DNA of 40,000 nucleotides, taken from contig NZ_CP132333.1 in NCBI RefSeq assembly GCF_030758935.1, positions 704,992 through 744,991 of the forward strand, written 5' to 3'. Both the position numbers and the translations under genes were made by a program. This DNA comes from Geothrix sp. PMB-07 (GTDB lineage Bacteria; Acidobacteriota; Holophagae; Holophagales; Holophagaceae). The notes under the pieces were generated by a model. It ran no database searches. It was not told the DNA's origin and worked only from the letters and a program-made list of their open reading frames with translations. Position 1 is the stretch's first letter. Every line of letters begins with the position of its first letter. Shown in pieces: positions 1-40,000 of this stretch.

Positions 1-64
1 CACCGTAACCAAAGATGCTTGAAGCTCCTACCACCCAAGTCATTGAGGTGTTTCCATTGGTGAG

Positions 65-172
65 GCCTAACGAGAGAAGCTAACCGGCCCTATTGCTGCG
101 GGACACGGACGCTGAATTGTTTGAGGACACTAGCGCGCAGCGATAGGGTCCGAGTTGAGCGAGAGGTTAGAT
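65..172 (-). repeat. attC site, class 1 (108 bp)
   Basis: GCCTAAC at 65-71 and GTTAGAT at 166-172. The internal scaffold is nearly identical to 17 other copies. The stop codon of ORF 167-793 lies in the core. Confidence 0.9.
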
Positions 173-793
173 GGCTCGGGCATAGACGATGGCGGCGAGT
201 ATGAAGGAAATGAATGCCAAGGCCTGAAAAAAACTTAGCCCGCATTGCCATTGGAACATGCGGACAGGAAGAAGATGACCAACCTGTCGATTCTCTTTGT
301 GTTTGTTGAGATACCGCATAACGAGCCAGCGAGGCCATTTGGGAAAAGGCGCCGCGAAATCGGAGAGTACTTTGTTCATGCTGAACTCGGTTTCTAATTT
401 CAGACCACGTTGTTTTGCAGTCGCGATAATCTTTTCTTCATCTTCATGGTGTTTATCCATGATTGGTTTGATCTGTTGGATTAATTTTTCTTGGGAGTCG
501 CCACCAGTTTGAAAGAAGACGAATACGCATTTAGCGAGCAACCCAAACAGAGCTGAGATTGCCAGCATAAAAACTGCGACCTTGAATCCATGTCGGCCGA
601 GTGCCTGGAACATATTCAGTATGTTGGCGATCAATAATGTAGCGGCCGCGCCCGTTCCGGCCAACAACCAGGTTGAAAACGTGTCGATTTGGGGTGCTCG
701 AGAAACGAAATTCATGAACATGACTGAGACGAGCGCCTGTTCAGCATTCTCTTTGTTTAAGCGGTTCCATTCGAGGAGGGGATCTGGTTCCAT
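167..793 (-). CDS. Hypothetical membrane protein (208 aa), integron cassette
   Basis: ATG at 793 is preceded by GGAG. Several hydrophobic helices are present (e.g. WLLAGTGAAATLLIANIL, VAVFMLAISALFGLLAKCVFVFF, FISFILAAIVYA). The ORF fills the cassette. No family recognised. Confidence 0.6.
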   Translation of the reverse strand: MEPDPLLEWNRLNKENAEQALVSVMFMNFVSRAPQIDTFSTWLLAGTGAAATLLIANILNMFQALGRHGFKVAVFMLAISALFGLLAKCVFVFFQTGGDSQEKLIQQIKPIMDKHHEDEEKIIATAKQRGLKLETEFSMNKVLSDFAAPFPKWPRWLVMRYLNKHKENRQVGHLLPVRMFQWQCGLSFFQALAFISFILAAIVYARAI

Positions 794-810
794 GAGTCGC
801 TCCGGGAGCC

Positions 811-918
811 ATCTAACGAGAGAAGCTAACCGGCCCTATTGCTGCGGGACACGGTCGCTGAATTGTTTGAGGACACTAGCGCGCAGCGATAGGGTCCGAG
901 TTGAGCGGAAGGTTAGGC
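811..918 (-). repeat. attC site, class 1 (108 bp)
   Basis: ATCTAAC at 811-817 and GTTAGGC at 912-918, with the same conserved scaffold as the other class-1 sites. Confidence 0.9.
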
Positions 919-1281
919 ACCCGATGACGCTGGAGCCCACCCGGAAATTCGAGATGCCTGGATTGGGTGCAACGAAAGGGATGCCGCCCGAGCGAGAACA
1001 ACGCCTGGGCTGGCCGAGCCCAAAGGCAAAGAACTGAGGCGGATTGCGCCAGTGGCGGAGTAAGGGAAGGAACGGCGGAGCCAGAATGCCACGAGAAGCT
1101 GCTGGATTCACCGGAGTATCGAGGGAGAACGGCGGCGCAGCGCGACAGCGCAAGCCCGCCATTCACGAACAGCCAGAGGCACCGAGAGGCAGAGATTCAC
1201 GATTGGCAAAGCTAGGAGGTTGAATTTGAACCCCAATTGAGAAGGACCAACCCCGGAAGACGATGGGAAAGCGCCGGGTGT
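919..1281. repeat. ORF-less paralogous cassette, copy A (363 bp); candidate ncRNA or regulatory element
   Basis: Bounded by attC cores at 912-918 and 1282-1288. Homologous over its full length to the inserts at 3851, 11574, 12046, 12517 and 13669. No reading frame is conserved among the copies. This is the most divergent copy in its 3' third. Confidence 0.85.
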
Positions 1282-1390
1282 GCCTAACGAAGGAAGCTAA
1301 CCGGCCCTATTGCTGCGGGAACCGAGTGGCTGAATTGTTTGAGGACACTAGCGCGCAGCGATAGGGTCCGAGTTGAGCGAAAGGTTAGGC
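1282..1390 (-). repeat. attC site, class 1 (109 bp)
   Basis: GCCTAAC at 1282-1288 and GTTAGGC at 1384-1390, with the conserved scaffold. Confidence 0.9.
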
Positions 1391-1396
1391 GAGCCA

Positions 1397-1705
1397 TCAA
1401 TACTGTCGACGGTTACGCCTGGACCTTAAGAAAAACAGCAAAAGGATTGTGAGTGGAACGGACCATGATGCTGCCGACCCGAAAATAATGATCGCAGCGT
1501 CACCGAATTTTCCGTAGCCACCTCCAAAAAGTAGAGAGCCATTCAACGATGAATAGAGGGCAACGCCAGGCCAGAGACACCACGCGATAGCTGAGTCAGA
1601 GTGATTGCCCGTAAAAGGCGTCACCAAGAAATAGACGAGTGCAGAGATGGCACAACAGGCAAGGAAGGTTAGGAACCAGGACTGAAGGATGGCCTTGCTG
1701 GACAT
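1397..1705 (-). CDS. Small hypothetical membrane protein (102 aa), integron cassette
   Basis: ATG at 1705 is preceded by GGAG. The protein is strongly hydrophobic with predicted TM helices. It fills the cassette between two attC sites. Confidence 0.55.
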   Translation of the reverse strand: MSSKAILQSWFLTFLACCAISALVYFLVTPFTGNHSDSAIAWCLWPGVALYSSLNGSLLFGGGYGKFGDAAIIIFGSAASWSVPLTILLLFFLRSRRNRRQY

Positions 1706-1731
1706 GGGCGCTCCGGCTGTTCTGATGTTTC

Positions 1732-1840
1732 GCCTAACGAGTGAAGCTAACCGGCCCTATTGCTGCGGGGACACGGCCGCTGAATTGTTTGAGGACACTA
1801 GCGCGCAGCGATAGGGTCCGAGTTGAGCGGAGGGTTAGGC
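1732..1840 (-). repeat. attC site, class 1 (109 bp)
   Basis: GCCTAAC at 1732-1738 and GTTAGGC at 1834-1840. The TAA stop of ORF 1835-2302 lies inside the core. Confidence 0.9.
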
Positions 1841-2302
1841 GAGCAGCGACTTACGCATGGAAGCATTCGACATTTTTACACCGCGAACAATGATTTCGTG
1901 GCGATTCTCAACATGAAACCCGTATCTATTGAAAAACGGTTCTGCAGTGAGGCTTACCTTGGAGTGAAGCTCGTTAATCTGAAGCGAGGCTGCCTTGGAA
2001 TGAATGTGATTCATCAAGGCTTGCCCAACTCCACGTCTGGCAAAAAGCCCCGACACATAGAAATGGTCGATGTAACCAGAGTGCTGCAAGTCGGCATATC
2101 CTACGGCATAGCCATCGATTTCAGCAATAAACGGGTGAATAGCCTGGATGCGCTTGGCCCATTCAGCCCGATCGTAATCAAACGGCGCCCATGCTGATTG
2201 CTGCTCAGGTGTGTACTGCCCACCCGTTAGCTCATGGACTGACGAGAAGAAGATGGACCTGAGGGCTGGCTCATCGCCAATTTGGAAGTTTCGGATCAAC
2301 AT
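1835..2302 (-). CDS. GNAT-family N-acetyltransferase (155 aa), integron cassette
   Basis: GNAT-like layout with the acetyl-CoA binding motif RRGVGQALM and C-terminal FFNRYGF. The start is 8 nt from the attC core. Confidence 0.85.
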   Translation of the reverse strand: MLIRNFQIGDEPALRSIFFSSVHELTGGQYTPEQQSAWAPFDYDRAEWAKRIQAIHPFIAEIDGYAVGYADLQHSGYIDHFYVSGLFARRGVGQALMNHIHSKAASLQINELHSKVSLTAEPFFNRYGFHVENRHEIIVRGVKMSNASMRKSLLA

Positions 2303-2310
2303 TCACTGGC

Positions 2311-2418
2311 GCCTAACGAGTGAAGCTAACCGGCCCTATTGCTGCGGGACACGGACGCTGAATTGTTTGAGGACTCTATCGCGCAGCGATAGGGTCCGAG
2401 TTGAGCGGAGGGTTAGGC
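2311..2418 (-). repeat. attC site, class 1 (108 bp)
   Basis: GCCTAAC at 2311-2317 and GTTAGGC at 2412-2418, with the conserved scaffold. Confidence 0.9.
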
Positions 2419-2427
2419 GGAGGACGG

Positions 2428-2814
2428 TCAATGGGACAGGCTGCGGTTAATAAAATAGGCAACGAACAATGGAACCACAAAAACCAGCCGACTGAAGGAG
2501 ATTGAAACAAAGGCAATGATCAAACCGATGATCAACCGACCAAGGTGAATCACCTGTAGTTTCAGAGATTCTGATAATTCCTGGTCTGATGGAGACTGAG
2601 CGCCGACTTTAGGGAACCTTGCCGAGAGACGGCCACCCAGAACATAAACCGCTGAGAACCACGGAAACGCGAGCACTGCGAGTAGTAGAACCGAAATCGT
2701 AGCCGCCTTCCAGGACTTGTGATTGAGGAGAAAACCACCACCTAGAGAGTAGAAGGTTGCACAGAATGCCGCCTTGCGAACACAGAGGCGTGAATGGCGG
2801 GTGAGTGATGGCAA
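2428..2814 (-). CDS. Hypothetical membrane protein (128 aa), integron cassette
   Basis: It fills the cassette and has hydrophobic helices (ISVLLLAVLAFPWFSAVYVL, LIIGLIIAFVSISF). Only a TTG start at 2814 is available, with no internal Met, so the start is uncertain. Confidence 0.45.
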   Translation of the reverse strand: MPSLTRHSRLCVRKAAFCATFYSLGGGFLLNHKSWKAATISVLLLAVLAFPWFSAVYVLGGRLSARFPKVGAQSPSDQELSESLKLQVIHLGRLIIGLIIAFVSISFSRLVFVVPLFVAYFINRSLSH

Positions 2815-2820
2815 GTGAGC

Positions 2821-2944
2821 GCCTAACGAACCAGGCTAACCGGCCACGCCTGCGCCGAGGCGCAGAACGGAGTCGAGGAAGCGAGAAGAAGAGAAAGAGT
2901 GGAAGGCAATGCAGGCGGGGTCCGAGTTGAGCTAGGGGTTAGGG
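2821..2944 (-). repeat. attC site, class 2 (124 bp)
   Basis: GCCTAAC at 2821-2827 and GTTAGGG at 2938-2944. It has a longer centre, with GGCCACGCCTGC pairing to GCAGGCGGGGTCC. The scaffold is shared with the sites at 6736, 7950, 10369 and 10931. Confidence 0.85.
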
Positions 2945-2960
2945 TGATCTGAACACGAGC

Positions 2961-3275
2961 TTACTTTCTATACGGTTCATCTACCTCGGAGAGTTCTCTT
3001 TCAATCAGCTGAACGGCATCTCTAATGGTAAAGCTACAGAGAATAATGGCCATCAGTGACCAGATGATTTGCTTCCTTCCAATGGCTGCAAGGAGGGCAA
3101 GACCAATTAATAGGGCTGAGACTATTACGATCAAATCAAGTGCCCAGATAACTGGCCAACTGGCGATAAATGGTTTCCAAAAGAAAACATGTCTATGGAC
3201 GAGATGATTCCAGACGCAGACCAACGCTGACCCTATGAAAATCACCTTTCCTAGACTCAGGGTGACTCGGGTCAT
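2961..3275 (-). CDS. Small hypothetical membrane protein (104 aa), integron cassette
   Basis: ATG at 3275, 7 nt from the attC core. Hydrophobic helices are present. It fills the cassette. Confidence 0.5.
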   Translation of the reverse strand: MTRVTLSLGKVIFIGSALVCVWNHLVHRHVFFWKPFIASWPVIWALDLIVIVSALLIGLALLAAIGRKQIIWSLMAIILCSFTIRDAVQLIERELSEVDEPYRK

Positions 3276-3282
3276 GCGGGAG

Positions 3283-3391
3283 CCCTAACGAAGGAAGCTA
3301 ACCGGCCCTATTGCTGCGGGGACCAGGCAGCTGAATTGTTTGAGGACACTAGCGCGCAGCGATAGGGTCCGAGTTGAGCGGAAGGTTAGGC
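3283..3391 (-). repeat. attC site, class 1 (109 bp)
   Basis: Variant box CCCTAAC at 3283-3289 and GTTAGGC at 3385-3391, with the conserved scaffold. Confidence 0.88.
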
Positions 3392-3436
3392 CGATGATGG
3401 TTCCGTGAAGGCACTGGGCTTAGAAAAACAGAGGCA

Positions 3437-3739
3437 TTAATGATGAAAGAGAATGAACACGGCGGGCGGCAGAAGCATTAGAAGCCAACCGAAGCAGTGG
3501 GCTGGCCTACGTGCTTTGAATGTACGCAGCAGAATGGAAACTCCAAACGCGGAGACGAGAAAGGCAAGGCCAGCTACAGCGATGCCAACCCAACCATCGA
3601 TGAAAAGACTATGCCCACTTTTTCCCTTGAGGCTTATCCCCCCTTGCACGAGGTCAAGCCAGCCGAACAATGCGAAGAATGTCGCCAGAATACCGGCGAT
3701 GACGCGTTCAGCGAGGGGATCCTGCGGAGGAAGATTCAT
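3437..3739 (-). CDS. Small hypothetical membrane protein (100 aa), integron cassette
   Basis: ATG at 3739, 3 nt from the attC core. Three hydrophobic helices are present. It fills the cassette. Confidence 0.5.
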   Translation of the reverse strand: MNLPPQDPLAERVIAGILATFFALFGWLDLVQGGISLKGKSGHSLFIDGWVGIAVAGLAFLVSAFGVSILLRTFKARRPAHCFGWLLMLLPPAVFILFHH

Positions 3740-3742
3740 GAG

Positions 3743-3850
3743 GCCTAACGAGTGAAGCTAACCGGCCCTATTGCTGCGGGACACGGGCGCTGAATTGTTC
3801 GAGGACACTAGCGCGCAGCGATAGGGTCCGAGTTGAGCGGAAGGTTAGGC
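3743..3850 (-). repeat. attC site, class 1 (108 bp)
   Basis: GCCTAAC at 3743-3749 and GTTAGGC at 3844-3850. Confidence 0.9.
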
Positions 3851-4212
3851 ACCCGATGAAGCTGAAGCCCACCCGGTTTTCGAGATGCCCGGATTGGGTG
3901 GAATGATCGGAATGCCGCCCGAGCCTGAAGGATGATCGGGGTGCCGAGCCCAAAGGCAAAGAACTGAGACGGATTGCGCCGGGGGTGAGGTGAGGGATGG
4001 AACGGCGGAGCCAGGATGCCACGAGAAGCGGCTGGATTCACTGGAGGAGTGGCGGAGAACGGCTGCGCAGCGCGACAGCGCAAGCCCGCCATTCATGGCG
4101 AGTCTGAGCTACCGGGGCGCGGCGATTCACGATTGGCGAAGGCAGGGTGCCGAATCCCGCACTCCGATTGAGAAGGATCGAACCCGGAAGACGATGGGAA
4201 AGCGCCGGGTGT
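3851..4212. repeat. ORF-less paralogous cassette, copy B (362 bp)
   Basis: Same family as copies A and C-F. It is closest to copy F in the variable segment GAATGATCGGAATGCCGCC...GATGATCGGGGT. No conserved frame. Confidence 0.85.
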
Positions 4213-4321
4213 GCCTAACGAGAGAAGCTAACCGGCCCTATTGCTGCGGGGACACGGACGCTGAATTGTTTGAGGACACTAGCGCGCAGCGATAGGGTCC
4301 GAGTTGAGCGAGAGGTTAGGC
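4213..4321 (-). repeat. attC site, class 1 (109 bp)
   Basis: GCCTAAC at 4213-4219 and GTTAGGC at 4315-4321. The TAA stop of ORF 4316-4735 lies in the core. Confidence 0.9.
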
Positions 4322-4735
4322 CGACACCCGGTAGTACAAATGAGGAACCTGTTCTTTTGGATCTTTCCGAATGATCCCAGATTGAACGGCGGCGGTAAAT
4401 GCCTGCCCCAGGACTGCACCATCTTCGAATTCAGGGAAAGCCTCTGGTGTTGACTGGACGAATACAGACAAACGCCACAAATCAAACCCATCAACCCTTC
4501 CGTTATCTCCGAAGTCCCAATCAATGGGCCCTTCGGGGGTTTCGACTCGGCAACCAGCGCCATGAAAGGCATATTCGAATTGTTGCTCGACATCAATGAA
4601 TCCCATTCTGGAAAGTCCCTGACGGCGCCAATCCATAAGATCAGAAATCCCCCGATGCGCCTTAAACAGAGACACCGCCAAGCGAACCCGCGCCTGGTAT
4701 GCATCGATCAGTTGATTGAATCGAGAAAGGTCCAT
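4316..4735 (-). CDS. Hypothetical cytoplasmic protein (139 aa), integron cassette
   Basis: ATG at 4735, 8 nt from the attC core. The composition looks like a globular protein and contains an FHGAGC motif. Family not recognised with confidence. Confidence 0.6.
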   Translation of the reverse strand: MDLSRFNQLIDAYQARVRLAVSLFKAHRGISDLMDWRRQGLSRMGFIDVEQQFEYAFHGAGCRVETPEGPIDWDFGDNGRVDGFDLWRLSVFVQSTPEAFPEFEDGAVLGQAFTAAVQSGIIRKDPKEQVPHLYYRVSA

Positions 4736-4743
4736 TCAGTGCG

Positions 4744-4852
4744 GCCTAACGAGAGAAGCTAACCGGCCCTATTGCTGCGGGGACACGGGCGCTGAATGGT
4801 TTGAGGACTCTATCGCGCAGCGATAGGGTCCGAGTTGAGCGGATGGTTAGGC
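4744..4852 (-). repeat. attC site, class 1 (109 bp)
   Basis: GCCTAAC at 4744-4750 and GTTAGGC at 4846-4852. The TAA stop of ORF 4847-5323 lies in the core. Confidence 0.9.
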
Positions 4853-5323
4853 AATCTCTCGCTTTACGACGAAGGTTTTCGAGAGGGAATCGTGCCACCC
4901 GCGGGATTCAGAACCAAAGAAGGAAAAGGGCTCGAAGGGGATGTACCGAGAAAATGATCGGCCGACTACTTGCGGAAGAGATGGGGGTTCCCCGAACTCA
5001 TTTACAACCCTAGTTTTGGTAATCAACTTCCCGACCGTAAACCCAAATGTATATTCCATGGCGATGTAGTAGATGACTCCAAAGAAGATCGAGTACAAAT
5101 TTGCTGTGCATCCGGATTGAAGATGTGCGACGCCCTTGGTGCCAAAGGCCATACCAACGGCCAAGCCGAAGCAAATTTGAACAGCAAAGAGAATTAAACC
5201 GTCGATAATGGCGTTTGCGAAACGAGTGCCTGAGCTGACCAGGTTAAGGGGAATCCGCCTCGAGGAAATCTCAGCCACCAGCGGGCTGCTAGGAGGTTCG
5301 TAAGGATTTGGAAACTGTTCCAC
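4847..5323 (-). CDS. RDD-family membrane protein (158 aa), integron cassette
   Basis: GTRFANAIIDGLILF (R..D), TM helices, TVGKLITKTRVV and a C-terminal GWHDSLSKTFVV, which is typical of RDD domains. GTG start at 5323 with GAGG upstream. Confidence 0.72.
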   Translation of the reverse strand: MEQFPNPYEPPSSPLVAEISSRRIPLNLVSSGTRFANAIIDGLILFAVQICFGLAVGMAFGTKGVAHLQSGCTANLYSIFFGVIYYIAMEYTFGFTVGKLITKTRVVNEFGEPPSLPQVVGRSFSRYIPFEPFSFFGSESRGWHDSLSKTFVVKREIA

Positions 5324-5347
5324 GTTGACCTCGATTGTTGGTGAGTT

Positions 5348-5456
5348 GCCTAACGAGAGAAGCTAACCGGCCCTATTGCTGCGGGAACCTGGATGCTGAA
5401 TTGTTTGAGGACACTAGCGCGCAGCGATAGGGTCCGAGTTGAGCGGAGGGTTAGGC
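5348..5456 (-). repeat. attC site, class 1 (109 bp)
   Basis: GCCTAAC at 5348-5354 and GTTAGGC at 5450-5456. Confidence 0.9.
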
Positions 5457-5500
5457 CGGTGCGATTTCTCGAACGAAGATGCGTATGGATGCGCAGGAGG

Positions 5501-5770
5501 CTAATTGAAGTGCCCGTATCCCCGAAGCCTCGGTGGCAACTGGTCAGGGTAAGGAAAGAGGGGAATATCCACTCTTGGTCTTCCGCGCTCCACGACGGGT
5601 TCTTCGGTCGCCAGCAATGAGGCTATCCGGAATTTCTCTGCGCTATTCCATTTGGGAAGGGGGGTTACCCGAACCTGAATGCCCTTGGGGGTTGCGAGCC
5701 GAGGTCCTGAATCTCCGTTCGTAGCGGCGATGGCCAAGGTGTTCACGAGCAGCACGAGAAGGAAGCGCAT
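5501..5770 (-). CDS. Small secreted hypothetical protein (89 aa), integron cassette
   Basis: ATG at 5770 is preceded by GGGAGG. N-terminal signal-peptide-like MRFLLVLLVNTLAIAA. The 133-nt leader from the attC is unusually long. Confidence 0.55.
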   Translation of the reverse strand: MRFLLVLLVNTLAIAATNGDSGPRLATPKGIQVRVTPLPKWNSAEKFRIASLLATEEPVVERGRPRVDIPLFPYPDQLPPRLRGYGHFN

Positions 5771-5903
5771 GGAGTTTACCTCCCGACGAAGTATACGGCT
5801 TAACTGGGACCGCTACCCACAACGATGGCGGAAGCCCGGATGTCTCTGGGTGGACCGCGGGCGAATGCTTATAGACACCCGGTAAGGCAACTGAGATGGG
5901 CGG

Positions 5904-6012
5904 GCCTAACGAGAGAAGCTAACCGGCCCTATTGCTGCGGGAACCGGGACGCTGAATTGTTTGAGGACACTAGCGCGCAGCGATAGGGTCCGAGTTGAGC
6001 GGAGGGTTAGGC
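5904..6012 (-). repeat. attC site, class 1 (109 bp)
   Basis: GCCTAAC at 5904-5910 and GTTAGGC at 6006-6012. Confidence 0.9.
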
Positions 6013-6026
6013 GATCACGGGAGCGT

Positions 6027-6383
6027 TCACTCAGAATACTCCCTTGCTAGGGCTTCAACGACTCGCTTGATTAGCGGGTAAGGGATTGGTTTGTTCTTCG
6101 GAAATTGAAGATTTCCTTTCGGACCGCGGAAGGGGAGTAGCTCTTCATTGAGACGTTTGTCGCCCTTGACGGGTGGATAGATTCCGATGTGATGTTTGAA
6201 TGATGCGAAGTAGAAGAAAGTCTTCTGAAGCTTCAATGCAGGCATTTGGTAACTTATGCATTCGATGGCTTTGGGCACTGCCTGTTTGGCAATTCGCCGA
6301 ATCTCTTGAAGGATCAATTGAGATTCGGGGTCGACTGAGGCTAGGTAATCATCAACATCTACGAATTTCGGTCTGCCCGCCAT
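6027..6383 (-). CDS. DUF1801 (YdhG-like) domain protein (118 aa), integron cassette
   Basis: VDDYLASV...LQEIRRIAKQAVPKAIECISYQMPALKL...HIGIYP matches the YdhG/DUF1801 pattern. Confidence 0.82.
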   Translation of the reverse strand: MAGRPKFVDVDDYLASVDPESQLILQEIRRIAKQAVPKAIECISYQMPALKLQKTFFYFASFKHHIGIYPPVKGDKRLNEELLPFRGPKGNLQFPKNKPIPYPLIKRVVEALAREYSE

Positions 6384-6417
6384 TTCGACCTCCTGGTTGA
6401 GATGGTTCTAAGGTGGC

Positions 6418-6484
6418 GCCTAACGAGAATGAGCTAAGCGGACCGGGCGCTAGCGCACGGGTCCGCTTGAGCGAACGGTTAGGC
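6418..6484 (-). repeat. attC site, class 3 (67 bp, short)
   Basis: GCCTAAC at 6418-6424 and GTTAGGC at 6478-6484. The centre is compact, with GCGGACCGGGCGC pairing to GCGCACGGGTCCGC. It resembles the site at 9853. Confidence 0.85.
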
Positions 6485-6735
6485 AGTGCGTTGACCTTGG
6501 TGGAAGCGGGCAACGAACTGCCGAACGAAGGGAAAGATCGAATGAACGAAGCATAGCGCTTGGTGTTGCGCGGTTGAAGGGAAACGCCGTTGAAGGAACC
6601 AGGGCGAGACGAACCTGCAGTCGAACCCTGAAAAGTGCTGGTTCATGCGCGGTGATGACGTGCCCACGCGGGGCGATCAAAGATGCGAAAACCTGAAACC
6701 GAAGCGAAACCGTTTGAGACGAAGTGCTGGTGGCG
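6485..6735. other. Short cassette (251 bp) without a convincing ORF
   Basis: Bounded by the attC sites at 6418-6484 and 6736-6859. The only candidate is a 62-aa ORF (6479-6667, -) with no Shine-Dalgarno sequence and an odd composition. The plus strand is purine-rich with repeated GAACGAA. Confidence 0.5.
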
Positions 6736-6859
6736 GCCTAACGAGTGAAGCTAAGCGGCCACGCCTGCACCGAGTCGATGAGCGGAGTCGGGATAGCGAA
6801 ATGCTGAGAGAGAGCGAAAGGAAATGCAGGCGGGGTCCGACTTGAGCGGAGGGTTAGGC
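6736..6859 (-). repeat. attC site, class 2 (124 bp)
   Basis: GCCTAAC at 6736-6742 and GTTAGGC at 6853-6859, with the class-2 scaffold. Confidence 0.88.
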
Positions 6860-6873
6860 CGCTCGGCGAGGAG

Positions 6874-7362
6874 CTAAGGTTTTGGTTTTCTTGCACTGAA
6901 CGACCCATCAAGATTTTCTGTGACAACCAACCCCTTGCTACGCAGAAATTCAATCTGATCCTCCTTGGAAAGGGGTTTTGATGGATCTTCAGCAGGTGGA
7001 GGCTGAACTGCAATTTCTGAAGGCAGTTTGGAACGCTTGAGAAACCCCGCAAGCGAACCCCAACCGTCTTTGGCTGAAAAGCTGCCTTTGATATAGGGGC
7101 GACCGCCATCGGCTGGATGGAAAGGAGTCTCGAGGTAATCACGCTCTCCTTGGTGCAATTCACGAGCACCGCCGTCAGGATTCACGTATATGTAAGGGTA
7201 AGGGTGAACAAGGGCCTCTTCAGGTTGCACGATAGACCATTGGGGGCTTGGGTTTGGTAATCCGACCCGCTTGTTCTTTGATGAACCTCGCCCCTGCCTG
7301 AGAATCAGGACAATTGCTGCGATGCCTGAGATGAGAATTACCCAGCCTAGGATTGTTTGCAT
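6874..7362 (-). CDS. Hypothetical protein with N-terminal TM anchor (162 aa), integron cassette
   Basis: ATG at 7362, 8 nt from the attC core. N-terminal helix ILGWVILISGIAAIVLIL followed by a soluble domain. No family recognised. Confidence 0.6.
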   Translation of the reverse strand: MQTILGWVILISGIAAIVLILRQGRGSSKNKRVGLPNPSPQWSIVQPEEALVHPYPYIYVNPDGGARELHQGERDYLETPFHPADGGRPYIKGSFSAKDGWGSLAGFLKRSKLPSEIAVQPPPAEDPSKPLSKEDQIEFLRSKGLVVTENLDGSFSARKPKP

Positions 7363-7370
7363 GAGAAGCG

Positions 7371-7479
7371 GCCTAACGAGAGAAGCTAACCGGCCCTATT
7401 GCTGCGGGGACACGGATGCTGAATTGTTTGAGGACTCTATCGCGCAGCGATAGGGTCCGAGTTGAGCGGAGGGTTAGGC
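7371..7479 (-). repeat. attC site, class 1 (109 bp)
   Basis: GCCTAAC at 7371-7377 and GTTAGGC at 7473-7479. Confidence 0.9.
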
Positions 7480-7497
7480 CTGTGCCATTCGGAGCAT

Positions 7498-7890
7498 TCA
7501 AATGATCCCCCACTTTTTCTCAAGGCGAGCCAAGTCCGATAGAACTTTACGGAAAGCTTCTCGTTGTGAATCGCGATCCGCCTTCAATGATTTGAGGCCT
7601 TTTATCGTGGCGGAAGAAAGGTAAGGCTGTATGTCAGCAAACAGAACCGACTGGGTGAATGAAGTATTGTCCTTCAGGATGCCAATCGAAACTGGAATCG
7701 TTGGGTCGCCAACAATCTTGGTGATCTCAGAAACATTGCTTCGCCAGATAAGCAGCTTCTCCTTTCGTCGCGCATAACGAAGACGATGCCTCTCAATCCC
7801 CCATTTAGACCAAGGAGCTATCAGTGAGGCCACTGCGCCAATCAGACCACCCGAGAAAGCACCTGATACGACAGCATCCCAATTGACCAT
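7498..7890 (-). CDS. Hypothetical protein with N-terminal TM helix (130 aa), integron cassette
   Basis: ATG at 7890 with GGAGGA upstream (CCTGGAGGACTCCTGATG). N-terminal helix GGLIGAVASLIAPW. No family recognised. Confidence 0.55.
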   Translation of the reverse strand: MVNWDAVVSGAFSGGLIGAVASLIAPWSKWGIERHRLRYARRKEKLLIWRSNVSEITKIVGDPTIPVSIGILKDNTSFTQSVLFADIQPYLSSATIKGLKSLKADRDSQREAFRKVLSDLARLEKKWGII

Positions 7891-7949
7891 CAGGAGTCCT
7901 CCAGGTTGGAAACCGTTTTGCCATCATGCTAAGAAATGATTAGAGCAGG

Positions 7950-8073
7950 GCCTAACGAAGGAAGCTAAGCGGCACCGCCTGCGCCGAGACAACGAGCGGA
8001 GCCGAGATAGCAAGATGCTGAGAGAGAGCGGAAGGCAATGCAGGCGGGGTCCGACTTGAGCGAGGGGTTAGGC
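7950..8073 (-). repeat. attC site, class 2 (124 bp)
   Basis: GCCTAAC at 7950-7956 and GTTAGGC at 8067-8073. The site is entirely overlapped by the 3' end of ORF 7952-8623. Confidence 0.88.
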
Positions 8074-8623
8074 GCGCCGAGTCAATCCAGAAATTGAAGT
8101 CGTCTTTGACAGAAGCGTAGACGCTGTCATAGGTGTCACAGATCAAATCTAGCCCAACATTTCCTTCAACTAAAAAGGCGCGAACAATCCGGTGTACTGC
8201 ACCACCGTATTCAATCGTTCCTTGAATAATAATTTTGTCGCCATGATCGATACTGGTTTCGATTCTCATCGGGTTTTTATTTTGTTTGAAGTCAGAAAAA
8301 TCTTTAAGAGAGGTGACTCCCTCTGGAAGGGGCATTAGCAAGATGGAGACAACGGGCCTAACTGCCACTCCATCCTTGTCGCGAATGGGTAGGCGCTTCA
8401 GCATCACTGCATTCAGATTTGGCTGAGGTTGATAGACCTCTTGAGTCGCGTCTTTCCAAATCGATTCGTCTGGGTTCACGAAACGAGCCTGAATCTGATT
8501 ATTGGGTAGTGATAAGGCCTGTTCCTTTGAGGCCTTACCAGCGCTTTGGAGCAATACGTGCGATCCGATAAACAGGAGGGTCGCAAACAGAATTCGATTG
8601 GAAACGATCAGTCGAATGTTCAT
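7952..8623 (-). CDS. Secreted hypothetical protein (223 aa); the C-terminal ~40 aa are encoded by its own attC
   Basis: ATG at 8623, 4 nt from the attC core. Signal-peptide-like N-terminus LFATLLFIGSHVLLQSAG. No stop occurs before the attC, and the frame closes at a TAG in the distal core (7952-7954). Confidence 0.6.
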   Translation of the reverse strand: MNIRLIVSNRILFATLLFIGSHVLLQSAGKASKEQALSLPNNQIQARFVNPDESIWKDATQEVYQPQPNLNAVMLKRLPIRDKDGVAVRPVVSILLMPLPEGVTSLKDFSDFKQNKNPMRIETSIDHGDKIIIQGTIEYGGAVHRIVRAFLVEGNVGLDLICDTYDSVYASVKDDFNFWIDSARLTPRSSRTPPALPSALSQHLAISAPLVVSAQAVPLSFLR

Positions 8624-8627
8624 AAGC

Positions 8628-8736
8628 GCCTAACGAGAGAAGCTAACCGGCCCTATTGCTGCGGGAACCTGGCTGCCGAATTGTTTGAGGACACTAGCGC
8701 GCAGCGATAGGGTCCGAGTTGAGCGAGAGGTTAGGC
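8628..8736 (-). repeat. attC site, class 1 (109 bp)
   Basis: GCCTAAC at 8628-8634 and GTTAGGC at 8730-8736. Confidence 0.9.
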
Positions 8737-8740
8737 GCAC

Positions 8741-9847
8741 TCAGATTGGGGAGTGCCAAACGGCATGATGCGACGAGGATAGGAACGACTCGATTAGTTC
8801 TGAAAGAAATACAGCCGAGGGGCGAGGATGGTCTACTTGGCGCTGTATGAGTGGATAGAGTTTTCGGACCCCATCCCAGGTTCGCACGAGTTTCTTGTTT
8901 CGGTGCTGGGTGTAGTTTTGGATTTCCTTTTCTGGGATGCGATCTCCGAGGATGACATCAGCCAGTGAGTAGACAAGGATTTCATCGAGCATGGCCGCCT
9001 CTGTATCACCACCTTCATCCGGTGCCTTTGAGGAGAGATCAAGCTTCCAGCGTTTCCGAGGGTACCGATCCGAGAAATCGAGGAATACTTCACGGGGGCG
9101 GAGGGATTTGTGAAGCGCTTCATGAAGGAAGATTCCGCAGCATCTTTGGATCGATTTTGGGGAAGCGCCAGGTTCCATCTCTGCGTAGATGCCTTCACCG
9201 TTTGCCCCACCCTGGGCGCTGGTTTTGCTGAAGGTATAAACCAGGAAGATCGGTAACTGATTCCACGCAGGACGCCCTTTTCTCGCGAAAACTCGAGTTA
9301 CACCGCGCAATGCCCTCATCTTTGCATCCAATCGATCCAACTCATCGCTCATCAGCGGTCTAACTTTTTCTAATTCGCGCATGCGACGGGCCAAGGGGTC
9401 CTGGTAGCCGGCCTGATTCCAGAAGTGATCAATGACCTCTTTGAGCTCCTTGTACTCCTTCGGGTAGCCGTTCAGGGGGAATCCTGCTTCCGCCCATAGG
9501 AAAAGGGCTGTCTCCTCACCGAAACCGAGAGGGCGTCTCGTAGCAGCATATCGGACGAGCCAAGATCTCGATTCCTCGTCTGGTTTCGGAATTCCAAGAA
9601 GCGCATAGTCCACGCTATCAGCAGGGCAAATTGGATCCCAGGCACTGATTGTGTCGACGAAGTGGAAGAAGGCCACTTGTTCAGAAAGACGGAGTGTCGG
9701 CTGGATCGTGGAGAGCGATGAGGCCTGCTTCCGTTCAGGCAGTTGGACAGAACCTTCTTCCGCCATCAGTGATGGCACGAGAAGGAATAAAAGAATCACT
9801 AGATGCTTGATTTTAATGGGAGATGGTTTCAAGGCTGTGCGCGACAT
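8741..9847 (-). CDS. Secreted protein with HExxH motif (368 aa), putative zinc metallopeptidase-like; integron cassette
   Basis: ATG at 9847, 5 nt from the attC core. Signal peptide HLVILLFLLVPSLMA. HEALH lies within GIFLHEALHKS. This is the largest cassette in the array. Confidence 0.65.
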   Translation of the reverse strand: MSRTALKPSPIKIKHLVILLFLLVPSLMAEEGSVQLPERKQASSLSTIQPTLRLSEQVAFFHFVDTISAWDPICPADSVDYALLGIPKPDEESRSWLVRYAATRRPLGFGEETALFLWAEAGFPLNGYPKEYKELKEVIDHFWNQAGYQDPLARRMRELEKVRPLMSDELDRLDAKMRALRGVTRVFARKGRPAWNQLPIFLVYTFSKTSAQGGANGEGIYAEMEPGASPKSIQRCCGIFLHEALHKSLRPREVFLDFSDRYPRKRWKLDLSSKAPDEGGDTEAAMLDEILVYSLADVILGDRIPEKEIQNYTQHRNKKLVRTWDGVRKLYPLIQRQVDHPRPSAVFLSELIESFLSSSHHAVWHSPI

Positions 9848-9852
9848 AGGGC

Positions 9853-9918
9853 GCCTAACGAGAGGAGTTTAGCGGACCAGGCGCTTGCGCCTGGGTCCGC
9901 TGCAACGGGGGGTTAGGC
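9853..9918 (-). repeat. attC site, class 3 (66 bp, short)
   Basis: GCCTAAC at 9853-9859 and GTTAGGC at 9912-9918. GCGGACCAGGCGC pairs with GCGCCTGGGTCCGC. Confidence 0.85.
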
Positions 9919-9924
9919 GCAACG

Positions 9925-10341
9925 CTAACAGCGATCATGATGTTTGGCCTTAGCGGCGTCTGCGACGAGGTTCTCGAGGACCTTCAAATCTACATCTGCA
10001 AGATTGCGGATATATAAGCAGCCCTTGCCAGCCTTGTGCTTACCCAATTTTGCAATGAGATCATCGTGGGTGGGAGCTGCATTGAGCCCATAGATGCTGA
10101 TGTCGCTCTTTCGAGAGGAAAACCCCACAAGGCAGGTATCGCCTTCCCGGCCACTCTCATATTTGTAGTGGTAGCTCCCGAAACCAACGATGCTGGTGCC
10201 CCACATTTTGGGGGTTTCCTTCGTGGCCTTCGACATCAGCTTGGTTAAAGTCTCACAGTCCTTGCGCCGGGCTGAATCTTGAATGCCTTCGATGTAGCTC
10301 TCGACGCTAGCCTCGGTAGCCTTGGTTTTGTTCTCAGCCAT
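9925..10341 (-). CDS. DUF1801 (YdhG-like) domain protein (138 aa), integron cassette
   Basis: SVESYIEGI...KMWGTSIVGFGSYHYKYESGREGD...GFSSRKSDISIY is the typical DUF1801 pattern. Confidence 0.85.
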   Translation of the reverse strand: MAENKTKATEASVESYIEGIQDSARRKDCETLTKLMSKATKETPKMWGTSIVGFGSYHYKYESGREGDTCLVGFSSRKSDISIYGLNAAPTHDDLIAKLGKHKAGKGCLYIRNLADVDLKVLENLVADAAKAKHHDRC

Positions 10342-10368
10342 GGTGACTCCTGATGAACGTGGTAAGGC

Positions 10369-10492
10369 GCCTAACGAAGGAAGCTAAGCGGCACCGCCTG
10401 CGCCGAGGCGAAGAGCAGAGCCGGGGTAGCAAAATGCTGAGAGAGAACGGAAGGCAATGCAGGCGGGGTCCGACTTGAGCGAGGGGTTAGGC
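10369..10492 (-). repeat. attC site, class 2 (124 bp)
   Basis: GCCTAAC at 10369-10375 and GTTAGGC at 10486-10492. The TAA stop of ORF 10487 lies in the core. Confidence 0.88.
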
Positions 10493-10909
10493 GTCGCTGG
10501 GCTTGGCGCCGGGGAACCATTCAGTATGTTGCTCGCCCTGGCGACCGAAATAGGTCACACGCTGCCCTCGGAGGAAGGCAAAGTAGCCTTGGACTCCTGC
10601 AGTAACAGCTCGCTCACTAAAATTGCGAAACTTCTGGCCGTGCTGTTGGCTATCAACAATGGCGGCTCGTAGTGAGACCTTGTCGAAGTCTTTGGCGATG
10701 GAAGGAAGGTCCTCGAAGGAAAGTGGAGCATGTGCCACAGCACCTTCAGCGCTATAGAAGGTGAAGGACTTAGAGGCATAGTCCACGAAGTAATACTCCA
10801 CCCCATTGCCTATGAGACTTGCCACGATCTCCGGGAACGGCATTGAGCCCGTGAGAGTGGCTCGGGCAGCTTTGAGGACTTCATTTGCATCCACGGCCTG
10901 AACCTCCAT
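10487..10909 (-). CDS. DUF1398-family protein (about 140 aa), integron cassette
   Basis: FPEIVASLIGNGVEYYFVDY...FRNFSERAVTAGVQGYFAFLRGQRVTYFGRQGEQHTEWFPG matches the DUF1398 pattern. The start is either ATG at 10909 or TTG at 10918. Confidence 0.75.
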   Translation of the reverse strand: MEVQAVDANEVLKAARATLTGSMPFPEIVASLIGNGVEYYFVDYASKSFTFYSAEGAVAHAPLSFEDLPSIAKDFDKVSLRAAIVDSQQHGQKFRNFSERAVTAGVQGYFAFLRGQRVTYFGRQGEQHTEWFPGAKPSDA

Positions 10910-10930
10910 GGTGAACAATGCTGGGGCGAC

Positions 10931-11054
10931 GCCTAACGAATGAAGCTCACCGGCCCCGCCTGCACCGAGGCGATGAACGAAGCCGAGGAAGCGAGAAGCT
11001 GAGAGAGAACGAAAGGCAATGCAGGCGGGGTCCGAGTGCAGCGCAGGGTTAGGC
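10931..11054 (-). repeat. attC site, class 2 (124 bp)
   Basis: GCCTAAC at 10931-10937 and GTTAGGC at 11048-11054. Confidence 0.88.
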
Positions 11055-11066
11055 CGGCCAGGGTAT

Positions 11067-11459
11067 TCACTTTTTCGCTTTGATTGGGTAGTGCCCGTTG
11101 ATCGGGAGTGGCTTCTTTTGGCCAGTTTCTTCTATGACGAAGATCGAGACACTGGCAGTTTGCCTATCGAGGTCAAGCACGACGCTACCCTCAAACTTGG
11201 ACCTCTCAGTGGCCGAATTGATATAGAGATTCATGTTGGCGCTGGAGTATGAATTACTCCTGTCTTTGAACTCAAAGCGGTAACTGTCTGAATCTCGATA
11301 CGGGCCGCACATCGCCCAGTGGGGGCCGCCATGGGTGTATTCCACCCAGAAGACACCGTTGCCATCTGGGTAAAAGGTTGGTTTCTTGCTTGAACAGCCT
11401 GAATTGAAGACAGTCGCCAAAAGGATTGCCATTCCTGTGATGAGCGCAGCATGTTTCAT
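11067..11459 (-). CDS. Putative lipoprotein (130 aa), integron cassette
   Basis: ATG at 11459, 5 nt from the attC core. Signal peptide AALITGMAILLATVFNSGC with a Cys at the predicted cleavage position. Confidence 0.62.
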   Translation of the reverse strand: MKHAALITGMAILLATVFNSGCSSKKPTFYPDGNGVFWVEYTHGGPHWAMCGPYRDSDSYRFEFKDRSNSYSSANMNLYINSATERSKFEGSVVLDLDRQTASVSIFVIEETGQKKPLPINGHYPIKAKK

Positions 11460-11464
11460 TGGCG

Positions 11465-11573
11465 GCCTAACGAAGGAAGCTAACCGGCCCTATTGCTGCG
11501 GGAACCAGGGAGCTGGATTGTTTGAGGACACTAGCGCGCAGCGATAGGGTCCGAGTTGAGCGGAAGGTTAGGC
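11465..11573 (-). repeat. attC site, class 1 (109 bp)
   Basis: GCCTAAC at 11465-11471 and GTTAGGC at 11567-11573. Confidence 0.9.
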
Positions 11574-11936
11574 ACCCGATGACGCTGGAACCCACCCGGT
11601 TTCCGAGATGCCCGGATTGAGTGCAGCGAATGGGATGCCGTCCGAGTGCGAAGAACGGCTGGGAAAGCCGAGCCCAAAGTCAAAGAGCTAAGGCGGATTG
11701 CGCCAGGGGTGAGGCAAGAGAAGGAACGGCGGAGCCAGGATGCCACGAGAAGCTGCTGGGTTCACCGAATGAATGGTGGAGAACGGCCGCGCAGCGCGGC
11801 AGCGCAAGCCCGCCATTCATGGCGAGCCTGAGCCACCGCGGCGCAGAGATTCGCGATTGGCAAAGCCAGAGCGCTGAACCCCGCACTCCGATTGAGAAGG
11901 ATCGAACCCGGAAGCTGATGGGAAAGCGCCGGGTGT
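11574..11936. repeat. ORF-less paralogous cassette, copy C (363 bp)
   Basis: First (leftmost) member of a run of three consecutive family members. No conserved frame, and the minus-strand frame has an in-frame stop here. Confidence 0.85.
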
Positions 11937-12045
11937 GCCTAACGAAAGAAGCTAACCGGCCCTATTGCTGCGGGGACACGGACGCTGAATTGTTTGAGGA
12001 CGCTATCGCGCAGCGATAGGGTCCGAGTTGAGCGGAAGGTTAGGC
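11937..12045 (-). repeat. attC site, class 1 (109 bp)
   Basis: GCCTAAC at 11937-11943 and GTTAGGC at 12039-12045. Confidence 0.9.
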
Positions 12046-12408
12046 ACCCGATGAAGCTGGAGCCTACTCGGACATTCGAGGCGCCCAGTCTGGGCGCAAC
12101 GGACGGGATGTCGCCCGAATGGGAAGGGCAGCTGGTTTGACCGAGCCCAAAGGCAAAGAACTGGGGTGGATTGCGCCAAGGGTGAGGCAAGGGAAGGAAC
12201 GGCGAAGCCATGTTGCCACGAGAGGCCACTGGATTCATCGAGTGAGTGGTGGAGAACGGCTGCGCAGCGCGACAGCGCAAGCCCGCCATTCATGGCGAGT
12301 CTGAGCCACCGGGGCGAAGAGATTCGCGACTGGCGAAGTCAGGGTGATAAACCCGCACTCGGATTGAGAAGGATCGAACCCGGAAGACGATGGGAAAGCG
12401 CCGGGTGT
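12046..12408. repeat. ORF-less paralogous cassette, copy D (363 bp)
   Basis: Family member. It carries a private perfect hairpin GCGCCCAGTCTGGGCGC where other copies read ATGCCCGGATTGGGTG. A 1-nt indel relative to C and E sits near 12350. Confidence 0.85.
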
Positions 12409-12516
12409 GCCTAACGAGTGAAGCTAACCGGCCCTATTGCTGCGGGACACGGGCGCTGAATTGTTTGAGGACACTAGCGCGCAGCGATAGGGTCCGAGTT
12501 GAGCGGAAGGTTAGGC
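12409..12516 (-). repeat. attC site, class 1 (108 bp)
   Basis: GCCTAAC at 12409-12415 and GTTAGGC at 12510-12516. Confidence 0.9.
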
Positions 12517-12880
12517 ACCCGATGAAGCTGGAGCCCACCCGGGCATTCGAGATGGCCGGATTGGGTACAGCGAATGGGGTGCCGACGGAGCGGGGAGAGC
12601 GGCAGGGAAAGCCGAGCCCAAAGGCAAAGAACTGAGGCGGATTGCGCCAGGGGTAAGGTGAGTGAAGGAACGGCGGAGCCAGGATGCCACGAGAAGCCGC
12701 TGGGTTCACCGGATGAGTGTTGGAGAACGGCTGCGCAGCGCGACAGCGCAAGCCCGCCATTCATGGCGAGTCTGAGCCACCGAGGCGGAGAGATTCACGA
12801 TTGGCGAAGCCAGTGTGCTGAACCCCGCACTCCGATTGAGAAGGATCGAACCCGGAAGACGATGGGAAAGCGCCGGGTGT
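12517..12880. repeat. ORF-less paralogous cassette, copy E (364 bp)
   Basis: Family member. I used it as the reference for the candidate helices described in the findings. Confidence 0.85.
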
Positions 12881-12988
12881 GCCTAACGAGAGAAGCTAAC
12901 CGGCCCTATTGCTGCGGGACACGGACGCTGAATTGTTTGAGGACACTAGCGCGCAGCGATAGGGTCCGAGTTGAGCGGAAGGTTAGGC
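12881..12988 (-). repeat. attC site, class 1 (108 bp)
   Basis: GCCTAAC at 12881-12887 and GTTAGGC at 12982-12988. Confidence 0.9.
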
Positions 12989-12997
12989 CTGCCAGGT

Positions 12998-13321
12998 TCA
13001 TTGTTGGGCCTGCTGAACACGAATCCAAATGGAAGAGGTCATGCCTTGCTGCCACACACCACGCAACAACTCCTTAAACCTAAGGTTATTCTTGGCCTCA
13101 TACTCGACCATGCTGATGATCTGGTCGCCATGGATAGAGAGTAGATCTTCTAACGGCCCAGCGGCCAGCATTGAGCGACGTTTCTCGGAATATGGCCGAG
13201 AGTTCGCCTCGAGGATGAATCGCCATGCTGAGAGGGGCTCATCTCTGATGAGGTCACGAAGCCGGTCTTCTGCAGCAAAGTGATCATGCAGAGAAGGATC
13301 TTCTGAGTCCGGATCTGGCAT
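12998..13321 (-). CDS. Hypothetical acidic protein (107 aa from Met at 13321); second gene of a two-gene cassette
   Basis: The ORF track starts at 13414 and would overlap the upstream gene by 80 nt. The internal ATG at 13321 lies 13 nt after the upstream stop. No family recognised. Confidence 0.5.
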   Translation of the reverse strand: MPDPDSEDPSLHDHFAAEDRLRDLIRDEPLSAWRFILEANSRPYSEKRRSMLAAGPLEDLLSIHGDQIISMVEYEAKNNLRFKELLRGVWQQGMTSSIWIRVQQAQQ

Positions 13322-13334
13322 AGGCGCGCCAATG

Positions 13335-13544
13335 TCATCGAGGTTCGAACCAATGAATGAAACCGCATTTCGCGCAGATAATGCAGTATTCAGTTGGCCC
13401 GGTCCATTCGACACCTAGCATTGTTGAACCCATTGTATGAAGCTGGGCTTCGCGTTTGAAAAACAAATCATGTTTACAAAATAGACAAACAATCGGACGG
13501 TCGTTGATTCTGTATTGCTGTGCTTCACGATGGAACAGGCTCAT
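13335..13544 (-). CDS. Small zinc-ribbon-like protein (69 aa; CxxC ... CxxCG); first gene of a two-gene cassette
   Basis: ATG at 13544 is preceded by CAGGAG. Cys pairs CLFC and CAKCG are spaced as in zinc ribbons. Confidence 0.5.
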   Translation of the reverse strand: MSLFHREAQQYRINDRPIVCLFCKHDLFFKREAQLHTMGSTMLGVEWTGPTEYCIICAKCGFIHWFEPR

Positions 13545-13559
13545 AGTGGCTCCTGTAGC

Positions 13560-13668
13560 GCCTAACGAGAGAAGCTAACCGGCCCTATTGCTGCGGGGAC
13601 CTGGCAGCTGAATTGTTTGAGGACTCTATCGCGCAGCGATAGGGTCCGAGTTGAGCGGAAGGTTAGGC
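13560..13668 (-). repeat. attC site, class 1 (109 bp)
   Basis: GCCTAAC at 13560-13566 and GTTAGGC at 13662-13668. This is the attC of the first cassette. Confidence 0.9.
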
Positions 13669-14029
13669 ACCCGATGAAGTTGAATCCCACTCGGGCGTTG
13701 AGATGCCCGGATTGGGTGGAACGAGCGGAATGCCGCCGGAACATGAAGGATGATCGGGGTGCCGAGCCCAAAGGCAAAGAACTGAGGCGGATTGCGCCAG
13801 GGGTGAGGCGAGGGACGGAACGGCGGAGCCAGGATGCCACGAGAAGCCGCTGGATTCACTGGTGGAGTGGCGGAGAACGGATGCGAAGCGCGACAGCGCA
13901 AGCCCGCCATTCATGGCGGATGTGGGTTACCAGGGTGAGGAGATTCGCGACTGGCGAAGCCTGGGCGCTGAACCCGCACTCCGATTGAGAAGGATCGAAC
14001 CCGGAAGACGATGGGAATGCGCCGGGTGT
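13669..14029. repeat. ORF-less paralogous cassette, copy F (361 bp); first, attI-proximal cassette
   Basis: Lies directly between the attI core (14030-14036) and the first attC. Full-length family member, closest to copy B. Confidence 0.85.
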
Positions 14030-14110
14030 GCCTAACGAGAATTGGACGGCGGTGGGTTGGGGGTGGGAGGTTCGTCTAGTTTGGGGGGAGGCCGTTGGGG
14101 GAGGGTTGGT
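14030..14110 (-). other. attI recombination region (core GTTAGGC read on the minus strand at 14036-14030)
   Basis: This is the last core site before intI. The sequence to its right is unique, has no attC scaffold and is G-rich (GGTGGGTTGGGGGTGGGAGG...TTTGGGGGGAGG...TTGGGGGAGGG). The extent of attI is estimated. Confidence 0.6.
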
Positions 14111-14144
14111 ATTTGATGGGGAATGGACGAACTTGGCTGAGGGC

Positions 14145-14172
14145 TTGACGAGCGAAAAAAAAGCGATAGATT
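14145..14172 (+). promoter_or_regulatory. Candidate intI promoter (TTGACG - 16 nt - TAGATT)
   Basis: A -35-like TTGACG at 14145-14150 and a -10-like TAGATT at 14167-14172, about 83 nt upstream of the intI start. Based on sequence pattern only. Confidence 0.35.
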
Positions 14173-14254
14173 GAGCCGTGGCGCAGTGTTCATGCTTGGA
14201 GGTCGGTCCCAAGGGTAGCGTAATGGGCGAACCCCTGGGGGGAGGAGTATTCCC

Positions 14255-15265
14255 GTGAATGAAGGGTTTAGGCAGACCGGTGAGGGGCGCACGGAGGAGG
14301 AAGGGCGGCCTCCGAAACTGCTGGATCAGCTGCGCACGGCGCTCCGGGTTCGGCGCTACAGCCTCCGCACGGAGGATGCCTACGTGGACTGGGTGAAGCG
14401 CTTCATCCTGTTCTCCGGCACGCGCCATCCGAGCGCCCTGGGGGCGGTGGACGTGGGGGCCTTCCTCAACCACCTGGCGGTGGATCGGCGGGTGTCGGGA
14501 TCGACGCAGAATCAGGCGAAGTCGGCTCTGCTTTTCCTCTACCGGGAGCTGCTGGGGGTGGAGCTGCCCTGGCTTTCGGAGGTGGTGCAGGCCAAGCGCC
14601 CCCCGCGCCTGCCGGTGGTGCTCACCCCTGGCGAGGTGCGGATCCTGCTGGATCAGCTGGAGGGCACCATGGGTCTGGTGGTTCAGGTGCTCTACGGGAC
14701 GGGCATGCGGTTGATGGAGGGGCTGCGCCTGCGGGTGAAGGACGTGGAGTTCGAGCGGCGGGAAATCACGATTCGGGACGGGAAGGGCGGAAAGGATCGC
14801 GTCACCATGCTGCCGGACCGCCTGGTCGCGCCGCTGCGGGCGCATCTGGAGCGGGTGCGGGTGCTGCACGAGCGCGATCTGGCCGAGGGGTTCGGCGAGG
14901 TGTTCCTGCCGGATGCGCTGGCGGACAAGTTCAAGGCGGCGCCCCGGTCCTGGGGCTGGCAGTGGGTGTTCCCCTCGAACCTGCGGTCGGTGGACCCCCG
15001 CTCGGGCCTCACCCGCCGCCACCACCTCCAGCCGGAGAGCGTGCAGAAGGCCGTCCGCCTGGCGGCGCGGGCGGGGGAGCTGGTGAAGCCGGTGACCCCC
15101 CATGTGCTACGCCACAGCTTTGCGACCCACCTGCTGGCGGGGGGGCACGACATCCGCACGGTGCAGGAGCTGCTGGGGCACAAGGATGTGGCCACGACCA
15201 TGATCTACACGCACGTGCTCAATCGGGGCGGGCGCGGCGTGGCGAGCCCGCTGGACGGGCTCTGA
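14255..15265 (+). CDS. intI: Integron integrase IntI (tyrosine recombinase, 336 aa)
   Basis: [32 protein letters not shown] at the N-terminus. The integron-specific insertion [38 protein letters not shown] is present. Catalytic motifs are present: [26 protein letters not shown] and [17 protein letters not shown] start with GGAGGAG 7 nt upstream. Confidence 0.95.
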
Positions 15266-15660
15266 GGGGCGCGGCCCGCGGGGGCTGAACCTGTGCTGAA
15301 CCTGCGCTCAACTCGCGTTGGATTGAAGATGGGCGGAGGTGATCGCAGGTGGTCGCGGCAGAAGGCCGGTGAAGGCCATGGCGAGCGGAGGTCGGGGCCT
15401 GGGATGAAGGTCCGGCTGTCCACGACTCGGGTTCTTTGCGATCAAGGGTGGTAGGGCTTTCCCAAGCGGGGGCCTCCTCGTTCGTCGGTGGCCAAGGCCC
15501 TGGCCGCGGGGGCGGCGCCGGTCCTGGCGGAGGCTGGAGGCGGGGAACTCGGTCAGGCCGCGAGCGGAGGGGCATTCCCGTGGGTCAGGCCCGGCGCATG
15601 TCCGTCCGCCCGGCTGGGCGGTCGGGGGCAAGCCCTGGTTCCGCAGGGTAGACTCGGCCC

Positions 15661-16032
15661 ATGCATCTTTCGGATCGGGCGTTCCGCAGGCTGGTGGACG
15701 AGGCGCTGGGGCGGATCCCGGAGGCGTTCCGGCCCTACCTGGACGGGGTGCCGGTGGTCATCGAGGATTGGGCTCCGGACGCGCTTCTGGATGAGATGGG
15801 CGTTCCCGAGGACGACACCCTGTACGGGCTGTATTCGGGCCATGCCCTCACCGAGGGGCCGCCGGAGCCCGGGGACCTGCCCCCTCGCATCACGATCTTC
15901 CGAGGGCCGCTGCTGGAGGACTGCGTGGACGAGGAGGACTTGCGGGAGGAGATCGCCACCACGGTCATCCATGAGATCGCCCATCACTTCGGCATCGATG
16001 AGGCAAGGCTGGAAGAACTGGGCTGGGGTTGA
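15661..16032 (+). CDS. Zincin-like metallopeptidase family protein (DUF1025/Zincin_1-like, 123 aa)
   Basis: FRRLVDEALGRIPEAF...VVIEDWAP...LYGLYSG...IHEIAHHFGIDE, an HExxH motif in the typical family context. Confidence 0.78.
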   Translation: MHLSDRAFRRLVDEALGRIPEAFRPYLDGVPVVIEDWAPDALLDEMGVPEDDTLYGLYSGHALTEGPPEPGDLPPRITIFRGPLLEDCVDEEDLREEIATTVIHEIAHHFGIDEARLEELGWG

Positions 16033-16060
16033 GTCCTGTGCCTGGTGGAAGGGGATGTTG

Positions 16061-16272
16061 GCCACGGATGAACACAGATGGACACGGATGGATGGAACCA
16101 GCCTCCTAGGCTATGAGGTGATACCAGGTTGCGTTCAATCCAATAGAACAGAACTTTCACCACCAAGGCGCCTTGGCGGTGTTCCTTATCCTTTGAATTC
16201 AAATCCGTATGAGGCGTCGGATTGCCGCTGGGCCGAGCCTGTTATCTGTGTTCATCCGTGTTCATCCGTGGC
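16061..16272. repeat. Intergenic hairpin repeat, 10-bp-phased CACGGAT/CACAGAT subfamily, long copy (212 bp)
   Basis: The left arm GCCACGGATGAACACAGATGGACACGGATGGATGGAACC (16061-16099) is complementary to the right arm ATCTGTGTTCATCCGTGTTCATCCGTGGC (16244-16272). The interior contains the perfect palindrome CCAAGGCGCCTTGG. Confidence 0.8.
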
Positions 16273-16351
16273 GAATCGGTCTTTTGCGGTTCATCTCCCG
16301 CGGGCCTCGCTATGCTGATCGATCCGGATTGATGCCGGACGGGGTTCTGCG

Positions 16352-17242
16352 ATGGTCAAGCGCATCTGGTCCACCCTCAAGGGCAGCTTCGCCAGCTCGG
16401 TGCTGGCGGCCAATGCCGTGACCATTTTTTCGGGCATGATCCCCGTGGCTCTGCTGAAGCTGGCCTTGCCTTTTGCGGCCGTGCGCCGTCGGGCGGACCG
16501 GGCGCTCACGGCCCTGGCCGAGGGGTGGATCGCGGTGAACGGGTGGTGGATGGCACTGGTGCAACGCATCCGCTGGGATGTGAAGGGCCTGGAGGGGCTG
16601 CGCCGCAAGGGCTGGTACCTGGTGAGCAGCAACCATCAGAGTTGGGTGGACATCCTGGTGCTGCAGAAGGTCTTCCACCGCCGCGTGCCCTTCCTGAAGT
16701 TCTTCCTCAAGCGCCAGCTGATCTACGTGCCGGTCATGGGCCTCGCCTGGTGGGCGCTGGATTTCCCCTTCATGCGACGCCGCACGGGCAGCCGCTCTGC
16801 GGACCTGGATACCGCGCGCAAGGCCTGCGAAAAGTTCCGGCGGATTCCCACCTCGGTGATGAACTTTCTGGAGGGCACCCGGTTCAGCCGCGCCAAGCAT
16901 GACGCGCAGCAGTCGCCCTACCGGCACCTGCTGAAACCCAAGGTGGGCGGCCTGGCCACGGCGCTCAGCGCCATGGGGGAACGCTTCGATGCCCTGCTGG
17001 ATGTCACCATCGTCTACCCCGAAGGCGTGCCCACCTTCTGGGACCTGCTGTCGGGCCGTCTGAAGGCGGTGGTGGTGCGGGTGCATGAGCGGGCGATCCC
17101 CAAGGATCTGTTGGATGGCGACTACGAGGGCGATCCGGCCTTCCGCGCGCGCATGCAGCGCTTCGTCCACGACATGTGGGCGGAGAAGGATGCCCGCATC
17201 GAAGAGATCGTGCTGTCGCTGCGGGGCCGGGCCGAGGCTTGA
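16352..17242 (+). CDS. PlsC-family acyltransferase (YihG-like, 296 aa)
   Basis: NHQSWVDILVL (HX4D acyltransferase motif), FLEGTRFS (EGTR motif) and N-terminal TM helices. Confidence 0.83.
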   Translation: MVKRIWSTLKGSFASSVLAANAVTIFSGMIPVALLKLALPFAAVRRRADRALTALAEGWIAVNGWWMALVQRIRWDVKGLEGLRRKGWYLVSSNHQSWVDILVLQKVFHRRVPFLKFFLKRQLIYVPVMGLAWWALDFPFMRRRTGSRSADLDTARKACEKFRRIPTSVMNFLEGTRFSRAKHDAQQSPYRHLLKPKVGGLATALSAMGERFDALLDVTIVYPEGVPTFWDLLSGRLKAVVVRVHERAIPKDLLDGDYEGDPAFRARMQRFVHDMWAEKDARIEEIVLSLRGRAEA

Positions 17243-17258
17243 TACCTCTCTCTCAAAG

Positions 17259-17322
17259 ACAGAGATTCACCACGGAGGCGCTGAGACCACCGAGATGGCA
17301 CGGAGGCCTCCGTGGTGGATCC
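17259..17322. repeat. Degenerate member of the hairpin repeat family; probable bidirectional terminator between convergent genes
   Basis: CACCACGGAGGC (17268-17279) is perfectly complementary to GCCTCCGTGGTG (17306-17317). An adjacent 16-bp palindrome CACGGAGGCCTCCGTG is also present. The ends ACAGAGATTCAC... and ...GTGGATCC resemble the family arms. Confidence 0.5.
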
Positions 17323-17357
17323 TTCCGATTGAAGGCCCGCGGAGCCTGAAAAGCCGG

Positions 17358-19055
17358 TTAGATGAGCAGCAGCGTGCCGAAGCAGGAGCCCATGACCGGG
17401 GGTCGGCCGGGGAGGCGCGCTTCGTAGAGGCCGGCGAGGCCCGCGTCCGGATGGAAGGGGCTGGCCTGGGGCAGGACGAGGTCGCGGAAGCAGGTCTGGG
17501 CGCACAGGTTCGAGGCCAGGGCCGCTTCGTCGCCGGCCTTGATCTGGGCGGTGCTGAAGGCGCGGGAGGAGCCCTTGTGGTGGATCAGGCGCTTGCGGAT
17601 GCGGTCGAAGAGCCCCGCGTAGGCCTCCACTGAAACGGGCGCGCCCAGGCGCTGCAGGCGATCCAGGGTGGCGAAGATGTGCAGCAGCACCTGCACCGAG
17701 ATGCGGGGGGTGGCATCCCCGCTGCGGAAGCGCTCCTGGATGGCCGCGAAGGCCTCCAGGGGGCCCTGCAGTTTGGCCTTGGAGAAGCCCGCGGCGTGGG
17801 CCAGATGCGCGCCGAAGATCAGCATCGTGCCGCGGTCACCCAGATCGTAGGGGGCGGCGCGGGCCGCCTCGACCACGGCCTCCACGGCCTGGCGCACGAA
17901 GCGGTCGAGGAGGATCCCCGGCGCGAAGTTGCGTCCGCGCGCGGCGTGGGCGAGTACCAGGGCCAGGCGGAAGAACTGCCCATCGCGGATGCGGGTGTCC
18001 TGCAGCAGCTCGGCCTGCACGCGATGGACGGCCTCGAAGAGGTGGATGCGCTGCTCGGCCTGGGCCTCGTCGCCGGAGATGCCGCCATCGGCCAGGAAGA
18101 CATCGGCCATGTAGGGCAGGTGCCAGCCCGACGCGGCCACTGAGGGTGGCAGCAGGGGCTTCATGCGTTGGTTGGCCGCGGCCAGGCGCTCGCGGTTGCA
18201 CCAGAGGAAGGCCTTCTTGGGCTCGCCCCGGTAGGTCCGCATGAGGCGCACCAGGAAGCCGATCTTGGCGCGGAGGGGATGGAGGTCCGCGAAGGCCGGC
18301 AGGCGCTCGAAGGCCTCCAGCAGCTCGTCGTATTCGCCCACCACGGCGGAGGGGCGGTCACCGAGGGCAGCGCGATCCACCAGCAGGGACATGAGGGCGG
18401 AGGGGTCTTCCCGGAAGTGGCCGTAGCTTTCGCCGCGTAGGCTCGATCCGAAGGCGGTGTGCAGCGACATCTCCAGCAGCTCGATGATGGGGGCCTCGGG
18501 CAGGGCCGCCTCGCCGGCGGGCGTGAGGCGGAAGAAGCCCTGGCCTTCCACCTGGGTGCCGGGCAGAGCCTCCTTCTTGGTCTGATCCAGCTCCCGGTCC
18601 GTGGCCGCCAGGCGGTCGAGGCATTCGCGGCCCTCCACCTGCAGGTGCTCCAGGATGCGCTCCAGGTGGGGCATCACGTCCTGGGGAGCGGCCACGCCCC
18701 GCACCTGGAGCTTCAGGAGCTCGAGGTACTGCAGGAGGTGGCGGAGGTCGGGATCGTCCGCACGGGGGCCTGCGTGGCCTCCGAAACCGGGCAGCAGGCT
18801 GGCCAGCCGCGACTTCGGCGCCAGCTGCCGCTGCAGACGGTCCACACAGCCCTTGGCTTCGACGATCTTGCGATGGGTGTCCTGCAAGGCCTCGTAGCGG
18901 CTTTCCAGGCTGGCCTGCTTGGGCCGCTCATCGCGCTGGATGAGGCCCCGCGCCACCAGGTCGTCGAGGTTTGCGGGGCTGAGGGCCCCCGGGCGCACCA
19001 CCTCCGTGGCGGCCAGCAGCTTGAGGTGGTCGAGCCAGGCGGGTGAAGCGTTCAT
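17358..19055 (-). CDS. Large hypothetical protein (about 565 aa), no family recognised
   Basis: A long ORF with protein-like composition. The track start at 19199 (GTG) would run through the repeat at 19177-19264. I trimmed it to ATG at 19055 (MNASPAWLDHLKLL). The ATGs at 19082 and 19100 remain possible starts. Confidence 0.6.
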   Translation of the reverse strand: MNASPAWLDHLKLLAATEVVRPGALSPANLDDLVARGLIQRDERPKQASLESRYEALQDTHRKIVEAKGCVDRLQRQLAPKSRLASLLPGFGGHAGPRADDPDLRHLLQYLELLKLQVRGVAAPQDVMPHLERILEHLQVEGRECLDRLAATDRELDQTKKEALPGTQVEGQGFFRLTPAGEAALPEAPIIELLEMSLHTAFGSSLRGESYGHFREDPSALMSLLVDRAALGDRPSAVVGEYDELLEAFERLPAFADLHPLRAKIGFLVRLMRTYRGEPKKAFLWCNRERLAAANQRMKPLLPPSVAASGWHLPYMADVFLADGGISGDEAQAEQRIHLFEAVHRVQAELLQDTRIRDGQFFRLALVLAHAARGRNFAPGILLDRFVRQAVEAVVEAARAAPYDLGDRGTMLIFGAHLAHAAGFSKAKLQGPLEAFAAIQERFRSGDATPRISVQVLLHIFATLDRLQRLGAPVSVEAYAGLFDRIRKRLIHHKGSSRAFSTAQIKAGDEAALASNLCAQTCFRDLVLPQASPFHPDAGLAGLYEARLPGRPPVMGSCFGTLLLI

Positions 19056-19176
19056 GGGGGGAAGGGTCCTGGTGGGCGCCATGGGGCGCTGGCATGTCAT
19101 CGGCGGAGGAAGATCGATGCCCAAGAATGGTGAACTCGAGGGCCTTGGAGGGGGCCACAAACCGAAAAGCAGATAA

Positions 19177-19264
19177 GCCACAGATGAACACAGATGCACA
19201 CGGATAAATGGAACCTGGCTTCTCGCCTATCTTGCATCTGTGCTCATCCGTGTCCATCTGTGGC
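19177..19264. repeat. Intergenic hairpin repeat, 10-bp-phased subfamily, short copy (88 bp)
   Basis: GCCACAGATGAACACAGATGCACACGGAT (left) against CATCTGTGCTCATCCGTGTCCATCTGTGGC (right). The loop begins AAATGGAACC, as in the 16061 copy. Confidence 0.8.
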
Positions 19265-19295
19265 AGATGGGTATTCCCTGGTGGCCCCAAATACA

Positions 19296-19323
19296 ACAGA
19301 CCCGGCTTCGGGGCCGGGTCTGT
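19296..19323 (-). terminator. Candidate Rho-independent terminator downstream of serC
   Basis: A 10-bp GC-rich stem, ACAGACCCGG pairing with CCGGGTCTGT, lies 20 nt after the serC stop. On the minus strand it is followed by TGTATTTGG. Confidence 0.55.
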
Positions 19324-19343
19324 TGCGTACGGTGGTTCCGGTC

Positions 19344-20441
19344 TCAACCGTTGGTCTTGACGAACTGCTCCATGAAGTCGACGAGGGTCTTCACGTTGTC
19401 CACGGTGACGGCGTTGTAGGTGCTGACGCGGATGCCGCCGATGTCGCGGTAGCCCTTCAGGCCCACCATGCCGTTCTTCTTGGCTTCCTTCACGAACTGG
19501 TCGTCCAGCTCGGGGGTGGGCAGGAAGAAGTCCACGTTCATGAGGCTGCGGTGCGCCTTCTCGGTGACGAAGCCCTTGTAGAAGCCCGCGTGGCGGTCGA
19601 TGCAGCCATAGAGCAGCTCACCCTTCTGGCGGTTGGCGGCCTCGATGGCCTTCAGGCCGCCCAGGCTCTTGTTGTAGGCCAGCACGTTGCGCAGGATGTA
19701 GATGCCGAAGGTGGGCGGAGTGTTGTAGAGGCTGTTCTTCTCGGCGTGCAGCTTGAAGCGTAGGTAGCTGGGCAGGTCCTGGGCCTCGCACATCTCGAGA
19801 ACATCGTCGCGGACGATGGTGAGCGTGACGCCGCTGGGGCCGAGGTTCTTCTGGGCACCGCCGTAGATGAGGCCGAAAGGGCTCACATCAAAGGGCCGCC
19901 ACATGAAGTCGCTGCTCATGTCGCAGATCAAGGGCACGTTGGCCTTGGGGAACTCCTGCCACTGGGTGCCTTCCACGGTGTTGTTGGAGGTGAAGTGCAG
20001 GAAGGAGCTGTCGGGGCTCAGCTTGATCTCATCGGCGAAGGGCAGGCGGCTGAACTTCTGCTCCTTGGTGCTGGCGGCGATGCGGATGTTGTCGCCGCCG
20101 ACGAGCTTGGCTTCCTTGGCGGCCTTCTCGGCCCAGTTGCCGGTGACGATGTAGTCGGCCTTGCGGCCACCGCGCATCAGGTTCAAGGGAATCATGCCGA
20201 AGCTCAGGTGCGCGCCGCCCTGCAGCAGCAGCACCTTGTAGTTGTCGGGCAGGCCCATCAGCTCCTTGGTGAGGCTGATGGCTTCTTCGTGCACCGCGTC
20301 GTATTCCTTGGAGCGGTGGCTGACTTCCATGACGGACATGCCAGTGCCGGCGAAGTCCAGCAGCTCTTCCTTGGCGCGCTCGAGGGCGGGCAGGGGCAGA
20401 CCGGCAGGGCCGGCGTAGAAGTTGATCGCGCGATGGGTCAT
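19344..20441 (-). CDS. serC: Phosphoserine aminotransferase
   Basis: INFYAGPAGLPLPALERAKEELLDFAGTGMSVMEVSHRSKEY... is typical of SerC. I chose ATG at 20441 because AAGGAG lies 6 nt upstream. The track start at 20465 is a TTG. Confidence 0.92.
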   Translation of the reverse strand: MTHRAINFYAGPAGLPLPALERAKEELLDFAGTGMSVMEVSHRSKEYDAVHEEAISLTKELMGLPDNYKVLLLQGGAHLSFGMIPLNLMRGGRKADYIVTGNWAEKAAKEAKLVGGDNIRIAASTKEQKFSRLPFADEIKLSPDSSFLHFTSNNTVEGTQWQEFPKANVPLICDMSSDFMWRPFDVSPFGLIYGGAQKNLGPSGVTLTIVRDDVLEMCEAQDLPSYLRFKLHAEKNSLYNTPPTFGIYILRNVLAYNKSLGGLKAIEAANRQKGELLYGCIDRHAGFYKGFVTEKAHRSLMNVDFFLPTPELDDQFVKEAKKNGMVGLKGYRDIGGIRVSTYNAVTVDNVKTLVDFMEQFVKTNG

Positions 20442-20474
20442 GGGATGCTCCTTAGATTCGGACAAAGAATGGGG

Positions 20475-20590
20475 TCCACAGATTTCACGGATTCACACAG
20501 ATTTGATAAATCAATTGCGAAGGGGTCAGGTCCTGGATCCATTCAATTCTTAATCTGTGAAATCTGTGGAATCTGTGGAATCTGTGGATC
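20475..20590. repeat. Intergenic hairpin repeat, 9-bp-phased subfamily (116 bp)
   Basis: Left arm TCCACAGAT TTCACGGAT TCACACAGAT. The right arm has four tandem 9-mers: ATCTGTGAA ATCTGTGGA ATCTGTGGA ATCTGTGGA. It lies between serA and serC. Confidence 0.8.
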
Positions 20591-20608
20591 CAAAGTTTTT
20601 GAGGGGCT

Positions 20609-21481
20609 TTAGGCCTTGAAATCCGTAAGGATCAACACCACTTCATCCCCGATGCGGCCCAGGTTCTCCTTGGAGCTGGCGCCGATGTGGGGGGCCATGA
20701 AGACGTTGGGGGCGCTGAGCAGGGGGCAGTCGGCCGGCGGGGGATCGCTGGGCCACACGTCGGTGCCGTAGGCTTTCACCTTGCCGCTGGTGAGGGCGGC
20801 CACGAGGTCGGCCTCGTTCACGCACTTGCCGCGGCCGGTGTTGATGATCATGACGCCATCCTTGGCCTTGGCCAGGAAGCCGGCGTTGATCATGCCGCGG
20901 GTCTCGTCGGTGAGCGGGGTGTGCAGGCTGATGACGTCGGCCTTGGCGGCCAGTTCATCGAGGCTCACCAGCTTGGCGATGGGGTGTTCTTTGAGGAAGG
21001 GATCGAAGGCGATCACTTCCATGCCGAAGGCCTGGGCGCGCTTGGCCACTTCGCTGGCGATGGCGCCGGCGCCGATGAGGCCCAGGGTCTTCTTGAAGAG
21101 CTCCGTGCGCTTCAGCTCGTTCTTGAGGAACTTGCCTTCCTTCATCGAGACATGGGCCTCGATGAGGCGGGCGGGGATGGCCACCATGAAGGCCATGGCC
21201 ATTTCCGCCACGGCCACGCTGCTGGCGCGGGGCGTGTTCACGGCCTTGATGCCCTTCTCGGCGCAGAGCTTCTTGTCCACGTTGTCCATGCCCACGCCGC
21301 CGCGGATCACCAGCTTGAGGGCCGGGGCCTTGGCGATCAGGTCGGCATTGACCTGGGTCTTGGAGCGGACGAGGAGCACTTCGGCGGTGCCGAGGGTGGC
21401 CATGTCGGAGCTGACGGTGCCGAAGGCGGCGAGGCGCTCGGGCAGTTTGGCGTCAAAGGCGTCTGCGATGAGGATGTTCAT
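20609..21481 (-). CDS. serA: D-isomer-specific 2-hydroxyacid dehydrogenase, probable short-form D-3-phosphoglycerate dehydrogenase (290 aa)
   Basis: NAD-binding segment GLIGAGAIASEVAKRAQAFGMEVIAFDP and catalytic-region MAPHIGASS. It is adjacent to and co-directional with serC. GGAG lies upstream of ATG at 21481. Confidence 0.75.
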   Translation of the reverse strand: MNILIADAFDAKLPERLAAFGTVSSDMATLGTAEVLLVRSKTQVNADLIAKAPALKLVIRGGVGMDNVDKKLCAEKGIKAVNTPRASSVAVAEMAMAFMVAIPARLIEAHVSMKEGKFLKNELKRTELFKKTLGLIGAGAIASEVAKRAQAFGMEVIAFDPFLKEHPIAKLVSLDELAAKADVISLHTPLTDETRGMINAGFLAKAKDGVMIINTGRGKCVNEADLVAALTSGKVKAYGTDVWPSDPPPADCPLLSAPNVFMAPHIGASSKENLGRIGDEVVLILTDFKA

Positions 21482-21507
21482 GGGTGCTCCACAAAAAAGA
21501 AAAGCCA

Positions 21508-21613
21508 GTCCACAGATTTCACGGATTCACACAGATTCAAAAGCAACAGTAAAACAAGAATGGAACTGAATTCTGACAGTTCAGATCTGTGAAATCCGTG
21601 GAATCTGTGGATC
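21508..21613. repeat. Intergenic hairpin repeat, 9-bp-phased subfamily (106 bp)
   Basis: GTCCACAGATTTCACGGATTCACACAGATTC (left) against GATCTGTGAAATCCGTGGAATCTGTGGATC (right). It lies between the DUF1015 gene and serA. Confidence 0.8.
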
Positions 21614-21622
21614 AAAAAGAAG

Positions 21623-22873
21623 TCAGCCTTCGTACATCCGCACCAGCAGGCCGGAGCGCAGCTTGGGCTCGAACCAGGTGGACTTGGGCGGCATCACTTC
21701 GCCGGCGTCGGCCACGCTCATGAGCTGGACGAGGGAGGTGGGATACACGGAGAAGGCCACGGCGCAGCCTTCCTTCACGCGGCGCTCCAGCTCGTCCATG
21801 CCGCGGATGCCGCCCACGAAGTCGATGCGGGTGTTGGTGCGGGGATCGTCGATGCCGAGGATGGGATTGAGCAGGTTCTCCTGGAGGATGCTCACATCCA
21901 GGCCGCGCACGGGATCGCTGGCAGGGAAGCTGCCGGGCTTGGCCTTCAGCTCGTACCAGGTGCCGCCGAGATACATGCCGAAGGTGGTGGGGGCCTGGGC
22001 GGCGCGGTGGGCCGACACGGCCACCTCGAACTTCTCGCCGACCTTGGCCAAAAAGGCTTCCTGGCTGAGGCCGTTGAGATCCTTCACCACGCGGTTGTAA
22101 TCCATGATCTTCAGCTGGTCGTGGGGGAAGACCACGGCCATGAAGCTCTCGAAGGGCTCGTCGCCGTCCAGGGCAATGCCCTTGGCCTTGGCCTCGGCGC
22201 GCTGGGCCTGGCCGTAGCGGATGGCGGCGGCGGTGCGGTGGTGGCCGTCGGCGATGTAGAGGGCGTCCACGCCATTGAAGAGGTGGACGAGTTCGTAGAC
22301 GACGGTTTCGCCGGAGACGACCCACACGGTGTGGCCGATGCCATCGGGGGTGACCACGTCATAGACGGGCACCTGCTTGCGCACATCGTTCACGATGTGG
22401 TCGATGTAGGGCACGGCCTTGTAGGTGAGGAACACGGGCTCGGCGTTGGCGGCCTGCTCGGTGACGTGGCGGGTGCGGTCGTCTTCCTTGTCCTTGCGGG
22501 TGAACTCGTGGCGCTTGATGGTGCCGTTCTCGTACTCCTCCACCGAGCAGAGGCCCACCAGGCCCGCCTGCACGTGATCGCCCATCTTCTGCTGGTAGAC
22601 GTAGAGGCAGGGCGTGTTCTCGTGGAACAGGGTGCCCTCTTCGATCATCTTGCGCAGGTTGGACACGCCCTTGGCGTAGACTTCGTCGGCGTGGACGTCG
22701 ATGCCCGCGGGCAGGTCGATCTCGGGCCGGCCCACATGGAGGAAGGAGTGGGGGTTGCCCTTGGCCAGCTCGGCGGCTTCCTGGGTATTCACCACATCGT
22801 AGGGAACGGCGGCCACCTGGGCGGCCAGTTCGGGCCGGGGGCGGAACGCGCGGAAAGGCTTCAGCTGGGACAT
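21623..22873 (-). CDS. DUF1015 family protein (416 aa)
   Basis: MSQLKPFRAFRPRPELAAQVAAVPYDVVNTQEAAELAKGNPHSFLHV... is the characteristic DUF1015 N-terminus. I trimmed the start to ATG at 22873. Confidence 0.85.
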   Translation of the reverse strand: MSQLKPFRAFRPRPELAAQVAAVPYDVVNTQEAAELAKGNPHSFLHVGRPEIDLPAGIDVHADEVYAKGVSNLRKMIEEGTLFHENTPCLYVYQQKMGDHVQAGLVGLCSVEEYENGTIKRHEFTRKDKEDDRTRHVTEQAANAEPVFLTYKAVPYIDHIVNDVRKQVPVYDVVTPDGIGHTVWVVSGETVVYELVHLFNGVDALYIADGHHRTAAAIRYGQAQRAEAKAKGIALDGDEPFESFMAVVFPHDQLKIMDYNRVVKDLNGLSQEAFLAKVGEKFEVAVSAHRAAQAPTTFGMYLGGTWYELKAKPGSFPASDPVRGLDVSILQENLLNPILGIDDPRTNTRIDFVGGIRGMDELERRVKEGCAVAFSVYPTSLVQLMSVADAGEVMPPKSTWFEPKLRSGLLVRMYEG

Positions 22874-23103
22874 GGACACCTGCCTGGGGGAAGGGGGCCC
22901 CAACGGGGGCGCACTGGCGCCATTATTCCCCGATAGGTTCCCTTTGCAGAGCCCTTTGAAATGGTTTTGACGAAAGTCCCAAACTTCTGGGAAATTCACC
23001 GCGAATCGTCAAGGCCCGAGACCCACCGCAGACGGGTCTGGCCGCCGGGGTTTGGCTCATAGGCCTTCCCGTTGGGTTCTATGCGGCCTGTGCATGCTTG
23101 GTG

Positions 23104-23835
23104 TCAGGCCTCGCCGAATTCGGGACGACGGTGGTCGGAAAGCATGGCGGCGTTCATGAGCAATTCCGTGAGGGCCAGGTCGATGGTCTGCTCCACCCGG
23201 CAGGTCTCCACGAACTCGATGTCGGGGCGGTCCCAGGTGAGGATCTCGTAGGCCGCGGGAAGCCCTTCCTCGGCCCGGTAGGCGGCGTGCACCACCTCAC
23301 CGTTCTTGAGATACATCAGGCCCATGCCCGCTTCGGAGTTGACGGTGAGGGTGCAGGATTTCTTTTCCCAGTTCAGCAGCTGGAGGATGCTGTTGAGCCC
23401 GATGCCGCGGATGAGCCCGCTGGGTTCCAGGGCGGCGGCGGCCTTGATGGCGTCCATGAGGATGGTGAGCCGGGGCGGCTTGGTGAGGATGCGGATGGCA
23501 CCCAGCTGCAACGGTGTGTTCAGGTGCTGGCTCTGATCCAGGCCCGTCATGACGATGATGGGCACCTGGGGGTAGAAGCGGCTGGCCTTGGCGATGAGGT
23601 TGAAGCCATCCATCACGGGCATGTTGAGGTCGGTCACCAGCACGTGCACGGGCTCGTGGCGGAGGACCTCCATGGCCTGGCCGCCGTTTTCGGCCATGAG
23701 GATCTTGAAGCCCGGCAGGCCCTTCAGCCCGGCCCGGTAGAGGCTCAGGGTGGCGCGATCATCCTCCACCACCAGCAGGGTCTTGGTGGGGGCTTCAGGC
23801 TGGGGCAGGGGACGTGGGCGGCTGGGAAGGCTCAT
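23104..23835 (-). CDS. Response regulator with receiver domain plus C-terminal DUF4388 (PATAN-like) domain
   Basis: Receiver domain: TLLVVEDDRATLSLY...HVLVTDLNMPVMDGFNLI...IIVMTG. C-terminal LLNWEKKSCTLTVNSEAGMGLMYLKNGEVVHAAY resembles DUF4388. ATG at 23835. Confidence 0.78.
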   Translation of the reverse strand: MSLPSRPRPLPQPEAPTKTLLVVEDDRATLSLYRAGLKGLPGFKILMAENGGQAMEVLRHEPVHVLVTDLNMPVMDGFNLIAKASRFYPQVPIIVMTGLDQSQHLNTPLQLGAIRILTKPPRLTILMDAIKAAAALEPSGLIRGIGLNSILQLLNWEKKSCTLTVNSEAGMGLMYLKNGEVVHAAYRAEEGLPAAYEILTWDRPDIEFVETCRVEQTIDLALTELLMNAAMLSDHRRPEFGEA

Positions 23836-23868
23836 GGGCACCGATCAGCATACCTTTTCGGCAGGGTC

Positions 23869-25143
23869 TTATCGCTCCTCGCCTTTTGGGACGCGGCGGG
23901 CCGGGGCGGGCTCCAGGGCCAGGATGGCCAGGGCCTCCCTGGCATCGGCCGGGCGCTGAGCTTCCCAGTCCAGCACCCAGGGGGGCAGCTCGGCGTCCTC
24001 GTAGTCCCGCACCTTGCGGTGCCAGCTCACCAGGGACTGCACCACGGCCTCGTGGGTGTTCTCGGTCCGGGGCGGGATGTGGCCCTCCCAGATGGGCTCC
24101 TTGAAATACTTGCGCAGGGTGGCTTCGGCGGGTTTGCCCCATACGGCGTAGGTGCGGTCGAGCGGGCCGCCGATGGGCTTCTGGTTGAGGTTCTCGCCGT
24201 AGAGGTAGTAGAAGACGGCGTCGCCATCGCTCCAGTGGCGCAGCACCCCGAAGGCGCCCTTCAGCAGCAGGTTCTGCAGGTCGAGGTCCAGGGGTTTGTC
24301 CGTGCGGAAGTCCCAGGGCCCCACGTGGGCGTGGGCCACGGAGGGATAGCCCACCTCGGTGATCATCACGGGCTTGGGCCCCTTGGCGTCGGCGAAGCGG
24401 GCGCCCAGGGTGCGGGCCTTGTAGACGATCCACCACCAGGCGTCGCGGATCTGTTCGGGCGTGGGGTAGTCGTCGTACTTGGCGATGGGATCGTAGGTGT
24501 TGATGCCGATCACATCGAGGCAGTCGCCGAAGGTGAAGCTGTCGTGGCTGTCGAAGTTCACGCTGTAGACCAGCTTGCCGTGGAAGACCTTCCGCACCTC
24601 GGCGGCCAGGTGGCGCCACTGATCCGGAAAGCGGTGGGTGGAGGCCATCTCGGTGCCGAGGCTGTACCACTCCACGCCGCCTTCCTGCGCCAGGGCCGCC
24701 AGGCGCACGTTGAAGGCCGTGTAGTTCTTCCACCAGAGGTTCCAGTCATCGGGCGCGATGTTGCCGCGCCACCAGTCCGCGTTCTCGGCCTCGTCCCGCA
24801 TGTTGATGGTGGGGAAGAACATCATCCGCAGGCCGCGGACGTGGGCTTGATGGAAGGTGAGGCGCAGGCTCTCCTCGGTGGGACTGGAGGTGGGATGGCG
24901 GCGGATGTCGTTGCTGTGGCCCGTGTCCATGCGGTAGATGGCCTGCAGGCTCACGCAGGTGGCGCCGGTGGCGGCGATGCGATCCAGCTCCTCGCGGTAG
25001 TCGTAGTCGGGCACACCGGCGTAGAGGCCCAGCACCATGCCCCGGGGCTGGGGCACCAGGGCCTTGCGCTGCATGCGCCGCACGTAGAAGAGGGTGAGGG
25101 GCAGGACGAGGATGGCGATGAGGGCGAGGATGCGGCGGGGCAT
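23869..25143 (-). CDS. Membrane-anchored TIM-barrel glycoside-hydrolase-like protein (424 aa)
   Basis: I trimmed the start to ATG at 25143 (MPRRILALIAILVLPLTLF, a TM anchor). Motifs such as WYSLGTEM and VMITEVGYPS resemble clan GH-A hydrolases. The exact family was not determined. Confidence 0.55.
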   Translation of the reverse strand: MPRRILALIAILVLPLTLFYVRRMQRKALVPQPRGMVLGLYAGVPDYDYREELDRIAATGATCVSLQAIYRMDTGHSNDIRRHPTSSPTEESLRLTFHQAHVRGLRMMFFPTINMRDEAENADWWRGNIAPDDWNLWWKNYTAFNVRLAALAQEGGVEWYSLGTEMASTHRFPDQWRHLAAEVRKVFHGKLVYSVNFDSHDSFTFGDCLDVIGINTYDPIAKYDDYPTPEQIRDAWWWIVYKARTLGARFADAKGPKPVMITEVGYPSVAHAHVGPWDFRTDKPLDLDLQNLLLKGAFGVLRHWSDGDAVFYYLYGENLNQKPIGGPLDRTYAVWGKPAEATLRKYFKEPIWEGHIPPRTENTHEAVVQSLVSWHRKVRDYEDAELPPWVLDWEAQRPADAREALAILALEPAPARRVPKGEER

Positions 25144-25172
25144 GAAGACTCCAGCCTCCAGGTTACAGGCTC

Positions 25173-26420
25173 CTAGAGCCGCTGCACCCGCACCTGCACG
25201 ATGCGCGTGCCCTCCATGCGCAGCACGGTCAGCAGGGCGCCCTCCACGGCCACGGATTCCTGGGGTTCGGGGATGCGGCCCAGCCGGGCCATGACCAGGC
25301 CGGCCAGGGTGTCGAAGCCCTCCCGCTCCCAGGCCACGCCCAGGGTTTCGGCCACGTCCTCCACATGGGCCTGGCCGGAGACGAACCATACGCCCGGCGT
25401 CTGTTCCTGCAGTTCCGTGGAGGCCTCGTGCTCGTCCTGGATCTCGCCGAAGACTTCCTCCAGCAGATCCTCCATGGTGACCAGGCCGGAGACGCCGCCG
25501 AATTCATCCACCACCAGGGCCAGCTGGGTGCGGGCCCGCTGCAGGTCGCGCAGCAGGTCGGCCACGGGCTTGCTCTCAGGTACGAAGTGGGGCGGCTTCA
25601 GCAGGGTCGACAGCGGGGGTTGGGCGCCGTCCGGCAACTGCATGAGGTCCTTGACCAGCAGCACGCCGCGCACCTGGTCGATGCTGCCTTCGTACACGGG
25701 CAGCCGCGAGTGGCGGCTTTCGGTGAAGGCGTCCCAGGCTTCGCGGATGGTGGCCGTGACGGAGAGGGCCACGATGCGGGTGCGGGGGGTCATCACTTCG
25801 CGCACCACCGTATCGCCGAAACTGACCACGTTGCGGATGAGCTCGCGGTCGTCGGCTTCGATGATGCCTTCGGCTTCGCCCTCTTCCAGCAGGGCGGTCA
25901 CCGCCTCCTCGGTGGTTTCCTCGTCATCATCGTCCTTGGCCTTTTCCTGGGCGTGGCGCCGGTCGATCATGCGCGCCAGGGGATCCACCAGGGGGGCGAG
26001 AAGGAACTGGGCCGGGGCGTAGAGGGGGTAGAGCCGGGTGAGCCAGAGGGCCGGATCGCGGGAGGCCAGCAGGGCCGGCAGCAGCAGATCCAGCAGCCAC
26101 AGCCCCATCAGCACGATGATGGCGAGGGTCCAGGCGCCTCCAGGCAGGAATTGGCGCCCAGGCCAGAGCAGCAGCACCAGGAGCAGGAGCAGCACCTGGT
26201 TCCAGAACTCCAGGCCCATGCCCAGGGCCCGGGGCCGCTCCAGCAGGGCCGCCAGGCGCGGGTCGGCGATGGCCTCTTCTTCCAGCAGGCGACGCCGCTG
26301 CAGCGAGGGCAGGGCATGAAAGGCCGAAAGAAGGATCGCCGTGCCGCCACGATAGATCAACACCGCCAGGGCGGCGTAGAGGCACCATGAGAAGGGGGAG
26401 CTACTGCCTGGATCAGCCAT
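25173..26420 (-). CDS. CNNM/HlyC/CorC-family transporter (DUF21 + CBS pair + CorC_HlyC)
   Basis: N-terminal TM region, CBS-type VVREVMTPRTRIVAL and a C-terminal CorC_HlyC-like GFDTLAGLVMARLGRIPE...VLRMEGTRIVQVRVQRL. The start is ATG at 26420 or GTG at 26450. Confidence 0.85.
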   Translation of the reverse strand: MADPGSSSPFSWCLYAALAVLIYRGGTAILLSAFHALPSLQRRRLLEEEAIADPRLAALLERPRALGMGLEFWNQVLLLLLVLLLWPGRQFLPGGAWTLAIIVLMGLWLLDLLLPALLASRDPALWLTRLYPLYAPAQFLLAPLVDPLARMIDRRHAQEKAKDDDDEETTEEAVTALLEEGEAEGIIEADDRELIRNVVSFGDTVVREVMTPRTRIVALSVTATIREAWDAFTESRHSRLPVYEGSIDQVRGVLLVKDLMQLPDGAQPPLSTLLKPPHFVPESKPVADLLRDLQRARTQLALVVDEFGGVSGLVTMEDLLEEVFGEIQDEHEASTELQEQTPGVWFVSGQAHVEDVAETLGVAWEREGFDTLAGLVMARLGRIPEPQESVAVEGALLTVLRMEGTRIVQVRVQRL

Positions 26421-26454
26421 TGTCCGGACAATGCTAACGTGATTCCCCACGCGG

Positions 26455-27951
26455 CTAACGCGATTCCCCCCGCGCCAGGATCTGGCGGGTGAGGTCGGCG
26501 CGGGCGCCCTCGCTGAGGTGCATCCGGTTCCGCTCGGCTTCCCGGAAGTACTCCTGCGGATCGCGGCAGAGGCCGTCGGGGGTGGGCGGCAGGCCCTTGC
26601 GCACGCGGGCGGCGTTCAGAAAGCGGTAGGGCTCCTTCGCCAGTTCAGGGCTCTGCAGGAAGTGGCGGAAGGTCCACCAGCCCCCCACCACGAACCACAC
26701 CCCCAGAATTGCCACGGCCTTGTGCTGGAGCCAACGCATGCGCTCGGGCGTCTGCCGCACCTTCTGCCAGGCCACGCCCGCCCAGAGGTTCAGGCCGATG
26801 ACGGCGGCGGTCAGGAGCAGGGTGCCGGGCCAGCCCAGGGTGCCCCAGCCCAGGCCGGTGAGGGCGATGACGGCCGGTGCCAGCAGCACGCTGAAGAGCA
26901 TGTTCAGGTGCAGCATGTAGAGCAACAGGGATTCGGCGCTGGCGGCCTTGATGGGATTCGGCCCGCTCCAGCGGGGGCGCACCAGCTCGATGGCCCCCAT
27001 GAGCGTGCCGCCCAGGAGGATCCAGCCCACGCGGGCCGCCACGCTGGGCAGGGTGGTGTTGGCGATGGCGCCCAGCTCGCTGTAGGTGAAGGCGCCGGTG
27101 CGGCTGTGCAGCATCCAGACGCCGTTCTCCTGGATCCACTTCCCGCCCCAGAGCCACGACTGCTGGGTGGCGGATCCCCAGATCAGCAGCACGAGGCCCA
27201 CACCAGCCAGGGCGGCCAGGAACTTGGCCTCGCTCCAGCGGGCTTTGCCATCAACTGGTTCCACCCGCAGGTGCCGGTAGAGGCCGCCCAGGAAGGCGCC
27301 GAAGGCCGGGAAGGCGATCCAGGGGAAGAGCGGGAAGAGGGCCGACACGCCGCGATCGGTGTTGCCGTTGAAGAGGCCGCGGAGGGGCAGCCAGAGGCCA
27401 TCCGCCACGCCCGTGGCCCAGAGATGGGGCGAGACCAGGGGGACGAAGATGGCGATGGCCAGGGCCAGGGCGGTGAATACGCGAGGGTTCCGCACCAGCC
27501 GGGCCAGGCCCTGGAGGATGAGCAGCGAGAAGACGATGCACTGGAGCACGTCGACCTTGAACAGCTCGCGGGCCTTCTGGGCGGTGTTGAGCACGGTCCA
27601 GTCTGCCGCCGTGATGCCCGGGGCGTGCAGGGCGTAAGCGCAGAGCAGGATGAAGCCCAGGCGCCGGGCCGTGTCGGGCCAGAAGGGACGCAGGGTGCCG
27701 TCGGTCTTGAAGGTGGAGATGACCAGGCTGTAGCCCGCGGCCATGGTGAAACTGGGGGCCACGAGGCCATTGAGGTAGTTGAGCCAGTCGGGGCGAAGAC
27801 CCGACTGCAGCCACACGTTCACCACATGCACTTCGATCATCACGATGACGGCCCAGCCCCGCAGCTGGTCGATCCAGTCGCAACGGCGGGAGGGCGCGCG
27901 GTCATCCCAGAAGCGGGAGGGGGCGTGGCCGCCCGGGGCTGTGGCAGTCAT
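26455..27951 (-). CDS. Polytopic membrane protein, DUF1624 / heparan-alpha-glucosaminide N-acetyltransferase-like
   Basis: DWIDQLRGWAVIVMIEVHVVNVW, typical of the family, followed by many TM helices. I trimmed the start to ATG at 27951. Confidence 0.62.
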   Translation of the reverse strand: MTATAPGGHAPSRFWDDRAPSRRCDWIDQLRGWAVIVMIEVHVVNVWLQSGLRPDWLNYLNGLVAPSFTMAAGYSLVISTFKTDGTLRPFWPDTARRLGFILLCAYALHAPGITAADWTVLNTAQKARELFKVDVLQCIVFSLLILQGLARLVRNPRVFTALALAIAIFVPLVSPHLWATGVADGLWLPLRGLFNGNTDRGVSALFPLFPWIAFPAFGAFLGGLYRHLRVEPVDGKARWSEAKFLAALAGVGLVLLIWGSATQQSWLWGGKWIQENGVWMLHSRTGAFTYSELGAIANTTLPSVAARVGWILLGGTLMGAIELVRPRWSGPNPIKAASAESLLLYMLHLNMLFSVLLAPAVIALTGLGWGTLGWPGTLLLTAAVIGLNLWAGVAWQKVRQTPERMRWLQHKAVAILGVWFVVGGWWTFRHFLQSPELAKEPYRFLNAARVRKGLPPTPDGLCRDPQEYFREAERNRMHLSEGARADLTRQILARGESR

Positions 27952-28105
27952 AGGGGCCTCTGCATTCAGACGTTGAACCCTCCTAGCCTGCCTGAAGGCC
28001 CGCAAATCCTCCAGATGATCCTCCCGGGCGCCCTGCTAAGGTGATTGGGTTATATCCCCCCCGGTATTTCATTCCTGACTCATTCCTGACCTGGAGGCCT
28101 TCCCC

Positions 28106-29761
<1,656 letters not shown>

Positions 29762-29772
29762 CCCTTTTCCCC

Positions 29773-30465
29773 GTGCCATCCAGGAGCCTCCTCCGCCTGA
29801 CCCGGGGGATGCTCCTGTGCCGTGGCTGCCTGGGGCCCCTTGATCAGGAGGCCGAGGCTGGGCTGTGCGCCCGCTGCTGGAGCGGCCTGCAGCCGCTGCC
29901 TGAGGGCCGCTGCCCTCGATGTGCCCTGCTCCATGGCGAAGGCCCCTGCCCGGAGCCGACGGCCTGGACGATGGGTGATGCTCTGTGGGATTACCACGGG
30001 GGTCGGCCACCCCTGGGCGCGCTGCTGCTGCCCGCCATCAAGCAGGGCGAACTGGGCTGGCGGAAGGCCCTGCTCGAGCGCCTCTCCAGGGCCACGCTGC
30101 CGGACTGGACTGCGGAAGTGGATGCGGTGACCTCGGCCCCCAGCGCCCTGCCGCGCCGTCTTTTGCGGGGCTTTGATGTCGCCGCGGACCTGGGACAGCA
30201 CATGGCTGCGCGCCTGGGACGGCCCTACGCGCCGCTGCTGGCCAAGCGCTGGTTCAGCGGCCGTCAGGCTTCTCGTACGGAATCGGAGCGGCGGCGCCTG
30301 CCCCGCCGGGCCATCGCCCTGCGGCGGGGCGTTTCACCCGGCGGCATCCTCCTCCTGGTTGATGATGTCTGGACCACGGGCACCACCCTCCTGCGCTGCG
30401 CCGAGACGTTGCTGGAGGGCGGTGCCGCCGAGGTACGGGTGCTGACCTTGTTCCGGGCGTTGTGA
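29773..30465 (+). CDS. comF: ComF-family protein (phosphoribosyltransferase domain)
   Basis: N-terminal CRGC...CARC...CPRC zinc-finger-like cysteines and the PRTase motif ILLLVDDVWTTGTTL. The start is GTG at 29773 or ATG at 29809. The track N-terminus overlaps the permease gene and was trimmed. Confidence 0.78.
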   Translation: MPSRSLLRLTRGMLLCRGCLGPLDQEAEAGLCARCWSGLQPLPEGRCPRCALLHGEGPCPEPTAWTMGDALWDYHGGRPPLGALLLPAIKQGELGWRKALLERLSRATLPDWTAEVDAVTSAPSALPRRLLRGFDVAADLGQHMAARLGRPYAPLLAKRWFSGRQASRTESERRRLPRRAIALRRGVSPGGILLLVDDVWTTGTTLLRCAETLLEGGAAEVRVLTLFRAL

Positions 30466-30498
30466 GGGGGCTGCGCCCCGCTCGGACCTTAGGACACA

Positions 30499-30528
30499 CC
30501 AAGGCCGCGGCGGTTGCCGCGGCCTTGG
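30499..30528. terminator. Strong hairpin between convergent genes (probable bidirectional terminator)
   Basis: A perfect 13-bp stem, CCAAGGCCGCGGC pairing with GCCGCGGCCTTGG, with a GGTT loop. It lies between comF (+) and the OMP gene (-). The U-tracts are weak. Confidence 0.55.
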
Positions 30529-30543
30529 TCTTGGTGGGCGCGA

Positions 30544-31143
30544 CTAGAAGTCGTACCGGAGGCCCACCTGGATCCAGGCGGGATTCAAGCCCCCGACGCG
30601 GACCAGGGGGTCGCTGGTTTTCTTGCCGGCCAGTTCCGTCTGCTGGAAGGCCACTTCGCCATGCCAGTTCGGAGCCAGGTCGTATTCCAGGCCGAGCTTG
30701 AAGCCGACCTTGAGCCCCTTGGTGTCCTTGAATGGGAAGTGGTGCTGCACATCATCGGGGGCCTGGCTTTCCACCCCGGAAAACGAGGCGGAGTAGTTGT
30801 TCAGGCTCAGGCCCGCGATGCCCCGGAGCCGCTGGAAGCCGGTGGCCAGCAGCAGGTCGCCGGCCAGCTGGACCTGGGTCAGGCTGGTGGTGAGGCCATT
30901 CTGGGCTTTTCCCGGAAAGCGGTTCACGGCCAGCGAGATCCGGGCGGGCACATCGGTCTGGTAGACCTTGGTGTCGAAGCCGACGTTCAGGCCGAAGCCT
31001 GAGTTGTTGTGGGTGACCTTGGACAGGCCCCCCACATAACTGTCATTCGAGAACATCAGGGTTCCCCCCAGGGAGTAGCCGGAGCCCTGGGCGCCGAGGG
31101 GAAGGGCCAGCAGGGCCAGCACTGCGGTTTGAATGGGTTTCAT
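30544..31143 (-). CDS. Outer-membrane beta-barrel protein (199 aa)
   Basis: Signal peptide MKPIQTAVLALLALPLGAQG, alternating beta-strand pattern and C-terminal ...GLRYDF. AAGGAG lies upstream. Confidence 0.7.
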   Translation of the reverse strand: MKPIQTAVLALLALPLGAQGSGYSLGGTLMFSNDSYVGGLSKVTHNNSGFGLNVGFDTKVYQTDVPARISLAVNRFPGKAQNGLTTSLTQVQLAGDLLLATGFQRLRGIAGLSLNNYSASFSGVESQAPDDVQHHFPFKDTKGLKVGFKLGLEYDLAPNWHGEVAFQQTELAGKKTSDPLVRVGGLNPAWIQVGLRYDF

Positions 31144-31167
31144 GGGATCACTCCTTGTGCCGGAGGG

Positions 31168-34100
31168 TTAGAACTTGAAACCGAAGCTGAAGTCGCCGAC
31201 CCTGCGGCCGCCCCAACCGTTGTTGTAGCTGTTGTTCGGCGCCCAGGGATTGCCGGCGGCTCCGTAGGTCTGGCCGCCGCGGTAGGCGGCGTACGATCTG
31301 CCGGAAATGACGCCGTCCCACCAGGCGGTGTTGTAGCCCGTGACCTGGTCGCTGAAGTAGCCGTACTGGTCCGTCAGGATGAAGTGGTTGAACAGGTTGT
31401 CGATGGAGATGTACCCCACGAAATGGGTCTTGCCGAGCCCGATGGGGATGTCCCACTGGATCTTGGCGCCCACCTGGTAGTAGTCCACGCCGGTCTTGTA
31501 GTCGTTGTAGTTCCCCAGGAGCACACTGTAGTAGGGATCCGCATTGCCCGGACGCGGATCGATGTCGACCACGCGCTCGCCGTTGATCGTGCTCGGCAGC
31601 TGCTGGAAACCCGCCAGGGCGCGGTAGTCGGCGCGCCCGTAGGGGGTGGTGAAGCCGCTGAGCCAGGTGTCGCCCTTGAGCGAGAAGGACACGTTGCCGC
31701 GGCCCACGGGATGCACGTAGGTAAGAATCAGGTGGCCCACCTGGTTGCGGTTGAGCATGCCCTTGCCCACGGCCATCTCCTGCTGGGCCGGAGTCAGCAG
31801 GCTCTCCCGCAGGTTTTTCCAGTTGTAGTAGTCCAGGGCATTGGTGCCGGTGGTGCGGTCCCAGGTGTAGCCACCCTCCATGCTCACGCGCGAGGTGAGC
31901 TGTTTCCGGAACGCGAATTCCAGCCCCGTGAACTCCCGGGTGAACCCGGAGTTGATCCAGTACGAGGCGCCCTTGTACATCCGCAGCGGATCGTTGGGGG
32001 CCGGGCTCACCATGTGGACCAGGTAGTCCGTGCCGTAGCCGTGGATGGGGCCGACGATGTCGTCCTTGTAGTACCGCTTCACGACGTTGGCCTTGAAGTA
32101 GCCGCTGTCGTAGTTGCGCTGGTAGCCCAGGTTCAGCTCGATGGTGAAGGGGGCGCGCAAGTTCTTGGCGATGTAGGTCTGGCGTGCATCCACGAAGTCG
32201 AAGGAGGAACCGTAGTTCTTCGGATCGATGAGGGTGGCGTAGTCCACGAACCGCACGCCGTTCATGTTCTTGCCGGTGTAGTTGTAGCCGTTGTACGTGC
32301 CCACCGGGGCGTCGCTCAGGGCGCCGGGGGTGTCGAAGCCCGGCTGGGGAATGGCCAGGTTCGCGCCGCTCCAGAGGTGCACCGTGCGGATCTCCCACTC
32401 GTTGCCCCGGAACTGGTTGGCCATCTGGTCGGAGTAGGCGGAGGCCAGCTTGGCCACGGAGAAGGAGTAGACCTCCTTGTTCTGACCATCCGGGTTGAAT
32501 TTGAGCTGCAGGCGCGGCTCCAGCAGGTTCTGGCTGGTCACCTCATGCCCGCCCTCGTCCTGCATGATGAGCCGGTTGAGCCGGGCGCCCAGGAGCAGGT
32601 TCCACTGGGAGGATAGGGTCCAGACGTCATTGACCCAGAAGGAGGTCGTGCTGTTCTTGGCGTCTGAAGGGTTGTTCCAGAACATCTCCATGTGGGCGCT
32701 GGGGCCGCGCATGGCATCCGACCAGTGGACGAACTGGTCATTCGTGGGAGAGAGACCGGGCCAGCCATTGCCGGGATCTCCGGCCCCTTTGCTCAGGATT
32801 TCGCTGGGGGCAGTGCCGGGGGCACCGCGGCGGAAGACGGGGTAGAGGTAGCCGCCCGTGGCGGAATCCTTGTACCAGCCGCCCTGCCAGACCGCACGGC
32901 TGCCTTCCTTGGAACGGCCGAAGTTGTAGACCGTGCCCACGAATTCGCCGCCTACGTCAATCTCATGCTTGCCCATGAAGTCCTGGAAGGTCTTCAGGTT
33001 CACGCTGTAGCCCTGGTTCCCGCGTTTCTCGGGCTGATTGTAGGTGGAGAGGCGGTTCTCCATGGTGCCGTAGCGGTAGCCGTCCTCCCAGTTGATCCAG
33101 TCGTGTCCCAGGCCCGAGGCCTCCTGCACGATGGTCATGTCTGGCGACTGGCTGGCCATGTAGCCCATGACGGACACGCCCGGATTGGGGTTGGGGACGT
33201 CGTAGGCTTTGCGGCTGGCCAGGTAGGCGCGGGCCTCGATGGTCCAGTTGCTGGACAGGGTTCCGTTCCAGCCCAGCGTGTAGGCCTGGGTTTTGGTCTT
33301 CAGGTCACCGATCATGGACTTGCTCTGGACCATCCAGGGATCGCCCGTGTGTTCGCCGATGGAAGCACCCTCCGTGGTGCCATCGGTGAGGAGGGTGAGG
33401 TAGACGACGTGGTTCTCGTTGATCGCCCCGGTGAGCTTGCCTTCCACCTTGTTGTAGGAGGTGGCCGAGTTCACGATCTGGCCGGCATCTTCCAGGCTGA
33501 CCCCGTAGGTTCCCCCAGGGCCGGCATTCACGATGGAATCCACACCGGGATTGAGGCCGTAGGTGGACATGGGGCGCAGGCCGTACTGGGCGGTGTTGCC
33601 GCTCACGTTGCGAAGGGTGTCCCAGGGCACGGTGGTGCCATCGGCCAGGCGGCCATGGGCGGTGTAGCCCAGCATCACGCGCTTGGCCTGGTTGGGCTGG
33701 AAGCGCGCGCCCAGGGAGAACCAGAGGTGATCCTTCCAGATGGGCCCGCTGGTGGTGACATCCACGTAGCGGCTGAAATCCTCGTCATTCAGGTTGTGGT
33801 TGTCTGCCGGAGAGGCGTTTGCGAGGTTGGCCTGCCAGGCATTGCGCTTGAGGTAGCTCCGGATGGTGCCTTCCCAGTTGTTGGAGCCGCTCTTGGTGAC
33901 CATGTTGATCTGGCCGCCGTTGACCAGGCCGTAGCGCGAGTTCAGGGCCGAGAGCACCACCTGCACATCCTCGATGCTGTCGGGCAGGGGCGCGTAGAGC
34001 GTGGTGTTGCCGCCCGTGTCGTCCTTCACGTTGATGCCGTCGATGCGGTAGAGCACCTGGCCGGTCTGGGAGCCGCGGACGCTCACGCCGGTGCCGGAGC

Positions 34101-34594
34101 CCGTCACGCCGGGTGTGAGGTTGATGATGCTCTCGAAATTGAGGCCCACCGGCATCTTGATCAGCTCTTCGGCGGAGTAGTTGATGGAGACCTTGTCATC
34201 GGTCTTGGCTTCACTGGCATTGGCGACCACTTCCACGGTGCTGCCCGACGCTTCGGCCAGGGGGGGCCAGCGGGAAGTCCATGGTGAGGTTGGAGCCGAG
34301 GCCCACGCGTACATTGGAGGCGGTCTTGCCGAGCATGCCTTCGGCGCTGACCTTGATGGTGTAGTTCCCCACGGGAAGCAGCATGGCGCGGTATTCGCCC
34401 TTGGCATCCGTCTGGACGATGCGCGGCTGGAACAGGGCCGGGCTCTCGAAGGCGAGGCGGGCCCTGGCCACGGGCTTTCCGCCTTGGGTGACCTTGCCGG
34501 ACAGGCTGCCGGTGGTGACCTGGGCCACGAGGGAGGTTCCGCTGGCCAGCATGGCCGCGACGGCAGGGAGCATCAGTGCTTGGCGAGTGTTCAT
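31168..34594 (-). pseudogene. TonB-dependent-receptor-like outer-membrane protein with CarboxypepD_reg N-domain, interrupted by a frameshift in a G7 run
   Basis: The N-terminal ORF 34211-34594 (signal peptide plus GSLSGKV...DAKGEYRAMLLPVGNYTIKV) and the ORF 31168-34407 (plug-like ...LTPGVTGSGTGVSVRGSQTGQVLYRIDGINV..., C-terminal FSFGFKF) are in frames offset by one base. They overlap at GGGGGGG 34260-34266. Removing one G joins them. Confidence 0.8.
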
Positions 34595-34615
34595 GGTGTC
34601 GATCTCCGCGTGGGC

Positions 34616-35425
34616 CTAGAAGTGGAATACGTAGGCGATTTCGAGGTGCGGAATCATGCGGTTCTTGGAGGTGAGCTGGTCCTGGGACCAGGTCGCTCCC
34701 AGCGAAGAGACGCGTCCGATCCATGGCGCAGAGCTGTTGCCGGCGCCGCGGCCCCCTGGGTCGTACGAGCTCGCTGTGCCCACGGCGTGGTTGTATTCGA
34801 TGGCCTTGTAGCTGATCAGGGCGAGGTTGAATTCAAGGCTTGAGGAGGCATCCAGCTTCCAGGTGATCCCGCCGAAGGGGCTGGGATTCAGTCCTCCCGA
34901 GGTGGGTGTGCCGTTGTAGAGGTCGCGCCAGGTGTTCGCGGGCCGGGCACTGCCCCAGTCCGGCCCCCACTGCTGGCTCACCGCGTCGCCCTCGTATTGG
35001 TGCTTGAAACGGGTGCCGAGCTGGACGCCGGCCTGCCACCGCAGGTCCGTGTCGAAGGCCCGGCTGTAGCCGAGGCGGACCGTGAAGCCATCCAGCTGGT
35101 TGCGTTTCGATTCCTTCGCCTTGGTCGTGTCCACAGGCTGGAGGCCGGTGGGCGGGGTCATGTTGCTGGGGCTGGTGATGTACTCGTCGCCGGTCTTGTA
35201 GAAATACCCCAGCTCCACGCCGGCCCGGCCCCCGGCCACGCCATAGCCCAGGTCCAGGCCGAAGCCCAGGGCGCTGCGGCGCAGGTGGTCGGATTCGCTG
35301 GGGGAGTAGCCCAGCCGGAATTTAAAGCTCTTGGTGAAGCCTTCGTCCTGGGCGCTGAGAAGGCCCGAGGTGCCGATCAGACAGGCGGCCAGGCCCCAGG
35401 GAGCCAGGCGTGTTGCAAGGTTCAT
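34616..35425 (-). CDS. Outer-membrane beta-barrel protein (269 aa)
   Basis: I trimmed the start to ATG at 35425, where GGAGG lies 4 nt upstream. Signal peptide LAPWGLAACLIGTSGLLSAQ and C-terminal ...EIAYVFHF. Confidence 0.62.
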   Translation of the reverse strand: MNLATRLAPWGLAACLIGTSGLLSAQDEGFTKSFKFRLGYSPSESDHLRRSALGFGLDLGYGVAGGRAGVELGYFYKTGDEYITSPSNMTPPTGLQPVDTTKAKESKRNQLDGFTVRLGYSRAFDTDLRWQAGVQLGTRFKHQYEGDAVSQQWGPDWGSARPANTWRDLYNGTPTSGGLNPSPFGGITWKLDASSSLEFNLALISYKAIEYNHAVGTASSYDPGGRGAGNSSAPWIGRVSSLGATWSQDQLTSKNRMIPHLEIAYVFHF

Positions 35426-36169
35426 ACATCCTCCTTTTGGGGGTGGCCGGAGCGGCCGTGGAATGAGGCATGCAGGGTTGACCTGCGGTAGGGCGTAGGG
35501 ACGTAGATGAATTAGTGATGCGGTACCCCTGGAATTCCTGAGGGCGCTCACAAGTCATCCGAACTAAGTTCCGGATTTCCAATGCGGGTATGCGACTCAA
35601 AGAAGGACAGGAGAAGGTTGCCCGTAGATTTTTGGGAAATATATGGTCTTTTTTTGTAAAGATTTGTTCATTTTCAGGGTGCCCAGATTCGTGAAGGTGC
35701 ACGGTCTGATTGGGTTAAGCCATATAGTTAATTGAAGGCATTTATTAATTTGTGGGTGATGCAAAGGCCTGATTTGAGGTCGGCGCCCCCCGTGCGGCAG
35801 AGCTGGGGGTGGCGCCCAGCCCGCCCGGACCGACAGAGTCCAAAGGCCGGGCCCGACGGGTGACCTGCGGGAGGCGCCCGGAAACCTTGAAGGGGCCGGA
35901 GCAGCCGAACGGCGGCGGCTGCGAGGGCCGGGGCCCCGCCTTGAAGCCCAGGCCTGTCCAGGGTTCTGGCGGGTCGGCCGTCTGGGTTTGGGCCCCTCAG
36001 TTCCCTCCTGGGGGCCGGGAGGTTCAACCGGCAGTCCCGGTCGAGAACTGATCACCCGGGAGTCGTTTACGGTCCTCGCCTGTGCTTCAAGGCCTTGGCC
36101 TGCAGGGATTTCTGTCTGCTCTTCAGATTTGTGTCATGGTATACCAAAATTTGCAGATGGGGTTCGCCC

Positions 36170-37348
36170 ATGCCCAACATGCGCCACATCGCCCTCCTGG
36201 TTCTGGCCTCCCGCGCCTACGGCCGGGGCATTTGCCTGGGGGTGGCCGCCTCCGCCATGGAGCGCGGGGATTGGCTCATCTACCCCCACGAGCGTTCCGA
36301 GTTCAAGGAGATGCCCGGCTGGCTCAAACGCAGCCGCCTGGACGGGATCATCGCCTACATCCCCACCGTGGAACTGGGGCGCCAGCTCATGGGGCTGAAC
36401 GTGCCCATCGTGGACGTGCATGGCCAGGGCAACTGCCCCACGGCGCCCGTGCTGGATACGGACCCCGAGCAGGTGGCCCGGCTGGCCGCGGACTTCTTCC
36501 GGCAGGCGGGATTCATCCATTTCGGCTTCTGCGGCTACCCGGGCATCTTCTTTTCCGACCGCCGCTCTGAGGCCTTCGAGCGCCTCCTCAACGAGGCGGG
36601 CCACCGAGTCGAGATCTATTCGCCTCCCCCGAAAGTCTGCGCCTCCATGGACGTGCTCCGGCGCGAGCGGGGCGCCCTGGAATACGAGGCGGAGTTGTCC
36701 GCCTGGCTGGTGCGGGTGCCGAAACCCATCGCCATCCTGGCCTGCAATGACATCCGGGGGCAGCAGGTCATCAACGCGTGCCGCACCCTGGGCATCTCCA
36801 TGCCCGACGATGTCAGCGTCATCGGCGTCGACAATGACGAGATCATCTGCCGGCTCTGCCAGCCCACCCTCACGAGCATTGCGCCCGACTACGAACGGCT
36901 GGGGCGCATGGCCGTGGACATGCTGGCGCGCATGATCGACGGCCAGGAGGTGGAGCCCCGCCTCTGGAACCTGCCGCCGAGCCGCATCGTGGAGCGCGAA
37001 TCCACCGACATCACCACGGCCCAGCACCCCATCGTGCTCTCGGCCTCGCGCATCATCCGCAGCCGGGCCAACGCCAACCTGTCCGTGGAGCAGATCTGCA
37101 GCATGGTCGGCTGCAGCCGCTCCACCCTGGACAACCTCTTCCGCAAGCACCTGGGGAGGCCGGTGGCCCGGGAGATGCTCCGGGTCCGCTTGAACCGCTG
37201 CCGCCGCCTGCTGGAGGACACCGACCAGACCGTCGACGAAATCGCACGGAAGTGCGGGTTCCTTTCCTCGACCTATTTCTGCCGCTTCTTCAAGCGGGAG
37301 ACGGGCTTGTCGCCCTCCATGTTCCGGGCCGAGCACACCGGGAAATGA
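36170..37348 (+). CDS. XylR-like transcriptional regulator (periplasmic-binding-protein-like sensor + AraC-type HTH)
   Basis: N-terminal MRHIALLVLASRAYGRGICLGV...ILACNDIRGQQVINAC...VSVIGVDNDE and C-terminal AraC HTH ...IARKCGFLSSTYFCRFFKRETGLSPSMFR. The start is ATG at 36170 or 36179. Confidence 0.83.
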   Translation: MPNMRHIALLVLASRAYGRGICLGVAASAMERGDWLIYPHERSEFKEMPGWLKRSRLDGIIAYIPTVELGRQLMGLNVPIVDVHGQGNCPTAPVLDTDPEQVARLAADFFRQAGFIHFGFCGYPGIFFSDRRSEAFERLLNEAGHRVEIYSPPPKVCASMDVLRRERGALEYEAELSAWLVRVPKPIAILACNDIRGQQVINACRTLGISMPDDVSVIGVDNDEIICRLCQPTLTSIAPDYERLGRMAVDMLARMIDGQEVEPRLWNLPPSRIVERESTDITTAQHPIVLSASRIIRSRANANLSVEQICSMVGCSRSTLDNLFRKHLGRPVAREMLRVRLNRCRRLLEDTDQTVDEIARKCGFLSSTYFCRFFKRETGLSPSMFRAEHTGK

Positions 37349-37488
37349 CGAAAGCAGCACGAGATTTTGCAAAGAATTACCAAAAAAGACCATTTAATTT
37401 CATCTTTTAATTGGCCACCCTGATCCAACGTTTCAGGAGTCACTGGTTCGGTTTGGCCAAGGCCAGGGGGACTCCCAGGAGGGTGTGC

Positions 37489-39690
37489 ATGCTTCGAAGG
37501 CTTTTCCTGCATGGTCTTTTCGGGCTTTCCGCCGTCCTGGTGGCGGGAACGGAGGACCGAGTGGCCGACCTCATGGCCCGCATGACCCTGGAAGAAAAAA
37601 TCAGTCAGCTCGTGCAGTGTTCTTCCAATGACGAACTGACGGGGCCCCGGGGGGAGCGCAGCCCGCTCATGGCCGAGATCCGGGCGGGCCGCGTGGGCAG
37701 CCTGCTCAACGTGGTGGGGGCCCGGGAGACCCGCCGCATGCAGGAGGCGGCGGTGACCGGCAGCCGGCTGCACATCCCCCTCCTCTTCGGCCTGGATGTC
37801 ATCCACGGTTTCCGGACCACCTTCCCCGTGAACCTGGGCCAGGCGGCCAGCTGGGACCTGGCGGCCATCGAGCGCGCCGAGCGGGTGGCGGCCATCGAGG
37901 CCTCGGCCGCCGGGGTGCACTGGACCTTCGCGCCCATGGTCGACATCGCCCGGGATCCCCGCTGGGGCCGCATCTCCGAGGGCGCCGGGGAGGATCCCTT
38001 CCTGGGCTCGGCCGTGGCGAAGGCCCGAGTGCGGGGCTTCCAGGGCGACCTCAGCGGACCCACGCACATCCTGGCCTGCGCGAAGCACTTCGCCGCCTAC
38101 GGGGCCGCCCAGGCCGGCCGTGACTACTGGACCACCGAGGTGCCGGAGATCACCCTGCGGGACACCTACCTGCCGCCCTTCAAGGCCGCCGCCGAGGTCG
38201 GCGTGGCCACGTTCATGTGCGCCTTCAACGACCTGAACGGCGTGCCCTGCTCCGGCAACCGCTGGCTGCTGGACCAGGTGCTCCGCAAGGAGTGGGGCTT
38301 CCAGGGCATCGTGGTTTCCGACTGGGGTTCCATCGCGGAGATGGTGCCCCACGGCCTGGCGGCCGACCTGAAGGAGGCGGCCCGTCTGGCGGCGCTGGCG
38401 GGGGTGGACATGGACATGGAGGGCCAGGCCTACCTCAAGCACCTGCCGGAACTGGTGCGGGCCGGCGTGGTGCCCATGGCGCAGGTGGACCGCATGGTGA
38501 AGGCGGTGCTGGAAGCCAAGGCCAAGCTGGGCCTCTTCGAGAACCCGTACAAGTACTGCGATGAAGCGCGGGAGCAGCGGGACATGCTGCGGCCCGAGCA
38601 CCTGGAGGCGGCCCGGGACCTGGCCCGCAAATCCTTCGTGCTGCTGAAGCATGATCCCGCCGTGCTGCCCCTCCGCGCCGGGGCCCGCGTGGCTCTGGTG
38701 GGGCCCCTGGCCGACGCCGCGCGGGACCAGCTGGGCATGTGGGAAGCCAAGGGGCGCCCCGAGGATGCCGTGACCCTGAAGGCTGCCCTGGAGGCCCGCC
38801 TGCCGGGCTTGGTGGTGACGGCCCCCGGATGCGCGGTGTCCGAGGCCTCGCGGGATGAATTTGCCAGCGCGCTGAAGGCCGCGGCTCAGGCGGATGTCAT
38901 CGTGGCCGCCCTGGGGGAATCCTGGGACATGACGGGCGAAGGCCACAGCCGTTCGAAGCTGGACCTGCCCGGGTCGCAGCAGGCGCTGCTGGAGGCCCTC
39001 AAGGCCACCGGAAAGCCCGTGGTGCTGGTGCTCTTCGCGGGTCGGCCCCTGACGCTGGAGGCCGTCCTGCCCCAGGCGGATGCCGTGCTCTACGCCTGGC
39101 AGCCCGGAACCATGGGCGGGCCCGCCCTGGCGGATGTGCTGCTGGGGGACGTGAGCCCCTCCGGCAAGCTGCCCGCCACTTTTCCGCGGAACGTGGGCCA
39201 GATCCCGCTCTACTACAACACCAAGCCGGGCGGGCGGCCGCAGCCGGCGGGCCCGCGGGAACAGTACCGCTCCAACTACCTGGACACGCCCAACACCCCG
39301 CTCTTCCCCTTCGGCTTCGGTCTCAGCTACACCCGCTTCGCCTACACGGACGCGCGCCTGAGCAGCCCGGAGATGGGCCTGGACGGGCGCCTCACGGTGC
39401 AGGCCACGCTGCGCAACCTGGGGGATCGGGAGGGCGACGAGGTGGCCCAGCTCTACGTGCGCGACCTGGTGGGATCCGTGACGCGGCCCGTGCGCGAGCT
39501 CAAGGGCTTCCAGCGGGTGCGCGTGCCCAAGGGCGGCCAGGTGGCGTTGAGTTTCGAGCTGCGGGCTTCGGACCTCGCCTTCACTCACACCGATGGCAGC
39601 TTCGCGCCCGAGGCCGGACGGTTCCAGGTCTTCCTGGGTGGCGATGCCAACGCTCCGCTGGTGGGTGAGTTCACCCTCCGGGCTCAGTAG
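37489..39690 (+). CDS. Glycoside hydrolase family 3 beta-glucosidase (BglX-like, 733 aa)
   Basis: Signal peptide MLRRLFLHGLFGLSAVLVAG. GH3 motifs: LLFGLDVIHG, KHFAAYGA, GIVVSDWGS (nucleophile Asp) and FPFGFGLSYT. AGGAGGG lies upstream of ATG at 37489. Confidence 0.92.
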   Translation: MLRRLFLHGLFGLSAVLVAGTEDRVADLMARMTLEEKISQLVQCSSNDELTGPRGERSPLMAEIRAGRVGSLLNVVGARETRRMQEAAVTGSRLHIPLLFGLDVIHGFRTTFPVNLGQAASWDLAAIERAERVAAIEASAAGVHWTFAPMVDIARDPRWGRISEGAGEDPFLGSAVAKARVRGFQGDLSGPTHILACAKHFAAYGAAQAGRDYWTTEVPEITLRDTYLPPFKAAAEVGVATFMCAFNDLNGVPCSGNRWLLDQVLRKEWGFQGIVVSDWGSIAEMVPHGLAADLKEAARLAALAGVDMDMEGQAYLKHLPELVRAGVVPMAQVDRMVKAVLEAKAKLGLFENPYKYCDEAREQRDMLRPEHLEAARDLARKSFVLLKHDPAVLPLRAGARVALVGPLADAARDQLGMWEAKGRPEDAVTLKAALEARLPGLVVTAPGCAVSEASRDEFASALKAAAQADVIVAALGESWDMTGEGHSRSKLDLPGSQQALLEALKATGKPVVLVLFAGRPLTLEAVLPQADAVLYAWQPGTMGGPALADVLLGDVSPSGKLPATFPRNVGQIPLYYNTKPGGRPQPAGPREQYRSNYLDTPNTPLFPFGFGLSYTRFAYTDARLSSPEMGLDGRLTVQATLRNLGDREGDEVAQLYVRDLVGSVTRPVRELKGFQRVRVPKGGQVALSFELRASDLAFTHTDGSFAPEAGRFQVFLGGDANAPLVGEFTLRAQ

Positions 39691-39698
39691 GAGGTCCC

Positions 39699-40000
39699 AT
39701 GCGACGCGCGCTTCTTTGTCTGCTGCTGGCGGCCGGGGTCTGCCGGGCCCAGGTGGCGGTCTACCGCACCGCCAAGGGCAGCCCGGACCGGCTGGCCCGC
39801 AAGGCCGACCTGGCCTTCACCCGCCTGGACCAGCCCAACGACGAGGCCCTGGCCACGGTGGTGGTGGATCCGGCCAAGCGCTTCCAGACCGTCGTGGGCT
39901 TCGGCGGCGCCCTGACCGACGCTGCGGCCGAGACCTGGGCCAAGCTGCCCGCCGCCCGCCAGGCCGAACTGATCAAGGCCTACTTCGATCCCCAGGAAGG
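39699..40000 (+). CDS. Glycoside hydrolase family 30 (glucosylceramidase-like), 5' partial at the window edge
   Basis: My own translation is MRRALLCLLLAAGVCRAQ (signal peptide) ...FQTVVGFGGALTDAAAETWAKL..., typical of a GH30 N-terminus. GGAGG lies upstream of the ATG. The ORF runs off the window. Confidence 0.72.
   Translation, partial: MRRALLCLLLAAGVCRAQVAVYRTAKGSPDRLARKADLAFTRLDQPNDEALATVVVDPAKRFQTVVGFGGALTDAAAETWAKLPAARQAELIKAYFDPQE

Follow-up and report, generated by a model that had tools for sequence, protein, structure and literature searches.

Examining a 40,000-nucleotide stretch of the Geothrix sp. PMB-07 chromosome (hereafter the window), we found six integron cassettes that carry diverged copies of one element, 361-364 bp long, that is not coding. 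We best interpret the insert as a non-coding element under purifying selection, and its relatives as a gene-less cassette family that moves between the sedentary chromosomal integrons of Geothrix-like members of the Holophagae (Acidobacteriota). As for how the element works, our tentative explanation, to which we assign a probability of about 0.45 on the strength of fold and covariation modelling, is that its sense (minus) strand acts as a closed folded RNA domain.

The six copies, with lengths measured between the GTTAGGC and GCCTAAC cores, are distributed as follows:

919-1281, minus strand: c1, 363 bp, which differs most from the other window copies (78-83% identity to them; MAFFT and nhmmer)
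3851-4212, minus strand: c2, 362 bp, 91% identical to c6 (MAFFT and nhmmer)
11574-11936, minus strand: c3, 363 bp (MAFFT and nhmmer)
12046-12408, minus strand: c4, 363 bp, the central one of three tandem copies (MAFFT and nhmmer)
12517-12880, minus strand: c5, 364 bp, the reference copy for the structural model (MAFFT and nhmmer)
13669-14029, minus strand: c6, 361 bp, the first cassette, directly abutting attI (nhmmer E = 8e-107)

Alignment of these six intervals with MAFFT gave a mean column identity of 91% with flanks included and an insert-only identity of 78-91%, and an nhmmer profile matched each copy at E = 1e-105 to 1e-111, bearing out what an earlier note, written from the letters of the window, had described as six cassette inserts of 361-364 bp homologous over their full length. 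The near-invariant segments that it quoted were likewise recovered in the copies, and the inserts are, as it had suggested, GC-richer than the other cassettes (0.61-0.63 versus 0.44-0.58).

Each of the six copies lies between a GTTAGGC and a GCCTAAC core, of the GTTRRRY and RYYYAAC types typical of attC sites, and the array that contains them sits beside an integrase gene, so that each copy is an integron cassette. Exact cores bound 23 inserts and a few further inserts have degenerate cores, which makes the initial count of six cassettes in 25 fair as six of about 25. The platform of the integron comprises:

14030-14254, strand unassigned: attI region, separating the first cassette from intI
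14145-14172, plus strand: promoter-like site in the attI region, directed toward intI
14255-15265, plus strand: intI, the integron integrase gene (TIGR02249, E = 3.9e-136, bit score 453 with the cut-off at 265)

The scan for promoter-like sites recognised no Pc promoter on the minus strand. Because intI lies on the plus strand and all Pfam-supported cassette ORFs of the array lie on the minus strand, we take minus to be the cassette sense strand, and the attC belonging to each element is therefore the left-hand one. The sequence itself shows that the extra-helical attC bases fall in the 3' arm when the plus strand is read, which identifies plus as the recombined bottom strand. The left flank is the same in six of six copies and the right flank is variable, that of c6 being attI sequence and not attC. 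The attC sites owned by the six copies are:

about 810-918, minus strand: own attC of c1, with a degenerate R'' core
3743-3850, minus strand: own attC of c2
11465-11573, minus strand: own attC of c3
11937-12045, minus strand: own attC of c4
12409-12516, minus strand: own attC of c5
13560-13668, minus strand: own attC of c6, of the 109-nt class

Aligned for c2-c6 (the c1 site was not captured, owing to its degenerate R'' core, and was left out), these attC sites are 93% identical to one another versus 77% to the other attC sites of the array. One copy from outside the window (L014) has kept the same 109-nt left attC beside a neighbouring attC of the 124-nt class, and across different arrays the element occurs with three attC classes. 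The joining of c6 to attI and the own attC moving with the element in L014 are evidence of IntI-mediated movement, and the element is a true mobile integron cassette.

Seven further copies were identified beyond the window, in G. terrae, in G. alkalitolerans, as four copies on three metagenome contigs and as one sequence known solely as a called protein. The homologues in the two named species and on the metagenome contigs are themselves cassettes, and on contig L007 the element accounts for two of seven cassettes. Identity in this wider family ranges from 61% to 90% and length from 361 to 369 bp, with indels of 1-2 nt each (one exception) and with L015 as the most divergent member. Family-wide, 140 of 373 columns are invariant, and the longest invariant runs shorten to GGATTGCGCC, GCCATTCA and ATTGAGAAGGA. 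Read in the sense direction, the 3' 100 nt form the least conserved part of the element. Base composition is skewed as well: the plus strand is 61-63% purine and poor in T (11-14% for the six window copies and 8-14% for the family as a whole), the minus, cassette-sense strand is correspondingly pyrimidine-rich, and this asymmetry persists within the variable segments. Because of this T-poor, purine-rich plus strand, stop codons are rare on both strands and several frames are open at once, just as had been observed at the outset.

These open frames are what could make the element look like a gene. Long ORFs are present on both of its strands, gene callers predicted proteins over it (P0001 and P0003 on minus, P0005 on plus), and in the two Geothrix copies from outside the window a plus-strand ATG ORF runs open through the entire insert. 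That the element encodes a small protein on either strand, or consists of decaying pseudogenes of such a gene, is nonetheless hardly credible, since T depletion on the plus strand and A depletion on the minus strand explain the open frames, several copies have in-frame stops, and the invariant blocks A, B and C keep no single phase across members, including the six window copies: relative to block A, block B lies at phase 0, 1 or 2, and so does block C. Substitutions show no codon periodicity (64/75/67 variable columns by position modulo 3), and a Pfam search with all six frames of the element returned no match. Libraries of 5.8 billion and 1.84 billion proteins contained no independent protein homologue of the element, the matches being ORF calls over other element copies, an attC translation and a low-complexity repeat protein, and among the 5.8 billion protein clusters solely calls on the element itself. 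The inserts are thus gene-less (ORF-less) cassettes and not protein-coding genes, and the original view that they conserve no reading frame and fit a decaying gene less well is strongly supported.

Turning to structure, we found modest, strand-specific evidence for a fold. Consensus energy over 10 sequences, evaluated against column shuffles, gave z = -3.0 for the minus strand (1/150 shuffles) and -0.6 for plus, with the central hairpin reaching z = -4.0 on minus (0/300) and -1.1 on plus. Over 11 sequences, 15 pairs changed on both sides on the minus strand versus 8.0 +/- 2.0 in shuffles (0/500), and 6 on the plus strand versus 5.8 (285/500). When shuffles were also refolded, the minus strand kept its signal (energy 10/300, pairs 1/300, 15 double-change pairs versus 7.7 +/- 2.9 at 8/300, double-change cells 5/300) and the plus strand had none (65/120 and 56/120, z = 0.05). 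Fold and compensatory pairs on the minus strand thus exceed the shuffle-and-refold null at about p = 0.02-0.03, in a sample whose 11 related sequences represent about four lineages; several compensatory changes are single lineage-level events. Single-sequence MFE z-scores span -0.3 to -2.2, with ordinary minus-strand values of -1.1 and -0.45 and an average of about -2 for the central hairpin; alignment-level z on the minus strand is -2 to -4, and the structure conservation index is 0.55. In a hold-out comparison, the structure derived from window-type copies did not exceed chance in the Geothrix-type copies (52% versus a 50% null). The earlier note's preference for a structured RNA therefore finds modest support in the minus-strand fold and covariation, and finds none in the plus strand, in the weak single-sequence energies or in the hold-out. 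Its further statement that the sequence is not recognisable as any described RNA family agrees with Rfam searches of the window elements and related loci, which returned no match, whether at the gathering threshold or with the limit relaxed to E = 10; membership of the sRNA-Xcc1 family was rejected on the same covariance-model searches.

Mapped onto c5, the predicted consensus fold contains:

12517-12571, minus strand: 3' arm of the predicted terminal long-range helices, where primary sequence is least conserved
12580-12626, minus strand: predicted helix of UGCCUUUGGGC with GCUC(C/G)G.CGGCA, 10 pairs, 2 of them changed on both sides
12636-12648, minus strand: small conserved hairpin GGCG-CAAUC-CGCC of the consensus fold
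12668-12762, minus strand: predicted central long hairpin, with the consensus energy of z = -4.0 against column shuffles given above
12817-12878, minus strand: 5' arm of the predicted terminal long-range helices (consensus fold)

The base of the central hairpin is predicted to be a 21-pair imperfect helix in which GAAUGGCGGGCUUGCGCUGUCGCG pairs with CGUGGCAUCCUGGCUCCGCCGUUC, the two blocks that are conserved best, and the invariant UCCUUCUCAA is predicted to be unpaired at 12836-12845, within the 5' arm. Most compensatory pairs are carried by helices 1-8, that is, by the terminal long-range helices. L015 disrupts part of these helices together with 2 of 9 basal pairs of the central helix, and the predicted fold altered once this sequence joined the alignment.

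The strand on which the signal lies also bears on whether the functional RNA might instead be the purine-rich plus strand, as an antisense regulator or as a CsrB/RsmZ-like sponge displaying GGA motifs. Such a role would suit a strand of 61-63% purine with 11-19 GGA triplets in about 363 nt, and sRNA-Xcc1 and symE of Xanthomonas integrons are also oriented against Pc (10.1101/2025.06.18.660453). We consider it very unlikely, given that these GGA counts equal those of composition shuffles (10.6-13.2 +/- 2.8), that GGA-containing sites such as CAGGATG differ among copies and the invariant blocks lack GGA, and that the plus strand has neither fold nor covariation signal nor conserved hairpins, the G-U changes that keep minus-strand helices being C-A mismatches on plus. 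The element accordingly lacks the many conserved GGA motifs in hairpin loops by which a sponge of the CsrB/RsmZ type is recognised.

Under our preferred reading, in which the sense strand acts as a folded RNA, the element would be transcribed with the rest of the array in the direction of the cassette genes, and the resulting RNA would fold into a closed domain in which interrupted long-range helices join the 65 nt at the 5' end to the 55 nt at the 3' end. These would enclose small hairpins, a second helix and a central hairpin of about 95 nt formed by the two best-conserved blocks. The pyrimidine-rich UCCUUCUCAA would stay unpaired, and is a candidate for the place where a protein or a purine-rich RNA makes contact. 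We infer that RNA is the active molecule, as we do its transcription and its role; our best guess is an RNA with a regulatory or protein-binding role, in preference to a ribozyme or a riboswitch. Folded single-stranded DNA and RNA are indistinguishable by such computational methods (PMC5737381), but we favour RNA over a recombination DNA because it is the top strand, identical in sequence to the sense RNA, that gives the fold signal, while plus is the recombined bottom strand.

That same ambiguity between DNA and RNA folds leaves room for a selfish or "empty" cassette, whose features would aid its own spread or retention, for example as folded single-stranded DNA favouring excision or integration, and would bring the host no advantage. 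Its abundance fits this (six of about 25 cassettes here, three of them in tandem, and two of seven on L007), as does the position of c6 at attI, the newest in the array. We nevertheless regard it as distinctly unlikely: the fold signal falls on the top strand, whereas IntI recombines the bottom strand of attC, and paralogues within one array are 78-91% identical and not near-identical, which argues against recent bursts of copying. Moreover, we know of no mechanism by which cassette content affects attC recombination.

Somewhat more plausible, yet still unlikely in our view, is a DNA-level element, be it a promoter, an insulator or a multi-site protein-binding cassette (the last being the alternative named in the earlier note), that modulates the expression of neighbouring cassettes. 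A precedent exists, with sense-strand promoter activity in most of 29 gene-less Vibrionaceae cassettes (10.1101/2023.11.21.568050), and conserved blocks that alternate with variable spacers at a fixed total length would suit such an element, as would the modest structure support. However, no copy has a sigma-70-like -35/-10 pair on either strand, in a sigma-70 scan that is not decisive for Acidobacteriota, and the sense 3' 100 nt, the expected place of an outward promoter, are the part least conserved. Neither a constrained length of about 360 bp nor strong strand asymmetry in variable segments is needed by a promoter, and fold and covariation signal is confined to one strand.

Comparison with known systems brings out both shared and distinguishing features. 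Like the gene-less cassettes of Vibrionaceae superintegrons and of Treponema/oral integrons, it has its own attC, lies in a sedentary chromosomal integron among ordinary protein-coding cassettes and contains no gene (10.1101/2023.11.21.568050; PMC6557892). Those cassettes act as sigma-70 promoters in Vibrio or Treponema, whereas the element belongs to Acidobacteriota, is GC-rich with no promoter-like site found, and is a single multi-copy unit of about 362 bp, conserved across species and attC classes, with a strand-specific fold signal. The Xanthomonas sRNA-Xcc1 is likewise a cassette-borne non-coding RNA, shared between species by cassette transfer (10.1101/2025.06.18.660453), but it has no sequence or covariance-model similarity to the element and shares its cassette with symE, oriented against Pc, whereas the element is alone in its cassette with its fold signal on the Pc-sense strand. 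The DUF1874 motif, a candidate structured element that recurs in consecutive intergenic regions and is perhaps an attC-like single-stranded DNA (Weinberg et al. 2017, PMC5737381), resembles the element as a conserved multi-stem motif tied to integron-like arrays in which RNA and single-stranded DNA roles are computationally inseparable. It is placed between genes, as attC is, whereas the element is cargo between two ordinary attC sites and has its fold signal on the top strand, the one that is not recombined.

Integron arrays tend to be treated almost wholly as stores of protein genes, with gene-less cassettes mostly ignored or taken as promoters. In the present array, a quarter of the cassettes belong to a single non-coding family, which has been kept over 61-90% identity in cultured Geothrix species and in metagenomes and carries a strand-specific fold signal. 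What it does is directly testable, since G. terrae and G. alkalitolerans are available as cultured hosts. Should it turn out to be an RNA, integrons would be known to move RNA genes in a second case after sRNA-Xcc1, unrelated to the first and much larger. Even as a promoter or a selfish cassette, it would reveal why arrays outside Vibrio retain cassettes that lack a gene. It is possible, if doubtful, that the family represents an undescribed class of large (~360 nt) structured non-coding RNA carried as cassette cargo, of which Holophagae integrons exchange and stockpile diverged copies that may serve as trans regulator, protein partner or defence component; were that so, integrons would be vehicles for RNA genes besides protein genes.

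An integron cassette array takes up the leftmost 14 kb of the window, and its roughly 25 cassettes, delimited by GCCTAAC...GTTAGGC attC sites, lie to the left of attI, with the integrase end of the array laid out as follows:

14255-15265, plus strand: integron integrase gene intI (TIGR02249, E = 3.9e-136)
about 14030-14254: attI region, between the first cassette and intI

All Pfam-supported cassette ORFs (GNAT, RDD, two DUF1801, DUF1398, DUF6869) lie on the minus strand, which is therefore the cassette sense strand. The extra-helical bases, read from the attC alignment, fall on the plus strand in the 3' arm and, under the accepted model of attC recombination, their position marks the plus strand as the recombined bottom strand. 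The sole sigma-70-like promoter of the attI/intI region (14145-14172, plus strand, TTGACG-16-TAGATT) points toward intI, and the minus strand showed no recognisable Pc-like promoter across 14000-15300. Within the array, attC sites (1282-13668) form three length classes of 109 nt (the majority), 124 nt and about 66 nt. The 124-nt class is that found in Geothrix genomes, and metagenome contig L014 likewise mixes the 109-nt and 124-nt classes; such mixing suggests cassette exchange between pools with different attC types. Beyond intI, a 276-aa ORF (15488-16318, plus strand), situated before a YihG-family acyltransferase gene (16352-17242), had no match in NCBIfam or Pfam.

Six cassette inserts in this array, c1 (919-1281), c2 (3851-4212), c3 (11574-11936), c4 (12046-12408), c5 (12517-12880) and c6 (13669-14029), proved to be the full-length paralogs that the earlier note had described, with all six intervals aligning end to end at 91% per-column identity including flanks (78-91% pairwise for the inserts alone), profile E-values of 1e-105 or better and lengths of 361-364 bp. 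Three of them form a tandem run (11574-12880), while c6 joins attI directly and is therefore the newest integrated cassette. The attC belonging to each copy is its left one in sense orientation and of the 109-nt class, with 93% mutual identity among the five aligned sites of c2-c6. At about 810-818, the attC belonging to c1 has a degenerate R'' core (CATCTAAC in place of GCCTAAC), and the c1 cassette may therefore have lost the ability to be excised. We dropped the possibility that the element contains tandem or duplicated internal units, the self-alignment score being no higher than that of shuffles, as well as a functional tie to adjacent cassettes, which are unrelated (GNAT, RDD, DUF1801, DUF1398, DUF6869). 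Another short insert (6485-6735, 251 bp; plus-strand purine 0.63, GC 0.57), flanked by a 67-nt and a 124-nt attC, carries a minus-strand ORF with no Pfam match and shares only 12-18-nt matches with the family; it may represent a second, unrelated gene-less cassette.

Scanning one genome per species with a 20-mer to search for relatives recovered full-length cassette copies in Geothrix terrae (L001:2231-2593) and G. alkalitolerans (L004:4469-4832), which are about 71-76% identical and carry longer attC sites of about 124 nt; two further matches were due to chance. In metagenomes, a gapped pattern gave one genuine match, contig L007, which carries two copies, along with seven chance matches, six of which were near-identical AT-rich contigs (L005, L006, L008-L010, L012) that we discarded as one repeated sequence, probably eukaryotic and unrelated to the element. 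Viral and plasmid collections yielded no copies. When compared with a protein library of 5.8 billion clusters, the minus-strand ORF translation retrieved only P0001 and P0003, gene calls made over other copies, of which P0003 pointed to contig L014, where the copy shares 90% identity with c5. Exhaustive phmmer with a plus-strand ORF led to P0005, a gene call that crosses an attC into a divergent copy of 369 bp (L015:193-561; 61-72% identical, with a 6-nt insertion). In total, the family comprises 11 full-length DNA copies, one partial copy and one known as protein only; it is rare in public data and, as far as seen, limited to arrays with Geothrix-type attC sites. The attC classes and homologues held in common suggest that the window itself comes from a Geothrix-like member of the Holophagae. 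Two weaker resemblances were also observed. A third cassette on L007 (92-406, sense on that contig's plus strand) shows weak similarity to the block-A region (CGACGACCCCAAAGGGAAAGACCTGGAG; nhmmer E = 8e-4) and includes a possible ORF of roughly 80 aa; distant kinship or similar composition could account for the resemblance. The invariant 20-mer CAGCGCAAGCCCGCCATTCA recurs with 25-26 bases matching in an unrelated betaproteobacterial Niveibacterium MAG (L003:6708-6751), inside a perfect 17-bp intergenic hairpin, and this may be chance or a common short motif.

We evaluated whether these copies encode a protein. Across the family the plus strand is 61-63% purine with only 8-14% T, a composition that makes stop codons rare on both strands and so opens many overlapping ORFs. 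Taking block A (CCAAAG) as reference, the phase of the invariant block GCCATTCA is 0 in window-type copies and L007, 1 in both Geothrix genomes and 2 in L015, while that of the invariant block ATTGAGAAGGA is 0 in c1, c4, c6 and L014 and 1 in c2, c3 and c5; because the same nucleotides are thus read in different frames, their conservation cannot stem from a protein. Variable columns number 64/75/67 when counted modulo 3, the stop-containing frames have synonymous fractions of 0.22-0.44, and several copies have in-frame stops in every candidate frame. Residue differences between the two Geothrix plus-strand ORFs are about the neutral expectation (a hand estimate from frame translations), the element matched nothing in Pfam (six frames) or NCBIfam, and its plus-strand ORF had no word-sharing relatives. 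Read at the sequence level, this is a solid case for a non-coding element: the absence of a conserved reading frame claimed in the earlier note was borne out by the block phases, stops, modulo-3 counts and Pfam searches, and a protein-coding gene is extremely improbable. Three-frame stop signals formed by three RTGAAT motifs were also considered and dropped, as the motifs are not retained in Geothrix copies.

Non-coding status does not mean neutrality, as 140 of 373 columns are invariant even though members diverge by up to 39%. The same conserved blocks recur within the window and across species, indels are all 1-2 nt except one (total length 361-369 bp), and the purine excess of 0.61-0.63 holds in all members, variable segments included. 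Together the shared blocks, near-fixed length and constant purine excess argue for selection on a function that would depend on strand and length.

As to what that function might be, Rfam searches of the window and related loci returned no family at the gathering cut-off or with E relaxed to 10, sRNA-Xcc1 included, in keeping with the earlier impression that no described RNA family fits; ARAGORN found no tRNA or tmRNA in the element, and a tRNA-like or tmRNA origin of GGGTTCGATCC was dropped on this result and because the motif differs between copies. Single-sequence folding energies were unremarkable (c5, z = -1.1 minus strand and -2.2 plus strand; G. terrae, -0.45 and -0.32). With nine sequences, the RNAalifold covariation term stayed close to zero for either strand, with pair counts that did not exceed those of shuffles, and Geothrix-type copies preserved a structure built solely from window-type copies no more often than chance. 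Against column shuffles, minus-strand consensus energy reached z = -3.0 for the whole element (1/150) and -4.0 for the central region (0/300), versus -0.6 and -1.1 for the exact reverse-complement alignment. Adding L014 and L015 gave a minus-strand consensus of 84 pairs, 15 of them changed on both sides compared to 8.0 +/- 2.0 in per-pair shuffles (0/500); the same test on the plus strand gave 6 compared to 5.8 (285/500). Because RNAalifold picks pairs partly by covariation, we also used a null in which columns were shuffled, refolded and recounted, giving for the minus strand 10/300 (energy), 1/300 (pair number), 8/300 (double-change pairs) and 5/300 (double-change cells), and for the plus strand 65/120 and 56/120. 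A covariation signal, sought on both strands, was modest on the minus strand and indistinguishable from shuffles on the plus. We interpret the minus-strand signal as real but modest (about p = 0.02-0.03), with about four lineages represented. Of the suggestion that the cassettes carry a structured RNA rather than a decaying gene, the decaying gene is contradicted by the differing block phases, and structure gains modest support on the minus strand only.

The predicted sense-strand fold, in c5 coordinates, consists of the following:

12817-12878, minus strand: 5' arm, predicted to pair with the 3' arm in several interrupted helices
12836-12845, minus strand: invariant UCCUUCUCAA, unpaired in the predicted fold
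12794-12808 and 12636-12648, minus strand: predicted small hairpins
12668-12762, minus strand: predicted central hairpin of about 95 nt, its 21-pair base joining the two most conserved blocks
12580-12626, minus strand: predicted 10-pair helix
12517-12571, minus strand: 3' arm, predicted partner of the 5' arm

Most compensatory changes fall in the interrupted arm helices, for example alignment pairs 32/343 (U-A to C-G between lineages), 62/321 (C-G to G-C in L007 and L015), 56/326 (G-C to A-U) and 47/332 (C-G to U-A in c1), and four pairs of the central hairpin are G-U, becoming C-A mismatches on the plus strand. Mutual pairing of conserved blocks would explain why blocks alternate with variable segments, why length is fixed and why the poorly conserved sense-3' end is kept. 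The model altered on addition of sequences; the terminal helices suit L015 poorly, and L007 is accommodated only with a one-base shift in register.

Our leading interpretation, held at somewhat under even odds (about 45%), is that the element would be transcribed together with the cassette array, that the sense-strand transcript would fold into a closed domain, and that this domain would act as a regulatory or protein-binding RNA. That the cassette instead works as DNA, as a promoter or binding site of the kind with precedent in Vibrio promoter cassettes (10.1101/2023.11.21.568050), is unlikely given that no promoter-like sites were found in the copies and that an outward promoter would be expected in their least conserved part; sigma-54 or ECF promoters, sought by eye, had no conserved match. 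A selfish cassette or single-stranded DNA fold is distinctly unlikely, as the fold signal is on the non-recombined strand, even if computation cannot distinguish single-stranded DNA from RNA folds (PMC5737381). That the plus strand yields the functional RNA, for instance a CsrB-like sponge, is very unlikely, with GGA counts at composition expectation, conserved positions that are not GGA sites, and a plus strand without fold signal. Also dropped were a trans target inside the window (only chance matches of 12-15 nt) and a Rho-loading (rut) site, suggested by the C-rich sense strand, which would leave the invariant blocks unexplained. The RNA conclusion, based on a predicted fold and few homologues, is modest and weaker than the non-coding one.

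Cumulative GC skew climbs nearly steadily over the window (1-40000), suggesting that the plus strand is the leading strand of replication; if so, the strand with leading-type composition would carry the attC bottom strands. Both gene-less integron cassettes and a single cassette-borne Xanthomonas sRNA are already known, and no description of such cassettes in the host phylum was found in the literature searched. The family is unrelated in sequence to either known system and differs from both in being larger, the sole content of its cassette, and multi-copy and diverged within one array. Gene callers annotated 'hypothetical proteins' on both strands of the element (L015:78-521, P0001/P0003), and such calls over a non-coding element feed spurious protein families into metagenome catalogues.

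Follow-up and report, generated by a model that had tools for sequence, protein, structure and literature searches.

Non-coding cassettes amount to 6–49% of Vibrio superintegrons, and whether they act as selfish DNA, promoters or RNAs has been debated since 2006. In Xanthomonas, an integron encodes the trans-acting small RNA sRNA-Xcc1. Paralogous non-coding cassettes were described in the chromosomal integrons of Vibrio, where one array may hold many of them (Vibrio sp. DAT722 has 6, two V. vulnificus strains have 45 and 34); Boucher et al. (2006, PMC1382264) proposed that purifying selection and gene conversion act on them and that they are either selfish or regulatory, as promoters or RNAs. 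A regulatory role on neighbouring cassettes has been demonstrated for gene-less promoter cassettes (Blanco et al. 2024, PMC11014356; Tansirichaiya et al. 2019, PMC6557892).

Here we describe a family of gene-less cassettes in an integron of the soil bacterium Geothrix sp. PMB-07, located in a 40,000-nucleotide stretch of its chromosome (contig NZ_CP132333.1, positions 704,992 to 744,991; hereafter the window). The Vibrio and Geothrix families both have their own attC, no ORF, conservation over the whole length, many copies, and homologues in close relatives only, whereas the Geothrix family has an Acidobacteriota host and an unrelated, GC-rich sequence (PMC1382264). This kind of element is already known from Vibrio, and Geothrix is a second, phylogenetically remote case. 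It adds two features, neither of which we found mentioned for Vibrio in the part of that study considered here: the family is the sole cassette common to the arrays compared, and it occupies slot 1 in three genomes (PMC1382264). The promoter-bearing gene-less cassettes are similar in size, with inserts of 335–515 bp compared with ~362 bp here (PMC11014356; PMC6557892). Unlike them, the Geothrix insert is conserved throughout, a consensus scan of four copies gave no promoter, and its tandem copies make poor promoter sense. With sRNA-Xcc1 it would share a non-coding RNA on an integron cassette, the RNA product being predicted in Geothrix; however, the two show no match in sequence or structure (no Rfam match), and the Geothrix element is much longer and multi-copy. 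Our literature search found no paper on Geothrix integrons.

Integron platform and cassette array

IntI of Geothrix sp. PMB-07 is a true integron-type tyrosine recombinase (Table 1), and its orthologues in the related genomes G012, G108 and G005 are 83–85% identical to it. Copy F of the gene-less family adjoins the attI crossover, whose core reads GTTAGGC on the minus strand (14029–14035), and the promoter scan returned a candidate PintI (TTGACG-16-TAGATT, plus strand) at 14145–14172. The alignment of four genomes showed that the attI sequence is conserved from AATTGGACGG onwards. In G005 the first cassette differs, and the alignment breaks exactly at the ..CCTAAC attI junction. The attC profile and repeat families together located ~31 attC sites with GCCTAAC/GTTAGGC cores in the intI-bearing array. 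Possessing intI, attI, and attC-bounded cassettes divergent from intI, the locus is, as judged from its sequence, a complete integron. The differing first cassette of G005 at the same junction, together with the core-exact duplicate pair described below, provides indirect evidence for recombination by IntI at these sites.

Slots 1, 3, 4, and 5 of the array are occupied by the gene-less family. In the original prediction, copy F came first at attI, a single two-gene cassette parted it from the consecutive copies E, D, and C, and copies B and A lay much deeper in the array; this layout was recovered in every respect. The slot-2 cassette has two overlapping ORFs and lacks an internal attC, and the product of the longer one matches PF21746 (91 bits).

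It should be noted that the genome, assembled as one 4.24-Mb contig, carries two integrase-less attC arrays in addition to the large chromosomal integron array.

Table 1 Features of the integron in the window (positions are those of the window).
Feature	Position	Strand	Remarks
intI, integron integrase	14255-15265	+	Divergent from cassettes; TIGR02249 453.5 bits (cut-off 265), PF00589, PF13495
attI region and intI leader	14030-14254		Four-genome alignment, promoter scan
Copy F, slot 1, adjoins attI	13669-14029	-	Closest: array-3 copy 89.9%, copy B 89.7%
attC of copy F, class 1	13552-13666	-	Repeat family D2; attC profile 122.8 bits
Two-gene cassette, slot 2	12987-13551	-	69-aa ORF 13335-13544 and 138-aa DUF6869 protein 12998-13414; attC 12872-12986
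Copy E, slot 3	12517-12880	-	attC 12400-12514; closest is array-2 copy, 91.4%
Copy D, slot 4	12046-12408	-	attC 11929-12043; every relative <=85.7%
Copy C, slot 5	11574-11936	-	attC 11457-11571; 99.7% to G000:C1:698882-699250, left of window
Copy B, about slot 18	3851-4212	-	attC 3734-3848
Copy A, about slot 22	919-1281	-	attC 802-916; most divergent own copy, 78-84%

A family of gene-less cassettes

Each unit of the family comprises a ~362-bp non-coding insert and a ~109-bp class-1 attC, and the six homologous inserts in the window have a mean column identity of 87%. The genome contains 11 full copies and one partial copy, distributed over three attC arrays, two of which have no nearby integrase. 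In the intI-bearing array, seven of the ~31 cassettes detected belong to the family, and no other cassette here is present in as many copies. As had been predicted, a complete class-1 attC follows each of the six window copies in the cassette direction; one is also carried by the remaining full-length copies of this genome that were examined, and by almost every relative. Exceptions were one array-2 copy with an atypical attC 3' end and the copies of G036 and G072, which lack a class-1 attC. The family attC belongs to the ordinary majority class of the array. The two ends of the cassette are inverted repeats of each other, ACACCCG/CGGGTG, and prolong the pairing of the cores.

A protein-coding insert was ruled out by four members in which every one of the six frames is interrupted by stops (copies of G108, G012, mg034, and G003b), by entropy that is flat over the three codon phases with no 3-periodicity, and by 1-nt indels separating the family copies. 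The DNA search gave matches in 10 of 133 Holophagaceae genomes, namely the genome itself, 8 of 61 other Geothrix species genomes, and one genome of another genus. The same search, combined with a core-motif pattern, returned no match in 24 genomes of the other two families of the class. By these characters, that is, an own attC, no conserved ORF, multiple copies, and homologues in close relatives only, the family is one of gene-less paralogous integron cassettes.

Cassette mobilization and mosaic copies

Copy C has a near-twin lying 17.7 kb deeper in the array: the two bodies are 99.7% identical and the attC loop is shared. Beyond the GTTAGGC core the two sequences agree for only about three more bases, a hallmark of site-specific mobilization as opposed to segmental duplication or slippage. 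The amplified unit is a whole cassette, as the original prediction had it. Its preference for amplification by IntI over slippage is also largely supported. Neighbouring copies are only 83–89.5% alike (C-D 83.0%, D-E 84.9%, C-E 89.5%), which argues against recent slippage as the source of the tandem run. The core-exact boundaries and the presence of copies in three arrays indicate that the integron integrase machinery moves and copies the family as whole cassettes.

The run of copies C, D, and E might instead stem from unequal homologous recombination between near-identical attC sites and conserved blocks, independently of IntI. Copies D and E do have attC sites that are 94.7% identical, and exchange among copies clearly takes place. 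However, fresh crossing-over would leave near-identical neighbours, whereas each of the three copies is closest to a copy elsewhere. Such recombination would also leave unexplained the copy in slot 1, the copies in other arrays, and the core-exact pair, and we consider it quite improbable as the origin of the run.

An inflated or collapsed copy number due to misassembly deserves mention because repeats of ~470 bp are hard for short reads and because the arrays stop at contig ends in several related draft genomes. However, the genome studied here is a single contig, and the same attI layout occurs in independent assemblies. Copies are 10–17% distinct, except for the one pair that lies 17.7 kb apart with different neighbours, and this divergence between neighbours makes assembly collapse or expansion very unlikely; we give an artefact almost no weight. 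The strong differences between adjacent copies had already been raised against it in the original prediction.

The copies proved to be mosaics. For example, copy a2c equals copy C at 1–120, copy B at 121–210, and copy F at 181–270, and windows with 0–2 differences change partner along the length of a copy. This block sharing indicates that gene conversion or homologous recombination acts alongside IntI. The copies swap blocks after insertion and hence persist as a pool of mosaic alleles and not as clean duplicates. The diverged alleles of the original prediction are thus not independent lineages.

Occupancy of the first slot at attI

The family is placed non-randomly in the array: at least four members among the first five slots would be expected by chance with a probability of ~0.005, given seven copies among ~31 cassettes, in what is a post-hoc test. 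Enrichment near attI had been proposed as something to be checked in related genomes, and the outcome favours the original prediction. The first cassette at attI is a family member in G012 and G108 as well, making three genomes and three species in all, which are mutually related and not independent. G012 has no other family copy, and its array continues behind this one for at least 10 cassettes. In G005 the family stands in the fifth position. An integrase-less array of G003, counted from its upstream end, has family members as cassettes three, five, and eight.

Copy F is 49% identical to the slot-1 copy of G012 and 66% identical to that of G108, while the corresponding IntI proteins are 85% and 84% identical. 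The slot-1 copies come from different family lineages and thus were not simply inherited in place. We propose that family members were inserted repeatedly at attI, which would have left one in slot 1 and three older insertions just behind it. The bias towards attI could also reflect selection on position instead of insertion rate.

Possible functions of the insert

Invariant blocks of 10–20 nt occur in the insert across species and genera, and from them we infer purifying selection. Such conserved blocks are numerous and are scattered over all 362 bp.

One possible function is that of a promoter or other cis-regulatory DNA, with the insert driving downstream cassettes and the spread copies keeping distant cassettes expressed. 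Most of 29 gene-less Vibrio cassettes tested had sense-strand promoter activity that could not be found in silico (PMC11014356), and ORF-less cassettes from oral metagenomes also act as promoters (PMC6557892). The dispersal of family copies through three arrays would suit this role. In addition, the consensus scan near attI gave no platform promoter on the cassette strand, so an internal promoter would be useful. However, the consensus scan found no sigma-70-like site inside the four copies scanned (such promoters are reported to be unpredictable in silico), and motifs resembling sigma-54 or ECF sites, sought by eye, were not convincing. Conserved blocks spread over 362 bp go well beyond the needs of a promoter, three tandem copies with no intervening gene are left unexplained, and the activity in Vibrio was tied to AT-richness whereas the Geothrix insert is GC-rich. 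We therefore regard a promoter cassette as unlikely.

A purely selfish cassette would bring no benefit to the host; its conserved DNA would aid excision, re-insertion, or survival of the circle, and gene conversion would homogenize the copies. The same was proposed for the paralogous non-coding Vibrio cassettes by Boucher et al. (PMC1382264). Consistent with this idea, the family combines the top copy number with a bias towards attI, is retained where every other cassette is replaced, and is confined to one genus and its close relatives; its mosaic copies point to active gene conversion, and its end inverted repeat extends the core pairing. However, conversion within a genome cannot produce invariant blocks common to genomes whose copies are 49–66% alike. 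The attC is of the ordinary majority class, so no obvious recombination advantage is apparent, and the one-sided helix changes described below fit the top strand or an RNA, not the recombinogenic bottom strand. Like the promoter cassette, this explanation appears to us to have only a small chance of being correct.

The function that we favour, at moderate to weak strength, is that of a non-coding RNA read in cassette orientation; a copy in slot 1 would be transcribed from the platform promoter. In the candidate fold, the cassette ends would pair into a closing stem, and a hairpin would expose CCUUCUCA, an invariant loop rich in C and U. The fold would also include a helix GAAUGGCGG/CCGCCGUUC and a long-range pairing, UUGCGCU/GGCGCAA, that is invariant. 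An RNA of this kind might affect translation or the expression of the array. In the proposed helices 87% of cells pair, compared with 46% or less after sliding the partners, and the covariation score was matched by only 7 of 500 shuffles. Compensatory changes in helix GAAUGGCGG/CCGCCGUUC were found in the G003/G012 clade and in G072. Exceptions of the G-U type outnumbered those of the A-C type on the cassette-sense strand by 142 to 35, and by 42 to 2 in the CCUUCUCA hairpin, in a strand test that is biased because the counted helices were picked with G-U allowed. A strand-symmetric helix search gave a G-U to A-C ratio of 42 to 28, which is near the expectation from base composition. Overall, a few conserved helices modestly favour a cassette-sense RNA.

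The folding analyses speak against a large stable fold. The folding energy relative to shuffled sequences was barely below controls (mean z -0.8 for the sense and -1.1 for the antisense strand), and the structures that RNAalifold gave differed between clades. When scored on held-out clades, a covariance model with structure did no better than one built from sequence only, and it was worse for the mg042/G013/mg036 clade. The whole window has no match at the gathering score in Rfam 15, whose models include group II introns, sRNAs, and riboswitches, so a known RNA family of these kinds was rejected; at E values up to 10, the region 11400–14300 gave only two chance-level snoRNA matches.

Several other candidates were also rejected. 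A genome search for trans targets, with the complement of the invariant loop and with the variable blocks, yielded nothing beyond matches at chance level or within coding sequences. CsrA is present, but the ~10 GGA motifs (counted by hand) on the antisense strand equal the estimate from base composition and do not indicate a CsrA sponge. A giant attC-like hairpin is at odds with the reversed cores of the end stem (GTTRRRY...RYYYAAC) and with an interior that is no long palindrome. Finally, local alignment to the attI-intI region scored no better than shuffled sequence, which dismisses a decoy for integrase or regulator sites modelled on that region.

Taken as a whole, the best explanation combines an integrase-mobilized gene-less family, insertion at attI, conversion among copies, and an RNA in the cassette direction, and we hold it with slightly less than even confidence. 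In a bolder version, the family might be an undescribed integron-borne regulatory RNA and the sole 'core' cassette of Geothrix integrons, kept or re-installed next to the promoter because its transcript serves the array. In this RNA the cassette ends would form a closing stem, and C/U-rich loops (CCUUCUCA, UCUCCU, and CCUCC) would resemble anti-Shine-Dalgarno sequences. It might regulate how the array or the integrase is translated or expressed, or might promote its own re-insertion at attI. This version is conjectural, and we think it doubtful.

Implications for Geothrix integrons

The present analysis documents large chromosomal integrons and two integrase-less arrays in Acidobacteriota. To the picture of gene-less cassette families it brings a cassette that is the only one common to otherwise unrelated arrays and that recurs in slot 1 at attI in different lineages. 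If occupancy of the first slot in different lineages is upheld, the cassette would be either far more mobile than neighbours carrying the same attC, or the bearer of a selected non-coding function at the best-expressed position of the array.

Organization of the integron

The original prediction placed six copies of a gene-less cassette in the window (G000:C1:704992-744991 of a single-contig, 4.24-Mb genome), and repeat finding and alignment confirmed all six homologous inserts of ~362 bp. Each is followed in the cassette direction by its own class-1 attC of ~109 bp with the cores GCCTAAC...GTTAGGC, as had been claimed. The array lies to the left of intI on the minus strand and extends beyond the window edge. 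Its predicted layout was also borne out, with copy F first at attI, copies E, D and C consecutive and parted from F by one two-gene cassette, and copies B and A much deeper.

Features of the integron, the cassette arrays and related elements (G000:C1, the genome's own contig; L030 to L085, other loci; plain numbers, window positions)
Feature	Position	Strand	Remarks
intI, integron integrase	14255-15265	+	TIGR02249, 453 bits (cut-off 265)
Copy F	13669-14029	-	slot 1 from attI; ends at attI crossover
Two-gene cassette	12998-13544	-	slot 2; overlapping ORFs, 69 aa and 138 aa (DUF6869 protein)
Copy E	12517-12880		slot 3
Copy D	12046-12408		slot 4
Copy C	11574-11936		slot 5
Copy B	3851-4212		about slot 18
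Copy A	919-1281		about slot 22
intI-linked array	692.8-719.0 kb (contig)		7 family copies
Array 2	G000:C1:1195441-1216765		about 30 attC sites; 3 family copies
Array 3	G000:C1:2677852-2687471	inverted	about 18 attC sites; 1 full and the partial family copy
Partial copy	G000:C1:2677698-2677852		just upstream of array 3's first detected attC
Partial copies elsewhere	L030:1552-1757; L034:1147-1299		G003; metagenome contig
Degenerate members	L085:5865-6206; L084:5980-6313		G036; G072
Candidate intI promoter	14145-14185		TTGACG-16-TAGATT
Zincin_1 (PF06262) metallopeptidase-like gene	15661-16032	+	just 3' of intI
Integron-integrase paralogue	G000:C1:166051-166995		68% identical to the window's IntI over 315 aa
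Intergenic repeats, family D7	16061-16114; 19177-19230		GATGAACACAGATGGACACGGATGG-type units, 83% alike
CTTGAGAAGGAGAACGCCCAGCTCAAGCGCCTTCTG copies in arrays	G000:C1:698012; 703078; 1212830		

A junction alignment of this genome with three related genomes showed that attI is conserved as far as the ..CCTAAC core. In the related genome G005, divergence starts exactly at this core, and the first cassette differs from that of PMB-07. The candidate intI promoter overlaps the block GCGAAAAAAAAGCGATAGATT, which is conserved in four genomes, and a consensus scan of the part covered (up to 14400) found no promoter in the cassette direction. The 69-aa protein of slot 2 had no match in a family search, and a search for class-1 attC near the 166-kb integrase paralogue gave no hits.

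A non-coding cassette family

We gathered 26 non-redundant family members, drawing on this genome, ten related ones and three metagenome contigs; 24 of the members were used for a coding test. No reading frame is open throughout the 24 members, four members have stops in all six frames, and the column entropy of the alignment shows no 3-base periodicity. Copies are also distinguished by 1-nt indels. By these sequence features the family is non-coding. Its conservation consists of invariant blocks of 10-20 nt alternating with variable blocks; on the cassette-sense strand, the invariant blocks include TCCTTCTCAAT, TGAATGGC..TTGCGC, TGGCGCAATCC, GTTCTTTGCCTTTGGGCTCG, TCGGCAT and CTCGGGTGGGCT.

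Among possible roles of the insert, we rank a cassette-sense RNA first. The two ends of the insert pair (GGCAC.CC/GG.GUGCC), and in one clade G-C replaces an A-U there. A candidate hairpin, UUCGAU...AUCGGA, presents the invariant loop CCUUCUCA, and nearly all changes in this hairpin are C/U opposite G or A/G opposite U. The candidate helix GAAUGGCGG/CCGCCGUUC has compensatory changes in the clade of G003 and G012 and in G072; together with pairing between the mutually complementary invariant blocks UUGCGCU and GGCGCAA, it would form a pseudoknot. In the 24-sequence alignment, 87% of cells in the proposed helices pair, compared with at most 46% with slid partners; their covariation score was matched in only 7 of 500 shuffles, and G-U exceptions outnumber A-C exceptions (142 vs 35). 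Folding energies were near those of shuffled controls on both strands, clade-wise RNAalifold structures disagreed between clades, and a strand-neutral helix search found no clear strand signal. For the central third, a covariance model with structure was not better than a sequence-only model on held-out clades. The evidence for RNA structure is thus modest. The family had no match in Rfam, the insert no similarity to the attI region, and no plausible targets were found in the genome.

Behind the RNA we place two other roles, in which the insert would act as a promoter or the cassette would be selfish. Most tested gene-less Vibrio cassettes have sense-strand promoter activity (PMC11014356). No sigma-70-type promoter was found inside the four family copies scanned.

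Movement and mosaicism of the copies

Copy C and a copy at 698882-699250 are 99.7% identical and have one attC loop variant in common, and the match stops about three bases beyond the GTTAGGC core. Such a whole-cassette copy, cut at the recombination site, is what would be expected of IntI rather than of segmental duplication, which supports the predicted IntI-mediated amplification of whole cassettes. The tandem copies C, D and E are no recent duplicates of each other (C-D 83.0%, D-E 84.9%, C-E 89.5%). The nearest relative of E is an array-2 copy (91.4%), and those of F are an array-3 copy and B (about 90%).

Sliding-window comparison showed mosaic copies whose partners switch along their length. 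The 1208295 copy stays within 0-2 differences of C over 1-120, of B over 121-210 and of F over 181-270 and diverges thereafter; E agrees with B over 1-60 and with the 1203138 copy over 241-360. This pattern shows that copies, also those of different arrays, exchange blocks through homologous recombination or gene conversion. The predicted divergence of the alleles stands, and their maintenance as separate alleles gives way to a recombining pool.

Distribution of the family

Three attC arrays of the genome together carry 11 full copies of the family and one that is truncated at its 5' end; arrays 2 and 3 have no integrase nearby (CALIN-type). DNA search found the family in 8 of 61 other Geothrix species genomes and in one genome of another Holophagaceae genus; 24 genomes from the other two families of the class gave no match by DNA draw and core-motif pattern.

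The partial copy consists of the family's 3' module, from TTGGCGCAATCC to the end, joined to unrelated lower-GC sequence. Partial or 3'-only copies likewise occur elsewhere, and the 3' part may be a module that can separate from the rest. Two degenerate members lack a class-1 attC. The G036 element is directly upstream of, and codirectional with, a gene whose product begins MARYVAFLRGVSPMNAKM (DUF1697-like by eye), and in G072 an attC of a different class (GCCGAAC...GTTAGAC) comes after the element. The repeat CTTGAGAAGGAGAACGCCCAGCTCAAGCGCCTTCTG, probably derived from an IS3-type transposase gene, has ten copies genome-wide; the three within cassette arrays suggest that insertion sequences landed there.

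Recurrent occupation of the first slot

In the intI-linked array the family holds 4 of the first 5 slots and 7 of ~31 overall (hypergeometric p ~0.005, post hoc). Related genomes agreed with the proposed enrichment near attI. The single family copy of G012 is the first cassette at attI and intI and precedes at least 10 others, and a family copy is again first in G108, from another genus, on a short contig. The family copy is fifth from attI in G005. The contigs of G023 and G010 end before attI, and the family's place there is third or later and seventh or later, respectively. In G003, counted from the upstream end of its integrase-less array, family copies take places three, five (partial) and eight. 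At the DNA level, neither the G012 nor the G005 array has any other cassette in common with the PMB-07 genome.

Copy F is 49% identical to the slot-1 copy of G012 and 66% to that of G108, whereas integrase identity is 85% and 84%, respectively. The slot-1 copies are of different family lineages and so were not simply inherited in place; the first place has been filled on more than one occasion, through insertion or selection.

Paralogous non-coding cassettes with length-wide conservation, found in close relatives only, were described from Vibrio arrays in 2006, with proposals that they were selfish, supplied a promoter or encoded an RNA, and that the paralogues underwent gene conversion (PMC1382264). 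The Geothrix family belongs to this kind, and the same candidate roles remain. Compared with that description, it lies in a distant phylum and adds a recurrent first slot, the status of only shared cassette and clear mosaicism.
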